A program made the position numbers and the translations under genes. 64,000 nucleotides of DNA from Candidatus Freyarchaeum deiterrae (GTDB taxonomy: Archaea; Asgardarchaeota; Jordiarchaeia; Jordiarchaeales; Jordiarchaeaceae). The stretch covers positions 2,400,001 to 2,464,000 of the forward strand of contig CP147778.1 in the NCBI GenBank assembly GCA_037305845.1, in the 5' to 3' direction. Below, piece after piece: positions 1-64,000 of this stretch. Below the pieces are notes generated by a model, which saw only the letters and a list, made by a program, of their open reading frames with translations, had not been told where the DNA came from and searched no databases. Every line of letters begins with the position of its first letter. The stretch's first letter is position 1.

Positions 1-1572
1 GTGCCTGATGACTTCAACCTCGGACTCGTTACAAGAAAAGCAATATACATGCCATTCTTCCAAGCTATCCCACAAATTTACGCAATTGACCCAAAAACCT
101 GCAAGTTTGAAGAATGCGGAAAATGCGTCGAGGTCTGCCCCACAGAAGCTATTGACCTAAAAGAAAAGGAAGAAAACCTTACAATCGACGCAGGAGCCGT
201 AATAATCGCCACTGGCTTTGAGGAGTACAACCCCGCCCTAGTGAAGGAATATAGCTATGGACGCTACCCCGATGTCATTACACAAACAGAATTAGCGCGT
301 TTACTTGATGTTTCTGGACCCACAGAAGGTAAACTCATACGCTTATCGGATAAAAAACCAGTAAAAAGAGTAGTAATGATTCAATGCGTCGGCTCAAGAG
401 ATGAGAAACACAACTCCTACTGCTCAAACATCTGCTGCATGGTAGCCCTGAAACACTCCATAATGATAAAGGAGCACTTCCCCGAGATAGATGTAACCAT
501 CGAATACATGGACATCAGACCAGTGGGCTCAAAATATGAGGATTACTACCGCCGAGCCCGAGAACTCGGAGTAAACTTCGTCCGAGGAAGACCTGCAGAA
601 GTGTTCTCAAAAGGTGATCAACTAGTAGTTGAGGGCGAAAACACTTTAAACGGCGAATTCGAAAAAACAGAAGCCGACCTAGTTGTTCTGAGTATGGCTA
701 TGGTTCCATCAAAAGGAACTCAGGAACTCGCAAAAATGCTGGGAGTAGCCATAGGGCAGGACGGGTTCTTTAGCACTATCGACTCCAAAGTACGGCCCTC
801 AGAAACAAATGTTGTGGGTGTATACTTGGCCGGCGGAGCAATGACTCCAATGGATATACCCAACGCCGTATCATACGCTGCTGGTGCAGCTTTGGGCGCA
901 GTAAAGCTAATGAACCAAAAAGAGATCGAGAAACCTCTACTAACATCATTTGTAGATGAGGACACTTGCAGTAGGTGCAGAATATGCGAATGGGCTTGCC
1001 CATTTGACGCGGTTCATGTAGTAGGAGACAAAGCGGCTCAAGTTGACCAATCAAAGTGCTTCGGTTGCGGTATCTGTGCGGCTGCTTGTCCCTCAGCCTG
1101 TATTGATTTAAGGTATCATACAAGTAAACAGCTGGCTGCTGCTATTAACGGCATTTTGGAAAACCGTGGAGAAGCTAAGAAAATTGTCGCAATCACTTGC
1201 TTGGAGTGTGGGTACTCTACTATAGATGATGCGGGTATGCTCGGCATGCAGTATCCCGTAAATGTGAGCACCGTAGAGGTTCCATGCACGGCTTCCATTG
1301 ATTCCCAAGTTGTCTTGGATGCTTTTGCTAATGGTGCCGATGGGGTTCTGCTTATCGGTTGCGATAGATGTCACTACCTAAGGGGCGCCGATGTGGCTAA
1401 CTTGAGAATTTCAATGTTGCAAAATCTTCTATCACAATTCGGTATAGAAACAGAGAGAATGCAGGCTTTCTTCGGAGACTGTCACGATACTGGAGAAATA
1501 ATCGAAAAAATAAAATCCATGGTCGAGAAAATAAACAGCCTAGAAAAAACAAAAAGCGTTCTAGTACCATAA
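1..1572 (+). CDS. hdrA: Heterodisulfide reductase subunit A-like flavoprotein fused to a C-terminal MvhD/FlpD domain (5' end probably outside the window)
   Basis: IQCVGSRD..YCSNICC motif, GAVIIATG, ferredoxin CxxCxxC...CP motifs, then MvhD-like CLECGY / VPCTA / GADGVLLIGC..CHY. Confidence 0.9.
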   Translation: MPDDFNLGLVTRKAIYMPFFQAIPQIYAIDPKTCKFEECGKCVEVCPTEAIDLKEKEENLTIDAGAVIIATGFEEYNPALVKEYSYGRYPDVITQTELARLLDVSGPTEGKLIRLSDKKPVKRVVMIQCVGSRDEKHNSYCSNICCMVALKHSIMIKEHFPEIDVTIEYMDIRPVGSKYEDYYRRARELGVNFVRGRPAEVFSKGDQLVVEGENTLNGEFEKTEADLVVLSMAMVPSKGTQELAKMLGVAIGQDGFFSTIDSKVRPSETNVVGVYLAGGAMTPMDIPNAVSYAAGAALGAVKLMNQKEIEKPLLTSFVDEDTCSRCRICEWACPFDAVHVVGDKAAQVDQSKCFGCGICAAACPSACIDLRYHTSKQLAAAINGILENRGEAKKIVAITCLECGYSTIDDAGMLGMQYPVNVSTVEVPCTASIDSQVVLDAFANGADGVLLIGCDRCHYLRGADVANLRISMLQNLLSQFGIETERMQAFFGDCHDTGEIIEKIKSMVEKINSLEKTKSVLVP

Positions 1573-1630
1573 TTTACTCCTTTTACTTCTTTTCTATTTT
1601 TTCATCTTTTTTTACTTCAAATACGTTTTT
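1573..1630 (+). terminator. T-rich tract between convergent genes, probable archaeal terminator
   Basis: Multiple T5-T7 runs directly after the hdrA stop. Confidence 0.45.
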
Positions 1631-1641
1631 TAAAAAAAGAT

Positions 1642-2415
1642 TTATTCTATAATTGCAAATGCTCTACAGGGTAGAGCTGTTACTGATATTGCGTCTGCAG
1701 CCATATTATCTACTGGTTCTACTCTTAGGGGTGGAAAACAGAGAGTGAATTCTTCCATATCTTTAACCTTTTCCAAGTTCAAATTTTCGATTATCATGTA
1801 GTTTGAGTTTAGCAAAACTAAGTGATTTGTGGCTTTGGAATCTTTTATCGGTTGTAGAAAACTTTCAGCTCCTTCATCAATAACGTATGGAAAGGAGGGT
1901 GAATCATCTGGCAAGTCTACGGAGGGGCAATCTATTCCAAAAGCAATTAGACCGAAATTCGCCACAACTTCTGAGCATTCTCGTTCAAGTGTTGGAAAAC
2001 CGGTAAAATACTTCTCGGGATCTGTTTTCCAGAATTTGCCGAATCCGGTTTTAATCAGTAGTATTTTATTTTTTAGAGTGGGTATTTCTTTAAGTTTTTC
2101 AATTAGCTCTTTAGCTGTGATACTCTCGTTTTCGCCTTTTTTGAATTCAACTGTCAAAGCCTCGCAGACGAATTGTGATATGCTGTAATCTTGTGGTCCT
2201 TTGCCGGCTATAAGGTAGGATGAAGGGAACTCTATATGTGTTCCACAGTGCGTTTCCAAATCAATCATTAATGATAGATACTGAAATATTTGCTCTCTAA
2301 TCGTTATACTATGGCCAACGGTTTTTACGTGGAACTCGTAATTGAACTTATTCGGAAATGAGGCGTTACCCACAAAGTCATAAAGATAAGGTTGGGTCAG
2401 ATCAATTACATTCAT
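1642..2415 (-). CDS. Cyclase / kynurenine formamidase-like metal hydrolase
   Basis: DLTQP, HCGTHIEFP, ILLIKTG, GIDCPSVD, H..LL...IIENL motifs. Confidence 0.85.
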   Translation of the reverse strand: MNVIDLTQPYLYDFVGNASFPNKFNYEFHVKTVGHSITIREQIFQYLSLMIDLETHCGTHIEFPSSYLIAGKGPQDYSISQFVCEALTVEFKKGENESITAKELIEKLKEIPTLKNKILLIKTGFGKFWKTDPEKYFTGFPTLERECSEVVANFGLIAFGIDCPSVDLPDDSPSFPYVIDEGAESFLQPIKDSKATNHLVLLNSNYMIIENLNLEKVKDMEEFTLCFPPLRVEPVDNMAADAISVTALPCRAFAIIE

Positions 2416-2723
2416 GTAAATAACCTCTTCAAAGATTTTTTATAGAAATCCTAACTTAGCTCTTTTTTATTTGAGCGGTTTGCACACTTGCATTTGTGTT
2501 TATTATTGAGTCTTCATTTTTATACTATCTCTGAGTCTATAATATGTTGAGCAAAATAGATGAATTTTTTCATTTTAAAATCAACTTTTATTGCTTATTT
2601 TAATCACTAGAAAAAATTAAAAGGTTTATCTCATTTCCTTTATATTAGAAAAAATTATCCCATATTGGAATATATTTTAAATAACTGTATCCTTTTTTTA
2701 AAAGTCGAGAAGAGGGTTGAGAC

Positions 2724-3434
2724 TTGTCAGAAAAGAGGCTTACTTTACTACTGCACCCTGTACGTAGGGAAATTTACCGGATGATATGCGAAAAACCCGG
2801 AACATACTTTTTAGAAATAGCTAGTGAACTAGCAACCCCTCCTGGTACCCTCTCTTGGCATCTAAGGACTCTCCAAAAATCTGGTCTAATTGGCAGCTTT
2901 AAGTACGGAGGTAAGTTGGTTTACTATCCCAAGGTGTTAAGAGGGGAGGAGGCTGAGAAGGCGTTCTTCACTCTAAGGAGTGGAACAGCCAAGAAGATAT
3001 TCCAGTATATCGTTAACAACCCTGGCTGTCATCAGAGAGAAATAGCAAAAAACCTGAAGGTTCACCATGACACCGTTCGTTGGCACATCGGGAGAATGAT
3101 TGAGACCGGCCTAGTAGATTCGATGAGAGAAGGTCGGAGGGTACATTATTCCCTAGGCAAAATGGGTAAAAAACTACTAGAGGGAAGTTTAAACCTTATT
3201 TCCGACTCTTTTGTACTCTTCCTGATGGATAAGCTGACCGAGCGCTGCCAAAACCCTGAAATCATAGGTAAGAGCAGCGATAAGGTCTCAATCAGACTCG
3301 ATTGTCCAGACATGCAGGAAGACTGTACACTAGTCATCAAACTAGGCAAGTGGGAGTTTGCCGACATGGGAAACGGCGGCGAAAAAGAAATAGAAGAAAA
3401 CGACATAGATTCTAATGGAAACTCCCCCCAATGA
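2724..3434 (+). CDS. Double winged-helix (ArsR/MarR-like) transcriptional regulator
   Basis: Two wHTH units (HPVRREIY..PG...LSWHL..L and IFQYIVNNPG.HQREIA...VRWHI); TTG start after GAGGG. Confidence 0.8.
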   Translation: MSEKRLTLLLHPVRREIYRMICEKPGTYFLEIASELATPPGTLSWHLRTLQKSGLIGSFKYGGKLVYYPKVLRGEEAEKAFFTLRSGTAKKIFQYIVNNPGCHQREIAKNLKVHHDTVRWHIGRMIETGLVDSMREGRRVHYSLGKMGKKLLEGSLNLISDSFVLFLMDKLTERCQNPEIIGKSSDKVSIRLDCPDMQEDCTLVIKLGKWEFADMGNGGEKEIEENDIDSNGNSPQ

Positions 3435-3535
3435 AAAATCAAAACACTACAATGCTTTATCTATGGAACCGCGTTTATTCCACTTAGTAAGATAAAACCC
3501 TCTGAAATGTTTAAGAAAAAGGATGGGATGCTGGT

Positions 3536-3946
3536 TTGAATCAACTAACAAGCGGAGTTATGATGAAGCTTAAACCAAGAGATAAAGAAAAAGTTCTAGA
3601 GCTTCCTTCTCAGTTTTTTGACGCAATTAAACATGAGAATGCGCTCGTAATTCTTACTCCCGCCAATGAAACCGTGAGAATTATTCCCACTGGAAGCCAA
3701 AAGATATTTAGGATTTTGATAAATCTGGCTGATAGGCTTTCTTCAAATTTTCTAATCGGGCTCAAAGCGTTTTTCGAAGAAAATAAGATCACGCCACTCT
3801 TCACTTCCGGCCTTTGTCTTAAAGAAAAAAACTGTACGTATGAACTTTACTGCCCTGCTGAGATGATGAATGAGACTCAGCTAATAAAAAAACTTGAGCA
3901 ATTGGAAAGCGTAAAAAAAGTGGAAATCCAAACATTATCAGTCTAA
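3536..3946 (+). CDS. Hypothetical protein with C-terminal ACT-like domain
   Basis: Long ORF; ACT-like ending (LFTSGLC...YELY...LEQLESVKKVEI); true start may be ATG 3560. Confidence 0.55.
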   Translation: MNQLTSGVMMKLKPRDKEKVLELPSQFFDAIKHENALVILTPANETVRIIPTGSQKIFRILINLADRLSSNFLIGLKAFFEENKITPLFTSGLCLKEKNCTYELYCPAEMMNETQLIKKLEQLESVKKVEIQTLSV

Positions 3947-4299
3947 ATCACACAGTATTCAAAAGTTTTTGAATAACTTATTTACTAGATAGTATATCGA
4001 AAGAATAAGGTTACATGGTATCTTTTGGGTTGAGAAAACAAAAACTGGCAAAAAACCCCCTTATATTATATATTATTTAATTAAAAGGGGGGTATTATTA
4101 TTTCTTCTTCCCCCTCTGCCCTATTTTCTACTATTAATATTATAATATACTCACTCACTCAACCAACCAATAAGTATTAATGCTTTATATAAAAAAAGAA
4201 TTAACCACCCTCTTCTAAGGCGTTAAAAGTTAGATAAAATCCTAAAACGTTTCTAAATTAAAGTAGTTTAATTCACGGACGGCCTATAGAAAAGATAGT

Positions 4300-4811
4300 T
4301 TAATCCTGGGGCTGAGGTCCTGGCAATAACTTAAACTCTTTTCTATTCTCAATCCTAATAGTTTCTTCTAAGTCGTCAGTTCTCATAAAAAACGGCAAAA
4401 GAGTTCTTAGCGTTTTCCGCACATGATAATCTATTAATTTGCGATCTGATATATTGAATTTTAATTGAATTTCGCTTGTCTTTATCCCTAAACTGTACAT
4501 TTTTGCTACCTCGAGGTCTTGCGGATCCACGTCCTCTAGTTCTAGTTTGTATTCATATTCATAGAAATAATGCCCAATTATGTTGCTGCAAAAACAATCT
4601 ATTGCCGCATCTAGCTCATAGTTGCTAATGCCGTGGTTTTTACACCATAAATTTTCGCTGATAGGTTTTTCCTAAGTCGTTTAGCATATAGTTTAGGGCT
4701 AGTTTTCTTACTTCTATGAAGCCCATTTTAGCTATTCGCTCTTTAGCTGCCTTTTTCCCTAATGTGTTTTTCTCCAATCTTCATTTTTTTCTTTTCTTTT
4801 TCAACTACCAT
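4300..4811 (-). pseudogene. Frameshifted gene with C-terminal HTH-like region
   Basis: ATG 4811 after AAGGAG reads MVVEKRK..NDLGK; a second frame continues KPISENLWC...DPQDLEVAKMYSLG.. to stop 4300; the shift maps to the A5 run at 4666-4670. Confidence 0.5.
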
Positions 4812-4836
4812 TTTTAATCTACTCCTTTAAACTCCT

Positions 4837-5427
4837 CTAAATGAGAGAGGATAATTCTTTTCTGAAGTTTTGAACATTTTTATTATTCGGGCCAAAAGGT
4901 AAAGGGATAACCACATAGTTGAAATTTAAATCCAAGTATGCCTTTACTTCTTTGAAACTACTCTTTCCGATGAAAATGACTTTTTGGAAGCTTAAGGAAT
5001 TCAATTCTTTGTTTAGGTATTTCGAACAAGACTCGATTGCTTTTCTTTTTTCCTTTCTTAAGAGTTTATTAATAGGACATTTAACCATGTCAATGAGGTA
5101 GAATCCTTTTTCCATCTTGAATCTATCTAGAAAGTGTTCTTTGGTGAATTTTGAACATTCCTTCATCTCTTCTTCAAATAAGACATACATCATCTGATAA
5201 AAAAGACCACCATACCTTATCTGTCCCGGAGCATAGAAGTATCTGTTTTTATCTCTTAAAAATGATATTGTGGGAGATTCTGCCACAAACAGTATCTTAA
5301 TTTTTTCATTCGGCACATACTTAGCATTTATTTTGAGTGTCTCATCTCTTACATCAATGTAGTCTTTTCTTTCACTTAAAATACATCCATTACATCCACA
5401 CGTTTGGCAATCCCTCTTTACAGACAT
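4837..5427 (-). CDS. Uracil-DNA glycosylase-like superfamily protein
   Basis: ILFVAESP, YLIDMVKCP, VIFIGK, IPLP motifs. Confidence 0.65.
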   Translation of the reverse strand: MSVKRDCQTCGCNGCILSERKDYIDVRDETLKINAKYVPNEKIKILFVAESPTISFLRDKNRYFYAPGQIRYGGLFYQMMYVLFEEEMKECSKFTKEHFLDRFKMEKGFYLIDMVKCPINKLLRKEKRKAIESCSKYLNKELNSLSFQKVIFIGKSSFKEVKAYLDLNFNYVVIPLPFGPNNKNVQNFRKELSSLI

Positions 5428-5450
5428 TATTTCATTCTCCTAATTTTATT

Positions 5451-5645
5451 TTAGACCGCAACTCTTGGCATGATTTTCACATTCTCTCCTTCTTCAAGCA
5501 TACTTTCGGAAGCCATAGTTTTACCATTCTTAACCACGAAGTGTGTGTTAATACTAAAGCCTAAATCACTTAGAAGTTTCTTTACCGTTGTTCTATACTT
5601 CACTATTAGTTCTATCATTATTTTCTTCATCTCTTTGTTTATCAT
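5451..5645 (-). CDS. MoaD/ThiS/SAMP-like ubiquitin-fold protein lacking C-terminal GG
   Basis: TVKKLLSDLG...VVKNG.....LEEGENVKIMP pattern; ends VAV-stop. Confidence 0.6.
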   Translation of the reverse strand: MINKEMKKIMIELIVKYRTTVKKLLSDLGFSINTHFVVKNGKTMASESMLEEGENVKIMPRVAV

Positions 5646-5676
5646 GTTCTAGCTTGTTATAGCAATAGGTATGAGT

Positions 5677-5871
5677 TTAGTCTATTGGTTTGAGTTTTTG
5701 TTTAAGTTCTGCTAATAGTTGTTGATGTAAATCACCATAACCCTGGAGATTAGCCGAATTATCCTTATCGGCACGTGGGGGATCCGCGAAAACTTTCGTT
5801 ATCTCTGTGGTTGTTTGCTGTCTATAAGTAATTTGAGTTAATGCCGGGATGTACACCTTATTCATATCCAA
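5677..5871 (-). CDS. Small hypothetical protein (possibly a gene fragment) ending in a WH2-like motif
   Basis: C-terminus LHQQLLAELKQKLKPID. Confidence 0.35.
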   Translation of the reverse strand: MDMNKVYIPALTQITYRQQTTTEITKVFADPPRADKDNSANLQGYGDLHQQLLAELKQKLKPID

Positions 5872-5921
5872 TGGTGTTTTTACTAAACCTTATGCAGAAC
5901 TGAAGCCCACCTGGGGAATGA

Positions 5922-6596
5922 TTATAGTTTACCGTTTTGGTCAGCAATTAATGATGGTAGTTTCGCAACGCTTTCTATAATTAAATCGGGTTTTTCTTTA
6001 GCCAGAATCTCTTCTTTAATGCCTCCACTCAAAACTGCTATGGTTACTGCGCCGATCTTTTTTCCAGATCTGATGTCTGCGACGAAATCTCCTACGAACA
6101 TACTTTCAGATGGACTGTAGCCCAGCTTGTCTAAAGCCTCAAGAAGATTCTGTTCCTTGGAGAAATAGTACTCATTTCCACTCTGGCTCTTTAACCTAGT
6201 AAATACCACATCTATGTATTGATCCAACTCGTATTTCTTTAGTTCAGACCAAACACTTTCAACGCTTGCAATTCTACCTGTTACAACTCCTATGCTCATT
6301 CCGCGTTTTTTTAATTCGTAAAGAGCTTCTTTTGATCCCGGTATCATAAACTCGTCTGGTGATGATATCTTAGAATAATTCTGGAGAAAATGATCCCAAA
6401 ACTTTATCTGTAAATCCTCTGGAACCAATTTGTCCAGCGAAGCGTTATTATACAATTCGTCAAAAGTTTTCCGGGGCAGTGTAGGTAACTTGAATTTTTC
6501 AAATGATTTATTTAAAACTAAGTAGAATCGACTTCTTGTATTTACCAAGGTTCCATCCAAGTCAAGCAGTATAGCACTAATATTGTTCTTAACCAA
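5922..6596 (-). CDS. HAD-superfamily phosphatase (phosphoglycolate phosphatase-like)
   Basis: DLDGTL, VVTG, FVGDFVADI motifs. Confidence 0.9.
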   Translation of the reverse strand: MVKNNISAILLDLDGTLVNTRSRFYLVLNKSFEKFKLPTLPRKTFDELYNNASLDKLVPEDLQIKFWDHFLQNYSKISSPDEFMIPGSKEALYELKKRGMSIGVVTGRIASVESVWSELKKYELDQYIDVVFTRLKSQSGNEYYFSKEQNLLEALDKLGYSPSESMFVGDFVADIRSGKKIGAVTIAVLSGGIKEEILAKEKPDLIIESVAKLPSLIADQNGKL

Positions 6597-6771
6597 GACC
6601 TAAACCTCTTGAATACTCGGGAGGGAAACAAAAATCTCCAATATCACTCTAATGCACCAATTCTGTGATTAATTTGAGGTAATCTTAAATTGGCGTGTAA
6701 TAATTTTGTTTTCTAGCACACTTACTTTAATCATCGGAACTTTAAAAATTACCCCAATAGGAGAGCTTCAA

Positions 6772-8505
6772 ATGTCAAATGACCTTGAGCAAACAATTCT
6801 AAAATATGCTCTTGCAAATGCTGTTAAGTTCGGAGGAAACGCTAATCAAAAAGCGGTTATGGGCAGGGTAATAGCCGAAAATCCCGAACTCAGAAGCCAA
6901 GCAAAAGAAATAGGAAAACTGACTTCCCAGATAATCGGAGAAATCTCAAAATTAAGTTTAGATCAGCAGAAGGAGAAATTGTTAGAAATTGCTCCTGAAC
7001 TTCTAGAAGTGCAAAAGAAAGAAGAGGAGATAAAGGAGCTGCCTCCCCTTCCTAATGTCGACCTCTACGAGCAAGTTGTTATGAGGCTGGCGCCCTATCC
7101 CTCCGGTCCGCTCCACATAGGGAACACGAGAATGGTCGTTCTCAACGACGAGTACATTAAACGATACGAGGGCAAATTGATTCTGGCTTTTGACGACACT
7201 ATAGGTAGTGAAGAAAAAAGAATTATGCCCGAAGCCTATGATCTCATAAGGGAAGGACTTGAATGGCTGGGTGTTAAATGGAACCAAGAAATTTACAAAT
7301 CAGACCGTATATCCGAGTTCTACAAGTACTGCGAGCAACTAATCAAAAAAGGAGAAGCATACACAGATTTATGCGAAGCTACTGAGTGGCGGGAAAAATA
7401 CAAAAAAACCGGGAAATCCTGCCCTCACCGTGATCAGACGGTTGAAGAGAATCTAGAAAACTGGAAGAAAATGTTAAATGGGGAATTAGGTGAAGGCCAA
7501 GCTGTGGTCAGAATCAAAACAGGAATGAACCACCCGGATCCAGCAGTGAGAGACCACATAATCATGAGGATTTCGGAGCGTGAACATCCTCGGGTAGGTT
7601 TAAAGTACCGTGTCTGGCCGCTTCTAGAGTTCTCCTGGGCTATCGATGATCACCTATTAGGCATTACCCACATTCTGCGTGGAAAAGACCTGATAAAAGA
7701 GGATATAGTAGAGCAGTTTATCTGGAAGAAAATGAATTGGCCTACCGCTCAGTTCATACATTATGGAATAATAACCTTCAAGGGCTTAAAACTTAGCAAG
7801 TCTAAATCACGGGGACTGATAGATAAAGGAGTTTACCTTGGATGGGACGACCCCAGAACGTGGAGTTTGCAGTCCCTAAGAAGGAGAGGAATACAACCCG
7901 AAGCAATAAGGCGAGCCATGATCGACCTCGGTTTAAGCATGATAGACATCGAATACAGCCCCGACATTCTCTACGCGATAAATAGAAAAATAATAGACAC
8001 CACAGCGGACCGCTACTTTTTTGTGGAATCCCCCGTTGAGCTTACTATCAGAAAGGCTCCGAATAAAAACCTAGAAGCCAAGCCTTTGCTTCACCCAGAT
8101 TTTCCAGAAAGAGGAACAAGAAAAATCCCAGTGAGCGTCGAAAAGGGATTAATTAAAGTTCTGATATCAGAGCGAGATAAAGACACGATGAGCCCCGATA
8201 ATATTATTCGTTTGAAAGACCTCATAAACATAACAATAACAAACATCAATCCCCTAAAAGCTGAATTCAACAGCTCCACAATCGAGGAAGCACGTAATTT
8301 AAACGCGAAAATAATTCATTGGGTACCCTCAGAAGGAAGCATTCCCATCAGCGTTTTAAAACCCGACGGTGTGAAAGTTAATGGACTCGGAGAACCCCAA
8401 TGCAAACAAATGAAAGTAGGTCAATTAGTTCAATTCGAAAGGTATGGTTTCAGCAGAATCGACCAAACCGAACCCCAAATCGTAGCTTTCTTCGCGCATA
8501 ACTAG
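6772..8505 (+). CDS. gltX: Glutamate--tRNA ligase (archaeal type)
   Basis: RLAPYPSGPLHIGN, KLSKS, GWDDPR, QFERYGF; ATG 6772 after GGAG preferred over TTG 6706. Confidence 0.96.
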   Translation: MSNDLEQTILKYALANAVKFGGNANQKAVMGRVIAENPELRSQAKEIGKLTSQIIGEISKLSLDQQKEKLLEIAPELLEVQKKEEEIKELPPLPNVDLYEQVVMRLAPYPSGPLHIGNTRMVVLNDEYIKRYEGKLILAFDDTIGSEEKRIMPEAYDLIREGLEWLGVKWNQEIYKSDRISEFYKYCEQLIKKGEAYTDLCEATEWREKYKKTGKSCPHRDQTVEENLENWKKMLNGELGEGQAVVRIKTGMNHPDPAVRDHIIMRISEREHPRVGLKYRVWPLLEFSWAIDDHLLGITHILRGKDLIKEDIVEQFIWKKMNWPTAQFIHYGIITFKGLKLSKSKSRGLIDKGVYLGWDDPRTWSLQSLRRRGIQPEAIRRAMIDLGLSMIDIEYSPDILYAINRKIIDTTADRYFFVESPVELTIRKAPNKNLEAKPLLHPDFPERGTRKIPVSVEKGLIKVLISERDKDTMSPDNIIRLKDLINITITNINPLKAEFNSSTIEEARNLNAKIIHWVPSEGSIPISVLKPDGVKVNGLGEPQCKQMKVGQLVQFERYGFSRIDQTEPQIVAFFAHN

Positions 8506-8565
8506 AGTTTTTATAATTTTCCCGAATAATAAAAAGTAGACTACACCAAAAAAAGGGTTAAAGCA

Positions 8566-9327
8566 ATGTTTCAAACACTAATAAACTATATCGCGTTAGT
8601 CACATGCATCATCCCTCTAGTCTTTGCTTCCTATAGTGATTGGAAAACCCGAACAGTGAAAAACCACATTTGGCTGATTATGACTATAGAAGGATTGGCT
8701 ATAGCTGCCACCAGATGGGTTTATACCGCTGAGCTCATTACTACTATTTTTTCCTATGCAGTAACTTTCCTAATCTCACTTGCATTTTTCGCTTCCAAAA
8801 TTTTTGGTGGGGCTGATGCCAAAGCCATGATGTGCGTTTCACTAATCATTCCTCAAAACGTTTCAACATCATCACTCACTCCCCTTTTCCCGCTCACGGC
8901 ATTTCTGAACACGTTTATCCTTCTGGGCTTGTTCTACCTCCTAGTACTAGGCTTCAATTTGTTGAGGCGTCTAAGAGGAGAAGATCTATTTCCTGGATTG
9001 GAGTCGGAATCAAAATTGAGAAAGGCATTAGCCCTGTTAACCTGTACTAGAACAGATCTGGATTCTGTTCAGACTAAGAAACACTTCTACCCCGCACAAC
9101 AAGTCATCAAGAAGAACAGCAAAACAGAAATGCATCTAATCCCCCCAAGGCAAGCATTAGATAAAGAGCAGATAAATTTTAACCTCTTGAAAAGCAAAGT
9201 AAAACCATTATCCAATAATAGAATCTGGGCTTACTTCTCAAAGCCTTTGATACCTATCATACTGATTTCAGTAATAATATCATTCTTCCTAGGAGATCTC
9301 CTCTTTTTCCCACTCAAAATTTTCTGA
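8566..9327 (+). CDS. Prepilin/prearchaellin peptidase (A24, PibD/FlaK-like)
   Basis: SYSDWKTR.V.N..W and FGGADAK aspartyl motifs; multiple TM segments. Confidence 0.85.
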   Translation: MFQTLINYIALVTCIIPLVFASYSDWKTRTVKNHIWLIMTIEGLAIAATRWVYTAELITTIFSYAVTFLISLAFFASKIFGGADAKAMMCVSLIIPQNVSTSSLTPLFPLTAFLNTFILLGLFYLLVLGFNLLRRLRGEDLFPGLESESKLRKALALLTCTRTDLDSVQTKKHFYPAQQVIKKNSKTEMHLIPPRQALDKEQINFNLLKSKVKPLSNNRIWAYFSKPLIPIILISVIISFFLGDLLFFPLKIF

Positions 9328-9615
9328 ATCATAATCCAAAAGACACCTACTCACGCACAGAATGAGAACATCAACATAATGGTTGCAGGAGAATCTGAAA
9401 GGCACACGAAAGCTATAAGTAAAGCAAAATTACTAAAAACATAACACCCCCAATAAGTTTGAGAGAGACCTATAAGGATTGAAGTAATGCTTCAAACCTA
9501 CGATGAGGAGAGTTCTATTCCGTTTTGCGTGGTAGAATTATTACGGAAGTCTTCTCCTCAAAGCAAAAAGTTATTTCTTTGAGTATTATAATAGTTCGCT
9601 AGTGGAGGAAAAGTT

Positions 9616-10680
9616 ATGGAAGATCTTAAACGCCTTCTTAAAAAATTGGTGGAAGCGACAGGCCCTTCGGGCTACGAAGAAAACGTTAGAAATATTGTCG
9701 CAGATGAACTAGGCGATTGTGTTGATGAAATGAGAGTGGATAACCTAGGCAACCTCATATGCACAAAGAGAGGAAATAGAGATTCACCCAAAGCTATGAT
9801 TCTCGCCCACACTGATGAGATAGGAATGCTCGTACGATACATAGAGAAGGAAGGATTCATAAGGTTCTCATACCTCGGCGGCTTCATGGACCAAATGGTT
9901 CTAGGACAGAGAGTATTAATACACACGGAAAAACGCGACATAAAAGGAGTAATAGGATCGATTCCACCGCACCTAACGCCTGAGGAGGAACGTAAAAAAC
10001 CAATAACCCGGGACAAAATGTTCATCGACATCGGAGCTAGTAGTAAAGAGCAAGCGGAGGAGTTAGGAGTAAAAATAGGAGCCCCAATAACTTGGATCGG
10101 CAATTTCGACGAACTGGAAAACAACATAGTCACCGGCAAAGCCTTCGACAACCGAGCTGGCTGTGCTGTCCTAATACAAACTCTGAAAGAGGTGCACCCC
10201 GAATGTACCATAATTGGAGTAGCCTCAGTAATGGAAGAAGTGGGACTAAGGGGAGCCCAGACTTCAAGCTTCGAAGTAAATCCAGACTTCGCGATAGCAC
10301 TCGATGTAACTGCTACATGTGACCATCCTGGTGTGGAAGAAAGGCAAATGCCCGTAAGAATTGGAAAAGGCCCCGGAATAACGGTAGCTGACGGAAGACG
10401 TGAAAGTCTAGGCGGAGGCATAATATCCCATCCCAAAGTGTTAAAACTATTAACAGAAACCGCGGATGAAAACAACATACCATACCAGCTCGAGATATTC
10501 GAGGGCGGTACCACCGACGCCACAGCAGCAGCAACCACCAGAAGTGGAATACCCGCGGCTACAATCAACATACCAACACGGTATATCCACTCCCCGATTG
10601 AAGTGCTAAACCTTGAAGACCTATTAAACACGGTTAAACTCCTAAAACTCTCCCTAGAAAACGCCCACAAATTTTTCTAA
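9616..10680 (+). CDS. M42 family (TET) aminopeptidase
   Basis: GPSGYE, AHTDEIG, KAFDNR, EEVGLRGA, GGTTD, RYIHSP. Confidence 0.95.
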   Translation: MEDLKRLLKKLVEATGPSGYEENVRNIVADELGDCVDEMRVDNLGNLICTKRGNRDSPKAMILAHTDEIGMLVRYIEKEGFIRFSYLGGFMDQMVLGQRVLIHTEKRDIKGVIGSIPPHLTPEEERKKPITRDKMFIDIGASSKEQAEELGVKIGAPITWIGNFDELENNIVTGKAFDNRAGCAVLIQTLKEVHPECTIIGVASVMEEVGLRGAQTSSFEVNPDFAIALDVTATCDHPGVEERQMPVRIGKGPGITVADGRRESLGGGIISHPKVLKLLTETADENNIPYQLEIFEGGTTDATAAATTRSGIPAATINIPTRYIHSPIEVLNLEDLLNTVKLLKLSLENAHKFF

Positions 10681-10746
10681 CAAATATACCTTACTTTTCC
10701 TATGTTTAAGATCCCCCTAGAAGAATCTAAAAAGGTGTGAATTCCT

Positions 10747-11619
10747 TTGATTTTCGAAAAATTGGTAAAAAACGCCAAAAGCTCAAAGTCCACAGTAGCG
10801 ATAGGTTTAGGAGTGGAGGATAAAAATCCCCAGAGAATAATTCAAGCAGCAGAAACTGTGAATCAAAGAGAATTGGCGAAAACGGTAATCGTGGGAAACT
10901 TCGAACAGGCTCAAAAAGATTATTTTAAAAAACAAAAAGTCCAAATCCAAAGCTCGAAAAACCCCGAAGAAACACTCTTAAAAATGATAACATCCAACGA
11001 AGTAGACTCGGTTGTACGAGGCTCCCTACCCGCAAACGACTTTCTGAAACAAGCAAAAACACAATTCAAAGTCGAAAATTTCCGCAGAATCGCTCTACTA
11101 GAATCCGCCAACGGTAACCAATTCTTCTTCGCACCAGTGGGAATAGACGAGGGAAAAACGGTCCAAGAAAAAATCAACTTCGTATCCGAAGGAGTCAACT
11201 TACTACAAAAACTGGGAATCACTTCCAATGTAGCCATACTCTCCGGAGGAAGAGCTGGAGACTTAGGAAGAGACCCGATTGTTGATCAAACAATAAAAGA
11301 TGCTGAGGAAGCGGTTAGAACAATCAGAGAAAAAAACATCACACAAAGCATTCAAAACTACCAGATACTCATAGAAGATGCAGAAAGAAATAAAGCCAAC
11401 CTAATACTGGCACCAGACGGCATCTCTGGAAACCTAATCTACAGAACGCTAGTACACCTAGGCAAGGGGGCCTCCTACGGAGCATTATACACCAACCTCC
11501 CCAAAACAATAATAGACACATCAAGAGTAGCACCAATAAAAGAATACGTGGGTGCAATAATCTTCGCAAGCGCTCTAAAAGAGGCAGCACAAAAAGAAAC
11601 CCAAAAAAAGCAACAATAA
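10747..11619 (+). CDS. mtxX: MtxX / methanogenesis marker protein 4 family (phosphate acyltransferase-like fold)
   Basis: VVRGSL, FFAPVGIDEG, SGGR.GD.GR, APDGISGNLIYRTL, IDTSR. Confidence 0.75.
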   Translation: MIFEKLVKNAKSSKSTVAIGLGVEDKNPQRIIQAAETVNQRELAKTVIVGNFEQAQKDYFKKQKVQIQSSKNPEETLLKMITSNEVDSVVRGSLPANDFLKQAKTQFKVENFRRIALLESANGNQFFFAPVGIDEGKTVQEKINFVSEGVNLLQKLGITSNVAILSGGRAGDLGRDPIVDQTIKDAEEAVRTIREKNITQSIQNYQILIEDAERNKANLILAPDGISGNLIYRTLVHLGKGASYGALYTNLPKTIIDTSRVAPIKEYVGAIIFASALKEAAQKETQKKQQ

Positions 11620-11694
11620 TTGAAACACAAAACAACAGAACGGCCCAATTAAAAGAAGTAACTCAATTGCCCAAAAACGATTAATGCGGTATCC

Positions 11695-12702
11695 TTATTT
11701 AAAATCGACATCGAAAACATCTTTCTTCTTACTAAAAGCTCCACTATATACCAACCTAAAGTAATCCGAAAAAGTCGCCTCAACCTCGGCCAGCTCCGAA
11801 GGCTCAAAACCCAACGCATTTAATTCTTCAATAAACTTCCCCAAATTGTACTTCCCGCTTTGCGGGAAAATCTTCAAAGTATTCCTACCAACCGGTAGAA
11901 CAAACTTTACAGACTTGATTTTTTCTATTTTTTCCTGATTTTCCATCGTCAAATGCTTGAATTTAACCCTGACACACTTACCATCATTGGGCAACTTTTT
12001 GAGAAACTCCTTAGGCTCACCGAAAACAACAACTTTCCCCTTATCCAAAACAACAATCCTATCACTGAAATCAGCCGTCTCCAAATCATGACTAACAATA
12101 CAAATAGTAACTCCCAAACTCTTATTCAAGTTACGAAGATAATTCAAAACCTCAATGCGAAGATGCGAATCGAGCCCGGTTGTGGGTTCGTCGAGCAGTA
12201 GCACTTTTGGGTTGTTGATGAGGCCGATGCATATTGATACTCGCTTTTTTTCTCCTCCTGAGAGGTCTCTGAATGGTTTTTTCATCATTTCTTTTGTTCC
12301 GAATCCGAGTATCTTCAGTATTTGGGTAGACCTTGCTTTGATTTCCTTGTCTGGTAGGCCGTACATTTTTCCGAAGTAATAAGCGTTGGTGAGGGCTGAG
12401 AATTCAGGGTACGCTGATACCTCCTCTGGTTGGGGGACGTATCCTAAAATTTCGTCTATTTTTTCTTTTTCTTTTACTTTTTCTTTTACTACGTTGTATC
12501 CTGCTAGGTAAACTTCTCCTTCGGTGGGTTTTATTTGAGAGGTTAGGACACGGAGGCAGGTGGACTTCCCAGCTCCACTACCTCCTATGATTGCTAGCAT
12601 CTCTCCCCGTTTAGCGTAGAAGTTTATGTTTTCCAGTATCATTGCCTTGTGTATTTTTACGCTCACGTTTTTCAGCTCTATATCCATCTCGTTATTATTC
12701 AT
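11695..12702 (-). CDS. ABC-2 exporter ATP-binding subunit
   Basis: GGSGAGKS, LSGGE, LLDEPTTGLD, SH switch. Confidence 0.92.
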   Translation of the reverse strand: MNNNEMDIELKNVSVKIHKAMILENINFYAKRGEMLAIIGGSGAGKSTCLRVLTSQIKPTEGEVYLAGYNVVKEKVKEKEKIDEILGYVPQPEEVSAYPEFSALTNAYYFGKMYGLPDKEIKARSTQILKILGFGTKEMMKKPFRDLSGGEKKRVSICIGLINNPKVLLLDEPTTGLDSHLRIEVLNYLRNLNKSLGVTICIVSHDLETADFSDRIVVLDKGKVVVFGEPKEFLKKLPNDGKCVRVKFKHLTMENQEKIEKIKSVKFVLPVGRNTLKIFPQSGKYNLGKFIEELNALGFEPSELAEVEATFSDYFRLVYSGAFSKKKDVFDVDFK

Positions 12703-12742
12703 TGTCGGTCGCCCTTTGTCTTTTTTTTGAGTTTACACTAGA

Positions 12743-13912
12743 CTACACTAAGCCTTTTTTGAAGAAGAACACTATAAACGCTAAAGCGAGGAAGAAGGAT
12801 GTGAATCCCAGCAAGTATAGACATTGTGTTCCTATACTTACTAGGTCTAGTCCGCGGGCTGTTACGCCTGATATGGCTACTCTTGATAGTTGTAGGGGGT
12901 CTAGGTTCTGTATGGCTGTTATTGGTACTGCGAATAGGATTACGATTAGGATTAGGTAGGAGAATATGAAGTACTGGTTTGCTTGGAGTCTGGAATTGCT
13001 TACTACTGATATGAATATGCCAAGTCCTACTCCGAAGAAACAGGTTAGGACAAGTACTGTGAGTAAGTTAGAGATTGTTCCTGCCGGTTGAAACCCGAAT
13101 CCTAGGATTAGTATCCCCAGAACTATTGTAATTTGTATCATGCTAACTAGCATATATGATACGATCTTTGCTATTAGAGCTTCTGATTTCCCTGCTGGCG
13201 TGAGTAGCATTCTTCTGAGAGGTACGTCTCCCACGACGCACTGGCTTGTTAGCACGAGTATTGCTCCAATGAATAGCATAGGTAAAATTAGAGGTATTGT
13301 GATTTGAATGTCACTTACTCCCGCTGTCACGCTTGGCCATATTGCTTGGGTTGATGGAATTACATCATTCTTTGTGAAGTTGTATTCAATTTTCAGTTGC
13401 GCTATCGCGTTTGTGACTCCCGCTATAACAGTACCTTGCCCTGTAATATCGCTTCCATCCAGAGTCAAGTTTACGTATGCTGGGACTAAGCCGCTTCCAG
13501 AGGAGGCTAACTGGTTTGTGAATCCGAAAGGAATCACTACTATCGCGTTTATTTGTTTTTGCCAGAGAAGATACGCTGCTAAATCATAGCTCTGCATGGG
13601 GATAGTTATGCACTGGTTTGCGTGTAGGACCATTTCATTGATTAGAATGTTGGAATAACTTGTGCCGTTAACTGTGGTTGTGTCTTGATTTATCACAGCT
13701 ATTTTGGAGTAGTCACTTGGAGTTATCACTCTTTGTTGAGCCACTCCCATTGCTAACGTGATTATTATTGGGAGTAAGAAAATGACTAAGAGTGCTTGTT
13801 TGTCTTTGAGAAGTGACTCTAATTCTTTTCTAATTAGAGCCCCTATTCTCTTAAAACTGCCAGCAGAGGGAACTAAATTTTTTTTCATCGAACTGAATAT
13901 CCTATCCATCAT
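12743..13912 (-). CDS. ABC-2 type permease with extracellular domain
   Basis: ALIRKEL N-terminus, 1+5 TM layout, IAVINQD / VVIP.GF. Confidence 0.88.
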   Translation of the reverse strand: MMDRIFSSMKKNLVPSAGSFKRIGALIRKELESLLKDKQALLVIFLLPIIITLAMGVAQQRVITPSDYSKIAVINQDTTTVNGTSYSNILINEMVLHANQCITIPMQSYDLAAYLLWQKQINAIVVIPFGFTNQLASSGSGLVPAYVNLTLDGSDITGQGTVIAGVTNAIAQLKIEYNFTKNDVIPSTQAIWPSVTAGVSDIQITIPLILPMLFIGAILVLTSQCVVGDVPLRRMLLTPAGKSEALIAKIVSYMLVSMIQITIVLGILILGFGFQPAGTISNLLTVLVLTCFFGVGLGIFISVVSNSRLQANQYFIFSYLILIVILFAVPITAIQNLDPLQLSRVAISGVTARGLDLVSIGTQCLYLLGFTSFFLALAFIVFFFKKGLV

Positions 13913-13943
13913 TGCAGAAACCTTCTCTTTACAATAAAAAATA

Positions 13944-15566
13944 TTAGGTTATGGCTTCTGAGCTCCCCGTAAGGTAAATGAAGTAGTCGTCCATATCAAC
14001 TTCAACTTTCGGCTCAACTTTTCGGACAGCTATTTTTTTTCCTTCCAACTTTTCGAGTACACTTTTCAGTACTATATTATCTTCCTTATTTGGGAATATT
14101 TTTATTTGCTCTCCTTTTCGAATCACGTAATCGACGCCTTTAATTTTTCTTATCAACTCCACGGCTTCGGGGTGATAATCTTCCAACACCAGTTCTATGG
14201 TGTATCCCTCACCGGGTAAGCGTTTCTTCAATTGCTCCGCGGTTCCGAAATCAACGAAACCCCTGTTTCTAACGAAAATCGCCGCTTTGTCACAATAATC
14301 AATCTCTGCTGGATAGTGCGTTATCACAACCAGTGAAGTTCCATAAAGCTTGTTTATTCGGTCAAGATACTCCCAAAGTTCGTGTCTTCTAACAAGGTCA
14401 AGTCCGGAGCTGGGCTCGTCTAAGAATATTATTTTTGGCAGGTGTACCAAAGCTATGGCGATGCTGACTCTCCTTTTTTCTCCTCCACTAAGATTATCTA
14501 CTTTTTCTCCTCCTTTTTCAAAGATGTGGAGGTCTTTGAGAATTTGTTTTCCTCTGTGTATTAGATCCAGCTCTGGAACATTGTACTGCTTTCCAAAATA
14601 GACTATGTTTTCCATGGGGGTGAAGTCCATGTACATGCGGCTCAAATCTTGGGGTACGTATCCAAAAAGTGGTGCAACATTATCCTTGTCTCTGGCGTCG
14701 AATCCGCATATCTCGATTTCACCACTGTCAGGTTTAATGTCCCCGATTATTGCTTTCATGCAAGTCGACTTTCCGCTTCCCGACTCACCCACAATTCCCA
14801 AGATTTCCCCCTCTTTTATCTCAAAATTAACATCTGAAATAACTGTTCGTTTATTGTAGGAAACAGTTAAACCGTGAACCTTGAGTACCATTCCGTCAGT
14901 GTTTTGGGGTTTGGGTTTCTCCCCGGGCATAAACAGGATTTTTTGAGCCGCCACATCGTTTTGATTTTTGCGTAATTGCCCTAATCCGCCAATTTTTAGG
15001 ATGGTATTTTGTTCTATGGATTTATCGCTGATTGATCCACTTTTTATTCTAACGGCAAAACATCCGCTTGTAATATTATCCTCCACCCCTACCACTTCAC
15101 CATCAGCAATAAAGGGCTCTTCTGTTTTTTCCCAGATACCCTTTATCTTGGCGTTAATTTTGTATCTTTTGAGTTTATCTCTGAGCCAGGACGTAGCGGA
15201 TAAAAAATGGGCTCCATCAAAAAATCTATCCTCAGACAGATTCTTTTCCATAAAGTTTCTCAGAATAAGGTTTTCTGCTTGGATATCCTCCTTAGAAGAG
15301 GACGCGCCAATCGTAACAATTTCCCCCGAGTTAAAATTTTCGTTTCCCCGTTTACCCTCGGTTATACTTATTACGATGACACTTCGCATCGGTGAAGAAT
15401 AAGCCTCCAAGAAATGCCCCTTACTTCTAAAGTCCTCGCCGGTCTCGTGCCATTTACCCTGCACTTCAACTTCTATTATGTTACCTTCCCGCTCTTTGCA
15501 CCATTCGGCAGCTTGGCTCATTCTTTTTCCGCTGAAGTAAGCCTCTTCTACGAAGTCATCTTTCAA
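13944..15566 (-). CDS. ABC ATPase with N-terminal tandem TrmB-C-like subdomains
   Basis: GESGSGKS, LSGGE, FLDEPSSGLD; ~215-aa N-terminal extension made of two similar ~105-aa units. Confidence 0.85.
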   Translation of the reverse strand: MKDDFVEEAYFSGKRMSQAAEWCKEREGNIIEVEVQGKWHETGEDFRSKGHFLEAYSSPMRSVIVISITEGKRGNENFNSGEIVTIGASSSKEDIQAENLILRNFMEKNLSEDRFFDGAHFLSATSWLRDKLKRYKINAKIKGIWEKTEEPFIADGEVVGVEDNITSGCFAVRIKSGSISDKSIEQNTILKIGGLGQLRKNQNDVAAQKILFMPGEKPKPQNTDGMVLKVHGLTVSYNKRTVISDVNFEIKEGEILGIVGESGSGKSTCMKAIIGDIKPDSGEIEICGFDARDKDNVAPLFGYVPQDLSRMYMDFTPMENIVYFGKQYNVPELDLIHRGKQILKDLHIFEKGGEKVDNLSGGEKRRVSIAIALVHLPKIIFLDEPSSGLDLVRRHELWEYLDRINKLYGTSLVVITHYPAEIDYCDKAAIFVRNRGFVDFGTAEQLKKRLPGEGYTIELVLEDYHPEAVELIRKIKGVDYVIRKGEQIKIFPNKEDNIVLKSVLEKLEGKKIAVRKVEPKVEVDMDDYFIYLTGSSEAIT

Positions 15567-15631
15567 AAACCAACACCATTAAGAATGTAATAATAGACAA
15601 ACTAATAAACATATAGTAAAAGTATATACTT

Positions 15632-18600
15632 ATGAAACTCTCGAAAAAAACCATAGCCATTTTGATGATTCTCGCATTCACGGCTACCTTTATTGCAGGT
15701 TTCACCATCCTCCCTCAAAATATCTATCCTGCAAAGTCAATGAACACTGGTGGCCTGGACTCAACCTCAAAAATCGACCCATACCTAGTATCAATGGTAA
15801 ATAGTGGAGGGTTTCCTAATTCTTATTCCACCAAAATGATTATTGTATTCGGGGAAACAAACTTCAGCTCTGGATTGCAGGCACTGAATTCAACGTTTCC
15901 CGATATTGTAGTCGAGAAAGTTTATGATTACATACCCGCAGTAGCTATAGAGTCGCCTCTCAGCAATGTCCAAAAAATTGCTTCTCTCTCTCAAGTAAGT
16001 AAAGTTTGGTACGATTATCCGATTCACCTGGAACCTAAGAGTTTGGTGCAATCTGGTGTGTCCAGCAAGGAAGTAGCTTACGACCCGACGATCGAAAATC
16101 TGTGGAGTATGAATCTTACCGGAAGCGGCGTTATTGTAGCACTTCTAGATAGCGGAATAGATGCAAGCCACCCAGACTTGAACAATCTTGGTAACAATAG
16201 CAATACAACCAAAGTTGTAGAAAGCGTTTCTATGGTAGAATACGACCCATTTACCTATGATTTAAACGGACACGGAACATATGTGGCCGGTATAATAGCT
16301 GGAACCGGAAACGCTTCGAATGGAACTTATAAGGGAATCGCGCCTCAAGCGCAACTTTTTAATGTGAAGGTTTTCGATTCGGAAGGATTAAGCTTCTTTT
16401 CCTGGATACTCTCGGGGGTAGAGTGGAGCGTTAGCCACGGGGCAGACATAATCGTTGTACCATTCGCTGGGCCAGGTTACCCAGACGACCCTCTATGCAC
16501 CGAGATAGATAAAGCCGTTGAATCCGGGGTGACAGTAATAGCAGCGGCAGGCGACGATGGTCCCGCTTACACCAGCGTGGGTTCACCGGGAATGGCGCTA
16601 AGTGCTATAACCGTAGGAAACTACAACAAATCCTCAGGACTTGTATGCTCTAATAGTAGTCGAGGACCCAGTTTATACATGTGGATGGATCCCGATATAG
16701 TCGCTCCGGGTTACAATATTACCTCATGCAGAGCTTCGCTGCCAAATCTGGGGGTGAACATAAGCCTACCCTCTCTTCCTGCAGGTGGGTACGGCAACCC
16801 CCTTGATGGAAATTACACCACTGCGACCGGTACTCTTGCGGCGGCAGGTTATGTGGCGGGAACTGCGGCTCTTCTTCTTCAGGCTTTTCCCTTCGTGACT
16901 CCAGAGACGTTAAAAGTGGCTATGATGAAAACCGCCATAGATCTGGGTGAAGATTCTAACACTCAAGGTGCGGGTCTTCTGGATGGTAATGCGACCTACA
17001 ACTATTTGAGAGGTCTTGAAGGCCCTATAGGAAACATTTCCAGAGCATCTACCCCCGCTTTACCTTATACCGGGTTCTTCTTTACGAATGATGCAACTTC
17101 TCAACTGTCAACTTACTGTATAGTTGGAACTTATGGAACTTTTGTGGGCATGCAGACCCAAAATGCCACATCCGGTCTTAACAATACTCATTTACTGCAG
17201 GGGCGATTCGGCGTAAAATACAATGGGCTCGATAACGTTACTCTGTTTTTGCTTACAACACTATATCGAGAAATGCACTCAACAACGATACTCGGTGGAG
17301 ATTATCAAAGGGCGCTAACCGTGCTGGGCAATGGAAATATTCTCATAGTCATAGCCGTAGATTGCTGGAACAACACTAACGCAACTGGAGCATTCAGAAT
17401 AACAATAAACCTAATAAATATCGGGAGCACCGCTCTCAATAATGTATCCCTATTAACTTGCTGGAACATTGACCTTTTCCTAAACGAATCAAACCATATA
17501 AGTGATAACCACGCACAATACAATTCTACAGACGATCTGATTTATGCTAACGATAGTAACTACGATTATCCCACAGAGCAAATATTTGTGGGATTCAAGG
17601 GCAACATCTCCACAGCTCACGAGGTGGGTGATAACAACACTGTTTTCGAAGACTTTCTAAATGATCAACTAAACAACACCTCTAATTACAATGGCAGCAT
17701 TGGTCTCGCAATGAAATGGAATCTAACAGGACAATTGGATCCCGGGAGCAATGTTGGTTTTGTGGGTGCTCTCGGAGTTGGCGGAGATTACGGCCAGATG
17801 CTGGATGCTGCCAACAATATATTGGCGGCGGGGGTGCAAAACTCTACAGATCTGTGTGTTGTTAATGCCTCTATTGAGCGTACGGGTAAAGTCCATACAC
17901 CCTTTCCCTCAGAAAGCCTCATTCTAAACATTGGAAATACGGTGACGAATGCTTCAGTTTTCTTTTTTTCAAATAAATCGACAGATGAAAGCAGCATTTT
18001 CTATACAGAAATATTCCAGTATCAGAACCTTCAACCATTCGCATTTAGAGAAATATCAACGAGTTGGGAACCCACAAACAGCACAGTGTACACCGTGGGT
18101 TGGGTTGTAGCCGAGCTTTCAAACTTTTTGACACCGGGACAACTACTCTCAGGCAACCTCTCATTCAATTTGAGCGAAACCTATCTATTGGATAATTTCA
18201 TAATTAGGGACGTTTTCATCGGCACATCTCCCAACTGTAGTATCCTCTTCCCAACCCTTATTCCCAATAAACCCTTCGAACTCAATTTCCCCCTAGATTT
18301 TGCATACACCAATCTGACAGTAGTGAGTACCTACAATCTGGAAAATGTTCAAGTAGCATACTCTGGTAATGCAACCCAACTTTTCAATGGAACTCCCACA
18401 GTTTTAATTAGAGGCGACTACGCGAACATCCTGATAACTCTTAACGCCACGTATTTCCCACATCCGGGCTACTACAACGGCATAATTAACATTACCGCTA
18501 ATGGAGCACTCATAGGAAGTGTGAATATCAGTTTTAATCTAAGATATCCCGAAGGTAGATTATTCTTTGACAGTATTCATAATGAAATAAGTTTAACCAG

Positions 18601-19864
18601 TTGGAATAGACGACTCTACAGCGTCTACAGTGGCTACTTCCAATTCTCCGAAGAAATCTTTAACCAAGGACACGACATAGACGAAATTCCCTTCCTCACC
18701 GAATACAACAGCACACTCCTCTCATTATACGACGGAATAATAATATTCGACCCATTAAAAGGCTTCACCCCCCAAGAAAACGCCACTCTCCACAGCCTCC
18801 TTAACAACGGGACAGGCATTCTTATTTGTGTAGATCCAGAAAACAATTGTAATTGGACCGCGGTGAACATGATAACACAACCCTACGGAATTACTGTCGT
18901 TGCCAACCAAACGGAACCAATAACAATCACCTCGGCTAATATGTCTCAATCACACCCTGTTACCAGTAACCTTAGCAGTATAGTAATGGACTCCGCAGCA
19001 ATTCTAGATGTTAATACAAGTCTGGGAGCGGAAGCGCTTGCCAATACTACTAATGGAACCGTAATAGCCGCTGCGAATGTGGGTTATGGAAAACTTCTGG
19101 TTATAGGCGACTCCGCAATTTTTGACAGCCGCCACTTAAACCTTTCAGACAACTCTCTCCTTGCGTCTAACGCTATTAACTGGCTACTATCAAACAGAAT
19201 GATACTCAATGTGGAGTTATCATTGCCCAATCCTGACGGCAAACTCTATATCGGAGACAATTTTTATGCTTCAATACATGTCACCGACAGGTACGGGCAG
19301 GATGTTTCAAGTAATATAACCATGTATACAATTTTCGTTTTACCCAACGGAACCATTTTTCCGATGTTTGCATTTCACTACCAAGGAGGATGGTATACCA
19401 CCTTCTTCTTCACATACTTTACAAATGTAACTGGGAACTACAGCATGGTCATCTACGCACATGCTAACAACTATACCACCACACACTACGTTTACAATTT
19501 CGAAGTGCAACCCGCCCGGCTGGCTTTAGCTCCGCTCTTTTATTTCCCTCAAGCATCCAGGGACTATGCGATTTTCGGATTTACCTTCTTAGGAGTAATA
19601 GTCTCGATATTCACCTCAGCCTACCTATTAGAAAGGAGGCGGCTCCGCAAGAAAACACTAATACCTGAACTCAATAGAGAACTTAGAAACACCCTAAGAA
19701 ACTCCGTGAATGAGGTAAGAGCGGTTAACAAGGAAATCGACCGAGAATTATCCAAAAAAGACATAGACGACTTCGATAGAATCAGAATAATACACGAAAA
19801 ACTCGGAAAACTCAGAAGGGCACTCGACAAAGCCAAAAACGTAGCAGAACACGTAGGTGAGTAA
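15632..19864 (+). CDS. Membrane-anchored subtilase (S8)-like glycoprotein with GIFT/GldG-like domain; catalytic Ser absent
   Basis: Signal peptide, LLDSG, HGT.VAG, AAAGD, GTLAAAGYVAG; RLFFDSIHN...GKLLVIGDS..F...DN..LA.N..NWL; C-terminal TM and coiled tail; many NxS/T sequons. Confidence 0.85.
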   Translation: MKLSKKTIAILMILAFTATFIAGFTILPQNIYPAKSMNTGGLDSTSKIDPYLVSMVNSGGFPNSYSTKMIIVFGETNFSSGLQALNSTFPDIVVEKVYDYIPAVAIESPLSNVQKIASLSQVSKVWYDYPIHLEPKSLVQSGVSSKEVAYDPTIENLWSMNLTGSGVIVALLDSGIDASHPDLNNLGNNSNTTKVVESVSMVEYDPFTYDLNGHGTYVAGIIAGTGNASNGTYKGIAPQAQLFNVKVFDSEGLSFFSWILSGVEWSVSHGADIIVVPFAGPGYPDDPLCTEIDKAVESGVTVIAAAGDDGPAYTSVGSPGMALSAITVGNYNKSSGLVCSNSSRGPSLYMWMDPDIVAPGYNITSCRASLPNLGVNISLPSLPAGGYGNPLDGNYTTATGTLAAAGYVAGTAALLLQAFPFVTPETLKVAMMKTAIDLGEDSNTQGAGLLDGNATYNYLRGLEGPIGNISRASTPALPYTGFFFTNDATSQLSTYCIVGTYGTFVGMQTQNATSGLNNTHLLQGRFGVKYNGLDNVTLFLLTTLYREMHSTTILGGDYQRALTVLGNGNILIVIAVDCWNNTNATGAFRITINLINIGSTALNNVSLLTCWNIDLFLNESNHISDNHAQYNSTDDLIYANDSNYDYPTEQIFVGFKGNISTAHEVGDNNTVFEDFLNDQLNNTSNYNGSIGLAMKWNLTGQLDPGSNVGFVGALGVGGDYGQMLDAANNILAAGVQNSTDLCVVNASIERTGKVHTPFPSESLILNIGNTVTNASVFFFSNKSTDESSIFYTEIFQYQNLQPFAFREISTSWEPTNSTVYTVGWVVAELSNFLTPGQLLSGNLSFNLSETYLLDNFIIRDVFIGTSPNCSILFPTLIPNKPFELNFPLDFAYTNLTVVSTYNLENVQVAYSGNATQLFNGTPTVLIRGDYANILITLNATYFPHPGYYNGIINITANGALIGSVNISFNLRYPEGRLFFDSIHNEISLTSWNRRLYSVYSGYFQFSEEIFNQGHDIDEIPFLTEYNSTLLSLYDGIIIFDPLKGFTPQENATLHSLLNNGTGILICVDPENNCNWTAVNMITQPYGITVVANQTEPITITSANMSQSHPVTSNLSSIVMDSAAILDVNTSLGAEALANTTNGTVIAAANVGYGKLLVIGDSAIFDSRHLNLSDNSLLASNAINWLLSNRMILNVELSLPNPDGKLYIGDNFYASIHVTDRYGQDVSSNITMYTIFVLPNGTIFPMFAFHYQGGWYTTFFFTYFTNVTGNYSMVIYAHANNYTTTHYVYNFEVQPARLALAPLFYFPQASRDYAIFGFTFLGVIVSIFTSAYLLERRRLRKKTLIPELNRELRNTLRNSVNEVRAVNKEIDRELSKKDIDDFDRIRIIHEKLGKLRRALDKAKNVAEHVGE

Positions 19865-19897
19865 ACCAACCTCAGTTCTCGCAGAGGGCTTCCCAGC

Positions 19898-20848
19898 TCA
19901 CTCCTCTGAATCGTCAATATCTTCTTCCGTAGTGTCAATATCCTCTTTCGCAGCGTTAATATCCTCTTTTGTAGTGCCAATATCTTCTTTCGTAGCGGTA
20001 ATGCCCTCTTTCGTAGCGGTATGCTCTTGGCTGTTCTTTAGGTTATCTACTAAATTTCTAATTCTCCTTCGCGAGGTTTTGGGCAGGTCCCACATCATGG
20101 TCTCCACTTTCTTTATGTAGTCCTCGGCTGTTTCCTTGTCGTTTTCTTTAATATATATTTCAATGGCTTTCACATAGTTGTCTGCGGCTTTCACGGGTTC
20201 CTCTTTCTCTTCGAACATTTCACTTATGCAAACTAGGGTATCTGCGTAACTGACCATATCGTTGATTACTTCAAATTCTTTCAATGCTTTTTTGTAATTT
20301 TCTAAGGCTTCATCGTAATTCTCAAGCTCAAGTTTAGCGTTTCCCAAGTCTAGAAGAACGCTGGCTACTGCTTCATCATTTTTAAGCGCCTTGTATTCTT
20401 TTAATGCCTCATTTAGAAGCTCCATCCCCCTCTCATTTTGTTCGTCTTGTAGATAGGCCAATCCAAGGGCGTAGGTTGTGTCCACGATGGATTCTGGCGT
20501 ATTCTGCTTTTGATAAATCTCGAGTGCCTTTTGCCCATTTTTTATTGCTTCCTGATTTTGCCCCAAGCTTGAAAGCGAAACGCATAAATTGTAAGCGGAA
20601 TCCGCTATTCCTGATTCATCGTTAAGTTTCTCGTAATTTTCTAACGCCATTTTATAAAGTTTTGCAGCCTCTTCATGTCTATCCATCCTTGTTAATACTA
20701 ATCCCTTCTCTATGTAGACCTGAGAAGCTAATTCTACGTTTCCCGACGTTTCAGCGTCTTTTTCTAATTGCGTATAGGCTTCTACTGCTTCCTCTAATTT
20801 ATCCTCCTCCTCTAGCATCCTTGCCTTTTCAATTAACTCTTCAGCCAT
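19898..20848 (-). CDS. TPR-repeat (SNAP-like solenoid) protein with acidic heptad-repeat tail
   Basis: Repeated A..Y..LG..Y......EA...Y.KAL patterns. Confidence 0.8.
   Translation of the reverse strand: MAEELIEKARMLEEEDKLEEAVEAYTQLEKDAETSGNVELASQVYIEKGLVLTRMDRHEEAAKLYKMALENYEKLNDESGIADSAYNLCVSLSSLGQNQEAIKNGQKALEIYQKQNTPESIVDTTYALGLAYLQDEQNERGMELLNEALKEYKALKNDEAVASVLLDLGNAKLELENYDEALENYKKALKEFEVINDMVSYADTLVCISEMFEEKEEPVKAADNYVKAIEIYIKENDKETAEDYIKKVETMMWDLPKTSRRRIRNLVDNLKNSQEHTATKEGITATKEDIGTTKEDINAAKEDIDTTEEDIDDSEE
19910..20018 (-). repeat. About five imperfect 21-bp tandem repeats encoding ATKEGIT/ATKEDIG/TTKEDIN/AAKEDID/TTEEDID
   Basis: Repeated unit like AATATCCTCTTTCGTAGCG on the + strand. 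Confidence 0.8.
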
Positions 20849-21265
20849 TCCTGATATCCTCCAGAATTTCTCCAGTCTAACATTAACTTTTATTTCTTAA
20901 CAATTTTGTAATTAATTCTTTCTATAAACCTAATTGAAGAGATGGTGTAAACTCTTATTTATTTCTTAATTAAATGCCTATAACCTTTTAGCCATGTTTT
21001 TCGCCTTGAACACTTAAACATATTCTCCGCTAAACCCTTTTAGAATTTTCTAGTGATGTAAGATATATTCTTTTTTATCTTCTCTCCTCAAAAAATCCTG
21101 TGTGAAAATATGGATGTGTAATGTCTAGAGAATTAATTTCCTTCAAAATAATATGCGTGGAGAAATCCGCTTGTTTTAGCGTTGAAACGAATAGCTAAGA
21201 GAGGTTTATTGGAAAGAGTAATCTAAGCTAGAGAAGCCCAAATTCTTCTAGGTGCCGTGAGAATA

Positions 21266-21691
21266 TTATACTAGTTCCCTCTCTAGGGATCGTAGTTTAT
21301 TATCCAAGTCTTCAATTTCTTTCTTGCGTATATAATCCTCGATTATTCTATCTGCTTCATGCGAAAAGTTTTCGAATTTCTTCTTGTCCGCGGTTTCTAT
21401 CGTTGGTTGTTTGAAATCTGCCCAGAACTTTATTTCTAGACTGTCTAGAGTTTCTGATACATCATCCTCTTTATCTGTGGATAGGACGAAGACTATGTCT
21501 CTAGATACTTTATATTTGAATAGCGTGTTTTCCAAAGTTATGGAACTTATTGATTCTCCAGAAATACTGCCCGCAAAGGTGTGAATGGCTGACAGCAAAC
21601 TCGATATGTCTGCTGTCTTTTTGGAAATCCCAAAAGACTTCTCAAAAAGGCTTTCACCAGTTCTTTTAATTACCCACAAACCATGAATCAT
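21266..21691 (-). CDS. Longin-domain protein (eukaryotic-signature type)
   Basis: MIHGLWVIKRTGESLFEKSF start; LLSAIHTFA; SITL....F.Y......FVL.TD. Confidence 0.7.
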   Translation of the reverse strand: MIHGLWVIKRTGESLFEKSFGISKKTADISSLLSAIHTFAGSISGESISSITLENTLFKYKVSRDIVFVLSTDKEDDVSETLDSLEIKFWADFKQPTIETADKKKFENFSHEADRIIEDYIRKKEIEDLDNKLRSLERELV

Positions 21692-21729
21692 TAAACTTCA
21701 ACCTCTCCTTTGTTAAAGACACCTAACCA

Positions 21730-24700
21730 TTATTCGCTCACTAAAATTGGGATATTTAGTTTGAAAAATTTCTTGTTCTTGTCTTCATCGAGATAAATCA
21801 GCGTTGGCTGGTAGTTAACCGCTCCTGGTTTGGTTGGCGTGATTTTTATCTTAACCTTTTCCGTTTGCCCTTTTTGCAGCTTTTTTCCGTTTAGTAGTAA
21901 ATGATATTTAGGTTGATTCTTAGGATCCGAACTTTGGGATTCAGTTTGAGCGCTGGATTTAACATCACTTATGAATTCGTCGATTTTGAGGTGTAATGCT
22001 TGTGAGATTTCCTCACTTTTAATCTTGAAATCTGGTGGAATAACATTTTCGATTCTATCCAAGGTCGCTGTCTTTGCGCCAATGTTGGTAATCTCAAAGA
22101 TTATAGTGATTTCCTGTTCTGGTTTAACAACACTATGAGCTATACTATCTATTACACGTAGGATTGCAAATGCATTTTCCAAGGCTTCTTTGGGAATTGA
22201 AACTTTGTAGACGTCTTCCCCCTCGGGAGTTTTGGTACTTTCAACTAAACTTAGATACTCATGTAGCGTTTGGCTTCTTTTTACCTTTTCAAACTCGGAA
22301 GCAACTTCTTCCTTCAAATAGTTGTAGCCTGATTTCTTGAAAATGTCAATAGCATTTTTAAAACTTTTTTCAACCATTGAATAATAACTCATTTTCGTCT
22401 CGCTAACCGACCCTAATTCTAACTCTTTGCTATATCTAATTCCATCCAAATAATTTTTCATTGCTTCCAGATAATCCACATAGTTATTCAGTCCTGCTTC
22501 CTGGAAAAATTTTTGAGCTCTCTCAAAATAGGTTGTGGCGTTTATATACTCTCTCATAGGGTTCTCTGTCGCTTCCTTGCATCTAACTAGGCTTTCCACA
22601 CCGTAGCAAAGGTCTGAATAACCCATTGATACGTTTTTCATCTTCCCACTTGTATAAAGCACTGAACATTCTTGGAATAATTTTGCAGCTTTTTGATAAA
22701 TTTCCAGATCGTTATCTATTTGTGCTTTCTCAAGTTCCAAAAGAGCGCTAATGAAGACTTTTTGAGCGTTTATATCTGCAGGAACTATTGATGACTTGGG
22801 TGGTATTTTTTCCAATTTATCTTTCGCTGTTGTGAAATGAACTATTGCCGCTTCCAGCTTCCCTTCTTTGTCAGAGATAAGCCCTCTCTCAATTTCTGCT
22901 TTTGCTTCAGCAAAGTCTGCAAATATTTTTGTTGTGTTTGAATAGCTTGTATTCTGGAGAAAAGTTTGTGCTGCTGAGCCAAAAAGTTCTGCGGCTTTTT
23001 CCCCTTCTCTCCCCATACTTATTGCTTCTGCTTCTAATAGTTTTGCTCTTGCTGCGAAAAACTTCGCCTCAAATTCTTGTGTTTTCGGGAAGATCGGCAA
23101 TGCTTTGTCATAATATTCCTTAGCCGTTACCCAGTCTTTTTTCTCCGCTTCTTTGGCTAACTCTATATAATACATTGCCTTTGTGAATTTTACATTATCC
23201 TTTAGTTCCGGCTGCTCTGAGGCACCTTGCTCATATTTTTTGGAAGCCTCGAGATAATAATCTGAAGAAATTTTATAATTCCCTTTCCTGTCCTCCAATT
23301 CTGCTAATTTACACAGGGCACCCGAGGATAATTCCATCCAATTAGCGTTAGCGTAGAGCTTTGTGGCATCAGCATAAGAAACCTTAGCCTTTCGATAATA
23401 TTCATCTTGGTTAGACAGGTTCCACAAGTCTTCATATATAAAACCAAGAGAAATTAGGATTTGCGCCGCTCTTAGATCCTCCTTCTGAGACTTGTATCTT
23501 TCAATAGCAGTTTCAGCGAACCCCCTGGCTCTTTCCAAGATTTCAATTTTTTCTTGATCAGTAGCTTCCACTTTTGAGAGAAGAAACGCCGCTCTACTGG
23601 CGATCTCAAGGGCTGGATTTCTCCTGCCCGCTTTTTCAAAATATTCAACTGCTCTCTCCCCGTATCTAAAGGCCCGTGAACTAAGATCTCTGACCTTCTC
23701 CAGATCTTCGGAGGTTAACTCCTTGTTCTCACCTATCGTAGAAGTCACCGAAACGTATTTGGACATGCTTAGATATAGTGTTCCAAGAAATGTGAAATCG
23801 TTTGGTAGTTTCTTAACGTATTCCAATGCTTCGCGTCCTATGGAAGCCCCCTCTCTCAAAATATCACGTTTCACCACTTCACTACGAATAAATTTTGAAT
23901 AATCCGCTATTATTCCGGGTATTTCTGCAAGGACGTTAGCAACAAGCCAAGTTTCTTCAAATATCTTGGCGTACTTAAGGCACTCCCTAAAATTATCATA
24001 TGCAGATTTTAAAATTGCTTCATATTCACTCGGAATCCGAGTTAATTCGAAAAGTTCTTTATTCGTTAACGCAGAAACAAAGTAAGCCTCTGCAATAAGG
24101 CTTTGCTCTCTATCCTTAAGAAAACTAGATAATGCCTGTTCAATCAGCTTTTTTGCACTCTGTAATAAACGGTATCTTTCATCAATATTTTTAACAAGTA
24201 TGCTCTGGCTAAAATCAACCCAAGATTGATTAAAGATCGAAAGTCCTTCAGAGAAAGGTAACTCCTCCTCCCGAGATTTGTTTATATCCTCGCTTATAGA
24301 TGATAATGACATTTTTCTGTTTTCATCGGGTTCATGTGATATCATAACACTTGCGATTTTTGCCTTATTAATTAAGCTTGAAAAACAAAGTGAAGGTCTT
24401 TCCTTATTGGCGGTTTGAAAAAACTGTTTTGAGTTATCAAAGTTAATAACTGCACTATTTAGAATTTCTTCACGTTTTTCATCACCCTCAATGTGGATAT
24501 AGTTTCGCAGTTTGGCAATGCCTGACCAATACTCAACAATTCCTGCCTTTTCAAAATTCTCATATTTCTGATAAATCGTAGAACACTTTTCCAATCCCTC
24601 AAAAATGCCGTTTAGCTTGCTCATTTTTTTGGTTAAATCCTGTTCTTCAAACGAATTAGCGAGGTCTGATAAAATCAGAGAACTATCGATGATTGCTCCT

Positions 24701-25014
24701 CTGATATCCGGTTTTATAACCTCCACATCAAGTTTGATGTAAATTTTTCTAGTTGATTCCCAGAAATCTCTAGCGTTTTTTAATAATTTCTTAAAAGCAT
24801 CAATGTTCTCTGCTCTACTAGTCTGTAAAAGACTGCAGTGCCCCGCAAGATAGTCTGCTTCTGCTTCAATCAGTTTACCATTTAGGGCGGCATAGAGTTC
24901 ACTCGCTTCCGCATAGTTTTCAACCGCACTGACATAACTTCCCTTTTTTTCAGATTCGTATGCTAGTGCAAAAGCTTTTTCCGCTCTCTCGAGACTAGGC
25001 TTTTTAACAGGCAA
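21730..25014 (-). CDS. Large alpha-solenoid (TPR-like) protein with C-terminal Ig-like beta-sandwich
   Basis: ~930 aa of helical repeats, then ITIIFEITNIG..ATL..IENVIP..F and L..GQ..KVKIKITP.KPG..NYQP.LIY.D. Confidence 0.7.
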   Translation of the reverse strand: MPVKKPSLERAEKAFALAYESEKKGSYVSAVENYAEASELYAALNGKLIEAEADYLAGHCSLLQTSRAENIDAFKKLLKNARDFWESTRKIYIKLDVEVIKPDIRGAIIDSSLILSDLANSFEEQDLTKKMSKLNGIFEGLEKCSTIYQKYENFEKAGIVEYWSGIAKLRNYIHIEGDEKREEILNSAVINFDNSKQFFQTANKERPSLCFSSLINKAKIASVMISHEPDENRKMSLSSISEDINKSREEELPFSEGLSIFNQSWVDFSQSILVKNIDERYRLLQSAKKLIEQALSSFLKDREQSLIAEAYFVSALTNKELFELTRIPSEYEAILKSAYDNFRECLKYAKIFEETWLVANVLAEIPGIIADYSKFIRSEVVKRDILREGASIGREALEYVKKLPNDFTFLGTLYLSMSKYVSVTSTIGENKELTSEDLEKVRDLSSRAFRYGERAVEYFEKAGRRNPALEIASRAAFLLSKVEATDQEKIEILERARGFAETAIERYKSQKEDLRAAQILISLGFIYEDLWNLSNQDEYYRKAKVSYADATKLYANANWMELSSGALCKLAELEDRKGNYKISSDYYLEASKKYEQGASEQPELKDNVKFTKAMYYIELAKEAEKKDWVTAKEYYDKALPIFPKTQEFEAKFFAARAKLLEAEAISMGREGEKAAELFGSAAQTFLQNTSYSNTTKIFADFAEAKAEIERGLISDKEGKLEAAIVHFTTAKDKLEKIPPKSSIVPADINAQKVFISALLELEKAQIDNDLEIYQKAAKLFQECSVLYTSGKMKNVSMGYSDLCYGVESLVRCKEATENPMREYINATTYFERAQKFFQEAGLNNYVDYLEAMKNYLDGIRYSKELELGSVSETKMSYYSMVEKSFKNAIDIFKKSGYNYLKEEVASEFEKVKRSQTLHEYLSLVESTKTPEGEDVYKVSIPKEALENAFAILRVIDSIAHSVVKPEQEITIIFEITNIGAKTATLDRIENVIPPDFKIKSEEISQALHLKIDEFISDVKSSAQTESQSSDPKNQPKYHLLLNGKKLQKGQTEKVKIKITPTKPGAVNYQPTLIYLDEDKNKKFFKLNIPILVSE

Positions 25015-25584
25015 CTTCCAACCCTCATTAAAGCATTATAAATCAGATAATGAACCGCTACAACCGAGTAATAGACCTTATGAAGATTATTATTACTTTT
25101 CTCCCTAACTTTGGCTATTTGCTAACTTGTTTCTCAGCGTATTTTAAAATATTAATAAAATGCGCAATATTGGCAAATAAATTTGTACTGCCTGAAACTA
25201 TATAAACTAATTGCTTTACAAAATCTAATTAACTCTTTTTCTATGAGAACTTACCCATTCTCGGAGCGGAACGATGAACTTTAATCCACATTTCAACATT
25301 ACCCTCTCATAAAAACTACAACTATTCCTGTATTCTTCACACTTCGTGATGAATACACTCAAGAATCTAGCTGGAAACAAGCAACTAAAGTCTACAAGGA
25401 AGAAGCTAAGATACTATATCAAGTAGACCTTCGTGATTTTAAACGCTGGTTTTTATCCCAATCAGATTGCTTAGTATTTGATTTAAGAATTACACCGAAA
25501 GAAAGCCCGCTTACAGGGTGAATTTCTCCAAACGAGTATATTAAACTAGAGTATTCCAATTCTAGTCTTGGTGGGGAATGTAAG

Positions 25585-26832
25585 CTATACTGCGTACGAG
25601 TTCACAGTTTTTTTAATAACTCTGCTTAGGACTTTTTCAATCTGTTCTATGTTCGCGTCTACCTGAATCGCTTCCTCACAGGATTTAATTGCGGTATCTG
25701 GATCTTTCAGACCGTGTCCCGTGGTGACACAAACTACTCTCTCGTCTCTCTCAATTTTTCCATCCTCGATCAATTTTTTTAAACCGGCTATTGAAGACGC
25801 CGAGGCTGGTTCCACGAAAATTCCTTCAGTTCTAGCCAGAGTCTTTTGAGCCTCAAGAATCTCTTCATCACTCACCGTTTCAGCCATACCGCTTGACCCG
25901 TAAATTGCTCGAAGGGCTTTTTCCCAGTTTACGGGTTTTCCTATTCTTATAGCCGTAGCTACTGTTTCTGGTTTCTCAACAAAAGTAACTTTTTTTTCTC
26001 CTCTCTTGTAAGCGTTAGCAATTGGTGCCGACCCCTCAGCTTGTATACCTATCATTCTGGGAATTTTGTTTATCAGTCCAATTCCTTTCCATTCCAATAG
26101 TCCTTTGTAGATTGCGCTTATGTTTCCCGCGTTCCCTATAGGGAGAATAATGGCATCTGGAACATCCCAGTTTAATTGGTCGATTATCTCGTATCCAATT
26201 GTTTTTTGTCCCTCGAGGCGGTATGGATTCAGACTGTTGAGCAGATACATGTGGAACCTTTCACACGATTCTTGAACTAGTTCCAAGGCTTCATCAAAGT
26301 TCCCTTTAATAGCTAGGACAATGGCCCCGTACATCATTGCTTGTGCTAGTTTCCCTAAAGCTATCTTTCCTGAGGGGATAAACACCACGCATGTCATTTT
26401 AGCCTTAGCGGCATAAGCTGCCAGTGAAGCAGATGTATTACCGGTTGACGCGCACGCTACTATGCTGTTTTCCAAGCTCTTTGCTACGGAAACGCCAACG
26501 GTCATTCCTCTGTCCTTAAAGCTTCCCGTGGGATTCTCTCCCTCATTCTTTGCCCAAAGATTATCTATTCCTAACTTGTAAGCCAAGTTAGTGCAGTGGT
26601 AGAGGTTTGTTTTTCCCTCGTTGAGACTTATCACTTGCTCCAGTTTGGGTAAGAAGGGAGAGTACTTCCATACCGAGATTGGTTTTTCCTTCCAATCTCC
26701 TTCTAGGGCGTCTTCCAGATTACTGTACTTCACGTCTAAAAGATGCCCACATTTTTCGCACACGTATATCATTTTTCTAGCATCAAACTTTGTATGACAG
26801 CTTATACACTCTAACCATGAGTCAGAAACCAT
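25585..26832 (-). CDS. thrC: Threonine synthase
   Basis: NPTGSFKDRG, CASTGNT, NSLNPYRLEGQKT, TGHGLKD. Confidence 0.96.
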   Translation of the reverse strand: MVSDSWLECISCHTKFDARKMIYVCEKCGHLLDVKYSNLEDALEGDWKEKPISVWKYSPFLPKLEQVISLNEGKTNLYHCTNLAYKLGIDNLWAKNEGENPTGSFKDRGMTVGVSVAKSLENSIVACASTGNTSASLAAYAAKAKMTCVVFIPSGKIALGKLAQAMMYGAIVLAIKGNFDEALELVQESCERFHMYLLNSLNPYRLEGQKTIGYEIIDQLNWDVPDAIILPIGNAGNISAIYKGLLEWKGIGLINKIPRMIGIQAEGSAPIANAYKRGEKKVTFVEKPETVATAIRIGKPVNWEKALRAIYGSSGMAETVSDEEILEAQKTLARTEGIFVEPASASSIAGLKKLIEDGKIERDERVVCVTTGHGLKDPDTAIKSCEEAIQVDANIEQIEKVLSRVIKKTVNSYAV

Positions 26833-26853
26833 AGAAGTTTCAACCTCTTTCTG

Positions 26854-27867
26854 TTACTTGCTATCCGCTCTAATTTTGTTAATGTAGAGGATGTCTCCTA
26901 AAATCGCGCTGGAAGTTTCCCTGGGTCCGGCGCCTCTGCCAATAAAAGTAATATCATTGGCAACATCGGTTTCAAAAGTGACTACGTTGAGCGTGCCTCC
27001 AACCGCTAGGGGTGAACTTTTGGGGATGAGGCGTGGCATAACGTCTATTCTATTTTGGTCCACGTATCCTATGTGCTTAACTAGATATCCGTCCTCCATT
27101 GCTAGTTCAATCACTTCCGGGGTTATCTTGGATATGCCTTCGATTCTAACATCTTTGAGTTTTTTCTTAATTCTGAGAATACCGTTGGCTAGGATTACCA
27201 GTTTGGAGGCTGCATCGATGCCTTCTACGTCATACGTGGGGTCCGCCTCTGCGTATCCCTTCTCTTGAGCCTCTCTGAGCGCTGCATTAAACGAAATTTT
27301 TTCATCGGTCATCCTTGTAAGAATATAGTTTGAAGTTCCGTTTAAAATCCCGGTTATAGATGTCACCTTATTAACTAAGAGTGCTTCTCTTGCCGCATAG
27401 AATATAGGGATGGCTCCTCCAACAGTAGCCTCATATAACAGCATCCTCCCCTTTTTCTCTGCCAAATCCATTAGCTCGGGGAAGGCAATAACTAAAGGTC
27501 CCTTGTTGGAAGTAACCACATCCTTGCCACTATTCAGGGCTTCCTTAAAATGGGTTAGACCCGGCTCGCCATCTTTAATGTTTGTAACAGTCATTTCTAC
27601 GATCAGTTCACAATCAAAGTCTGGAATCAATTCCTTAGCGTTAGCACCTTCAACCCATGATGGAGAGGATTCCCCTTCTGAAAGAATTTCTTGAAGATTT
27701 AATCCCTCGTCATCGATCCAGCTTCCATTTTTTTCGAATATGCCTACAACCGTTGGTTCGAAGCCAATTTTTTGGAAGAGTTCCCTTTTTTCTAGCATGA
27801 CTCTGGCAACAGCTTTACCTACATTTCCGAATCCGACGAATGCCATTTTCAACTTTCTCAACTCCAT
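26854..27867 (-). CDS. hom: Homoserine dehydrogenase
   Basis: GFGNVG, VVTSNKG, EATVGGAIP, GYAEADP..DVEGID, GRGAG. Confidence 0.96.
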   Translation of the reverse strand: MELRKLKMAFVGFGNVGKAVARVMLEKRELFQKIGFEPTVVGIFEKNGSWIDDEGLNLQEILSEGESSPSWVEGANAKELIPDFDCELIVEMTVTNIKDGEPGLTHFKEALNSGKDVVTSNKGPLVIAFPELMDLAEKKGRMLLYEATVGGAIPIFYAAREALLVNKVTSITGILNGTSNYILTRMTDEKISFNAALREAQEKGYAEADPTYDVEGIDAASKLVILANGILRIKKKLKDVRIEGISKITPEVIELAMEDGYLVKHIGYVDQNRIDVMPRLIPKSSPLAVGGTLNVVTFETDVANDITFIGRGAGPRETSSAILGDILYINKIRADSK

Positions 27868-28343
27868 ATCACAAAGAGGTCCTTTTTCGCCCCAACTTCT
27901 CTTATGATTGCAACCGTTTCATCTAATTTTTCCTCGTTTTCCGCTTCGATCTTGAACTTTACAGTTGAAACTTCCTCTGGTCGTTTTATACGGGCTGTTA
28001 CCTCCTTGACAGTTGCATGGGTTTCTAAAATTCTATCTATGGTATCCTTAATATTTGTGGCAAAAACATGCCCTACAAGAATCACCGTCTTTTTAGACAT
28101 AGCCCTTATGGGTTCCGCTCTAATTACTGAAACGTTTTGCCTCTTCAGTTCCTGAATTATGTTTTTCAGTTCTTCCTCTTTATCGAGGTCAAAAGTTATC
28201 ACCACAGGTACCCTGTTTTCCCTTCTCTGGTCTCTTAGGTGATCTATCTCTCTAATGTTGCCTCCGAAATTTGAAACCGGTTCTATAGCTTTAATTAGCT
28301 GACCTGGTTCATCCAAAAGTTCTATTTCCAACTTCATTTTCAT
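27858..28343 (-). CDS. ACT-domain protein (regulatory partner of homoserine dehydrogenase)
   Basis: ELLDEPGQL....PVS.FGGNI; ILVGHV...IKDTIDRI; overlaps hom start. Confidence 0.85.
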   Translation of the reverse strand: MKMKLEIELLDEPGQLIKAIEPVSNFGGNIREIDHLRDQRRENRVPVVITFDLDKEEELKNIIQELKRQNVSVIRAEPIRAMSKKTVILVGHVFATNIKDTIDRILETHATVKEVTARIKRPEEVSTVKFKIEAENEEKLDETVAIIREVGAKKDLFVIWS

Positions 28344-28382
28344 AAAATAAACCTCCCAAAAACTAGGATTAGAGGTTTAGTG

Positions 28383-29801
28383 TTATTCTTCGTCCTCACC
28401 TAAATTAAATTCTTGGTGAATCGCTTGAACCGCTTTTTGGAGATCCTCCCTCGAAACCACTAGTGAAACATTTAGCTCACTGCTTCCCTGCGCGATTGCC
28501 CTTATGTTAACTCTGGCATTTCCCAGCGCTGAAAAGATTCTCCCCGCAACTCCGCATGTGTTTTTCATGCCTGCTCCGACAATGCTTAATAAGCTTACAT
28601 CGTCCTCCATTTCTATGTTAACCCACTCTTTTCCGAAAAAGGGTGACCAGTTAAGCGACTTAATTGCCTTATCCTTATCCTCATCGCTCACAAGGAATGT
28701 GATGTTATTCTCAGACGAAGATTGGGATATCATTATTACATTGACGTTATTTTTACCCATTAAATCAAAAAGTTTTGCAGCGGTCCCTGGTCTAGACACC
28801 ATTGCCTCTCCTTCAACAGTAATCATGTTAACATTTTTCGTTTCCGCGATTGCCTTAACTACGCTCTCCTTTGTTTTTATACCCTTAGATATTCTGGTGT
28901 ATCGGTCTGGGTTAAAATTCTCAAAGTTTCGAATTTCCACTGGAATCTCTTTTCTCTCAACCGGAAATACGCATAATGGGTGAAGCAACTTGGCTCCGAA
29001 GAAAGCCAGTTCTTTTGCTTCAGAATATGATATGTCTTTTATAAGATGTGCACTGGGTTCTAGTTTGGGATTGGCGGTGAGTAATCCATCCACGTCTTTC
29101 CAGAGTATTACCTTCACTTCATTGTTTCCGTTGCTTAGACAATAAGCTAGTATCGTCGCGGTAAAATCACTTCCGCCTCTACCCAATAAGGTTACATTTC
29201 CCTGAACGTCTCTACCAAAAAACCCGGTTACAACAGGTATCTTGCCCTCAGAGAGAAGCGGTACTATTATCTCGTTTATCCTTTGCTCCGTTCTGTCTAG
29301 AATGGGAAGAGCGTTTTGCGTTTCATTTGTAGTAAATATCAAGTCATAAGAACTTACGTAAACCGTCCTGAAACCCTCTGATTCCAAATATCTCTGAAGA
29401 ATAATTGTCGAAAGTCTCTCACCAAAGCTAGAAACTAAATCCAATTTTTCAGGCTTTAAACCGTAATCCCAAATATCCTTCAAAGCAGCTTCAAGTTTAC
29501 TTATCTCTGTCTGAATTTCATCTAAAGCCGTTTCCTTGAGACCATTTCCTATAACTTTCTCCACTAGTGATGTGTGTTTGTCGGCTATGCAGTCAAGTTC
29601 TTTATCGAAGTCTACATCATGTTTCTCAGTGGTTTTCGCCAAATCTATAAGGTTGTTTGTAACTCCATAAAGAGCCGAGGAAACTAGTATCAACTCTTTT
29701 TGAGAATACCCTTTTAAAATGTCAGAAATTCGATGGAACGATTCCAAGTCTCTAAGACAACTACCACCGAATTTCATCACTATTCTGTTTCCAATTTTCA
29801 A
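28383..29801 (-). CDS. lysC: Aspartate kinase
   Basis: VMKFGGS, SFGERLS, TLLGRGGSD, WKDVDG, two ACT domains. Confidence 0.95.
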   Translation of the reverse strand: MKIGNRIVMKFGGSCLRDLESFHRISDILKGYSQKELILVSSALYGVTNNLIDLAKTTEKHDVDFDKELDCIADKHTSLVEKVIGNGLKETALDEIQTEISKLEAALKDIWDYGLKPEKLDLVSSFGERLSTIILQRYLESEGFRTVYVSSYDLIFTTNETQNALPILDRTEQRINEIIVPLLSEGKIPVVTGFFGRDVQGNVTLLGRGGSDFTATILAYCLSNGNNEVKVILWKDVDGLLTANPKLEPSAHLIKDISYSEAKELAFFGAKLLHPLCVFPVERKEIPVEIRNFENFNPDRYTRISKGIKTKESVVKAIAETKNVNMITVEGEAMVSRPGTAAKLFDLMGKNNVNVIMISQSSSENNITFLVSDEDKDKAIKSLNWSPFFGKEWVNIEMEDDVSLLSIVGAGMKNTCGVAGRIFSALGNARVNIRAIAQGSSELNVSLVVSREDLQKAVQAIHQEFNLGEDEE

Positions 29802-29954
29802 TCCACCTTAAAAATAATTGAAGAAGACAGTTATACTCATCGGATATAAAATTTTTGTTAAGAGTATGTTGCGCCTCCTAATAAATGTATTTTTCAAAAA
29901 TTTAGTTGGAAAGCTAACCACTTTGTTTGGGGGTTAGTTTAAGCGATTGAGGTT

Positions 29955-30587
29955 TCAATCTGCTGTGAATGTTATCCAATTCTGGGATGCTGCAAAATTA
30001 ATTATTTTCTCTACTAGGCTTTGATCTAATTCCAGAATACTGGCAATCTGTTTTATTCGGCAGTTTCCCTCAGAAATCAATACTACATCTATTCCCTGAT
30101 TGCCGAATCTTTTCAGAATTTCCTTCCTTTCGTAAGCGCTGGGCGATAAAAATCTTGAGGTTTCCAAAACTCTTTTGGGCTTCTTCCTAAGTACTTCTTC
30201 TCTTTCACATTTTCCAATTTGCTCATTAACAAAAAATTGGAATTCCTCTAACTCTTGTGAAGCAATTCCATTTAGCAAATCACCCAGAAGAAAAAACTTA
30301 TCCTTAAAGGTTTTAGCGAAGAATGTTCCAATATCTAAAAGCTCATTCCTAAACTCCATCCTAACATCAGTAGCAGCAATAAAAAGAATTCTCATAATTT
30401 CCTCTATGGTAAACTTTATGTCGGAAAGAACTATTTGAAACGATTTATCACCATTTTTAGAAAAAATAGTTAAAGCCGCGTTCATCAGACTCGGAAACGC
30501 ACTACTCGGAACAGAGGGGTCACAAAAATTTTTAGAAAAAAGAGTTTTCCCAGTATGGTCTTTGACGTAAACACCATAAACAACCAA
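29955..30587 (-). CDS. Longin-like domain fused to a C-terminal winged helix
   Basis: VYGVYVKDHTGKTLFSKNF start (TTG 30587 after GGAGG); C-terminal IKQIASILELDQSLV..I......WI. Confidence 0.55.
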   Translation of the reverse strand: MVVYGVYVKDHTGKTLFSKNFCDPSVPSSAFPSLMNAALTIFSKNGDKSFQIVLSDIKFTIEEIMRILFIAATDVRMEFRNELLDIGTFFAKTFKDKFFLLGDLLNGIASQELEEFQFFVNEQIGKCEREEVLRKKPKRVLETSRFLSPSAYERKEILKRFGNQGIDVVLISEGNCRIKQIASILELDQSLVEKIINFAASQNWITFTAD

Positions 30588-30909
30588 TATGGAATACCTC
30601 CTCTGCTTATCAAACTCTACATTTAATAATTCTCGCTTTCCTTTTCCGAGTCCGCGTTCTATAAAATAGGTCACTTGAAGTGTCGTACCTTTAATTTTAT
30701 ATACACCAAGTGAGTTTATTAATTTATCTTAGTACTTACAAAAAAATTTTTAAAAAGAGTAATACGAAAAATACTATTCTTGACTAATATTAATATACTT
30801 CAACTGAGCTTTTTATTACGTTAGAAAAACTTGTATATTCTCAAAAACATAGTAATAAACAAGAACCATAAAAGAGCACAATAATAATTTATTAACTTCC
30901 GGCAAGTGG

Positions 30910-31287
30910 GTGATTCAAATTCCTCTTGGACTAATGGTTTTGAAATGGGATGGCGAATTAGGAGCAGTAGTTGAAGCAATGTTCCCGAAAAATCTATCAA
31001 TAACCCCTAATTTCGTGAACCAAATTTTCAGTATGCATTTCTCAGGCGACCTTAGTAATGCTCAAAATTTGATACATTTACAAGCTTCTGACAAAAAAAT
31101 TGTTAGCAAACTAATGAACTTCGGTTCAATAAAAAGAAGTGTAGCACTAATCATGTACAAGAATGAATCAATTCCGAACAATGAGGAAAAACTGGTAGAG
31201 ATCTCGAAAATAGTAAAATCAAATTTGAATTACGGGTTAACGAACTTAGAATCAATATACAAACAGCACTTCTCACGCAATAAATAA
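30910..31287 (+). CDS. uDENN/longin-like small protein
   Basis: LMVLKWDGELGAVVEAMFP resembles the uDENN hhhhxFDxxxGPxhxxxYP start. Confidence 0.5.
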   Translation: MIQIPLGLMVLKWDGELGAVVEAMFPKNLSITPNFVNQIFSMHFSGDLSNAQNLIHLQASDKKIVSKLMNFGSIKRSVALIMYKNESIPNNEEKLVEISKIVKSNLNYGLTNLESIYKQHFSRNK

Positions 31288-31301
31288 AAGAAAATTTTTT
31301 T

Positions 31302-32036
31302 CTAAACAACAAACGCAATTTCTTTATTGAATTTTTGGCCGTCAACCTCTAAGATTCTAGATATGGTTCCCTTCCTCTTAGATTGCATTCGCACTTCTTT
31401 CGGTGGAAGCTTTTCCTTATTCTCTGGAAACACTAGTTCATTTATATGATATATGTTAGTCAAGCTTAAAGATGTAAATGGCAGAGAAATTTTGCCTGCG
31501 AAATCTGGAGCAAGCTCTCTTGTAAGATCCTGCAGAATATCTTCGCCCCCTTCGACGGCTCCGCTGCAAAACTTGGTGGGGTCCTTCGCCTCACCCGCCA
31601 TAGGCTTTGGAAAATTGGCTTTCATCACCAGTTTCCAAGAACCGGAGCTGGGCTTTATGCTAAGGAGAAGTGTAGATTTATCCCCAATACTTGCATATAA
31701 ATCTCTCAACTCCTCAGAGGTAACCGTAGTGTTCACAGCCGCTTTATAGACCGCTGTTGATTTTTTCATTTTTGTTCCAAGCATATCCAATTCACTGGAA
31801 AAGTCTTGGCTTGAAAAGATGTTACCTTTCACGCTGCAATCTGCACTAGGAGCCCTTTTAATTACGAATTCCAAAACAAAATCCTGATAATCGAAACTCG
31901 CCTTGAAATTAACAACCTTCTTTTTCACATTAACTAATATTTTTGGGCCATCAAATACTCCGGTTGAAAACTTTACAAATCTTCTGTGAATCTCATCATC
32001 TACTTGATTGTTAATAATCATTGTTAAAAAATGCAT
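31302..32036 (-). CDS. Conserved archaeal hypothetical protein
   Basis: 244-aa ORF with SD (GGAGG); IHRRFVKFSTGVF and KRKG.I.R motifs. Confidence 0.65.
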   Translation of the reverse strand: MHFLTMIINNQVDDEIHRRFVKFSTGVFDGPKILVNVKKKVVNFKASFDYQDFVLEFVIKRAPSADCSVKGNIFSSQDFSSELDMLGTKMKKSTAVYKAAVNTTVTSEELRDLYASIGDKSTLLLSIKPSSGSWKLVMKANFPKPMAGEAKDPTKFCSGAVEGGEDILQDLTRELAPDFAGKISLPFTSLSLTNIYHINELVFPENKEKLPPKEVRMQSKRKGTISRILEVDGQKFNKEIAFVV

Positions 32037-32288
32037 TCCAAGTCCTCCGATTTACTTTCTCCAAAAGATATTATTTTACTTATTATGGAAAGCAAACACC
32101 ATTACCTCAATTTTATATTAATCTAGCTTATAAAAAAATATCTATCTAATTTTTGTATTGTAAATATTAGAAAATTATTAAATTGAATTATTAACTCTTT
32201 TTTAAACTATTGTTTTGGAAAATTCTTATATATTGATGGATGTATACAACCACATAATTTCTTAAAAAACGTTTAGGAGGAGAAAAGA

Positions 32289-33116
32289 ATAGCACCACGT
32301 AAAGTTCACTTAACAGCAGGATTTATAATTTGGGCTGCATTCTCAATAATATTCTACTACTGGTTCCTACACACCAACACTTACATCCCGGCAAAGCTTT
32401 TGGGCTTGACAAGTCTTCCCGCGTTGACCCCTATTGCTGTAGGGCGCTCGATAACCTCTGGAGACATAATATACATAGTAGTATCATTAATAATGGTGTT
32501 GACGGGTTCTGAGATGGCCGACTACGATAAAATGATTACTCTACTGCAACACAGAGACTGGCTCACCCACTCTGTGATAATACCCGGGATTTTTTCAGCA
32601 ATTGTATTGATATTTAATATTGTTCAGGTAGGTGCCAGTCTAGAATCAATGATATTTTGGCCCGCAACTGATACTACTCTTACACTCGCGATGTCTGTAT
32701 TCGCACTAGGAGCTGCTTCGCATCTACTCTTAGATTATTTCCCACCAATCAAAATCGAGGAACTTCATAGCAAAAAGGGATCCATAGTAGCTGGGCATGA
32801 GGGGTCTGATTACTTTATTTCCGGGATGACCGCGCAAGAACTTTTTAGAAGGCTCGAAGGAACCGCCCTAGTTCATTTCTGGTGGAACATAAAAGTAGCA
32901 AAAGAAGATACTGCGAACCCCTCTAAAGGTAAGAGAGAACGTAAGGATAAGAAAGACTACGAGCTGAGAAGAACCCTCGAACCAAGACAATCACAAGCCT
33001 ACTACCTGGCAAACGGCGCGGCTCTAATCGTAATAGCACTATTATTAATTTGGCAGTTCCTGCTTATAGAAGCCAGTACAACATTGCTAGAAATTGCGAT
33101 TATCTCGATTCTCTAA
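32289..33116 (+). CDS. Membrane-bound metal-dependent hydrolase (YdjM-like), probable AUA start
   Basis: N-terminal ..RKVHLTAG, ADYD, HRDWLTHS, ASHLLLD; the frame is open back to ATA 32289 after AGGAGG, with an in-frame TAG at 32274. Confidence 0.7.
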   Translation: MAPRKVHLTAGFIIWAAFSIIFYYWFLHTNTYIPAKLLGLTSLPALTPIAVGRSITSGDIIYIVVSLIMVLTGSEMADYDKMITLLQHRDWLTHSVIIPGIFSAIVLIFNIVQVGASLESMIFWPATDTTLTLAMSVFALGAASHLLLDYFPPIKIEELHSKKGSIVAGHEGSDYFISGMTAQELFRRLEGTALVHFWWNIKVAKEDTANPSKGKRERKDKKDYELRRTLEPRQSQAYYLANGAALIVIALLLIWQFLLIEASTTLLEIAIISIL

Positions 33117-33266
33117 GGGGAGTTGACTAGATTAGTTAATCCTCTTTTTTCTTTTTTTAAACTCAAAAAATAATCCTCGAAACAAATAAAAATAGAATGC
33201 TTTGAGGATTTTGAAACTATAAAAACAAATTTCAGATTTTTTTAAAAAAAAGGGAGAAGATGGCTT

Positions 33267-34214
33267 TTAAACCTGTGCTCCGCAACTTGGGCAGAAGCGA
33301 CTTCCTGGTGGAACCTGAGTTTTGCACTTTGGACAGGTTTTTCCGCCTCCCAGTTGGGCGCCACAATTGTTACAGAAACGTGCATTAGCGGCTATTTGCG
33401 CTCCACACTTCGGACACGTTGTCAAAGCGACTTGAGGACCTTGCGGTTGTTGAAGCAACTGTGGCATTATTACCATTCCGACGCCTGCTCCAGCGGAGCC
33501 TCCTCCTTTTCCCAGAGATTCCGCAGCGCTTTTGGTGGTTTCTAGGGTGGCTAGGCGGTCACCTTGAACTTGGCCTGTTTGCATCCAGAATAGTCTATCT
33601 CTGTATTCTGGAGTTGTGTCCATTCCCTCGAATTTGAGATCCACGAGGTCTAAGCCGATTCTTCCGAACTGCTCTTTGATTGTGGTTTTCACTTTCATAC
33701 TGCTCTCATTGAGTTGTGTGAAAGCGTCTCTCAGGGTAAAGCCCGACACATTTTCGATGAGTTTTTCTAAGATGAAGCCTCTGATAAATTCGCTGACAGC
33801 ATCGGTTGTGAACGCCTTAGCGTTTCCTACAACCTCAACCACAAATAGTTTGGGCTCCTCTACTTTGAAATAATACGCACCGTGGAACATTAGCGGTGCA
33901 AGTTCTTGGGTTTGGCCTCTGCCACCAAATTTTCCCTGAAACTGCGAAGTGGAAATGAATATAACATCAGATGTAAACACGTTTTTGTTAAATCCTGTCA
34001 ATTTTTCATATGCTTTGGTTAAGAGGGGTAGTTTCATAGTGGCCAGCACATGTCTTCCTGGGCCAAAAACATCGTAAGCTTTTCCGTCTCTGAAGAACAC
34101 TGCCTGCTGGTTTTCAGCAACAATTAGTGCTGCTCCCCAAGTTAGGTTGTTGTCTGGAAATCGCCAAACAATATCTTGTTTTCCAGCTCCACGCCATTCT
34201 ATTACTTGTGGCAC
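33267..34214 (-). CDS. SPFH/band-7-like (YdjI-like) protein with double zinc ribbon
   Basis: IVWRFP, LIVAENQQAVFFRDGK..DVFGPGRH; C-terminal CPKCG..FCNNCG..CPKC..FCPSCG. Confidence 0.88.
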   Translation of the reverse strand: MPQVIEWRGAGKQDIVWRFPDNNLTWGAALIVAENQQAVFFRDGKAYDVFGPGRHVLATMKLPLLTKAYEKLTGFNKNVFTSDVIFISTSQFQGKFGGRGQTQELAPLMFHGAYYFKVEEPKLFVVEVVGNAKAFTTDAVSEFIRGFILEKLIENVSGFTLRDAFTQLNESSMKVKTTIKEQFGRIGLDLVDLKFEGMDTTPEYRDRLFWMQTGQVQGDRLATLETTKSAAESLGKGGGSAGAGVGMVIMPQLLQQPQGPQVALTTCPKCGAQIAANARFCNNCGAQLGGGKTCPKCKTQVPPGSRFCPSCGAQV

Positions 34215-34235
34215 AAATATTCACCTCTACTATTT

Positions 34236-34827
34236 TTATTCGAATTTGAGCATATAGCTTCTTCTATCTCCAAACTTTTTGTCAATATCGTCAAGTGTTC
34301 GTCTCAATGAAAAGATCTGCTGGTAAGCATTATCAAATTTACTCGATTCGAGTTCATCTTTAAGAGACTTTATTTCGCCTTGAAAAGTTTGGATATCATC
34401 TAAAATCGATGAATCGAATTCATACATTCTGTCAAGTTCTGGTTCACGAATTTTTACTGAGTCAAAAAAACCACCATAACCATAGTCAGCGTGGTTTATT
34501 CTCTCAGCGACCCTGTCTACGAGCGCCATCAATCTATCCATCTGCTCCCAAGTATTATTGACTTTATAATCCACAAGCATCTCCTGTACAAGATTAAGGT
34601 CACTTTTAGAATCACTGAACTGCTTGAACATGTAGTTCCGTAAAGCTTTATCCGCCTCTCTACGTATTTCCTTTGCCTTGTATCCATGTTGGCCGAGCAG
34701 AAGTAACTCTTACTGCTCAGTAACCAGGGATTACAAAGGCAACTTTCTCCAATAGGCTTCTGTTGGACTGTTCTCTTACTTCGCCTTTAATCTTCTCTGC
34801 TGTTGTTTTCTCTTTCTTACTAAACAT
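34236..34827 (-). CDS. Conserved helical hypothetical protein, two exons (34827-34720 and 34688-34236), 186 aa after splicing
   Basis: Spliced product MFSKKEK..LLEKVAFVIPGY/HGYKAKEIRREADKALRNY..ADYGYGGFFD.VKI.E.ELDRMYEFD; exon lengths 108 and 453 nt are both multiples of 3. Confidence 0.8.
34689..34719 (-). other. Predicted 31-nt BHB-type mRNA intron
   Basis: Helix GGUU/GGCC, bulges ACU and AAC, intron stem GAGCAG/CUGCUC, exon stem AUCC-U/A-GGAU. Confidence 0.75.
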
Positions 34828-34943
34828 TTTAACAACCCCATAATCGTTGCCGTACACATAAACTTCATACATCATGCTCTTAAAAAGATTTCATTACGAG
34901 CAAGAATAATAGAAATGCTCTTAAAAGATTTACTATGGATTAG

Positions 34944-36344
34944 CAAGAAAGCCCTAGTCCCTTTAGGGTGGGGGATGAATTGCGGGAGTTTAAATACCGA
35001 AAAAGGAGGAAAAAGGGGGAGTGAAAAGGGTATGCGGATAAACTGGGGTTTGAAGCCTACCCGCATCGGACTCGTTATGAATGAGGGAGAGTTGCGCATT
35101 TGAGAAGGACTAACACCTTCCGGCTGGTTCCAGCAAAGGAGCAGAAGCAGAGACTTTTCAGTTTAGCCGACAACTGCTCCAAAATGTACAACGAGATAAA
35201 CCATAAACGCAGACAATCATTCTTCTCAGGCAGATTCGACTGGAACACCGACGAACAATACCACAAATACAAGGGGTTAGTCGGCTCCGCCACCGCCCAG
35301 CAAATCACACAAAAGAACAACGAAGCCTGGAAATCATACTGGGCACTCCTAAAGAAGTGGAAAAAGGGAAAGGTGGAGAAGAAACCCAAACCTCCGAGAT
35401 ACTGGAAGGATCGCGAGACTGGAAAAAGACCCCTTAGAATCCTGGTAAGGTGCGACAGCTACCATCTGGAAGAAAAAGCCCTCAAACTCCCTTTCGGACT
35501 AAAAACGCAGTGGAGGGGCAGAAACAGGTGGAAAGGCGGTAAACAGGGCAGACTCGAAATAACCTATGACGAACTCTCGGAGAAATGGTACGCCTACATG
35601 CCAGTAGAGATCAAACCTCCTCTACACCAGCAACAGCAGCAGCTGAAAGGAAAAGAAAAGGAGGCGTACGTGGATCTGGGAGTGAAAGTCCCCATAATGG
35701 CGAGTATAGATTGGGAAGTCTTCGGCTACCGGGCGAATCCCATGCTCTCGGACTGGTGGTACTGGACACACAGAATAGCGGAACACCAGTCAATCCTGAA
35801 AGATGTAAACAATCGGTCAACCTCAAAGCTGTTAAAATCCTACCATAGGATGAGGCAGAGAAGATTCAGGAACAGTGTCAACGTGATGGTGAGGGACTTC
35901 GTTGAAAAGTGCTGGAACAGGGGAGTCTCGGAGATAGTCTGCGGAGATTTGAGAGACATAAGAAGCAGCGCCAACTTCTCAAGGAGAAGCAACTCCATGA
36001 TTCACAACTTCTGGTCGGTAGGATACATAGTAAGGAGGATAGAAGAAGTAGCAGAGGAGTACGGGATAAAAATAACTAGAGTTGATGAGAAAGGAACATC
36101 ATCAGAATGTCCGAGGTGCGGCTCAAAAAGAATCGTTAGAAGCAAAAGAATGTTCAGGTGCCGGGACTGCGGACTGGAAGCACACCGAGACGCCGTAGGC
36201 TGCGTAAACATAGGGCTTGCTCACCAACAAAAAGAAAAAGAAAAGGATGCGGAAGCCGTTAACAGGGCGGTGACACGCCCCACACTTCTAACAATAACTG
36301 CAGAAGTGTATAACTCCCTACCTTTCAAGGAGGGGAGTATGTCA
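34944..36344 (+). mobile_element. IS200/IS605-family (IS1341-like, tnpB-only) element
   Basis: Left-end hairpin region AAAGCCCTAGTCCCTTTAGGGTGGGG; right end CTCCCTACCTTTCAAGGAGGGGAGTATGTCA; no tnpA; ends approximate to a few nt. Confidence 0.8.
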
Positions 36345-36356
36345 GTAATCAGGTAA
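35100..36356 (+). CDS. tnpB: RNA-guided endonuclease TnpB
   Basis: RTNTFRLVP, YVDLG (RuvC-I), IVCGDL, VDEKGTSSECPRCG..FRC.DCG..AHRDAVGCVNI (zinc finger, RuvC-III). Confidence 0.92.
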   Translation: MRRTNTFRLVPAKEQKQRLFSLADNCSKMYNEINHKRRQSFFSGRFDWNTDEQYHKYKGLVGSATAQQITQKNNEAWKSYWALLKKWKKGKVEKKPKPPRYWKDRETGKRPLRILVRCDSYHLEEKALKLPFGLKTQWRGRNRWKGGKQGRLEITYDELSEKWYAYMPVEIKPPLHQQQQQLKGKEKEAYVDLGVKVPIMASIDWEVFGYRANPMLSDWWYWTHRIAEHQSILKDVNNRSTSKLLKSYHRMRQRRFRNSVNVMVRDFVEKCWNRGVSEIVCGDLRDIRSSANFSRRSNSMIHNFWSVGYIVRRIEEVAEEYGIKITRVDEKGTSSECPRCGSKRIVRSKRMFRCRDCGLEAHRDAVGCVNIGLAHQQKEKEKDAEAVNRAVTRPTLLTITAEVYNSLPFKEGSMSVIR

Positions 36357-36611
36357 ACCCCACACTTAAATCTTCAAAATTAACATGAATTAACAGAAAT
36401 TTCCTATTGTACAAAAAAAACAAAATTAGGGAGATTAACTTTTTTTATAACTTCCCTATAAATTATAAATATTGTAATTAGAACAGGAAAAGTATTCCTT
36501 TGTGTAGGGAAATATTCAATAGTTTATACCCTATCTGTTAAAAAGGTAATTAAAAAGTTACAAGGGAGAACAAAGCACATGTTTTAATTCTGTGGCTTGG
36601 AGGTTATTTGA

Positions 36612-37748
36612 ATGATGGAGCAAATGGAACGAAAGGGGAAGAAATTAAAACCTCCCCCTAAGGGCAGATTAATAGTTTCCAATATGTCTGGTGTTGAACT
36701 ACTAATTGCGTTTGAAGTTTTATCCAAAATGCGAGACCAAGGTAAGATCACTGATACGTTAATATTTGTTTCCCATAGTAAAGAATCATTAAGTTTGGGA
36801 AAATACGAAGACCTAGATGATATTCATTATAAGGCGGTGAAAAGAGACGGGGTGCTGGTAGGGCGAAGGGAGAGTGGGGCTGGCACTTACTATGCACCTA
36901 AAGGCCAAATCGCGGCTGTCCTAGTGACAACCACGGATGTGTTTCCAAACTTGGACGAAGCTGAGAGGATTTGGGCTGAAGAAATCATTCTTGAACTCTT
37001 CATAAGGGTGGGTGTTCTGGATGCTTATTACGATCATCCGGGTGATATTAAAAAGGAAGAAAAGAAGTTGGGTGGGAGCACCTCAATGATTTCGGGAAGA
37101 GGAATTACGGTGGGAGCGTTCATTAACCGGCTTACACCCAACGTCAAGTTTTTCACAGAATATCTCGTATATCCTGAGGAAAAGCTCAAGGACGAAATAC
37201 TGCGCGACGTAACCATGTACGCGGGCAGTATGGAAGAAGATGCACCCCAAACGCCAAGCGAGGATGAATTAAAGAAACTCCTACTAGGTATTGTGAACCA
37301 AAAATTGGGCATGGATTTTGAACCCGGGGATTTCACTAAAGAAGAAAAAGAAATGATAGCTAAAGACTTCAAAAAACTTACCTCGGAAGACTCGGTAACC
37401 AGCATCTCTAAGAGCAGATGGTATGCCAAGCTACCACATGACTGGAACGCGGCGACTTTCAGTTACAAAGCAGAAAGAATAGTAACTGCAAGCGTAGCAA
37501 TCGACAAAAGTAAAAAAATCAAAGATGTTCTTATAACAGGTGACTTTTTACTCTCACCCCCAAACGATTTAGAAAAAGTAACAAACGCACTGAAAGAAAT
37601 ATCAGCAGAAAACAAAAAAGCCATAACCAACTCAATAGTTGAAGCTTTTCAAAATAACAGCACAGACTATTCAGGCTTTACTATCGAGGAATTCGTTAAA
37701 ACGGTAACAGAAGCGGCAAACCTCGCCTTAGAACAATCATCAAAATAA
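36612..37748 (+). CDS. Lipoate-protein ligase A-like protein (divergent paralog)
   Basis: RRESGAGTYY, DI....KKLGG, C-terminal I.DVLITGDF domain. Confidence 0.8.
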   Translation: MMEQMERKGKKLKPPPKGRLIVSNMSGVELLIAFEVLSKMRDQGKITDTLIFVSHSKESLSLGKYEDLDDIHYKAVKRDGVLVGRRESGAGTYYAPKGQIAAVLVTTTDVFPNLDEAERIWAEEIILELFIRVGVLDAYYDHPGDIKKEEKKLGGSTSMISGRGITVGAFINRLTPNVKFFTEYLVYPEEKLKDEILRDVTMYAGSMEEDAPQTPSEDELKKLLLGIVNQKLGMDFEPGDFTKEEKEMIAKDFKKLTSEDSVTSISKSRWYAKLPHDWNAATFSYKAERIVTASVAIDKSKKIKDVLITGDFLLSPPNDLEKVTNALKEISAENKKAITNSIVEAFQNNSTDYSGFTIEEFVKTVTEAANLALEQSSK

Positions 37749-38049
37749 CAACACAAAATCAATTTCAATTTTACGGAAGGGACCCATCAACCCATACGCA
37801 GAAGGGCTCTTCAAATTAAGTTTTCATAACCCAAAGAAAAATGTTGAAAGACTAACATTACAAAGCTTGGTTTAAATATTAACATAAAAAACAACTCTCA
37901 AAAAAAAACAGATTTTTAGGTAATTAAAAAAAGAGGGGAAATTTTTGTATGATTTATTGGTTTTTTGAAGTACAGGTAGTTTTGGAATCGCCTCAGTAAT
38001 AGGCAACTTTTTCAAGACATTAGCAGTCAGGTCATTATGTCAAGCGGCT

Positions 38050-38322
38050 TTATCTGTTCATAATTAGATTAAATAAAACTAGTATTGCTCCGATAGCTAC
38101 GAGAAGTATTGCAACCATTATCAATGCGCTTCCAGTAACTGCAGTATACAGCATAAAGAATCCTATAGTTTCGCTAAAGACAAGCCAAATGAGAAAAGCG
38201 TTATTAGCAGCACCTGTTAATCCAGTCCAAGCAAAGAAAATTACTATAACCGCTATTATGAGAACAATAAAGGCAATCCATGAAAGCATAGTAGAAGTAC
38301 TCATACCTTTACGTTTAGGCAC
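38050..38322 (-). CDS. Small three-TM membrane protein
   Basis: Hydrophobic 90-aa ORF, GTG start after AGGAGG. Confidence 0.6.
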   Translation of the reverse strand: MPKRKGMSTSTMLSWIAFIVLIIAVIVIFFAWTGLTGAANNAFLIWLVFSETIGFFMLYTAVTGSALIMVAILLVAIGAILVLFNLIMNR

Positions 38323-38632
38323 GCCATTCTCCTCCTAATCTCCTGTTTATGAATGTTTTATTATAAGAAACTTATATTAAAATTTTACTTTGGGTTTGTA
38401 GTACATTAAGAAAGCTGTGGAAATTCATAAAAGGGGTTTTTTGAGCTTATCCCGTTCCATTCCTTTACTGGAGTCTTTTCAGCTATTAAAAATCGCTCGC
38501 AAAATACAAGTTTATAAGACTAACATTTCTGAGAATGAAAACATACAACTATTCACAAAAACCATTAGCGAAATTTAAATGCCTATACACTATTATAATT
38601 TCAATTAAACTGAAGATTAAAGGTGAACTCTG

Positions 38633-39265
38633 ATGGAGATTATGAATCAAATAGCAATGATTCCCGGGCAATCCTGGGCTTCAAACGTTTACGTGGTGGG
38701 CAAAGAAGATTTAGCACTAATTGATTCGGGTTTAAATGGTGATTTTGAAAGCTACATTATTCCACAAATTAAATCCCTGGGTCTTCAACCAAACAGAATT
38801 AATAAACTCGTAATCACCCATTTCCACCCTGACCACATAGGCGGCGCCCCCGAAGTCGTCAACTTCTGCGCACCCCAGATAATGGTTCACGAAATAGAAG
38901 CCCAATACATTGAGGAAAGAATGGGCCTTGAAGTTCAGGTTAAGCTTAAAGATGGAGATGTGATACAACTGGGAAACATGAATTTTCAAGTCATACATAC
39001 CCCTGGGCATTCCCCGGGAGCAATATGCTTGTACAATTCTGAAAACAAGGTGCTTTTCTCGGGAGACACCGTCTTTTCTTATGGAATAGGACGCACAGAT
39101 ATATCAGGCGGCGATACCAGTACCCTTAAAAAATCCATAAAAAAATTAACGGAATTAGATGTACAGATACTCTTACCGGGTCACGATGTTCCAGTTCTTG
39201 GAAACGCAAACGAAAACATAAAGATAGACTACTCATTTATTGAATCCATGATAGATGAGGAGTAA
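38633..39265 (+). CDS. Metallo-beta-lactamase fold hydrolase (glyoxalase II-like)
   Basis: THFHPDHIGG, HTPGHS, SGD, PGH. Confidence 0.9.
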   Translation: MEIMNQIAMIPGQSWASNVYVVGKEDLALIDSGLNGDFESYIIPQIKSLGLQPNRINKLVITHFHPDHIGGAPEVVNFCAPQIMVHEIEAQYIEERMGLEVQVKLKDGDVIQLGNMNFQVIHTPGHSPGAICLYNSENKVLFSGDTVFSYGIGRTDISGGDTSTLKKSIKKLTELDVQILLPGHDVPVLGNANENIKIDYSFIESMIDEE

Positions 39266-39489
39266 TAAGAGTATACTCTTTACTTCTAAGCTGAGCACCA
39301 AACAACTCATTCTACTTTACAAAATAGAGTAAACTTTTAATGGAACATAATTAGCTTATTTAAAAGCATCATCCGTTAAATTAAAATGCAAGCCAGCATA
39401 ATAACTTATCTTACAAAGTATTAAAGTGCAAATTCGAATTCGGAGTACATAAGCCTCAATGTTAACATTGAAAATAAGGTGCACTAATT

Positions 39490-40707
39490 ATGAAAAGACC
39501 ATTTGAAGAAATGTTTTCAAAAACGGCAAATAGGATTCAAGCCTCCATCATCCGTGAGCTTCTTAAATTGACCCAGAAACCAGAGATCATATCCTTCGCT
39601 GGAGGATTGCCCAATCCAGACGCTTTCCCCGTGGAGCAGATACAAGAAATCTGTCCCGATGTGATTAACAACTCAAACGCTCTCCAGTATGGAACCACTG
39701 AGGGCGTGGTGGAATTAAGGGAAGCGCTCCAAAAAAGAATGGCTACAAAAAACGTGAAATGCGAATTAGAAAATATCCAAATCACCTCCGGATCTCAACA
39801 GTCCCTGGACATCCTTGGGAGAATACTACTCGATCCAAATGATATAGTACTCACGACCTGCCCCACGTATCTGGGTGCAGTTCAGGCCTTCGGGTTCCAG
39901 GAGCCGAGATACGAACTCGTAGAGATGGACGAACACTCAGTAGTTGTAGAGGATTTAGAAGCACGCCTTGAAGATATACAAAAGAGAGGGGAAATTGAAA
40001 GACTAAAATTCTTCTACCTTACACCCACCTTCCATAATCCAGCAGGTGTAACCATACCCGAAAAACGTCGAAGAGAGATAATAGAGCTCTGCAACACTTA
40101 CGATGTGCTAGTTATAGAGGATGACCCTTACAGTGAGCTGAGATACCGGGGAAAAGATGAACCGCTGCTAAAATCATTAGACACCGAGGATCGCGTGGTC
40201 TACGTTAGCACCTTTTCCAAAATTCTTGTGCCCGGCTTCAGAACTGCTTGGATGGTCGGCCCAGTCGAACTAATTAAAAAAGTCGTGATGGCAAAACAAG
40301 CGGTAGACCTTTGCACAACCCCCTTCACTCAATACATTGCTGCAGAATATTTGAGCAGAGGATACGTGAACCAACACATTAAAAAAATCAAGGAAGTCTA
40401 CGGAAGAAAAATGCAGATAATGCTCAAATCTATGCAAGAATACTTCCCAGACGGAGCTCAGTACGCCGAACCAGACGGTGGAATGTTCGTCTGGGTGAGA
40501 TTACCCGAAGACATAAACACAATAGACCTGTTCCCCAAAGCAATTGAACAGAACGTCGCATACGTGGTAGGAACAGCATTTTACCCCAATGGAGGAGGAC
40601 TCAATACGATGCGACTGAACTTCACACATCCCTCGGATGAAAATGTCGAAGAAGGCATAAAAAGGCTGGGAAACGTCCTCCAAGAGGAGCTCGCAAAAAA
40701 CGCTTAA
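39490..40707 (+). CDS. PLP-dependent aminotransferase class I/II (LysN-like)
   Basis: SFAGGLP, GSQQSLD, FHNPAG, EDDPY, STFSKILVPGFR. Confidence 0.92.
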   Translation: MKRPFEEMFSKTANRIQASIIRELLKLTQKPEIISFAGGLPNPDAFPVEQIQEICPDVINNSNALQYGTTEGVVELREALQKRMATKNVKCELENIQITSGSQQSLDILGRILLDPNDIVLTTCPTYLGAVQAFGFQEPRYELVEMDEHSVVVEDLEARLEDIQKRGEIERLKFFYLTPTFHNPAGVTIPEKRRREIIELCNTYDVLVIEDDPYSELRYRGKDEPLLKSLDTEDRVVYVSTFSKILVPGFRTAWMVGPVELIKKVVMAKQAVDLCTTPFTQYIAAEYLSRGYVNQHIKKIKEVYGRKMQIMLKSMQEYFPDGAQYAEPDGGMFVWVRLPEDINTIDLFPKAIEQNVAYVVGTAFYPNGGGLNTMRLNFTHPSDENVEEGIKRLGNVLQEELAKNA

Positions 40708-40902
40708 TCCTACCTTCAACTCCTGATTCAAACATCTGATACTTCAAAAATAATAAAAAAAATGAAGGGTCGGACGCCCCTTATTTTTATCCTTTATTCT
40801 AATTCACAGCCCTTACAGTTCCTAGAAATATGTTGAGGGTTCCCAACTTCCAAGAATGGTTTTTGGGTAAACTATTTATCTGCTAAGGAGGAAACTTAAG
40901 AT

Positions 40903-41433
40903 ATGTCTTTAATTTATCCAGAGCAGTTTGAAACAGTCATAAAACTGAGAGACGGGAAGGAAGCACTAGTTAGACCGTTAAAACCAACTGTCGATAAAGA
41001 AAAACTATACGAAATGTACAGCACACTATCGAAGGACACAAACTACTACCGCTTCCTAAACTATCAACCCGTCACCAGATGGATCGTGGAACAATGGAGC
41101 GATGTAAACTACGACGACAAAATGACACTACTAGCCATAATAAAAGAAAACGGGAAAGAGAGAGTAATAGCTGATTCCCGATACTACCTGGATAAAACTA
41201 CCGGCGAAGCTGAAATAGCCATAGTGGTACACGACGACTACCAAGCCAAGGGAATAGGAACAAAACTACTCGCCTACACAATCGAAGTAGCCAAAAAAAT
41301 GGGAGTAAAAAAATTATACGCCTACTTGGACCCCACAAACAAAAGAATAATCCACGTAGTTAAAACCCTCGGCTTCACCGTTAAATGGGCTAACGACATA
41401 GGCGAGTACAGAGCCGATCTACCACTGCAATAA
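40903..41433 (+). CDS. GNAT acetyltransferase (Pat-like)
   Basis: LRDG..ALVRP, YYRF, AEIAIVVHDDYQAKGIG. Confidence 0.85.
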   Translation: MSLIYPEQFETVIKLRDGKEALVRPLKPTVDKEKLYEMYSTLSKDTNYYRFLNYQPVTRWIVEQWSDVNYDDKMTLLAIIKENGKERVIADSRYYLDKTTGEAEIAIVVHDDYQAKGIGTKLLAYTIEVAKKMGVKKLYAYLDPTNKRIIHVVKTLGFTVKWANDIGEYRADLPLQ

Positions 41434-41467
41434 ATAACCTCCCAAAAAGTTTGACGAGAGAATTTCA

Positions 41468-41836
41468 TCATTCGAACTCGTATTTTACGTCGGTCATAAG
41501 GTATACAACCACTATAATTCCGATTGTCAGAGGAATTATACCAACTATAATTAGAAGAAGGAATATACTACCGATTATCATAATTACTCCAAGTATCAAT
41601 GCGAGGATGCGTCCCCAATTCTTCATTCGGAACAAGCCTATAGCAGCAAAGACATACATTTCCGCCACAATAAATATAACAATAACCCCTATCTGATTAA
41701 AGATACTTTGAGGAGTAAAGTAAGATGTAAGGGCAGAATATAATACCCCCATGAATGTCCCAAGGCAACCTGCCAGCCCACCAATAATAAAGAAGACTAC
41801 AGTTAGTGCGGTGACACCACTCGGTCTATAAGACAC
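41468..41836 (-). CDS. Small membrane protein
   Basis: RPSGVT start, GLFRMKNWGR, four TM segments. Confidence 0.65.
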   Translation of the reverse strand: MSYRPSGVTALTVVFFIIGGLAGCLGTFMGVLYSALTSYFTPQSIFNQIGVIVIFIVAEMYVFAAIGLFRMKNWGRILALILGVIMIIGSIFLLLIIVGIIPLTIGIIVVVYLMTDVKYEFE

Positions 41837-41946
41837 ATATATCCCGCCCCATATTTTTTACTAAAAAATAAACATTAGTTTTAAATTATGTTATTTTTAA
41901 ATATTAAAACATTTGGAAAGCGGCACAATTTAGACCTTGGTTAAGG

Positions 41947-42627
41947 CTAGTCGGCTTCCTTCAGTAGCTTCTTTAACTTTTTGGAAGCGTCGTGGAGCAG
42001 GGGTTTGCCGTGCCCTGGCAACAATATATCGAAATCTAGCTTCGCTATCTTTCTCACTGATTTCCATGCTTTTTCTATATCAAGTGACATTGATTTTGCC
42101 GGGCCTTTCACGTTACCACTGCCGTCGGTTCTTAACACATCGCCCACAAAAACCGCCTTTCCCGGTTTGTATAGACATATGCTGCCCTCGGTGTGTCCCG
42201 GGCAGTGTATCACCTCTAATCCCCCTATCTTGTCTCCTTCCTTCAGGATAATGTCTGGCTTGACTTTTTGGAAGTTCATAAATTTCATAAATACTCCGAA
42301 GAATGCCCCTGCTAAGCCCTTCACTCTTTTCAGTTCTCTGTCCCCTGAAAGGCTCGGCGCATCGTCTTCATGTATGGCGACCTTTGCTCCCGTTATTCTC
42401 TTAAGCTCCGCCGCGCTTCCAGAGTGGTCGATATCAGAGTGAGTTAAAATTATTGCCTCAATTTTCAGCGAGTCTTTTCCTAGGGCTCTAATTTGGCTAG
42501 CAATCTTTTTTCCATTTCGGGTTAAGCCAGTGTCAATGACAAAACCTTTGCTACCGGCAATGTACAGATAACTGTTGGCTGCTCGTATTCCTTTAAAGCA
42601 ATAAATTCCATCTGCTATCTCCATCAC
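41947..42627 (-). CDS. Metallo-beta-lactamase fold hydrolase
   Basis: IDTG, THSDIDHSG, PGHTEG, GD, PGHG. Confidence 0.88.
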   Translation of the reverse strand: MMEIADGIYCFKGIRAANSYLYIAGSKGFVIDTGLTRNGKKIASQIRALGKDSLKIEAIILTHSDIDHSGSAAELKRITGAKVAIHEDDAPSLSGDRELKRVKGLAGAFFGVFMKFMNFQKVKPDIILKEGDKIGGLEVIHCPGHTEGSICLYKPGKAVFVGDVLRTDGSGNVKGPAKSMSLDIEKAWKSVRKIAKLDFDILLPGHGKPLLHDASKKLKKLLKEAD

Positions 42628-42935
42628 AATTCGCCTCTTTCCTTTTCAGCTAACTCACAACATCATCAGGAGAAAACTAATATAATATCATCTTCTAGAA
42701 GGGTGCTGCCAAAATCATTGGCAAGATTTTTTTAATAAATTTTTTGTTCTTTTTCAAGCAAGCAATTCTTTTAGTTAAATGAGTCATCACCACTTTTCAA
42801 ACTTGAACATTTTATTCGCTCACAGACACGATTTGAAATACTTTCCTCTAAATCTTTCTTGTGTTTCGTTTAATTTTCGAAATGATTTTTATATTATTTC
42901 TGCGTTGAATATTCATAAAGTTCGTAAAGCGAGGA

Positions 42936-43907
42936 GTGTTTGTTTTGAGAGCGTTGCTAATAGAAAATGGTGAGGTTAAAGTTGTTGAGGATTATCCTAA
43001 ACCCAAAGTTAAATCCGGCTGGGTTTTAATTAAACCCAGTGTTGTTGGGATTTGTAATACGGATTTGGAGCTCATTGAGGGATATATGAATTTTAGTGGA
43101 GTGCCGGGGCATGAATTCGTAGGCATTGTCGAGGAGGCGAGCGATAAGAAACTCTTGGGAAGACGCGTTGTGGGTGAAATAAACTTCGCTTGTGGTTCCT
43201 GTGAATATTGTAGAAAGGGACTGCAGAGGCATTGTCCTAACAGGAGTGTTTTGGGCATACAAAACGCGGACGGTGCTTTCGCCGATTATGTTACTCTACC
43301 ACGGGAGAATATTCACGTTCTTCCTGATAGTGTGAGTGATGATCAAGCCGTGTTTGTGGAGCCTCTCGCGGCCTCTCTGGAGATTCTGATGCAAACGCAC
43401 ATTAAACCAACCATGAAAGTATACGTTTTGGGCGATGGAAAACTCGGCTTGCTGACTGCACAGGTTCTCAGGCTAACTGGATGCGATTTGTTACTAGTGG
43501 GTAAACATGAGAACAAATTAGGAATAGTTGAAAGAATGGGTGTTAAGACCACCACTCAGGAAAACCTACCAGTTACCAAGGCAGATTTGGTGGTCGAGTG
43601 TACTGGTAACTCCAGTGGTTACAGTTTGGCAAAGAGGATGGTTAATCCCTCGGGAATAATAGTCGCGAAAAGTACGTACCATCAGAATCTGGAGTTGAAC
43701 TGGTCAGAAATCGTGGTAGATGAGATTACCATAATAGGTTCAAGGTGCGGACCATTTGACCCCGCGATAAGACTTCTGGAACAAAGACTCATAGACACCG
43801 ACTCCCTGATAACCGCTAGATACCCCTTCGAAGAAGTATTAAGAGCATTTGAACACGCGAAAGAACGCGAAGCAATAAAGATACTGGTCCAAATTGGGAA
43901 ACCGTGA
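42936..43907 (+). CDS. Zinc-dependent alcohol dehydrogenase (MDR family)
   Basis: GICNTD, GHEFVG, C.SC.YC......C, GDGKLG. Confidence 0.92.
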   Translation: MFVLRALLIENGEVKVVEDYPKPKVKSGWVLIKPSVVGICNTDLELIEGYMNFSGVPGHEFVGIVEEASDKKLLGRRVVGEINFACGSCEYCRKGLQRHCPNRSVLGIQNADGAFADYVTLPRENIHVLPDSVSDDQAVFVEPLAASLEILMQTHIKPTMKVYVLGDGKLGLLTAQVLRLTGCDLLLVGKHENKLGIVERMGVKTTTQENLPVTKADLVVECTGNSSGYSLAKRMVNPSGIIVAKSTYHQNLELNWSEIVVDEITIIGSRCGPFDPAIRLLEQRLIDTDSLITARYPFEEVLRAFEHAKEREAIKILVQIGKP

Positions 43908-44213
43908 GAGTCCACCATTCAAGACAAGTATGTTGACCTACACTGACCAGCTCACTTATTGATAACTGATAAAGAATTACTGGTATTTCCGCCTTCGCAA
44001 TCAAAAAATTCTCAACGATTAATAAAATCCTTAAAAATTAAATAACTATAACTCTTTTATTATCAATTCATCCTCAAAATTCCCATTTCCAAGCACTTAA
44101 CTCCGCTGATGCGTTTCAAGGGGCAGAGCTTTACCAAAAGGATTTATTAATTCTGAATCCAAATAAAGGATTAAAAACATTTCATAGTCAACAGGAATGC
44201 GAGGCAACATAAA

Positions 44214-45515
44214 ATGGAACTTGAAATTATTAAAGCCGGCGAAACAGAAGGCGCGGCTTACATTCATCCCGAAGTAGCAAAATCCGAAGGAATCTACGAC
44301 GGAAACATTATTCTGTTTGAAGACCCCACCACAGGAAACTTCGGCGCAGCCCCCGCATACATGGATAAAAAACTCGAGAAAACCAAGATAAAAATCGACT
44401 CCACCCTCGTAGAATCAAGTGGACTCGACGAAGGATTCAAAGTAAACGTCAAAAACTACACCGGAAAACTACAACCACTAAGAAAACTAATAATCGGAGT
44501 AGAACCACTAAGCGGACAAGCACCAGAAGACGTGTTCAAACAAGCTCAGGAAAGAAGAAGCGAACTCAAAAAACTCCTAAACAAAAGAGTCATCTTCAAA
44601 AAAATGAAACTAAGATGGAAAGACCTTGAAGCCAACATCTCCATAGAATCCACTGACCCCGATCTAAAAGGAAAAGAATTCGCAATAGTCAACTGGCCCG
44701 AAATAGAAAGAGCAGAAATCGTACCCGTAGGACCAGCAATGCCCTTCAACGCCATACTGCTCATCGACGTTTCCGGAAGCATGAGCACTAAAGACATGAA
44801 AGTTGTGAACATAGCTCCCGCCAGAGAAGGAATAAGCAGTCTCCTAGAATCAGAACAGATCTCAAGCTTCCTAAGCAGATTCGAAGAGGGAGACGATGTA
44901 AAAAGAAGACATGGCGCAGCATTCGCCGCACTATTATACCTAGCAGAAAAAGTGGGAAGAGGATACGGCGAGAAAGTATCCATAGCCACATACCACGACG
45001 AAGCCAAAATAATAAAATTCGACGGAAACGAATACTACGACGCCACTACAGGAAAAATAGACCAGGTAGCAGATACCATACTCACAGAAGTAGCATACAA
45101 AACCGGCGGATACACAAACATGAGCGACGCCCTCCGAAAAGCAATAGGCGTCCTCAAAAAATCGTTCAAGGGCACTGGACAAAACATGATTGTACTCATG
45201 ACAGACGGTTTCCCACAAGGAACAGACACCGAAGAAGCGGTCATGTCCATCGTGGAGAGAGAACTAACACAGGTATCCAACGTGGTTCTCTACGCGGTAG
45301 GAATAGGAGGAGAAGTTAACGATAAACTGATGGAAAACATTGCAACCGCGACTGGAGGAGTCTACTTCAAAGCAACCGACCTAGGAAAGCTCCTCAACTG
45401 GTACAGCGAACTCGCAAGATCATTCACAAAAGCCGTCCACCAAAAAGAGAAAAAACCAACAACAACAACAGAAGAAGAACATGCGGCTGCGGAAACCAGT
45501 ACCGAATCCGATTAA
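44214..45515 (+). CDS. vWA-domain protein with N-terminal Cdc48-N-like region
   Basis: MIDAS DVSGS..T(NMS)..TDG; N-terminus AYIHP.....GI..G.II...IKID.......GLDEG.KV.V. Confidence 0.75.
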   Translation: MELEIIKAGETEGAAYIHPEVAKSEGIYDGNIILFEDPTTGNFGAAPAYMDKKLEKTKIKIDSTLVESSGLDEGFKVNVKNYTGKLQPLRKLIIGVEPLSGQAPEDVFKQAQERRSELKKLLNKRVIFKKMKLRWKDLEANISIESTDPDLKGKEFAIVNWPEIERAEIVPVGPAMPFNAILLIDVSGSMSTKDMKVVNIAPAREGISSLLESEQISSFLSRFEEGDDVKRRHGAAFAALLYLAEKVGRGYGEKVSIATYHDEAKIIKFDGNEYYDATTGKIDQVADTILTEVAYKTGGYTNMSDALRKAIGVLKKSFKGTGQNMIVLMTDGFPQGTDTEEAVMSIVERELTQVSNVVLYAVGIGGEVNDKLMENIATATGGVYFKATDLGKLLNWYSELARSFTKAVHQKEKKPTTTTEEEHAAAETSTESD

Positions 45516-45854
45516 TTTACTTATCACCCCTTTTAGTTATTTTTACTTCTATTTTTTCACATTTCTTTCCAAAAACATACCGTTTTTATGTCTGAAATTT
45601 TTAGGATTTAGGGAGTGATAGAAGAAGGTAACATTTTTGATAATAGTTTATTTCTTAATAATAAAAAATTAGATGAAAGAAAATAAGGGGGAGGTTTTAT
45701 TTTTTCACGCCCTCTCCTATTTTTGTTTGTCTTTGGGAACTTGTTTTTTAATTTGGGTCTATAAGTTTTGGTTACTTGCTTTTACTGTTTTCTCTCTTGG
45801 GTTGCCAGTTTCTCGGAGGAGGCTGGCTACGACTATTTTTCTCTAGGTGTATTT

Positions 45855-46148
45855 TTACTTCGTGAGTGTTATGGTCATTGCTGATACGTTGCTTTGTCCT
45901 CTCTCGTTTTCAATGCTTTCCGTGCCGATTTCAATGTTTTTGACTGTTACATCTGAGAGAAATCTTTCTCTCGTAATTTCTGCTACGTCGACTGCTCTGC
46001 TTATTGCTCTTCCTCGAGCTTTTATTGAGACTTCTTTGCTTCCCTTATTGAATTGGGTTATTACTGCCAGAACATAGTTCATGGTAGGTTTTAAATTTCC
46101 GACAAATACGGTATTTTCGTCCCTTATTGTTGTAGGCATTTTTCTCAA
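45855..46148 (-). CDS. albA: Chromatin protein Alba
   Basis: [38 protein letters not shown]. Confidence 0.95.
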
Positions 46149-46514
46149 CCTTCCTAGAATTAATTCAGTTTCTCACTATTTATCTCCAATGTTCTCGTTC
46201 TTGATGCGTCTAGATAGATAGATGTAAACATAATTTCATTATACTTGTTTATAAAATTGTTGTTCAAAACATCGTTATAATGCAAAAATATGTGTTCTGT
46301 GACTCTATGTATACATGTTTGGGGCTACTGCCAGTGGAGGAAAAGGGGGATTCATAAAGCTTTTTTTCCGATTCTAAGCCATCAAAAAGGTGAAAATTGG
46401 ATTAGCTTCCAGTTTTGGCATTGGGGAAAAATTATTATTTCAATAGAGCTAAATGTGTAAGGTATAGTAATTTTTTTGTACGTTCAGCGGCTATTGATTC
46501 CTTAGGGGATAATA

Positions 46515-46946
46515 ATGCTGAAATCAAAAAAGGATAAAATTATCTACAAACTGACTAACCCCTTTTCCTATACCGGCGCAACCGTTCCCGAAACTGCCTC
46601 CGTCCAAGGAAAAGAGGTCAAAATAAAACCCATAGTTGAAGAGTTCAAGAAACGCGAACAGGGAGGAAAATTGACAAGTCAGGATATCCTCTTCGGAGCA
46701 ACCCTCTCCAGGCTCCTCGAAAACGAAATCCAGAAAATCATAAACAAAATGAATAATGAGGAGATTTCTACGGAAGAGGCCGAAAAAAACATGGACACTT
46801 GGCTGGGAATCATAAGAGCATCCAAAATTCTCAATAAACAAGAAGAGAGTGTAGACCAGAGAAAAATCGAAAAGGACGAAAAGGTACGCTTCGTCAAGTG
46901 GGCGAAAAGCCTCTTAGACCCAGCACTATTTTCGTACAACTACTAG
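46515..46946 (+). CDS. Conserved archaeal protein (DUF5788-like)
   Basis: GATVPE...QGKEV, ISTEEAE......LGI.RA...L patterns. Confidence 0.6.
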   Translation: MLKSKKDKIIYKLTNPFSYTGATVPETASVQGKEVKIKPIVEEFKKREQGGKLTSQDILFGATLSRLLENEIQKIINKMNNEEISTEEAEKNMDTWLGIIRASKILNKQEESVDQRKIEKDEKVRFVKWAKSLLDPALFSYNY

Positions 46947-47046
46947 CATATGCTCCCAGCATACAATTATTTATGGAGCAAAAATTAGAAAAAGAAACCT
47001 GTTTAGGTTTCTGATTTTTCTGTATCTGTTCTGTTTTGTTTTGGAA

Positions 47047-47286
47047 TCATCTTTCTGGTGCGATTATGCAGGTCATGGTTTCAACCACTCCCTCCATAGG
47101 CCTCAAAACGTCGAAAATAAATGAATCCAACGCCTCCGAATTGTTCATCTTTACTTTCATTATTATATCGTACAGGCCATAAACTAGGTCTACGTTCTCT
47201 ACAGAATCGAACTCCTTGAACTTTGATAAAAGATCTTTCTCAAATCCAGTGGCAGTCTTAATAAGAATATAGGCAGACGTAACCAA
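47047..47286 (-). CDS. Stand-alone Lrp/AsnC ligand-binding domain protein
   Basis: AYILIK...G, VYGLYDII.KV, GVVETMT; TTG 47286 after GGAGG. Confidence 0.85.
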   Translation of the reverse strand: MVTSAYILIKTATGFEKDLLSKFKEFDSVENVDLVYGLYDIIMKVKMNNSEALDSFIFDVLRPMEGVVETMTCIIAPER

Positions 47287-47597
47287 CTCTAAAAATCCTC
47301 CTATAAACCTATACACCAAAAGATGGTACTCAGTTTTTAGAAAAACTAAGTGCTAGTAAAGAAACCAACTCCAATAATTAAAAATGTTCCCTTCCCAAGC
47401 TAAAACAAGTATCAATCCACAGCAACAGTAAAGAAGCAAACCCCAAAACCGTACCACATCGACAGGAAGCTTTCACTCTGGAAAAATTTCCCAAATGTGG
47501 GGCAGTCACGGAACACGAAAAAATTCAAAAAAATAAAAAGAGTGCTGGGTTAATAGCCCACACCTAACAAATTTGTGTTAGTAAAATTTTTTTAGGC

Positions 47598-49133
47598 TTA
47601 TTTTTTAACGGGGATTGCGTACATTTTTCTGAATTTTTCTAGCATCGCTCTTGGAGTCACTGTTTCTCTCGTGTATCTGGGTAGCTCCTTCTCGATTCCC
47701 GAAAGGTACTTTGCAATACTCTTCAACTTCTCAATGTCGTACCTAGACATCATAGCAATGGTTTCCATCTGGGGGCTGCCTCCGCCGTGAAGGCCCGCTA
47801 CCTGACTAAGTCCCGCCATTTCTGAGCCTATCGCACCTTCTATAAATCGGAAGAGTCTATGCTGGTTTTCTGCGGAAATCTTCGGATTTCTCATCATGTA
47901 CTTGTTTACCAGATCCCCTGTTTCCTCATTGTAGAAATCTCCCTCAAGGGGCAGAGTGACCGATAAACCTCCCGCAAGGTCAGCTACGGTCTTGTACTCG
48001 TTGTATATCTCCTCACCCGCCAGCCTTCTACCCGCATTGGTTAAAATCTCGTCGGGTATATAAGTGCCGCTGGGAGCCTTCTCAGCACGGTAGGCGCTAG
48101 CCTGGCCGGCGGCGAACACCAGTTCCGCCACACCTATCAGGTGAGACAACTTTTCTTGAACATGTTTCTCTTTCTCAATCCCGTTATACTCCGCAACCAG
48201 AGCTGCCGTGCTACTCAAAACTTCGGACACCGCTGGTTTACAGCCAGTGTAAGAATGCCTGTGGTAGTGAGCGAAGAGCAGAGCGAGAAAACCTGCGTAA
48301 GGAGTCACCTTCGGATCCTCATTCCCATTCATAAAGACTCTCTCTTTGGGCACAAAGACATCATCGAAAATGGTGAACGATTCAACGTCCCCTAGGTGGG
48401 CTGCAGGGGCGTCCAAATGCTTCCTCTTATGATGGTACCCTGGTCTGCAAAGAAGCTTCACACCATCCGTGTCCGCGGGGATAGCGAATGCAACAGCGTA
48501 ATCCTTATCCTTGTCAGTCATCATCCTTGTAGGAATAGCTATAATCTCATCCGCGTAAGGAGCAACGGTATTACAAAGCTTCGCACCCCTAACTATAATA
48601 CCATCCTTCCTAGTTTCCACTACCCTAAGATAAAGGTCCGGATCCACCTGTTCACTAGGCCTCTTCATCCTGTCGCCCTTAGAATCAGTCTGAGCACAGT
48701 TACCAGTAAGATCATTCTTCTGGAAATAATCAAGAAACTTCAAAAATCTCTTGTTATAATCCGTGCCAACCGCTTCATCCATCTCATAAGTTACAACGGA
48801 CAACGCATTCAAACTATCGATACCCATACATCTCTGAATACACCCACCAACACGATGACACAAAACCCTAGTCATCATCTGCTTCGCAAGAAGATCCTCC
48901 TTACTCTGATGAATATGAGTAAACCGGTTAATCTTCTCACCAGAAATATGTGACGTAGCAGTACACAAGTCCTCGAACTCTGGATCGTTAGCTCTATCAT
49001 AAGTCTCCTTAATAATATTAATACCACCCTGAAGCCGAGGGTCACTCCTATCCACTTTTTCACCATCAATGTACACATTAGGCTTCATATCAAGCAAACG
49101 ACTGTAATAGTCCTCATAAGTTTTAATACCCAT
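47598..49133 (-). CDS. abfD: 4-hydroxybutyryl-CoA dehydratase (AbfD; HpaB-like fold)
   Basis: CIQRC and HRHSYTGC Fe-S ligands, QTDSKGDR, LHGGGSP; ATG 49133 after AGGAGG. Confidence 0.85.
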   Translation of the reverse strand: MGIKTYEDYYSRLLDMKPNVYIDGEKVDRSDPRLQGGINIIKETYDRANDPEFEDLCTATSHISGEKINRFTHIHQSKEDLLAKQMMTRVLCHRVGGCIQRCMGIDSLNALSVVTYEMDEAVGTDYNKRFLKFLDYFQKNDLTGNCAQTDSKGDRMKRPSEQVDPDLYLRVVETRKDGIIVRGAKLCNTVAPYADEIIAIPTRMMTDKDKDYAVAFAIPADTDGVKLLCRPGYHHKRKHLDAPAAHLGDVESFTIFDDVFVPKERVFMNGNEDPKVTPYAGFLALLFAHYHRHSYTGCKPAVSEVLSSTAALVAEYNGIEKEKHVQEKLSHLIGVAELVFAAGQASAYRAEKAPSGTYIPDEILTNAGRRLAGEEIYNEYKTVADLAGGLSVTLPLEGDFYNEETGDLVNKYMMRNPKISAENQHRLFRFIEGAIGSEMAGLSQVAGLHGGGSPQMETIAMMSRYDIEKLKSIAKYLSGIEKELPRYTRETVTPRAMLEKFRKMYAIPVKK

Positions 49134-49843
49134 AACATAACTTCCTCCTAAAACAGAACACAAGAACAAAACACAATAAATTATTATGAAAACAATGTAA
49201 AAAACAGTTATAAAAATTCCCCTAAATAAACCTTTACACCAACACAAAACAAAAACAAATAGAAATCCAAATCAGAAAAACGAAACGAAAAACCAAAAAT
49301 AAAAAACACTCACAGAAAAGAAAAGAAACAATCAAAATAAAAAAGATGAAAGAATCCACAATAAATTGAATCTTTTCATGTTACTGTCTTCGCTAAAACA
49401 GAATTGCTTTAATGAATAGAAAAGAGTAGGAGTAGATTTTTCATACCTCTTTCATCCGACGTTACATCAGATGGGAGTACATCCTGCCTATCATCTCAGA
49501 AGCCATGGGCGGAATGGTGCCATACATCTCAATCTATTTTTACAAACTCATTTACCAATGGCAAGGTCAGCCGCAGCCACAATCGCCACGTTCCTACCAT
49601 TATAATCCAAAGTTCACTGCAGAGACAAGATGCTGCGTGATTAGCCTTTTATGAAGTCTTTCTATGAAAATTGTACAGAAGCGAAATAGAATATTCACAA
49701 TGTACGAGTTAAACGAAGACAGCCTCCTTGCCAACCGAGATAAAACATCCCACTAATTCCACCAACCAAATTTACAACGTAACACAGTTAAGATAAGTTT
49801 AAAAATTCGAAACATACAATCCCCACAAGAGAGGAGAGAAAAA

Positions 49844-51319
49844 TTGAACCCTGCAGACGAAAATAAGGATGCAGAAATCGATAAGATGATAGAAGAAATT
49901 AACAAGGCAATACTCAAAAACCCCAAAACACAAAAAGAAACCATAGACAGCATACAAAGCACAATAAACCAAACAGAAAACATAGGGGTTGTGGGGCGGT
50001 GCCTCACCGATGTCGCTAATGCAAGCCCTGAGCTAGCGGAGAAACTAGCCAAAGCCATAAATTTGAAAACCCTAGCCAGAAAAATAGACCAAACAAAAGA
50101 TATACGGGATTTGGGGTGGTGCCTCATCGAGGTCGCTAGAGCAAGCCCTGACCTAGCGGAGAAACTGATACCGAGTGTAGCCAGAAAAATAGACCAAACA
50201 GAAGACATACATGCTGTGGGGGACTGCCTCAACAGTGTCGCTAAGGCAAGCTCTGAGCTAGCGGAGAAACTAGCCAAAGCCATAAATTTGGAAACCCTAG
50301 CCAAAAAAATAGACCAAACAGAAAACATAGATAATGTTTGGTTGTGCCTCCTCGGGGTCGCTGATGCAAGCCCTGAGATAGGGGAAAAACTAGCCAAAGC
50401 CATAAACACGGAAAACCTAGCCAGAAAAATAGACCAAACAGAAGACATACGAGCTGTGGGGTCGTGCCTCTTCGGGGTCGCTAGAGCAAGCCCTGAGCTA
50501 GCGGAGAAACTGATACCGAGTGTAGCCAGAAAAATAGACCAAACAGAAAACATAGAGGCTGTGGGGGAATGCTTCTTCGGGCTCGCTAGAGCAAGCTCTG
50601 AGATAGCGGAGAAACTAGCCAAAGCCATAAATTTGGAAACCCTAGCTAGAAAAATAGACCAAACAGAAGACATATTGGCTGTGGGGCGGTGCCTTCCCGA
50701 CATCGCTGGAGCAAGTCGTGAGACAGTGGAGGAACTAGCCAAAGCCATAAATTTGGAAACCCTAACCATAAAAATAGATCAAACAGAAGACACAGATCAT
50801 GTGGGGGTGTTCCTCTCCTTTGTCGCTGAAGCAAGCCCTGAGCTAGCGGAGAAACTGATACCGAGTGTAGCCAGAAAAATAGACCAAACAGAAGACATAC
50901 ATGCTGTGGGGTTATGCCTCGCCTTTGTCGCTGAAAAAATCACTGAGCTAGCAGAGAAACTGATACCGAGTGTAGCCAGAAAAATAGACCAAACAGAAGA
51001 CATACATGCTGTGGGGCGGTGCCTCACCGATGTCGCTAATGCAAGCCCTGAGCTAGCGGAGAAACTAGCCAAAGCCATAAATTTGGAAACCCTAGCTAGA
51101 AAAATAGACCAAACAGAAGATATACGGGATTTGGGGCGGTGTCTCATCGATGTCGCTTATGCAAGCCCTGAGCTAGCGGAGAAACTGATACCGAGTGTAG
51201 CCAGAAAAATAGACCAAACAGAAGACATAGAGGCTGTGGAGTGGTACCTCGCTGATGTCGCTAAAGCAAGCCCTGAAATAGGAGAAAAACTAGCCAAAGC
51301 CGTAACACGGAAACCCTAG
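49844..51319 (+). CDS. HEAT/ARM-like tandem-repeat protein (12 repeats of 35 or 40 aa)
   Basis: Consensus ARKIDQTEDIxxVGxCLxxVAxASPELAEKL(IPSV or AKAINLETL). Confidence 0.85.
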   Translation: MNPADENKDAEIDKMIEEINKAILKNPKTQKETIDSIQSTINQTENIGVVGRCLTDVANASPELAEKLAKAINLKTLARKIDQTKDIRDLGWCLIEVARASPDLAEKLIPSVARKIDQTEDIHAVGDCLNSVAKASSELAEKLAKAINLETLAKKIDQTENIDNVWLCLLGVADASPEIGEKLAKAINTENLARKIDQTEDIRAVGSCLFGVARASPELAEKLIPSVARKIDQTENIEAVGECFFGLARASSEIAEKLAKAINLETLARKIDQTEDILAVGRCLPDIAGASRETVEELAKAINLETLTIKIDQTEDTDHVGVFLSFVAEASPELAEKLIPSVARKIDQTEDIHAVGLCLAFVAEKITELAEKLIPSVARKIDQTEDIHAVGRCLTDVANASPELAEKLAKAINLETLARKIDQTEDIRDLGRCLIDVAYASPELAEKLIPSVARKIDQTEDIEAVEWYLADVAKASPEIGEKLAKAVTRKP

Positions 51320-51420
51320 CAAAAAACATAGATCAAACAGAAGACACATGGGCTGTTATACATTGTGTCTCACGTGTTGCTAGTGCGAGTCTTTTGGTTT
51401 GGGGGAAGCTAGTTAGCCTG
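49955..51420 (+). repeat. Tandem array of 105-bp and 120-bp units (12 plus one frameshifted)
   Basis: Near-identical AGCCAGAAAAATAGACCAAACAGAAGACATA and GCAAGCCCTGAGCTAGCGGAGAAACT blocks flanking variable codons. Confidence 0.9.
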
Positions 51421-51708
51421 AATAAACAGGGAAGGCACGACGAGAAAGAAGCACAAAACAGACGATTTTATAGCTTTAATGCGTCTCTCGGAAGTCTATC
51501 TTTTTCTCGGCGATTCTGATAGGAGTAAAGAGGCGGCTGAGAAAGCTTTAAATCAATAAAAACAAGCCAAAACAGAGAAAAAACACACAACAACTGAAAC
51601 CCAATAATCACATAAACAATAAGACCACACAAACAAAAAACCGTCAAACAAAAACTCAAAAAACAGAGAATCAAAATAAAAAGATAAAAAGAAAAGAAAG
51701 GAAAAACC

Positions 51709-52110
51709 CTACTCAGTCGTCATATCGACAACCCATAGCATAGCCTTCCGATCCGAAGTAGCGAGCTCGTAAGTAGTAGTCATCTCAAGAGCATCCTTAG
51801 GACAAGACTCAACACACTGCTCGCAAAATAAACAACTACCAATATCGCATACAGGCAGTTTGCCGGGTTTGTTTTTTAGTTCTGGGGGGTAGTTTTCGGG
51901 CCAGTCTGTCATGGTTATTGCCATTGAGGGGCAGTCTTTGGCGCATGTTCCGCATCCTACGCATCTTTTGAGGTATAGTGTGTGTCTTCCTCTTAGGTGT
52001 TCGTTTGGTGTTAGTTTTTGGAAGGGGTAGAATACTGTTGCTGGTTTTCTGGGTAGGTTTCTTAGTAGTTCGTTTTCCATTCTTCCTGGTCTGACCATGT
52101 TGTTTTTCAC
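51709..52110 (-). CDS. 2x[4Fe-4S] subunit (NuoI/EchF-like) of membrane-bound hydrogenase
   Basis: YPF, RGRH, CVGCGTCAKDCP, CLFCEQCVESCP. Confidence 0.9.
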   Translation of the reverse strand: MKNNMVRPGRMENELLRNLPRKPATVFYPFQKLTPNEHLRGRHTLYLKRCVGCGTCAKDCPSMAITMTDWPENYPPELKNKPGKLPVCDIGSCLFCEQCVESCPKDALEMTTTYELATSDRKAMLWVVDMTTE

Positions 52111-52120
52111 GCTCCTATTA

Positions 52121-53395
52121 TTATATTAGTACTAGTAGCCATAGCATTAGGTAGTAGCTTGCTTGCCATCCGAGTAGGTCGAAGTAGAATACTACTTCTA
52201 GTGCTATTATGTTTAGGAATGCTAGTGGGATTAGGTATTTCCATGAGCCTTTGACTACTTGGTCTATTCTGAATCTTGCGAATAGTGTTCTGAGGTTTGC
52301 TATTACGAATATTATTGCGAAGACTTTTACTAGGAACCATCCGGTGCCGATGAGGTAGCCCCAGGGGAATGCTCCCATTAGTCGGTCTAGTTGTGATAGT
52401 CCGATTTGGCTTCCTGGGCCCCAGGGTCCGCCTAGGAATAGTGCTGCTGCTAGTCCTGCGCCCCATACGTATTCGAGGTCGGCTGATAGTCGGAATATTG
52501 CTAGTTTTCTTCCGGATATTTCGGTTTGCCATCCGGCTACTATTTCTGTGTGGGCTTCTGGTATGTCGAAGGGTACTTTTTCCATTTCGGCCATTAGTGA
52601 AATTATGAATACTGCGAATGAAACGGGTGCTAGTAGTATGAATGGTATGCCTAAGGTTGATTGGAGTTGGGTGATGTTTGCTACTGTTAAAACCGAGAGA
52701 CCTGATGCTGGAATTACTGTTGATAGTGTTGCTAGTGCTGATGGGTAGTGTAGTCCTAGAGAGAGCATGATGTTGTTGACCTGTATTGGTCCGGAGTAGT
52801 AGTATCCTAATATGATTGCTGGGGTTATGGCTGATAATACGAAGGGTATTTCGTAGGCTATGAGTTGCATGCCGGCTCTGGCTGTTCCCACTTCGGCGAA
52901 CCTGTTGGTTGAGAACCAGCCGGTAAGGATTACTGTTAGGGCGAATATTGTGGAGAGGAACAATAGTGCTATGAGGTCTCCTTCGAAGCTTATTACGCCG
53001 CTGTTTGTGTATATTGGGATGAACATTAGCATGACTAGGCCTAGTGTCATTGCTATGATTGGGGTTGCGGCTAGGCTTCGTGCTTCCGCGCCGCTCTGTA
53101 CTACGTCTTCTTTGGCTAGTAGTTTGACGAGGTCGGCTACTGGTTGTAGTACTCCGTGGTATCCGGTGTGGAAGGGTCCAACCCGGTTCTGTAGTCGGGC
53201 GTAGAGTTTTCGGTCGTACCATTCCGCAAAGAGTGATACGCCTATTACGAATAGGATGCCTGGAAATATGATTATTTTAAAGAGATCTAGCAATGGGTTG
53301 CTCTGTTGCTGAAGTAGGTATTGAAAGGCTAGGTTGGGGTAGCCATATTTTATGTATAAGTAGAGTTGAATGTACAATTGTAAGTTAACGGCCAT
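52121..53395 (-). CDS. NuoH/EchB-like membrane subunit
   Basis: RKLYARLQNRVGP, QPVADLVKLLAKE, PFDIPEA.TEIVAG, RFRIDQ. Confidence 0.92.
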   Translation of the reverse strand: MAVNLQLYIQLYLYIKYGYPNLAFQYLLQQQSNPLLDLFKIIIFPGILFVIGVSLFAEWYDRKLYARLQNRVGPFHTGYHGVLQPVADLVKLLAKEDVVQSGAEARSLAATPIIAMTLGLVMLMFIPIYTNSGVISFEGDLIALLFLSTIFALTVILTGWFSTNRFAEVGTARAGMQLIAYEIPFVLSAITPAIILGYYYSGPIQVNNIMLSLGLHYPSALATLSTVIPASGLSVLTVANITQLQSTLGIPFILLAPVSFAVFIISLMAEMEKVPFDIPEAHTEIVAGWQTEISGRKLAIFRLSADLEYVWGAGLAAALFLGGPWGPGSQIGLSQLDRLMGAFPWGYLIGTGWFLVKVFAIIFVIANLRTLFARFRIDQVVKGSWKYLIPLAFLNIIALEVVFYFDLLGWQASYYLMLWLLVLI

Positions 53396-53398
53396 TTT

Positions 53399-54577
53399 TT
53401 ACCACCTTTTCTTTTCGTAAAATTCAATACCATATTTTCTTAGGCTTTCTATGTCCATTGTCCAAGTTTTTTCTTTTTCTGTGTTGACGAATGTTACTCG
53501 GTCGGTGCAGCTTAAGCACGGGTCTATGGCTGCGATGACTATTGGTACGTCTGCGATGTAGCCTCCCTTCAGCATATATAATACTGAGGGCCAGTTTGCG
53601 AGTGACGGTGTTCGTATTTTTACTCTTTCGGGTTTGTCTGATCCGTTAGCTTTGATGTAGTAGATGAGTTCACCACGGGGGGCCTCGTATCTGCTTACCA
53701 CTTCTCCCTCTGGTACACGCCTTTTTAGTTTGAGTCGGATGTCGTCCTTTGGGAGATGGTCTAGCATCCATTCTACCATGTTGCACGACTGTAGTGTTTC
53801 CAGAATGCGTACCGCTACTCTTCCGAACACATCGCAGGAGTCCCAGGTAATTACGTCGAAGGGTACTTCAGCGTAGGCGGCGTTTGGGTCGTCTTTGCGG
53901 CCGTCCATGTTGATTCCTGAGGCTCTTAGAGTGGGTCCTACTGCTCCCAGTTTTCGTCCCACTTCTGGTGGGAGTACTCCTACGCCTTGAGCTCTTTTCA
54001 GAATGGTGGGCTCGTTGACGCAGAGCTTGAGGTAATAGTTCATTCTTTCCTTCAAGTATTCCATGTCTTTCTTGATTGCTGGGATTTTATCCTTGCTTAT
54101 GTCTCTTCGGACTCCTCCAATCGTGTTCATGGCGTAGTTTACTCTGTTTCCCGAAATCAGTTCAAGATCGTTCATGACGATTTCACGGTCTCTCCAGGTG
54201 TAGTTGAAGAGGGTGTCGAATCCTATTTCATGTCCTGCTACACCGAGCCATAGCATGTGTGAGTGAATTCTCTCTAACTCGCATACAATGGTTCTTATGT
54301 AGAGCCCCCTTCGGGGCACTTCTTCGTCGAGTAACTCTTCCACTCCTTGGGTGAATGTTGTTGTGTGAGAGTGAGAACAAATACCGCAAACTCTCTCGAA
54401 GAAGTATATGTCTCGAACGTAGGGCCTTAATTCGCCTGATTTTTCCATTCCTCGGTGATTGTATCCTAACCTAATCTGGGCATCCACAACCTGTTCTCCA
54501 TCAACTTCAATGGTGAAGTTTACCGGTTCCTTCAGGGCTGGATGCTGAGGTCCTATTGGTATTTTAACGGTCGTCAT
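53399..54577 (-). CDS. Group 4 [NiFe]-hydrogenase large subunit (EchE/MbhL-like)
   Basis: GPQHP, ERVCGIC and DPCLSCTDR Ni-binding motifs, with a C-terminal extension. Confidence 0.93.
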   Translation of the reverse strand: MTTVKIPIGPQHPALKEPVNFTIEVDGEQVVDAQIRLGYNHRGMEKSGELRPYVRDIYFFERVCGICSHSHTTTFTQGVEELLDEEVPRRGLYIRTIVCELERIHSHMLWLGVAGHEIGFDTLFNYTWRDREIVMNDLELISGNRVNYAMNTIGGVRRDISKDKIPAIKKDMEYLKERMNYYLKLCVNEPTILKRAQGVGVLPPEVGRKLGAVGPTLRASGINMDGRKDDPNAAYAEVPFDVITWDSCDVFGRVAVRILETLQSCNMVEWMLDHLPKDDIRLKLKRRVPEGEVVSRYEAPRGELIYYIKANGSDKPERVKIRTPSLANWPSVLYMLKGGYIADVPIVIAAIDPCLSCTDRVTFVNTEKEKTWTMDIESLRKYGIEFYEKKRW

Positions 54578-54580
54578 TTT

Positions 54581-55093
54581 TTATTCAACTCCTTCTGGCA
54601 GCCAATCTTTGCGCAGAGGATACACTCCCTCTGGAAAGTCATCCGGCAGGATGAAGCGTTCCAGATTAGGATGATTCTCAAAAACTACTCCGAGAAGGTC
54701 GTGTATTTCCCTCTCGTAAAAAGTGGCTGCGGGTAGTATATCTACAATTGTTTCAATTTTGGGATTTTTCTTAGGAACTTCTGTTCTGACAGAGGGGTTT
54801 GTGCGGTATCCTTGATGCTTGTACAGGTGATATATGACTTCCAATGTTTCTCCCTTGTCAACGCCGGTTATTGTGGACAGGTGTTGTAAGTCCCAGTTGT
54901 CTTTCATCCACTGGATTACCTTTCTGTGGTCTCCGGGCTTTACTCTGATGAACATTCTTTTCGGTCTCGGAATCCATATCTCGACGGCTTTTCCGAACAC
55001 TTTTTCTAGCTCAGCCTTCATTTTTTCCTCCTCTTTTGCGGGAGGTTTTACTTTAGGCTTTGCTTCTTTCTTTTCTTCTCCTTCTTCTGACAT
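54581..55093 (-). CDS. NuoC/EchD-like subunit
   Basis: LSTITGVD, YEREIHDLLGV.F..HP, YPLRKD. Confidence 0.9.
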   Translation of the reverse strand: MSEEGEEKKEAKPKVKPPAKEEEKMKAELEKVFGKAVEIWIPRPKRMFIRVKPGDHRKVIQWMKDNWDLQHLSTITGVDKGETLEVIYHLYKHQGYRTNPSVRTEVPKKNPKIETIVDILPAATFYEREIHDLLGVVFENHPNLERFILPDDFPEGVYPLRKDWLPEGVE

Positions 55094-55098
55094 CTGTT

Positions 55099-55533
55099 TT
55101 ATCCTCCCTTTAGTTTTCCCAGTAGTTTTGCAACTGCGTCAATTATCGCTTCGGGTTTGGGAGGGCATCCGGGTACGTACATGTTAACTGGAATTATTTT
55201 GTCGTATCCTCCCTCGATGTTGTAGCATCCTTGGAAAACGCCTCCAGTTATGGCACAGTTTCCGACGGCGATGCAGAATTTTGGTTCCGCCATTTGCTCG
55301 TAGAGGCGTTTGAATCTGGGTGTCATCTGTTTGGTTATTGAGCCTGTGCCTACCATCACGTCTGCGTGTCTCGGTGAACCTACTAGGAGTATGCCGAAGC
55401 GTTCTATGTCGTATTTCGGCATTAGGGCGGCGAGAACTTCTATGTCGCAACCGTTGCATGCCCCAGTGTTCATGTGAAAAACCCAAGGGGATTTTACCCT
55501 TGACCAAGTTACAAGTCTATCTTTAAGTCCCAA
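55099..55533 (-). CDS. Hydrogenase small subunit (NuoB/EchC-like)
   Basis: GACNGCDIE, SPRHAD, GNCA, PGCPP. Confidence 0.93.
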   Translation of the reverse strand: MGLKDRLVTWSRVKSPWVFHMNTGACNGCDIEVLAALMPKYDIERFGILLVGSPRHADVMVGTGSITKQMTPRFKRLYEQMAEPKFCIAVGNCAITGGVFQGCYNIEGGYDKIIPVNMYVPGCPPKPEAIIDAVAKLLGKLKGG

Positions 55534-55550
55534 TTATTACACCACCTTAA

Positions 55551-55868
55551 CTATTTCCGGTATAAGACCAATACTGCTGCTATTGTAGCAAAGGCCACGA
55601 ATACTCCACCATAGAGTGGATTCGAGAAGGCAGAGGTGAATATCACAAAACCCGCCGTTTCAAGTATTGTGAAGAAAACCGCATAGTAGAACAATTGCAG
55701 TCTGAATTGGAATTTCTCTGCGGGGTATTTCTCTCCACAAGCGTAAGCCATCATTTTTTCCTTGCTTTTCTTTCCTTTAGGTGCCAAATATCTTGAGGAA
55801 GCGTATAACGCGCAGGCACCAATAAAACTGATTAATATTGCTAATCCAAATGTGGCAATATCGGGCAA
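55551..55868 (-). CDS. NuoA-like membrane subunit
   Basis: K...YACGE, FYYAVFFTILE. Confidence 0.8.
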   Translation of the reverse strand: MPDIATFGLAILISFIGACALYASSRYLAPKGKKSKEKMMAYACGEKYPAEKFQFRLQLFYYAVFFTILETAGFVIFTSAFSNPLYGGVFVAFATIAAVLVLYRK

Positions 55869-56205
55869 TGTCTGTTTGCACCTCCAACTCTAAAGTAATA
55901 GCGATTAGATACCTTTACCTATTTAAGTTTCACTCTTACAGATATTTTATCAGATTAAAAGGTTTTCCTCGGCTCTTTCCGTTTTTTTAAAGTTTTTCTT
56001 CACAGTTTTTTACGTTTTTCGGAATTCTTTTTCCTACGTTCCAGAATTCGAATATATTTTAAATAGGTTTGGCAAAAATTTTCCAATTGGATAATAATAG
56101 TTCATAAAAAACATTTTTTATTGGGAGTAAAAACGCAAGGTTTTTTTAAACGAAAGAATATTATATTCAAAATCACAGATATTTCTGTCTGATTAGGTGT
56201 TGGGT

Positions 56206-56649
56206 ATGGAGGTAACGTTTAAGTTAGAAGGTGAGAGCGTCACCGTAAAACTTCCTGAAAACTTGTACTATAACAATGATCACTGCTGGGTGAAGGCAGA
56301 AAACGGAAAAGCAAGAATCGGATTCGACGACTTCGGCCAAGCAACAGCTGGGAAAATCCTTTTCGCAAGACTTAAACCCGAGGGGAAGCCCATTGAGGTG
56401 GATAAGAGCTTCGGTTCAATAGAAACCGGAAAATGGGTAGGACCACTAAAAGCTCCAATCAGTGGCACTATACTAGAAGTCAATCCTGAACTAAAAAAGA
56501 AGCCCACCATTATCAACGAGGATCCCTATGGAAAAGGATGGTTAGTAGTTGTACAACCAACAAATCTAAAACCAGAATTATCCAAACTTGTCACCGGTGC
56601 CGCTATCAAAAGTTGGATAGACAAAGAAATAAAAGAAAGAATAAAATAA
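56206..56649 (+). CDS. gcvH: Glycine cleavage H-like lipoyl carrier protein
   Basis: H.WV, IGFDDFG, IETGKWVGPLKAPISG, NEDPYGKGW. Confidence 0.88.
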   Translation: MEVTFKLEGESVTVKLPENLYYNNDHCWVKAENGKARIGFDDFGQATAGKILFARLKPEGKPIEVDKSFGSIETGKWVGPLKAPISGTILEVNPELKKKPTIINEDPYGKGWLVVVQPTNLKPELSKLVTGAAIKSWIDKEIKERIK

Positions 56650-56683
56650 ACCAACATTTCACTCTTTTTTTAATTTTTGAGGC

Positions 56684-57781
56684 TTGAAAGAATTGGAAGA
56701 ATGGCGACTCTTAGACTTGGACGCCTTACCCGCAACAGACACTCAAACCATATACGAGGCTGTCGCATCAGCCAGAAGCAAGAACCTTGTTCCCGAAACT
56801 CTCATACTCTGCTACCCCAAAAGTCCGCTAGTTTGTATAGGATATCACCAAGATTTAGAGAAGGAAGTAGATTACTCTTTTTGCCAGTCTCAGAGAATAC
56901 CAGTGGTTCGGAGAATCCTGGGTGGTGGAGCAGTGTACCTAGACCAGGGGCAACTCTTCTACCAAGTAATTATTGATAAGAAAAACCCCAAAGTTCCACT
57001 ATCAATAAATGATTTCTTTCGGAAGCTTCTAGAAGCACCCACAAAAACCTATCAGGAACTGGGTATCCCCGCGGTTTACAAGCCAATCAATGACATCGAA
57101 GTAGGCGGTAGAAAAATCAGCGGTAACGGTGCCGGCACTCTGGAAAATGTTGTAAACATAATGACTGGTAACATCATAATGGACTTCAACTTTGAAATGA
57201 TGGTGAAAATCCTAAAGGTTCCGAGTGAAAAATTCAGGGATAAAGTGGCGAAAAGCCTAGAGGAGCGAATGACCACCATAAAAAAGGAACTGGGACATGA
57301 GGTCCCCCTAGAAAAAATCAAATCGTTGCTCATAAAAAACTACGAGGAAACTCTAGATATAAAACTGCGAAAAGGAATGCTCAACGATTGGGAAAAGAAA
57401 ACCATGAGAGGCCTGAAAAAGAAATACCAATCCCAAGAATGGTTAAACATGGTATTTTTGCGTCATCCGGACCTAGCACGAAAAGTAAAAATTTCGAGCA
57501 TCGCATACGTTTCCGAATCCGCCTACAAAGCACCCGGAGGCCTAATCAGGGTCACCCTGAGGATAGATGAGGACAAAATAAAAGAAATAATGCTCAGTGG
57601 AGATTTCTTCATATATCCCGAGGACAAATTAAGCGAGCTAGAAAAAAGACTTACTGGGGTTCCCACCGATATAAGCGAAATAAATCAAGTTATCCAAACC
57701 TTTTACAAGGAAGAAAAAATAGAAACTCCCGGGGTAACCGCGCAGGACTTTCTAACAGCAATACGCCAAGCAACGGAGTGA
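56684..57781 (+). CDS. lplA: Lipoate-protein ligase A
   Basis: VRRILGGGAVYLD, NDI...GRKISGNG, KAPGGLIRV, SGDFF. Confidence 0.92.
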   Translation: MKELEEWRLLDLDALPATDTQTIYEAVASARSKNLVPETLILCYPKSPLVCIGYHQDLEKEVDYSFCQSQRIPVVRRILGGGAVYLDQGQLFYQVIIDKKNPKVPLSINDFFRKLLEAPTKTYQELGIPAVYKPINDIEVGGRKISGNGAGTLENVVNIMTGNIIMDFNFEMMVKILKVPSEKFRDKVAKSLEERMTTIKKELGHEVPLEKIKSLLIKNYEETLDIKLRKGMLNDWEKKTMRGLKKKYQSQEWLNMVFLRHPDLARKVKISSIAYVSESAYKAPGGLIRVTLRIDEDKIKEIMLSGDFFIYPEDKLSELEKRLTGVPTDISEINQVIQTFYKEEKIETPGVTAQDFLTAIRQATE

Positions 57782-57949
57782 AAAGTCAAGTTTTCTTTTT
57801 GAAAAAGAATACTCATTACTAAGAACCGTTTTTGAATTTCTGTTCAAAAATCAGACACATACAGTTCATAATTTTTTTAAATTTTGGTAATCTTTATTAT
57901 ACAGCGTTATCCTAATTGAACACTCAACCAAAAGTGGAGGTGTAAACGG

Positions 57950-59005
57950 CTGGAGAAGTATAGGTTAACTAAGGCAGTAACTCTTCATGGATGATCATGT
58001 AAACTACCTCAAACTGAACTGAATAACCTTCTAGAAAATGTCGGAGTGAGAAGAGACCCCTCAGGAAGACTAATTGGAGGAATCGGGGAAGACGCCGCCG
58101 TGGTCAAGATTCGGGATGATCTGGTACTCATAGAAACTGTTGATTACATGACCCCGAACGTTGATGATCCCTATATCCAGGGCAAGATTGCTGCGGTAAA
58201 CGTTACGAACGATGTGTATAGTGTAAATCTACTTGATTTACATGCATAAGCAATAGGCGCAACCGATGTTGTGAGCTTCTTAGCGATACTCGGAGTTCCT
58301 GAAAATATGCCTATTAAAATAGCTGAGGGAATGCTGAAGGGAATAAACGATTTACTAAGCGAACTGGGCACTACAACCATCACCGGCGGTCACACCATAA
58401 TAAATCCCTGGCCCTTAGTCGGAGGAGTGGCTTCAGGAATAGCTCATCCAGACCAGATAGTAACCCACAAGAATGCTCGACCCAACGATGTGGTGCTGCT
58501 TACTAAACCGCTGGGTACTCAGCCAGCGATGGCTTGTTATAGAGGACTCCTAGATCCCAGCGTCGCAGAGCAAATACTGGGATTAATGTCCAGAAAGGCA
58601 GCAGAAGAAATTGTTCAAAAGGGGATTGACATTATGACTAGGACAAATAAGCCGGTGGCTGAGGCGATGTCAGCTGTGAAACCTCATGCCTCTACAGATG
58701 TCACCGGATTCGGACTTCTCGGGCACTCTCGAAATTTAGCAGGTGAAAGCAAGGTTAACATTGACATTCACACAATTCCCATAATCAAAGGCACTTTGGA
58801 GCTTTCGGATCTTTTCGGATACGGACTTCAGTCTGGTGAGTCAGCGGAAACCGCGGGTGGAATGATTCTAATTGTTTCAGAAGACCAGAAGGAAAGCTTG
58901 GAATCAGAGTTGGACAAAGGTTCTGTTAATCACTACGAAATAGGTACCGTGAGGAAGGGGTCTGGAAAAGTTGATACCAGCAAGGCGGAAATACTTGAAG
59001 TTTGA
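57950..59005 (+). CDS. selD: Selenophosphate synthetase: selenoprotein (UGA 57992-57994), two exons (57950-58219 and 58250-59005), CTG start, 341 aa
   Basis: YRLTK...HG-U-SCK, GEDAAV, TVDY.TP.VDDPY..GKIAA.N..NDVY/AIG, GGHT, TKPLGT, TDVTGFGLLGH, ETAGG. Confidence 0.92.
58220..58249 (+). other. Predicted 30-nt BHB/BHL-type mRNA intron in selD
   Basis: Helix GUGU/GCAU, bulges AUA and AAG, intron stem GUGUAAAUC/GAUUUACAU; contains an in-frame TAA. Confidence 0.8.
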
Positions 59006-59084
59006 GCGGCAGTAATGATCTGAGGATTAAACCCTTATTTGGGAATCTAAAGAGAACATTCCATCCTGCAAGGGTGGTGCCGCT
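59005..59084 (+). promoter_or_regulatory. Eukaryote-like (type II) SECIS element in the selD 3' UTR
   Basis: Helix I AGCGGCA/UGCCGCU; AUGA (59015) and GA (59054) core; 10-bp helix II with two mismatches; apical AAA plus CCC/GGG ministem. Confidence 0.85.
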
Positions 59085-59353
59085 ACTCCAATCAATTTAC
59101 TTATACGAAAATTGTTTTTACTTTACTTTGAGAATATTTTCTTTAATCAAGCTTTATTCGTTATCTTTTAACAAATTTATGTTGATGCATCTACTAAATT
59201 GGGCTTATACAGCTTCTTTTAGCTCACAGTTGCCCCTTAAAGACTTTTTTCGGCGTTTTTTGGCACGTAAGAGTTAAATATAACATCACATCCAAGCTAC
59301 TGCGTTTAAAATAAATAAAAAAAATAGTGAGTGATAAAATAGAGGCGACTTGA

Positions 59354-59608
59354 ATGATTGACCCAACGATTATTCACGTGGCTCTCTTAGCGCTAGTCAT
59401 ATTCTTCGGCGTACTTGCTGTGGAACTTAAAAGACTTGATCACGCAGTAATAGCTTTTGCATCAATGAACGTTGTCTTAGGGGTTCTATTCTACCTACTC
59501 TACGCACCTTGGGTAGCAGTGTTTCAGTGGCTAATCTACGGAGGAGCAATAGTAGTTCTCCTACTAGTTACAGTAAGCCTCACAAGACAAGCACGTGAGA
59601 GTGAGTAA
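59354..59608 (+). CDS. NuoJ-N / MnhB-associated (DUF4040-like) membrane subunit
   Basis: HAVIAF, APWVAVFQWLIYGGAI. Confidence 0.8.
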   Translation: MIDPTIIHVALLALVIFFGVLAVELKRLDHAVIAFASMNVVLGVLFYLLYAPWVAVFQWLIYGGAIVVLLLVTVSLTRQARESE

Positions 59609-59610
59609 AA

Positions 59611-59949
59611 ATGAACAGAGAAACATTAATAAAAGCCACAAGAATAGCAATCGGCATAATTCTCGCAGCATTCGTCATAGTTATAGTACTTAAAGTATTC
59701 GTGGCATCTCCCTCTGCCTTTTATCCCTTCTACTTGACGCTTTTCAACCCAATGAACAACGCTACATTAACACAAGCTCCAGTTTGGCAAATAGCCTTCT
59801 ATGAAGGCAACTACCTATGGTCAAACAGAGTCATTGACACAATGTCTCTAGCTGTGGTATTTGTCGCCACAGGTCTCGGAGCAGCAATACTTCTTCGAGC
59901 AGAACCTGAAGAAAAAGAAACAGAAGAAGAAAAAGGAGCTGAACACTAA
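59611..59949 (+). CDS. NuoJ-C / MnhB-like membrane subunit
   Basis: YLWSNRVIDT motif; operon context. Confidence 0.65.
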   Translation: MNRETLIKATRIAIGIILAAFVIVIVLKVFVASPSAFYPFYLTLFNPMNNATLTQAPVWQIAFYEGNYLWSNRVIDTMSLAVVFVATGLGAAILLRAEPEEKETEEEKGAEH

Positions 59950-60380
59950 TGGCATTACCAGTATCCCCAGTATTATATCTGGCAACCGCGGCGATTCTCT
60001 ACGGAATCGGACTTTATGCAGTCGCGACCAAGAGAAACGTCATAAAAATTGTAATCGGTATCGAAGTCCTAGTTGCAGCAGCTCACCTGAACTTCATAGC
60101 TTTCTCAGCATACCGATGGTTCACCCTGTGGACGCAGCAAATATACTCTGTTCTCCAACTTGGCGGAATAACTGATCCATATCTAACAATTGTTGGATCA
60201 TACATTATGACTGCGAACTTCTACACACCCCTATTCGTAGACCCGCTCGCACACGTTTTCGTCATAATATCCATCGTCATCGGTGGCTGCGTAGTAGCAA
60301 TAGCCTTGTCATTCATAGTGAATCTCTACAAGCACTACGGCACACTGGACTCACAACAAATGAGAAAACTCAGATGGTAG
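59949..60380 (+). CDS. NuoK/MnhC-like subunit
   Basis: IGLY....KRNVIKIVIGIE, VIISIVIG, YGTLD. Confidence 0.85.
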   Translation: MALPVSPVLYLATAAILYGIGLYAVATKRNVIKIVIGIEVLVAAAHLNFIAFSAYRWFTLWTQQIYSVLQLGGITDPYLTIVGSYIMTANFYTPLFVDPLAHVFVIISIVIGGCVVAIALSFIVNLYKHYGTLDSQQMRKLRW

Positions 60381-60389
60381 AGGTGAAAA

Positions 60390-62783
60390 ATGATGATACC
60401 ATACGCACCCTGGCTTGTTTGGATAGTTCCCATGTTAGGAGCAGTCCTAACACCCGTTTTTGGCAAAATTAACCCAAAATTCAGAGATGTTTGCGCTATA
60501 CTATTCGCGGCAGCAGCAGCAATAATAGCTGTATCCATGATTCCAGACATATGGAACGGATACGTTGTTCTAGCGCAACCACAGTTTCTACTCGGATATA
60601 GTGCAATTCCCTCATTGCCATGGGATGGCACAGTAGCATTGACCCCACAGTGGAACATGGTCATAAAGTGGGTGTCTCTTACGCCCTACGACTGGACGCA
60701 AATGTGGATACCGAACATTCCCTTAAATCCACCAGCACAAATCGGAATTTTTCTGCCACAAGGACTATACGCGGGAGTACTTGTTGACCCCCTAAGCGTG
60801 TTCATGGCAAACATAACGGCATGCATAGGATTCCTAATAATGGTCTTCTCCTGGGGCTATATGCACGGAGATCATGACCTAACACGTTACTGGTTCTTCA
60901 TGAACTTCTTCATCGGCGGCATGATTTTACTTGTATTATCCGACAACCTAATCCAAATGTTCATAGGCTGGGAGATAGTCGGTCTCTGCAGCTGGGGCCT
61001 AATCGGCTTCTGGCACAAATCCAAAGAAAAGAGCCCAGTCCCAGACTATATCACAGAAGGAGAATACAACGCCTACAGCGGTATGAAAGCATTCATGACC
61101 ACAAAAATAGGAGACATAGCCCTACTAACAGCAATTGTCATAATATTCTTCGTATCAGGAACATTCAACTTCGTCCAGCTACAGCAAAACGCGGCCCTGT
61201 CCATACTTAACCCGCTTACTTCCTCAACAAATGTTGGATACGGTTGGATTACCGACCTAGCCACAAGAGGACTATTGCCTGTAGTCGCGATACTATTCTT
61301 CGGCGGTCCAGTAGCAAAGTCTGCACAGTTCCCACTAGATACATGGTTACCAGAAGCCATGGCTGGTCCTACAACAGTCTCAGCGCTCATACATGCTGCT
61401 ACCATGGTTAAGGCAGGTGTATACCTAGTAGCCCGAATGCTACCCATATTCTTCGGCGCAACAGAAGTACTAAAAACACTAGTAGAGGATCCATCTCTGT
61501 TCCAATTGTACGGTGCCAACCTTTCACCTGTAAATTGGTTATATTTGTACGTAAAAGTTCAAGGCGGAGTGTGGGTCTTCTTCGTAACAGTTGCCATTAT
61601 AGGTGCCTTCACGGCTCTTCTAACGGCAACCATGGGCGTAGTGACCAGAGAAATAAAAAGAGTTCTAGCCTACTCCACCATGAGCCAGATCGGATACATG
61701 ATGCTAGCTCTGGGAATCGCTGGAATCTCCAGCGTCTCAGCAATAGGATTCCTCGCGGGCACATTCCAACTAATGGCTCACGCCATCTTCAAAGCACTAT
61801 TATTCCTTGGCGCGGGAGCAGTGCTCCACGTGGTTATAACCAAGGACATGTTTGAGATGGGTGGACTCAGGAAAAAGATGCCTATCACATGGGCATGTAT
61901 GCTCGTGGGAGGCCTCGCACTAGCGGGATTCCCTGGGCTCACGGGATGGTTCGGAAAAGAGGCAATACTAGGTTCAGCCTTGGACGCAAACCAACTGATT
62001 TTCTACGCAATAGCCGCCATAGTGGTCGCAATTACCACGTTCTACACGTTCCGCATGATAGGACTAACGTTCCACGGGCCAGAAAGCAAAAACGTCAAGA
62101 ACCTTGAGAAAGAAGGACACCTCCACGAAGCTCCAAAAGTAATGTACATACCCTTATTAATTCTAGCGGGTGCAACAATCCTATTCGGATTGTTTGAACC
62201 AGGATTCAGACAGTACTTCCTAGGACCATTCTACACATACCTACCAAACCTACCACAATATGTCCAAACATATCTTCTCGGAGGGCTGGTTTTCAGCGAG
62301 GCCCCCTTAGGTACTCCCCAAAACCTTGTTCCATTCTACACGCTTTATCAATATATTCAGTTGACTACTTACCCCGGATGGCTTGCAGAACTAGCGAGCT
62401 CTTGGCCATCGATTCTGTTGTCCTTTGGACTCTTCGTAGTCGGCTTCATACCCGCATGGTACTATTACATATCCCGAAGGGGTGTTGCTGAGAACGTAAC
62501 CAGCAGTCGTGTCGGCGGAGCCATCTGGAAATTCCTTTACAACAGATGGTACATCAATAGGCTTTACCAAATAGTCTTCGTTGACGGATTCCTTTCGGGA
62601 GCAACCTGGCTCTACAATAATCTAGAAGTCAAAGTAATGGACGGATTCAACTACGCCAGCGCGAAGCTGACCATGGTTACCAGTGAAAAATTCCGAAAAA
62701 CACAGTCCGGAGTGGCTTTTATCAACATACTAATGATCGTAGCAGGAGTGACGTTACTACTTGTGATATTTCTACTATGGTAG
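60390..62783 (+). CDS. nuoL: NuoL/MrpA-like antiporter subunit
   Basis: FIGWEIVG, KSAQFPLDTWLPEAMAGPTTVSALIHAATMV, LAYSTMSQ, HAIFKALLF. Confidence 0.92.
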   Translation: MMIPYAPWLVWIVPMLGAVLTPVFGKINPKFRDVCAILFAAAAAIIAVSMIPDIWNGYVVLAQPQFLLGYSAIPSLPWDGTVALTPQWNMVIKWVSLTPYDWTQMWIPNIPLNPPAQIGIFLPQGLYAGVLVDPLSVFMANITACIGFLIMVFSWGYMHGDHDLTRYWFFMNFFIGGMILLVLSDNLIQMFIGWEIVGLCSWGLIGFWHKSKEKSPVPDYITEGEYNAYSGMKAFMTTKIGDIALLTAIVIIFFVSGTFNFVQLQQNAALSILNPLTSSTNVGYGWITDLATRGLLPVVAILFFGGPVAKSAQFPLDTWLPEAMAGPTTVSALIHAATMVKAGVYLVARMLPIFFGATEVLKTLVEDPSLFQLYGANLSPVNWLYLYVKVQGGVWVFFVTVAIIGAFTALLTATMGVVTREIKRVLAYSTMSQIGYMMLALGIAGISSVSAIGFLAGTFQLMAHAIFKALLFLGAGAVLHVVITKDMFEMGGLRKKMPITWACMLVGGLALAGFPGLTGWFGKEAILGSALDANQLIFYAIAAIVVAITTFYTFRMIGLTFHGPESKNVKNLEKEGHLHEAPKVMYIPLLILAGATILFGLFEPGFRQYFLGPFYTYLPNLPQYVQTYLLGGLVFSEAPLGTPQNLVPFYTLYQYIQLTTYPGWLAELASSWPSILLSFGLFVVGFIPAWYYYISRRGVAENVTSSRVGGAIWKFLYNRWYINRLYQIVFVDGFLSGATWLYNNLEVKVMDGFNYASAKLTMVTSEKFRKTQSGVAFINILMIVAGVTLLLVIFLLW

Positions 62784-62795
62784 GAGGATGAAAAA

Positions 62796-64000
62796 ATGAT
62801 AAACAACCTATTTGCAAGCTATGAACTTTTTACATCCTTAGCAGTCTTACTGATAATGGGGCCAATAGTTTACCTAATCGGAAAGAAATCCAGTAGAGTT
62901 GCGAGATGGTTAGCATTCCTAACCGCAGCTATTACAGCGGTACTTATGATACACGTGGGAATTATCCTACTTGACCCATACGCTGTATCAGTAACACTAA
63001 CATTAAACCCAACCACATGGACATACAGTTTCATATATGCAACACAAATGTTCCCATACGCGTTACAATTAAACGTACAACTTTATCCGTTCACAACCTC
63101 CCTAAACACAATTCCATGGGTATGGAATTCCTTCGATAGAGCGGTTTCAAATCCCCTGTACATATTGTACAATGTAATTCCAAACGGCCCTTACATGTTG
63201 GCGCTCCCCATTTCACAGTTAAGTAATCCTCTAGGAAACCTCACGCTTAACGCGGGACTAATCGCAGACGGACTGAGTTATCCCATAGCTATGCTCATAG
63301 CGGGGCTTGGTGCCGCAGTTATGTTCTACTGCGCCTTCTACATGAAGGATGTGGAGAGTCCTGGAAGCTTCTTAGGAAACATGCTACTATTTATCGGCGG
63401 CATGCTTGGAGTACTACTGGCAACAAACGTGATAGAGTTCTTCCTCTTCTGGGAAGTGATGCTCATCCCATCATACATACTGATTAACCAGTTCGGATTA
63501 ACCGAAAGAAAAAACATCACTGCCCTCAAATACTTCCTGTGGACTACTTTTGGCTCTATGATCATGTTCGTAGGCATATTCATGATGGGTGTAATGCTAA
63601 ACTCATTCGACTTCAGACAAATGTCCCTAAATCTAACAAGTGCCCAGTTAGCCTACACTAACTACTTAAATCTCTACCTACCCTTCGGACAACTCTACAA
63701 CCAGTGGCTCACCTTATATCTCGTAGGATTAATCCTCGTCGTTCCAGCAGTTCTAATCTTCATTGGCTTCGCTGTAAAAATGGCGATATTTCCTCTGCAC
63801 ACATGGTTACCTGATACCTACATGGAAGCTCCAATGCCCGTTGTTCTTCTGCTGAGTGCAGCTATGACCAAAACCGCGGCCTATGGTATCGCAAGATTCC
63901 TAGTGGTTTTCATGGGGCCTTCTGTTCAAATGCTTTCAACAAGCCTAGCAATAGTTGCCCTAGTCACCGCTGCTTACGGCGGAGTTATGGCGCTAGCACA
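62796..64000 (+). CDS. nuoM: NuoM/MrpD-like antiporter subunit (runs off the window end; absent from the ORF track)
   Basis: Manual translation from ATG 62796: DGLSYP, FFLFWEVMLIP, VKMAIFPLHTWLPD..MEAP, KTAAYG. Confidence 0.88.
   Translation, partial: MINNLFASYELFTSLAVLLIMGPIVYLIGKKSSRVARWLAFLTAAITAVLMIHVGIILLDPYAVSVTLTLNPTTWTYSFIYATQMFPYALQLNVQLYPFTTSLNTIPWVWNSFDRAVSNPLYILYNVIPNGPYMLALPISQLSNPLGNLTLNAGLIADGLSYPIAMLIAGLGAAVMFYCAFYMKDVESPGSFLGNMLLFIGGMLGVLLATNVIEFFLFWEVMLIPSYILINQFGLTERKNITALKYFLWTTFGSMIMFVGIFMMGVMLNSFDFRQMSLNLTSAQLAYTNYLNLYLPFGQLYNQWLTLYLVGLILVVPAVLIFIGFAVKMAIFPLHTWLPDTYMEAPMPVVLLLSAAMTKTAAYGIARFLVVFMGPSVQMLSTSLAIVALVTAAYGGVMALA

What the first reader, a model, noticed from the sequence alone, without database searches (positions are those of the whole stretch)
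34680..34732. Second BHB intron (31 nt) in the gene upstream of the SPFH/zinc-ribbon gene
Seen in sequence (minus strand): an unannotated exon from ATG 34827 ends ..FVIPGY-TGA, and the downstream ORF continues in another frame as HGYKAKEIRREAD. The transcript AUCCCU-GGUU-ACU-GAGCAG-(12 nt)-CUGCUC-GGCC-AAC-AUGGAU forms a full BHB: 4-bp helix with two GU pairs, two 3-nt bulges, and an exon stem with one mismatch. Cutting after the 2nd bulge nt removes 34719-34689, deletes the stop, fixes the frame and gives IPGYHGYKAKE..R (186 aa). From recall, that matches the IPG(F/Y)xGYxxxExRRExD motif of this family. Caveat: an alternative register (UGGU/GCCA) would remove 33 nt and create a stop.
Basis: partly seen in the sequence, partly recalled or inferred. 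Interest (0 to 1): 0.9.

Follow-up and report, generated by a model that had tools for sequence, protein, structure and literature searches.

The report
Ancient tRNA-type intron in Asgard mRNA
A conserved protein gene of an Asgard archaeon (order Jordarchaeales/Freyarchaeia) is broken by a 31-base insert shaped like the introns archaea cut out of tRNAs, and comparison with relatives indicates it is spliced out of the messenger RNA, which the papers I could search report for only two archaeal mRNAs.

Summary
Removing 34719-34689 (minus strand, 31 nt) at the bulge-helix-bulge (BHB) cut sites joins a 36-codon exon to a 150-codon exon and gives 186 aa.

The family fixes the junction: 117 of 117 matched homologs have the spacing that a 31-nt removal gives. 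Nine distinct junctions from Jordarchaeales carry a 27-31-nt insert at the same PGY|HGY boundary. All three reading phases occur, which a single frameshift or read-through rule cannot explain. BHB pairing holds in 123/135 cells (slid controls 37-59), with compensatory changes. Both exons are under purifying selection. Two or three related lineages lack the insert exactly.

The 33-nt rival register gives a stop in all nine. The genome encodes both splicing-endonuclease subunits and RtcB. My motif-free sample found 9 more inserts in 8 of 484 conserved genes, including cbf5 at the crenarchaeal position.

No spliced RNA was found, so splicing is inferred. The protein's function is unresolved (helical bundle, conserved SPFH neighbour). 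This scan has already noted such mRNA introns in other genes of this genome and in other Asgard genomes.

The parts
34720..34827 (-). Exon 1 (36 codons, ATG 34827 to ..IPGY). Gene callers miss it or call it as a separate 37-52-aa ORF.
   Evidence: Relatives have in-frame stops just upstream of the equivalent ATG. pN/pS 0.11-0.40 uncorrected.
34689..34719 (-). 31-nt BHB intron; starts with an in-frame TGA and shifts the frame by +1.
   Evidence: Not repeated elsewhere in the genome.
34682..34731 (-). Whole BHB motif: exon stem 34731-34726/34687-34682, central helix 34725-34722/34694-34691, bulges 34721-34719 and 34690-34688, intron helix 34718-34713/34700-34695.
34236..34688 (-). Exon 2 (150 codons plus stop, begins HGYKAKEIRRE); annotated in databases as truncated 112-131-aa proteins.
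   Evidence: pN/pS 0.13-0.20 uncorrected.
33267..34214 (-). SPFH/Band-7 plus double zinc-ribbon gene, 21 nt downstream; the conserved neighbour in the Jordarchaeales and Odin-type loci examined, probably on the same transcript (inferred).

Best explanation
This is a protein-spliced, tRNA-type (BHB) intron in a protein-coding mRNA. The pre-mRNA folds so that the end of exon 1 (GGUU) pairs with the end of the intron (GGCC) between two 3-nt bulges. The cell's two-subunit splicing endonuclease EndA cuts after the second base of each bulge (AC|U and AA|C), and RtcB joins the exons. The joined message reads PGYHGY and encodes a 186-aa helical-bundle protein that probably works with the downstream SPFH/zinc-ribbon protein. 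Without splicing, translation stops after residue 36, so the gene needs splicing to give its product. The intron was most likely gained once in the Jordarchaeales ancestor, inherited vertically while its loop drifted (27-31 nt), and lost precisely two or three times, probably by recombination with a copy of the spliced RNA. Shown: sequence, frame, homolog boundaries, structure conservation, selection, presence of the enzyme genes. Inferred: cleavage and ligation in vivo, the enzymes' identity as agents, the direction and route of loss, and the protein's role.
For: 117/117 matched homologs have the 2-residue spacer. The insert lies at the same codon boundary in 9 distinct junctions from both families of the order; lengths 27, 28, 29, 30, 31; all carry a stop or frameshift. 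With boundaries set by protein homology, 123/135 cells are paired against 37-59 for slid registers; the central helix is 36/36; the first four inner pairs switch among G-C, A-U, C-G and U-G. The proline codon is CCT in 9/9 intron-bearing junctions (its T closes the exon stem) but CCC/CCG in two intronless clades. Both exons are under purifying selection. Intronless relatives join the exons exactly at the predicted cuts; L156 differs from the window's spliced junction by one base in 21. AU tests reject one clade for intron-bearing rows (p=9e-5) and for in-group intronless rows (p=0.0014). Two EndA paralogues, one with the catalytic Tyr/His/Lys motif and one lacking the His, and RtcB are in the genome. 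Motif-free census: 6 of 8 frame-breaking inserts have a perfect BHB at the best-aligning boundary, and 0 of 198 control ends do. Precedent with cDNA support: cbf5 (PMC2738675).
Against: No spliced RNA or junction peptide was seen (zero exact matches in JGI contigs, which are mostly DNA). The BHB is not the predicted lowest-energy fold in any of the nine sequences. The central helix has two G-U pairs and the exon stem a mismatch at its second pair. The 33-nt register has similar computed energy. No Pfam RVT_1 reverse transcriptase was found in this genome, so the route of precise loss is unexplained. Related genomes are not independent samples.
Confidence: 0.93

Rival explanations
1. Translational recoding: the ribosome frameshifts, reads through or hops over the hairpin, with no RNA splicing.
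For: A stable hairpin (z -3.79) sits right at a stop codon, and both parts are under selection.
Against: Homologous inserts are 27, 28, 29, 30 and 31 nt, which covers all three phases. Frameshift or read-through would add about 10 residues inside a motif whose spacing is invariant. The conserved geometry is exactly 4-bp helix plus two 3-nt bulges.
Confidence: 0.02
2. A broken or split gene: the insert inactivated the gene, or the 36-aa and 112-131-aa pieces are made separately, and the hairpin is incidental.
For: Gene callers annotate two short ORFs. No RNA evidence.
Against: Both exons stay open and under purifying selection across an order. Exon 2's conserved HGY..E.RR segment lies upstream of its first start codon. 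The structure is kept through compensatory change.
Confidence: 0.02
3. A real EndA substrate used as a switch: the RNA partitions between the productive 31-nt register and the 33-nt register (which creates a stop), or is cut without ligation, so the intron mainly throttles expression of this gene and the downstream SPFH gene.
For: The two registers are within about 0.1-2 kcal/mol, and the alternative always gives a TAA. A regulatory role was proposed for the cbf5 intron (PMC2738675).
Against: The alternative register lacks the closing exon pair in 9/9 and a closed 5' bulge in the second family. Repeated loss of the intron argues that it is dispensable. This rival still needs productive splicing to make the protein.
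Confidence: 0.03

Closest known systems
cbf5 pre-mRNA BHB intron of Desulfurococcales and Sulfolobales (Watanabe 2002; Yoshinari 2006; Yokobori 2009, PMC2738675)
   Same: Short (16-44 nt there, 27-31 nt here) ORF-less intron inside a conserved coding motif; BHB at the borders; cut between the 2nd and 3rd bulge base; two-subunit EndA; one ancestral gain with independent lineage-specific losses.
   Different: A different gene, unrelated to RNA modification; an Asgard host; it falls between codons, not inside a catalytic codon; it is one of many mRNA introns in the genome, not a lone case. Splicing was shown by cDNA for cbf5 and is not yet shown here.
HVO_1309 5'-UTR BHB intron of Haloferax volcanii (PMC7714728)
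   Same: An mRNA processed by EndA at a BHB motif.
   Different: That intron is in the untranslated leader; this one interrupts the reading frame.
Non-canonical tRNA introns of Freyarchaeia/Atabeyarchaeia (PMC11291895; bioRxiv 10.64898/2026.10.13.758758)
   Same: Same lineage, same motif, same presumed enzymes; very high intron load (92-95% of tRNA genes).
   Different: In the passages I searched, those papers report tRNA introns only and no introns in protein-coding genes.
LIMLP_15305 family (NCBIfam NF047596), for the host protein
   Same: Similar length (175 vs 186-188 aa); E = 1e-12 over residues 48-183.
   Different: Score 48 bits against a cut-off of 210, so a distant relative only; I found no function reported for it.

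Membership tests
Archaeal BHB (EndA-spliced) intron | 4-bp central helix between two 3-nt bulges on opposite strands at the exon-intron borders | tested here: met
   Core 4/4 in the window and 36/36 over nine junctions; bulges ACU/AUA/AUG and AAC/AGC.
Archaeal BHB (EndA-spliced) intron | Flanking helices: intron-side and exon-side (strict hBHBh') | tested here: met
   Intron helix 6 bp. Exon helix is 1 pair, 1 mismatch, then 4 pairs; the mismatch is present in 9/9, so the motif is near-canonical and not perfect.
Archaeal BHB (EndA-spliced) intron | Cuts after the 2nd base of each bulge coincide with the boundaries required by intronless homologs | tested here: met
Archaeal BHB (EndA-spliced) intron | Host encodes splicing endonuclease and ligase | tested here: met
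   Two PF01974 genes (one with the catalytic Tyr/His/Lys motif) and one RtcB.
Archaeal BHB (EndA-spliced) intron | Spliced RNA or cleavage demonstrated | tested here: inconclusive
   No spliced junction in JGI contigs; raw RNA reads cannot be searched with these tools.
cbf5 pre-mRNA intron family | Located in cbf5, between the 1st and 2nd base of the catalytic Asp codon | tested here: not met
   The host gene is not cbf5. This genome's own cbf5 has a separate 32-nt insert at that position.
Mobile, homing-endonuclease-carrying archaeal introns | Intron-encoded ORF or copies at other sites | tested here: not met
   31 nt, no ORF; no other copy longer than 13-15 nt in the genome.
LIMLP_15305 family (NF047596) | HMM score above the curated cut-off of 210 bits | tested here: not met
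   48.3 bits for the intronless homolog P0002.

The most novel reading that the evidence does not exclude
Jordarchaeales/Freyarchaeia routinely splice protein-coding mRNAs with the tRNA-splicing enzymes. About 1.5-2% of conserved genes (8 of 484 sampled, a lower bound; dozens per genome if that rate holds) carry obligatory BHB introns that are old, vertically inherited and still being gained or precisely lost. That would be an mRNA-intron system without a spliceosome in a lineage close to the ancestry of eukaryotes, and this intron is a well-resolved example of its gain-and-loss history.
Probability: 0.8. Interest if true: 0.85.

Novelty: new variant of a known kind. Interest (0 to 1): 0.75.

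Why it matters
The papers I could search name only two archaeal mRNAs spliced at a BHB motif, cbf5 and the leader of HVO_1309 (PMC7714728), and the Asgard intron papers cover tRNAs only. An order-wide intron in an unrelated gene, among at least nine others in a one-seventh sample of the same genome's genes, would make mRNA splicing routine in an Asgard lineage. It means Asgard gene catalogues contain systematically truncated or split proteins: dozens of database entries of this family are 112-131 aa instead of about 187. It gives a prokaryotic model of exact intron loss, and it provides small, directly testable substrates for Asgard EndA and RtcB, the homologs of the eukaryotic enzymes for tRNA splicing (RtcB also ligates XBP1 mRNA; own knowledge). 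It does not show any descent of spliceosomal introns from these. The library lacks most subscription journals, so prior publication cannot be excluded.

Tried and rejected
(1) Search for spliced RNA: a degenerate spliced-junction pattern found 0 matches in JGI contigs. The five Logan assemblies of this organism all keep the intron. I could not tell which runs are RNA, so this is no evidence either way.
(2) A homology-free genome-wide census (BHB plus hexamer coding score against a wrong-frame join) showed no enrichment, e.g. 57 vs 53. It was too unselective and I dropped it for a homology-based census.
(3) DNA comparison with a 310-kb sample of congener G003 (173 kb aligned) found only this insert in the window's genome and one in G003, probably because congeners share most introns.
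(4) Target-site duplication as a general origin: here the intron's last six bases echo the last six of exon 1 and the core 4-mer is self-complementary, but only 1 of 8 other inserts examined (ahcY) shows this. Rejected as a general rule.
(5) Protein function: no Pfam family; Foldseek no match at E<=0.001; best VIA-align Z 12.2 at 7% identity, within the range of generic helical bundles; Atlas hits are all hypothetical proteins.
(6) The MAFFT alignment of the introns was one column out of register between the two families, so pair counts were anchored on the protein-defined cut sites.
(7) The census missed this very gene because the reference ORF was called short, so it undercounts.
(8) The sigma-70 promoter scan was uninformative for an archaeon.
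(9) No RVT_1 match in the genome.

Full report
**Observation.** On the minus strand, ATG 34827 opens 36 codons that end FVIPGY, and TGA follows at once. A second frame resumes 31 nt later as HGYKAKEIRRE and runs 150 codons to the stop at 34236. Removing 34719-34689 gives 186 aa. Only 3.3e-6 of boundary pairs in this genome match this well. The region folds better than shuffles (z -3.79), but the predicted minimum-energy fold opens the central helix. Five independent read assemblies contain the same insert, so it is not an assembly error.

**Host.** The window lies in a single-contig 3,576,204-bp genome whose closest proteins and loci are Freyarchaeota/Jordarchaeia. By size and kinship it is probably the complete 3.58-Mbp Freyarchaeum genome of PMC11291895 (inference). 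That paper reports introns in 92-95% of tRNA genes and, in the passages searched, none in protein genes.

**The junction is fixed by homology.** Full-length intronless homologs (188 aa, 79-83% identical to exon 2) contain the N-terminal segment and read PGYHGY with no gap. The family is large (1,093 clusters), and all 117 proteins in which the motif could be matched have exactly two residues between P-x and GY. This selects a 31-nt removal over the 28- and 34-nt removals that also open the frame. Of the 31-nt windows, only those starting at 34719-34717 keep PGY.GY, and the BHB rule gives 34719, which yields the homologs' His.

**The intron is shared across the order.** Nine distinct junctions from both families of Jordarchaeales carry an insert at exactly this codon boundary, of 27, 28, 29, 30 or 31 nt, each with a stop or frameshift. 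All three phases occur, so no single frameshift or read-through rule can repair them, while excision at the BHB sites repairs all. With the alignment anchored on the protein-defined cuts, 123 of 135 cells are paired, against 37-59 when the register is slid by 1-3 bases. The central helix is 36/36. The intron helix keeps pairing through G-C/A-U and G-C/C-G/U-G exchanges. The proline codon is CCT in all nine, and its T closes the exon stem, whereas two intronless clades have CCC or CCG. These genomes are related, so the counts are descriptive. Both exons are under purifying selection in intron-bearing lineages (uncorrected pN/pS 0.11-0.40 for exon 1 and 0.13-0.20 for exon 2).

**The rival register.** The 33-nt register has similar computed energy but gives PG-stop in all nine junctions. 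It lacks the closing exon pair in 9/9, and its first inner pair is A-G or G-G in the second family. Only the 31-nt register is conserved.

**History.** The Odin-type and other outside Asgard homologs examined have no insert. On a tree of exon and SPFH protein sequence rooted on the Odin-type rows, intron-bearing rows occupy the whole second family and the basal branch of the first. Intronless groups (G001/3/4/5; L139-L158; L156) are nested among intron-bearing ones; the tree needs 3-4 changes. AU tests reject a single clade of intron-bearing rows (p = 9e-5) and a single clade of in-group intronless rows (p = 0.0014). One gain and two or three exact losses is the simplest reading, given that the introns share their 3' end. 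Repeated gain at a self-complementary site is not excluded. Exact loss suggests an RNA-templated route, as proposed for cbf5 (PMC2738675), but no RVT_1 gene was found in this genome.

**Machinery.** The genome has two EndA paralogues, one with the catalytic Tyr/His/Lys motif and one without the His, as expected for the two-subunit type that tolerates relaxed motifs (PMC6379350). It has one RtcB.

**Not a lone case.** I sampled 800 kb of a distant complete Asgard genome, aligned its proteins to this genome and looked for breaks without using the motif. Among 484 conserved genes there were 8 frame-breaking inserts, and 6 had a perfect BHB at the best-aligning boundary: nadE, pcm, ahcY (two), cbf5 and a TIGR00375-like gene. 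ppsA had a relaxed motif, and one call was poorly supported. An end-extension search added hypD and fbp. All four ends with score gains of 60 or more had a strict BHB, against 0 of 198 low-gain control ends (2,633 boundary pairs). That is 9 inserts in 8 of 484 genes, a lower bound because the method missed the present gene. The cbf5 insert lies between the first and second base of the catalytic Asp codon, the position described for Crenarchaeota, and cbf5 is broken near residue 45 in all 11 Jordarchaeales genomes searched. The selD insert at 58220-58249 in this window also has a 4/4 core and a 9-bp inner helix and restores NDVYAIG. Earlier notes of this scan list pcm, hypD, fbp, rtcB, gatE and others in this genome, and similar introns in other Asgard genomes. 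I had read those for this genome before the census; the census itself did not use them.

**The protein.** The intronless homolog folds as a helical bundle (mean pLDDT 82). It has no Pfam family, no specific structural match, and only a sub-threshold hit to NF047596. It lies 21 nt upstream of an SPFH/double-zinc-ribbon gene, an order kept in the Jordarchaeales and Odin-type loci examined. My best guess is a soluble partner or cargo of the SPFH membrane scaffold; this is inference from gene order only. The intron splits the family's most conserved motif.

**Mechanism and standing.** Most likely EndA cuts at AC|U and AA|C, RtcB ligates, and a 186-aa protein is made (0.93). Splicing itself was not observed: the junction scan found nothing. 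It works like the cbf5 intron and meets the testable features of a BHB intron, but it is not a cbf5 intron. Published precedents found are cbf5 and the Haloferax HVO_1309 leader; five searches that could have returned a report of Asgard mRNA introns did not, within a library that lacks most subscription journals. Verdict: a new variant of a known kind, interest 0.75.

Noticed in passing
window 58220-58249 (+): 30-nt BHB insert with an in-frame TAA in selD; core 4/4, inner helix 9 bp, no exon-side helix; removal gives NDVYAIG. Not compared with relatives.
   Followed up: partly
G000:C1 near 1,483,445 (-); reference L118:9550-10449: cbf5 has a 32-nt perfect BHB insert inside the catalytic Asp codon, the same position as the crenarchaeal cbf5 intron, and is broken at this point in all 11 Jordarchaeales genomes searched but not in two other Asgard genomes. 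Shared ancestry, transfer or convergence is open.
   Followed up: partly
G000:C1 1,619,889 (+), 2,244,134 (+), 1,877,064 and 1,876,927 (-), 2,285,375 (+), 1,661,667 (-), 2,580,004 (+), 1,055,908 (+): Frame-breaking inserts with strict or relaxed BHB in nadE (33 nt), pcm (32), ahcY (56 and 29), a TIGR00375-like gene (32), ppsA (30), hypD (28) and fbp (73).
   Followed up: partly
L048 about 19742-19773 (-) (G003:C5): Congener G003 has a 31-nt perfect BHB insert at PVDI|DGI in a small gene (roadblock/LC7-like by recall) where the window's genome has none: the reciprocal presence/absence pattern.
   Followed up: partly
   Followed up: partly
window 35100-36356 (+) and 34890-34990: An IS200/IS605-type tnpB gene sits between this gene and the divergent lipoate-ligase-like gene; relatives L156 and L159 lack it there. 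A hairpin near 34950-34980 and a roughly 16-nt AT-rich near-repeat at about 34931 and 34891 lie just upstream of exon 1.
   Followed up: no
window 34731-34689: The last six intron bases echo the last six bases of exon 1 and the core 4-mer is self-complementary through G-U pairs, so a short duplication would build the central helix by itself; seen in only one other insert examined.
   Followed up: yes
window 34827 onward; tree: The window's copy of this gene pair sits on a longer branch (0.15) than its congeners (0.03-0.06).
   Followed up: no

Follow-up and report, generated by a model that had tools for sequence, protein, structure and literature searches.

A 64,000-nt stretch of the genome of Candidatus Freyarchaeum deiterrae (positions 2400001-2464000 of a single contig of 3,576,204 bases, hereafter the window) raises the question of how an archaeon might express two unrelated genes whose reading frames are each broken by a short hairpin. 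The original prediction held that these inserts of about 30 nt, unlike in sequence, have a common BHB geometry and each carry a premature stop, that the host is an Asgard archaeon, and that many more such introns exist in its genome. All of these points were upheld by the analysis reported here. It is highly likely that the inserts are mRNA introns of the archaeal BHB type and that they belong to a set found throughout the lineage, which EndA would cut and RtcB would ligate constitutively.

The first insert (31 nt, 34689-34719, minus strand) is a phase 0, frame-shifting intron that opens with an in-frame TGA. In the gene for a conserved all-helical hypothetical protein, it separates exon 1 (34720-34875, minus strand), whose product ends in ...IPGY, from exon 2 (34236-34688, minus strand), which encodes 150 aa beginning HGYKAKE. 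The gene could start at an ATG at 34875/34872 or at 34827, the latter agreeing with the 187-188 aa of intronless orthologs. The central helix is formed by GGUU of exon 1 (34722-34725, minus strand) and GGCC at 34691-34694, with bulges ACU and AAC; an outer exon-exon helix is also present, and the fold has a z of -3.3. Excision in silico joins IPGY to HGYKAKE, the TGA having been placed directly behind ...IPGY, and this PG[YF]xGY-type motif is unbroken in 126 of 148 homologs. The product falls in an uncharacterized but widespread all-helical family with 1093 representatives, and a fold search with it returned no significant match. An uninterrupted gene encoding SPFH/Band-7 and double zinc-ribbon domains (33267-34214, minus strand) lies downstream and is probably co-transcribed.

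The second insert (30 nt, 58220-58249, plus strand) interrupts selD, also in phase 0, and closes with an in-frame TAA. Exon 1 (57950-58219, plus strand) has a probable CTG start behind GGAGGTG and contains a Sec TGA at 57992-57994 (HG-U-SCK), and exon 2 (58250-59005, plus strand) encodes 251 aa; in public databases exon 2 is deposited alone, as a SelD of 232-250 aa. Here GUGU of exon 1 (58214-58217, plus strand) pairs with GCAU at 58244-58247 between bulges AUA and AAG (fold z = -2.7). There is no outer exon helix, so this is a relaxed motif. Excision in silico joins NDVY to AIGATD, a motif that is unbroken in about 100 of 108 homologs, and Pfam PF00586 continues across the junction, with positions 1-48 on exon 1 and 49-111 on exon 2. 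The 3' UTR holds a eukaryote-like SECIS candidate (59015-59058, plus strand; AUGA, stem, AAA, mini-stem, stem, GA) that recurs in relatives, and no SECIS match to Rfam was obtained in the selD region. Expression of selD apparently depends jointly on splicing of its message, on recoding of UGA and on a CUG start.

The two inserts have no sequence in common but are built alike, each with an inner hairpin and with a central helix of 4 bp that is flanked by 3-nt bulges, one per strand. Cuts behind the second base of each bulge remove precisely the insert and restore a functional junction exactly in frame. When 20,000 random position and length pairs in the F. deiterrae genome were scored as BHB motifs, none did as well as even the weaker of the two inserts. 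Other intron classes fit poorly. The ends are UG...AA and AG...AA instead of the spliceosomal GU...AG, and the inserts are single hairpins of 30-31 nt, not the ribozyme cores of hundreds of bases that define group I and II introns, for which no Rfam match was found over 57800-59400.

Comparison with sister genomes, which the original prediction had proposed, gave the same picture. In all 10 Jordarchaeia/Freyarchaeia genomes that could be scored (F. deiterrae and nine relatives from two families), the selD intron occupies one and the same site; it measures 30-34 nt and was absent from the 14 selD loci checked in other Asgard genomes. Its 12 predicted pairs are standard pairs in all 120 cells (100% kept), compared with only 14-63% in slid registers, and seven of the eight inner pairs are altered on both sides in a compensatory manner. 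None of 500 shuffles equaled this pairing, a test that is inflated by the relatedness of the genomes. The intron in the helical-protein gene is found in both families, in F. deiterrae, in the genome G002 and in four genomes of sister family f2, at 27-31 nt and with the central helix retained. In four of six congeners it is absent, exact to the base; given its occurrence in both families, this suggests that it was lost there. In the selD, helical-protein and cbf5 introns alike, the BHB structure is kept while the sequence varies.

These observations bear on the possibility that the broken genes are pseudogenes, MITE-like scars or assembly errors, as might be supposed from a metagenome-derived genome in which both genes appear broken at the DNA level. 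However, the identical first insert is found in five independent assemblies, which excludes assembly error for that insert, and the selD site recurs across two families with covarying pairs. The exons remain open, with 77-83% identity, and searches of the rest of the genome found neither copies of the inserts nor an intron donor. Nor can all of the introns mark pseudogenes, because essential genes (tyrS, gatE, rps26e, rtcB and cbf5) are among those broken. This explanation is very improbable and is contradicted by the conservation across genomes.

The BHB introns are not confined to the window. A census that combined motif-free homology breaks, de novo scan matches and rechecked candidate sites found at least 32 of them in 27 genes of the F. 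deiterrae genome, which is a lower bound. Homology supports 28 of the 32: an uninterrupted homolog spans the junction in 21, a BHB stands at the same site of the related genome G006 in four (gatE, cbf5, pcm and one in queE), and Pfam position or motif places three (rps26e, tyrS and hypD). The other four (leuC, a radical SAM gene and two in queE) are supported by BHB and ORF joining only. The interrupted genes also include rtcB and porA, and a gene may hold up to three introns; several census gene names were assigned from sequence motifs and are presumptive.

In the motif-free test, protein samples from three genomes, G021 (1.19 of 2.81 Mb), G006 (1.1 of 2.1 Mb) and G011 (0.1 Mb), were aligned to the F. 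deiterrae genome, giving 17 frame-breaking insertions. Four of these, all without a BHB, were antisense or upstream-of-start artefacts. All 13 genuine sense-strand breaks carry a BHB (nine automatically, four upon manual register check), compared with 1 of 344 stop-free in-frame indels, which bears out the enrichment at gene breaks that had been predicted. The de novo scan, which required A at the first bulge position, a score of at least 12, a length of at most 45 and an AA end, found 15 sites with the true geometry and 0-5 with each of six decoy geometries, although it is not fully independent because the A-at-bulge filter was derived from confirmed introns. A loose BHB descriptor alone was only weakly enriched (23 sites vs 7-25 decoy sites), so both homology and this filter are required. 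Other leads were discarded. A self-tblastn of all ORFs was overwhelmed by antisense ORFs of repeat proteins, apparent frameshifts at genome positions 1.837-1.839 Mb seem to reflect shadow ORFs that overlie rRNA genes, candidates for a kae1 intron and a third RLP intron were not confirmed on recheck, and those at genome positions 3404245, 735531, 1170615, 465089, 1206130 and 1614234 had no homology support.

The census introns have a median length of 30.5 nt (20-191) and no common sequence. Phases 0, 1 and 2 are represented by 11, 17 and 4 introns, so 21 of 32 split a codon. It had also been proposed that the inserts fall between codons directly after a Tyr codon; this describes both inserts of the window and fails as a rule, since Tyr precedes only 3 of the 11 phase 0 introns (Asp precedes 4, Glu 3 and Gln 1). 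On the two strands, 30/32 and 29/32 introns have A as the first base of the bulge, a preference that accounts for the Tyr context. Every census intron blocks translation, with a stop in 12/12 of those whose length is a multiple of three, and unspliced messages reach a stop within 0-17 codons. It should be noted that the enrichment of stops within introns is partly ascertainment, as stops aided detection.

Two explanations would dispense with RNA cutting. A stable hairpin that carries a stop at the take-off point or close to it is reminiscent of the signals for translational bypass, as in T4 gene 60, and ribosomes might hop over the inserts. However, take-off and landing codons are unmatched, the inserts often split a codon, and what is conserved is a staggered exon-intron helix with A-led bulges, which is the shape of an EndA substrate. 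Alternatively, each gene might yield two separate polypeptides, in keeping with the downstream starts that gene callers place for exon 2. The called starts, however, differ among genomes and leave out conserved residues, some exons are just 15-38 codons long, and the breaks interrupt motifs for catalysis or metal binding, including the cbf5 Asp, the CxxCxxC motifs of HdrC and a ferredoxin, the HypD CGTH and the YchF P-loop. Because most inserts split codons inside catalytic motifs of essential genes, hopping is very improbable and split proteins equally so, and the same consideration weighs against pseudogenes.

If the inserts are BHB introns removed from mRNA, the host should encode the enzymes of tRNA splicing, and the proposed check of EndA architecture and RtcB presence found both. 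F. deiterrae has two EndA paralogs, encoded at 1.921 Mb and 1.733 Mb of the genome, and 10/11 genomes of the order have two. One paralog keeps the catalytic Tyr/His/Lys, has crenarchaeal 3p1z/3ajv as its closest structures and carries an extra loop that we take to be like the crenarchaeal specificity loop; the other lacks the catalytic His. These sequences point to a two-subunit EndA assembly, the type that goes with relaxed motifs. RtcB is also encoded, at 1.452 Mb, and rtcB is itself broken by an intron within its PDAHQG motif. In cbf5, the intron splits the codon of the catalytic Asp after its first base, just as described in Crenarchaeota. It is present in 11/11 genomes of the order, in 3/3 of family f13 and in one f16 genome, and absent from 15 other Asgard loci.

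A search for spliced RNA was also made. A junction scan of JGI metagenomes gave one match, which was unspliced, and no spliced selD; neither a spliced transcript nor an excised intron was found in the assembled collections searched. Close SelD, helical-protein, PorA, Fbp and Alba proteins in databases are all unspliced pieces, in records that may derive from DNA, and full-length PorA records of 392 aa, considered as spliced products, proved to be intron read-through from a false upstream start. Because no spliced RNA was found, we infer by analogy with crenarchaeal cbf5 that splicing occurs and that EndA and RtcB of this genome perform it. In the model proposed here, the last exon bases and the 3' end of the intron would pair in the pre-mRNA to form the 4-bp helix between two 3-nt bulges, a two-subunit EndA would cleave both bulges behind their second base, and RtcB would join the exons and so restore the frame. 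Splicing would most likely be a constitutive housekeeping step. The process that gives nearly all tRNA genes of the class their introns may also strike protein genes, with inserts persisting where they can be cleanly excised and with gain and loss ongoing.

This lineage thus very probably splices many mRNAs, judging from its genomes. G006 has its own intron set, whose host genes, by their junction motifs, would include those for EF-2, IF2, a ribosomal protein and, with two introns, a small GTPase, and G021 (2,808,651 bases), which is probably a member of the Atabeyarchaeia, has at least three BHB introns. Routine multi-gene mRNA splicing is very likely in Freyarchaeia/Jordarchaeia, with a sparser occurrence in Atabeyarchaeia.

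The original prediction also suggested that splicing is a regulatory step, for which no evidence was found. The same introns could belong to a regulated checkpoint resembling the unfolded protein response, in which a set of genes is controlled by the activity of EndA/RtcB, and rtcB and cbf5 supply feedback. The intron in rtcB, the block that every intron found here imposes on translation and the role of several hosts in RNA maturation (cbf5, rtcB, queE, gatE, tyrS) would agree with this. However, host gene functions are mixed, the stop enrichment owes part of its strength to the detection method, and intron sets are labile: those of F. deiterrae and G006 differ, G006 rtcB has no intron, and the helical-protein intron is missing in most congeners. 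A regulated checkpoint is therefore unlikely. We likewise doubt the wider proposition that routine tRNA-type mRNA splicing doubles as a regulatory gate in which the ligase splices its own message, as an archaeal precedent for eukaryotic ligase-dependent mRNA splicing.

A single Asgard genome offers at least 32 coding-sequence introns whose gain and loss are visible among close relatives. This makes it possible to test how protein genes come to acquire introns, and how these spread, where no spliceosome exists, and whether it is the architecture of EndA that allows it. There is also a consequence for annotation, as SelD, PorA, Fbp, Alba and other proteins of the class are deposited truncated, which may distort Asgard metabolic and phylogenomic work.

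On every sequence feature tested, the F. deiterrae inserts belong to the archaeal BHB introns. The closest known case is the cbf5 pre-mRNA intron of Desulfurococcales and Sulfolobales, for which splicing was shown on RNA (PMC2738675, PMC10485636), whereas the F. deiterrae introns are known from DNA alone. Both are short (16-44 nt in Crenarchaeota), lack ORFs, form a BHB in coding sequence and occur with a two-subunit EndA, and the cbf5 intron itself is at the same position. The difference is that one gene is affected there and at least 27 here, with up to three introns per gene and lineage-specific sets. The 5'-UTR BHB intron of Haloferax volcanii HVO_1309 (PMC7714728, PMC10485636) likewise makes an mRNA a substrate of the splicing endonuclease, but it is a single case in an untranslated region with a homodimeric EndA. 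A 2023 review listed these two spliced archaeal mRNAs and expected more (PMC10485636). The non-canonical introns in tRNA genes of Freyarchaeia and Atabeyarchaeia (PMC11291895; bioRxiv 10.64898/2026.10.13.758758) share lineages, motif, repeated gains and two EndA paralogs with the introns described here; PMC11291895 describes the complete 3.58-Mbp Ca. Freyarchaeum deiterrae genome and introns in 92-95% of tRNA genes. A term search of both sources returned tRNA introns only, and neither "mRNA" nor "cbf5" occurs in the preprint. Among eukaryotes, the IRE1-dependent splicing of XBP1 and HAC1 (PMC5333776, PMC10630183) is also non-spliceosomal and removes a short frame-changing intron, and RtcB ligates animal XBP1. 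However, IRE1 and not EndA/TSEN makes the cuts, fungal HAC1 is joined by Rlg1/Trl1, there is one regulated target, and each boundary forms its own stem-loop whereas the F. deiterrae boundaries pair together with no separate loops. The suggested bearing on the origin of HAC1/XBP1 splicing is thus an analogy, since IRE1 cuts and yeast HAC1 is not joined by RtcB (PMC5333776). Yeast TSEN, for its part, cuts mRNAs for decay and not for splicing (PMC10485636). In the literature searched, which took in few subscription papers, the Asgard introns reported were tRNA introns only. The mechanism is thus known from crenarchaeal cbf5, and what is new is the turnover of the introns and their scale, the latter being absent from that literature.

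All 32 of the introns in the census of the source genome lie between 0.99 and 2.64 Mb, a stretch that also holds most tRNA calls, and zero confirmed introns were found in the other 1.9 Mb by this census, which leans on homologs. This clustering may reflect the location of core genes, or it may reflect the reliance of the census on homologs.

The ahcY gene (L186, genome 1876203-1877066, minus strand) has three introns of 56, 29 and 191 nt, the last of which forms a long hairpin and is far beyond the usual size. Two bulge-helix-bulge (BHB) introns of 44 and 30 nt were also observed near the P-loop of a small GTPase gene in a related genome (G006:C1, about 996130-996280, plus strand, L174 region). 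In the probable Atabeyarchaeia genome (G021), protein genes carry BHB inserts of 54 nt (C1 320516-320569, minus strand) and 35 nt (C1, near 980.3 kb). Among the matches listed for Fbp (gene at L197:865-1956, plus strand), all 15 of the 15 database proteins of the class have a wrong, variable C-terminus that is translated from the intron.

The intron of the all-helical hypothetical protein gene showed no link to the adjoining TnpB gene of the IS200/IS605 family (window 35100-36356, plus strand), which lies directly upstream on the opposite strand. Separately, single-base frame changes without an insert were seen at genome 2485092 and 1634541 (both minus strand) relative to G006 homologs of 68-69% identity; these could be sequencing errors, pseudogenes or programmed frameshifts.

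The selD start region (window 57936-57994, plus strand) has no ATG. Across the genus the probable start is a CTG at normal spacing after GGAGGTG, and the sister family and Atabeya-like genomes have TTA or GTG at the matching position. The in-frame selenocysteine TGA (HG-U-SCK) is conserved. Directly 3' of selD is a eukaryote-like SECIS candidate (window 59015-59058, plus strand), enclosed in the genus by a GCGGCA/UGCCGC stem; Rfam returned no match to it.

The cbf5 intron (L201, genome 1483415-1483446, minus strand) is carried by three Asgard families at the crenarchaeal position (L201, L217-L245). It may have been inherited from a common ancestor, or a site that favours insertion may have been hit repeatedly.

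What the first reader, a model, noticed from the sequence alone, without database searches (positions are those of the whole stretch)
58202..58262. tRNA-type (BHB) intron inside the selD coding sequence
Seen in sequence: the frame reads N-D-V-Y, then 30 extra nt (AGTGTAAATCTACTTGATTTACATGCATAA, 58220-58249, ending in TAA), then A-I-G-A. The insert folds into a 9-bp stem (58221-58229/58235-58243). Flanking it are a 4-bp helix GUGU(58214-17)/GCAU(58244-47) and 3-nt bulges AUA(58218-20) and AAG(58248-50). Established: SelD has a contiguous DVYAMG motif; the archaeal splicing endonuclease EndA cuts after the 2nd nt of each bulge; mRNA BHB introns are known mainly from crenarchaeal cbf5. Applying that rule gives cuts after 58219 and 58249, exactly the deletion that restores NDVY-AIG. 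The outer exon helix is poor, so this is a relaxed BHL-type motif. Inference: selD is a spliced gene, not a pseudogene, and selenium metabolism depends on the tRNA splicing machinery.
Basis: partly seen in the sequence, partly recalled or inferred. Interest (0 to 1): 0.95.

Follow-up and report, generated by a model that had tools for sequence, protein, structure and literature searches.

The report
tRNA-type intron inside Asgard selD
The only selenophosphate synthetase gene of this Asgard archaeon looks broken but carries a 30-base intron of the kind archaea cut out of tRNAs, kept at the same spot in all its relatives, so its messenger RNA very probably has to be spliced, something published for the coding part of only one archaeal gene (cbf5).

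Summary
Confirmed. The genome matches the complete Freyarchaeia (Jordarchaeia) genome by size. Removing 58220-58249 joins the two halves of its only selD at adjacent positions of three family models and of human SPS1. That is where the tRNA endonuclease rule cuts; such geometry occurs at about 7 per million sites. The insert sits at the same codon in all 10 scorable genomes of the order and in 19 distinct sequences, and in no other Asgard selD inspected. It keeps the 4-bp helix in 19/19, with two-sided changes in 7 of 9 inner-stem pairs. Lengths of 31, 32 and 34 nt exclude read-through; both exons are under purifying selection. There is no outer exon helix (relaxed HBh' motif), and the genome encodes the two-subunit endonuclease type that cuts such motifs. 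It is not selenium-specific: at least eight other genes here carry similar inserts, including cbf5 at its published site. No spliced RNA was found, so splicing is inferred. I found no paper on it. This scan reported the same selD intron before in other genomes (e1-1175089, e1-5396918, e1-5396911, e1-5423781).

The parts
57936..57942 (+). Shine-Dalgarno-like GGAGGTG, 7 nt before the probable start
   Evidence: read from sequence; same motif 6-8 nt before the first conserved Leu codon in relatives
57950..58219 (+). selD exon 1, 90 codons, probable CTG start (inferred; no ATG before the Sec codon)
   Evidence: residues after Sec match PRK14105 18-90, TIGR00476 12-89, PF00586 1-48
57992..57994 (+). 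In-frame TGA, selenocysteine codon 15 (G-U-S-C-K)
   Evidence: TGA at this codon in all order members and the other Asgard selD inspected except L019, a divergent copy with Cys
58214..58217 (+). 5' strand of the central 4-bp helix H (GUGU, in exon 1)
   Evidence: invariant in 19/19; the Val codon is always GTG here but varies in intronless homologues
58218..58220 (+). 5' 3-nt bulge; predicted cut after 58219
   Evidence: cut rule from PMC2738675
58220..58249 (+). 30-nt intron, phase 0, with in-frame TAA at 58247-58249
58221..58243 (+). Inner stem h' (58221-29 with 58235-43) and 5-nt loop
   Evidence: 7 of 9 pairs with two-sided change, 95.6% of cells paired
58244..58247 (+). 3' strand of helix H (GCAU, in the intron)
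   Evidence: 4/4 pairs in 19/19; two one-sided changes both keep the pair (G.U to G-C in G008, U.G to U-A in L204)
58248..58250 (+). 3' bulge/loop position AAG; predicted cut after 58249
58250..59005 (+). selD exon 2, 251 codons plus stop
   Evidence: matches PRK14105 from 91, TIGR00476 from 90, PF00586 from 49, human SPS1 from 115
59005..59084 (+). Eukaryote-type SECIS-like hairpin: AUGA 59015-18, apical AAA 59029-31, GA 59054-55
   Evidence: fold z -3.26; conserved in 6 congeners, 4 pairs with two-sided change; no Rfam SECIS match

Best explanation
An archaeal tRNA-type pre-mRNA intron. The selD transcript folds a hairpin whose base is a 4-bp helix between two 3-nt bulge positions, without an outer exon helix (HBh'). 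The two-subunit splicing endonuclease EndA cuts after the second base of each bulge (after 58219 and 58249) and RtcB joins the exons. The mature mRNA, read from CTG with the UGA decoded as Sec through the 3' SECIS, gives a 341-residue SelD. Unspliced RNA would give a 99-residue fragment. The intron was most simply gained once in the ancestor of the order Jordarchaeales and kept since. Shown: sequence, boundaries, conservation, covariation, presence of the enzyme genes. Inferred: the cutting and ligation, the enzymes that do it, the CTG start, Sec decoding, the single gain.
For: Halves are adjacent in three family models, in human SPS1 (114|115) and, from the exon 1 side, E. coli SelD. Homology boundary equals the EndA rule boundary; geometry frequency 7e-6. 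Same site in 10/10 scorable genomes, 3 genera, 2 families and 19 distinct sequences. Lengths 30 (16x), 31, 32, 34. 96.9% of cells paired, 21 two-sided cells, 0/500 shuffles reach it; slid controls 14-59%. pN/pS 0.05-0.09/0.55-0.79 in exon 1 and 0.10-0.14/0.52-0.75 in exon 2; the intron differs at only 3-5 of 30 sites among congeners. Only selD over the family cut-off. Two EndA genes in 10 of 11 genomes; the alpha subunit is closest to Aeropyrum EndA and keeps the CSL loop with the K44 equivalent, which confers cleavage of relaxed motifs (PMC6379350). RtcB present. Internal control: the same rule finds an insert in this genome's cbf5 between bases 1 and 2 of the catalytic Asp codon, the published site (PMC2738675). 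A second insert in this window is precisely absent in four congeners, at the rule's boundaries.
Against: No spliced sequence found: the junction pattern gave 0 hits in the JGI metagenome collection, and no continuous exon1-exon2 protein of this lineage was returned. These are mostly DNA assemblies, so this is weak. The published metatranscriptome lists 0 transcripts for this selD. Helix H is marginal (two G.U pairs) and RNAalifold drops it when 45-nt flanks are added. No conserved outer helix holds the exons together for ligation. Kin are not independent: most two-sided changes separate the two families.
Confidence: 0.9

Rival explanations
1. Ribosomal bypass: the mRNA is not cut; the ribosome hops over the hairpin from the Tyr codon and resumes at the Ala codon.
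For: Tolerates variable insert length; there is a hairpin and a stop; TAY and TAA share two of three bases in 9 of 10 genomes.
Against: No identical take-off/landing codon pair in any of 10 genomes; G008 has TAC versus CAA. In T4 gene 60 the stop directly follows the take-off codon (PMC8211752); here an ordinary sense codon follows. Bypass does not explain an exon-intron helix and 3-nt bulges in exact EndA register, nor the same geometry at phase 1 and 2 junctions in other genes.
Confidence: 0.03
2. Removal at the RNA level by another nuclease or pathway that recognises the hairpin, with ligation by RtcB or another ligase.
For: No outer helix; H is weak. Hairpin-triggered, spliceosome-independent excision exists in animals (SOS splicing; abstract only, PMC12779559).
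Against: Boundaries follow the EndA rule to the base in selD and in at least eight other genes; the local EndA is of the relaxed-specificity type.
Confidence: 0.03
3. Two-chain SelD: a 99-residue N-terminal piece ending at TAA plus a C-terminal piece from an internal start, as public gene calls have it (67 aa + 244/250 aa).
For: Databases call the gene in two pieces in every order member retrieved.
Against: No conserved start in exon 2 (first candidates at codons 1, 6, 7, 10 or 19). The residues right after the insert are conserved with synonymous change though no conserved start precedes them. In G006 and G008 the first piece would run into 47 or 29 unrelated residues.
Confidence: 0.02
4. Stop read-through with a tolerated 10-residue insertion, or a pseudogene, or an assembly error.
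For: In 16 of 19 sequences the insert is 30 nt, in frame, ending in a stop; the gene already recodes one stop.
Against: 31, 32 and 34 nt inserts shift the frame; the insert's translation is not conserved; both exons are under purifying selection; single copy; identical in independent assemblies.
Confidence: 0.02

Closest known systems
cbf5 pre-mRNA intron of Crenarchaeota (Watanabe 2002; Yoshinari 2006; Yokobori 2009, PMC2738675)
   Same: Short ORF-less insert in a coding sequence, next to active-site residues, relaxed BHB motif, cuts between the second and third bulge residues, hetero-oligomeric EndA. This genome's own cbf5 has an insert at that site.
   Different: Different host gene (selD), Asgard lineage, phase 0 rather than inside the Asp codon, host is a selenoprotein mRNA with UGA and SECIS, and it is one of at least nine such coding-sequence inserts in the genome. 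cbf5 splicing was shown experimentally; this was not.
Non-canonical tRNA introns with HBh' motifs (Marck and Grosjean 2003, as summarised in PMC6379350); tRNA introns of Freyarchaeia and Atabeyarchaeia (PMC11291895; bioRxiv 10.64898/2026.10.13.758758)
   Same: Same motif class, similar size, same lineage (92-95% of tRNA genes interrupted), same predicted enzymes.
   Different: Host is an mRNA with no tRNA body to hold the exons. Term searches of both Asgard papers found introns discussed for tRNA only; the preprint does not contain the words mRNA, selD or cbf5.
HVO_1309 5'-UTR BHB intron of Haloferax volcanii (Schwarz 2020, PMC7714728)
   Same: EndA-processed mRNA.
   Different: Lies in the untranslated leader, does not interrupt a reading frame.
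HAC1/XBP1 non-spliceosomal mRNA introns of eukaryotes (own knowledge; RtcB role per abstract PMC11747266)
   Same: Short intron removed by an endonuclease and a tRNA ligase, restoring a reading frame.
   Different: Cut by IRE1 at two stem-loops and stress-regulated; no regulation shown here and no homology claimed.

Membership tests
Archaeal EndA-type (BHB/HBh') intron | Central 4-bp helix between the two splice sites | tested here: met
   4/4 in 19/19 sequences; two one-sided changes keep pairing. Three of the 19 were found with a pattern containing the 3' strand.
Archaeal EndA-type (BHB/HBh') intron | 3-nt bulges, cut after the second base, restoring the host molecule exactly | tested here: met
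   Rule boundary equals homology boundary
Archaeal EndA-type (BHB/HBh') intron | Inner intron helix h' closing the 5' bulge | tested here: met
   8-10 bp in all; 7 of 9 pairs with two-sided change
Strict hBHBh' motif | Outer exon helix h closing the 3' bulge | tested here: not met
   0-1 of 6 pairs in all 19; only a weak, interrupted distal pairing in the wide alignment. Hence HBh', not strict BHB.
Archaeal EndA-type (BHB/HBh') intron | Host encodes an EndA able to cut relaxed motifs, and a ligase | tested here: met
   Two EndA genes; alpha with Tyr/His/Lys motifs and CSL lysine, best match Aeropyrum; RtcB. Sequence level only.
Archaeal EndA-type (BHB/HBh') intron | Absent at the same site in outgroup orthologues | tested here: met
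   No insert in outgroup loci inspected; listed non-order matches have uninterrupted frames, 321-333 aa apart from two at contig ends (134 matches not listed)
Archaeal EndA-type (BHB/HBh') intron | Spliced RNA and excised (circular) intron observed | tested here: inconclusive
   No spliced junction in assemblies; raw RNA reads cannot be searched here
Archaeal EndA-type (BHB/HBh') intron | Cleavage by EndA in vitro | not testable with these tools
   needs an assay
Programmed ribosomal bypass (T4 gene 60 type) | Matching take-off and landing codons; stop right after take-off | tested here: not met
SelD / selenophosphate synthetase | Family model over cut-off, N-terminal Sec/Cys-x-x-Lys motif, single continuous AIRS fold sequence | tested here: met
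   TIGR00476 219.6 bits versus cut-off 125 when read through; G-U-S-C-K at codons 14-18

The most novel reading that the evidence does not exclude
Jordarchaeia splice many core mRNAs with the tRNA machinery (about 0.85 on my tests), and the selD intron is in addition a control point rather than a tolerated passenger: it was kept in all 19 sequences seen while a neighbouring intron is missing from four congeners, and the Sec UGA at codon 15, which needs a SECIS transcribed last, could hold ribosomes upstream and so tie splicing of selD to selenium supply. The probability given is for this regulated reading.
Probability: 0.15. Interest if true: 0.92.

Novelty: new variant of a known kind. Interest (0 to 1): 0.8.

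Why it matters
In the papers I could search, endonuclease-type splicing inside an archaeal coding sequence is shown only for cbf5 (plus one 5'-UTR case). Here it interrupts the single selD of a whole Asgard order and at least eight more genes of the same genome, several of them core (tyrS, gatE, cbf5). If spliced, mRNA splicing by a protein endonuclease and RtcB is routine in a lineage close to eukaryotes, which bears on where non-spliceosomal mRNA splicing comes from and on how coupled transcription and translation cope with introns. In practice, databases split these genes, so metabolic reconstructions and trees of these genomes use truncated proteins. The 30-nt substrate makes the claim testable in vitro without a culture.

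Tried and rejected
Genome-wide motif count alone does not discriminate (102 versus 88 in a shuffle at length 30, stem 8 or more). A strict motif-plus-coding scan over 18-80 nt showed no excess over length-shifted controls (45 versus 40-46). A scan at 20-40 nt gave a modest excess (75 versus 40-59; 14 versus 5 for inserts ending in AA, a filter I chose after seeing the list), so no genome-wide number is claimed; only cases checked by homology are counted. A motif-free census with 400 kb of an outgroup genome found no intron among 122 queries after filtering, although the raw table held the Alba insert; many queries were antisense frames and the test had little power. Two of 13 hand-picked candidates (L210, L218) look like junctions of neighbouring genes; four (endoQ, Alba, an HD-domain gene, a flavin oxidoreductase-like gene) restore plausible motifs but were not confirmed by model positions on both sides. 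ARAGORN at lowered threshold gave 664 mostly spurious tRNAs and was not used. Rfam found no SECIS or intron family. P0017 and P0025 (301 aa, continuous) are not spliced products of this lineage: about 52% identity. The bacterial promoter scan is uninformative. PMC3064391 could not be read.

Full report
Observation. The frame starting at CTG 57950 reads a selenophosphate synthetase with TGA at codon 15 and a TAA after codon 99; deleting 58220-58249 gives one 341-residue frame. Among 16 registers of a 30-nt deletion, earlier ones leave a stop and later ones replace the family's Ala by Thr, Arg or Ser. The halves are adjacent in PRK14105 (90|91), TIGR00476 (89|90) and PF00586 (48|49) and in human SPS1 (114|115). 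The junction lies just after the codons equivalent to E. coli N87 and D91 (numbering; their active-site role is my own knowledge). It is the only selD over the family cut-off. Five independent sequencing-run assemblies carry the same junction, so it is not an assembly error.

Source. The genome is one contig of 3,576,204 bases, the exact length of SRVP_Freyarchaeota_curatedFINAL in the supplement of PMC11291895; relatives with the insert are named Jordarchaeum, Jordarchaeia and Freyarchaeota, one record Thermoproteota and one uncultured archaeon. That paper reports introns in 92-95% of tRNA genes and a full Sec system, lists SPS as a selenoprotein, and in the passages found discusses introns only for tRNA.

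Conservation. All ten scorable genomes of the order (six of the genus, four of the second family; the eleventh contig ends before the site) have an insert after the same Tyr codon: 30 nt in eight, 31 in G006, 34 in G008. Nine further variants from other assemblies add one of 32 nt. Outgroup Asgard selD loci inspected have none, and the listed matches of a 400-genome search have open frames. Lengths that are not multiples of three exclude read-through. Both exons show pN far below pS, and the insert changes at 3-5 of 30 sites where synonymous sites have changed at 52-79%, so neither gene nor insert is decaying.

Structure. On the ten-genome alignment the 13 named pairs are formed in 96.9% of cells; 7 of 9 inner-stem pairs have two-sided changes; no shuffle of 500 reaches the paired fraction or the covariation score, and slid controls give 14-59%. 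RNAalifold finds the same fold unaided. Most changes split the two families, so they are few independent events, though G006, G008 and L204 add their own. The central helix is complete in 19 of 19, and its two variants turn a G.U into a Watson-Crick pair. The Val codon in the helix is always GTG, whereas intronless homologues use several codons. The outer exon helix is missing everywhere, which makes this the relaxed HBh' form. A site fixed by homology has this geometry by chance about 7 times per million. Weak points: H holds two G.U pairs, its probability is 0.3-0.9, and it is not predicted when longer flanks are folded.

Machinery. The genome has two EndA genes, as do 10 of 11 genomes of the order, and RtcB. 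One EndA keeps the catalytic Tyr, His and Lys motifs, is closest to Aeropyrum pernix alpha (E 9e-43) and has the CSL loop with the K44 equivalent; the other lacks the His by eye. Only two-subunit and epsilon-type enzymes cut relaxed motifs efficiently, through that loop (PMC6379350).

Not unique to selD. Prompted by earlier scan notes, I ran my own scan. As a count it is weak. Checked one by one, seven candidates join adjacent positions of family models at the predicted cuts: cbf5 (69|D|71), ahcY, pcm, tyrS, gatE, porA and a leuC-family gene. The cbf5 insert lies between the first and second base of the catalytic Asp codon, the site published for Crenarchaeota (PMC2738675), which serves as a control for the rule. 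An eighth lies in this window (34719-34689, minus strand, 31 nt): present at the same site in G002 and four genomes of the second family (27-29 nt, helix 4/4 in all) and cleanly missing in four congeners, whose sequence equals the predicted spliced form. These candidates were hand-picked, so nine is a floor, not an estimate.

Mechanism. Most likely EndA cuts after 58219 and 58249, RtcB joins the exons, and the mRNA is read with Sec at codon 15 through the SECIS-like hairpin at 59005-59084. The cutting, the enzymes and the decoding are inferred. Bypass fails its defining test (no matched codons, no stop after take-off). A two-chain enzyme lacks a conserved second start. How the exons stay together without an outer helix is unexplained.

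What is missing. No spliced sequence turned up in assemblies, and the published metatranscriptome lists no transcript for this selD. The recent preprint on Asgard tRNA introns notes that none of its newly found introns has been shown spliced in an Asgard cell either.

Novelty. Ten literature searches found cbf5 as the only coding-sequence case and one 5'-UTR case (PMC7714728); Yokobori 2009 mentions unconfirmed predictions in other genes. Subscription papers are not covered. Within this scan the same selD intron was reported at least four times on other genomes; those notes are not independent evidence, and my reading was recorded before I saw them. Verdict: real, very probably spliced, a known intron type in a new host gene and lineage and part of a multi-gene pattern; interest 0.8.

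Noticed in passing
window 34719-34689 (minus strand): Second tRNA-type insert, 31 nt and frame-shifting, in a LIMLP_15305-family-like gene (I-P-G-Y | H-G-Y-K). Same site in G002 and four genomes of the second family (27, 29, 28, 28 nt); precisely absent in four congeners, which suggests exact intron loss, for example through a spliced copy.
   Followed up: yes
window 57950-57952; L007-L009, L011, L012: selD seems to start at a Leu codon: CTG in the genus, and TTA is the codon at the same distance from the Shine-Dalgarno motif in three genomes of the second family and two 2.8-Mb complete outgroup genomes; in L012 no ATG, GTG, TTG or CTG precedes the Sec codon in frame.
   Followed up: partly
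window 59005-59084: Eukaryote-type SECIS-like hairpin with an extra side hairpin, starting at the last base of the stop codon; not matched by Rfam.
   Followed up: partly
L221 (genome C1:1483446, minus strand): cbf5 carries a 32-nt insert at the site of the published crenarchaeal cbf5 intron, here with a 5-bp outer helix: shared ancestry or repeated gain at one site.
   Followed up: partly
L211-L217, L219, L220, L222 (genome C1): Further coding-sequence inserts of 28-34 nt: gatE, porA, ahcY, pcm, tyrS, leuC-family (model positions adjacent); endoQ, Alba, an HD-domain gene and a flavin oxidoreductase-like gene (motif restored, not fully confirmed). Most begin with A and end in AA.
   Followed up: partly
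window 56197-57781: GcvH-like lipoyl carrier and lipoate-protein ligase genes directly upstream of selD, the three lying between two halves of a complex I/hydrogenase-like gene cluster.
   Followed up: no
L016 (G017:C5:26877-28894) and many genomes of family f9: Two selD matches per genome, tandem in G017 and several others, in one large Asgard family.
   Followed up: no
window 49844-51319: 491-residue protein made of about 35-45-residue helical repeats, with a long antisense open frame over it.
   Followed up: no
window 35085-36356: IS200/IS605-type TnpB-like open frame with a C-terminal zinc ribbon, judged by eye, just upstream of the second intron gene.
   Followed up: no
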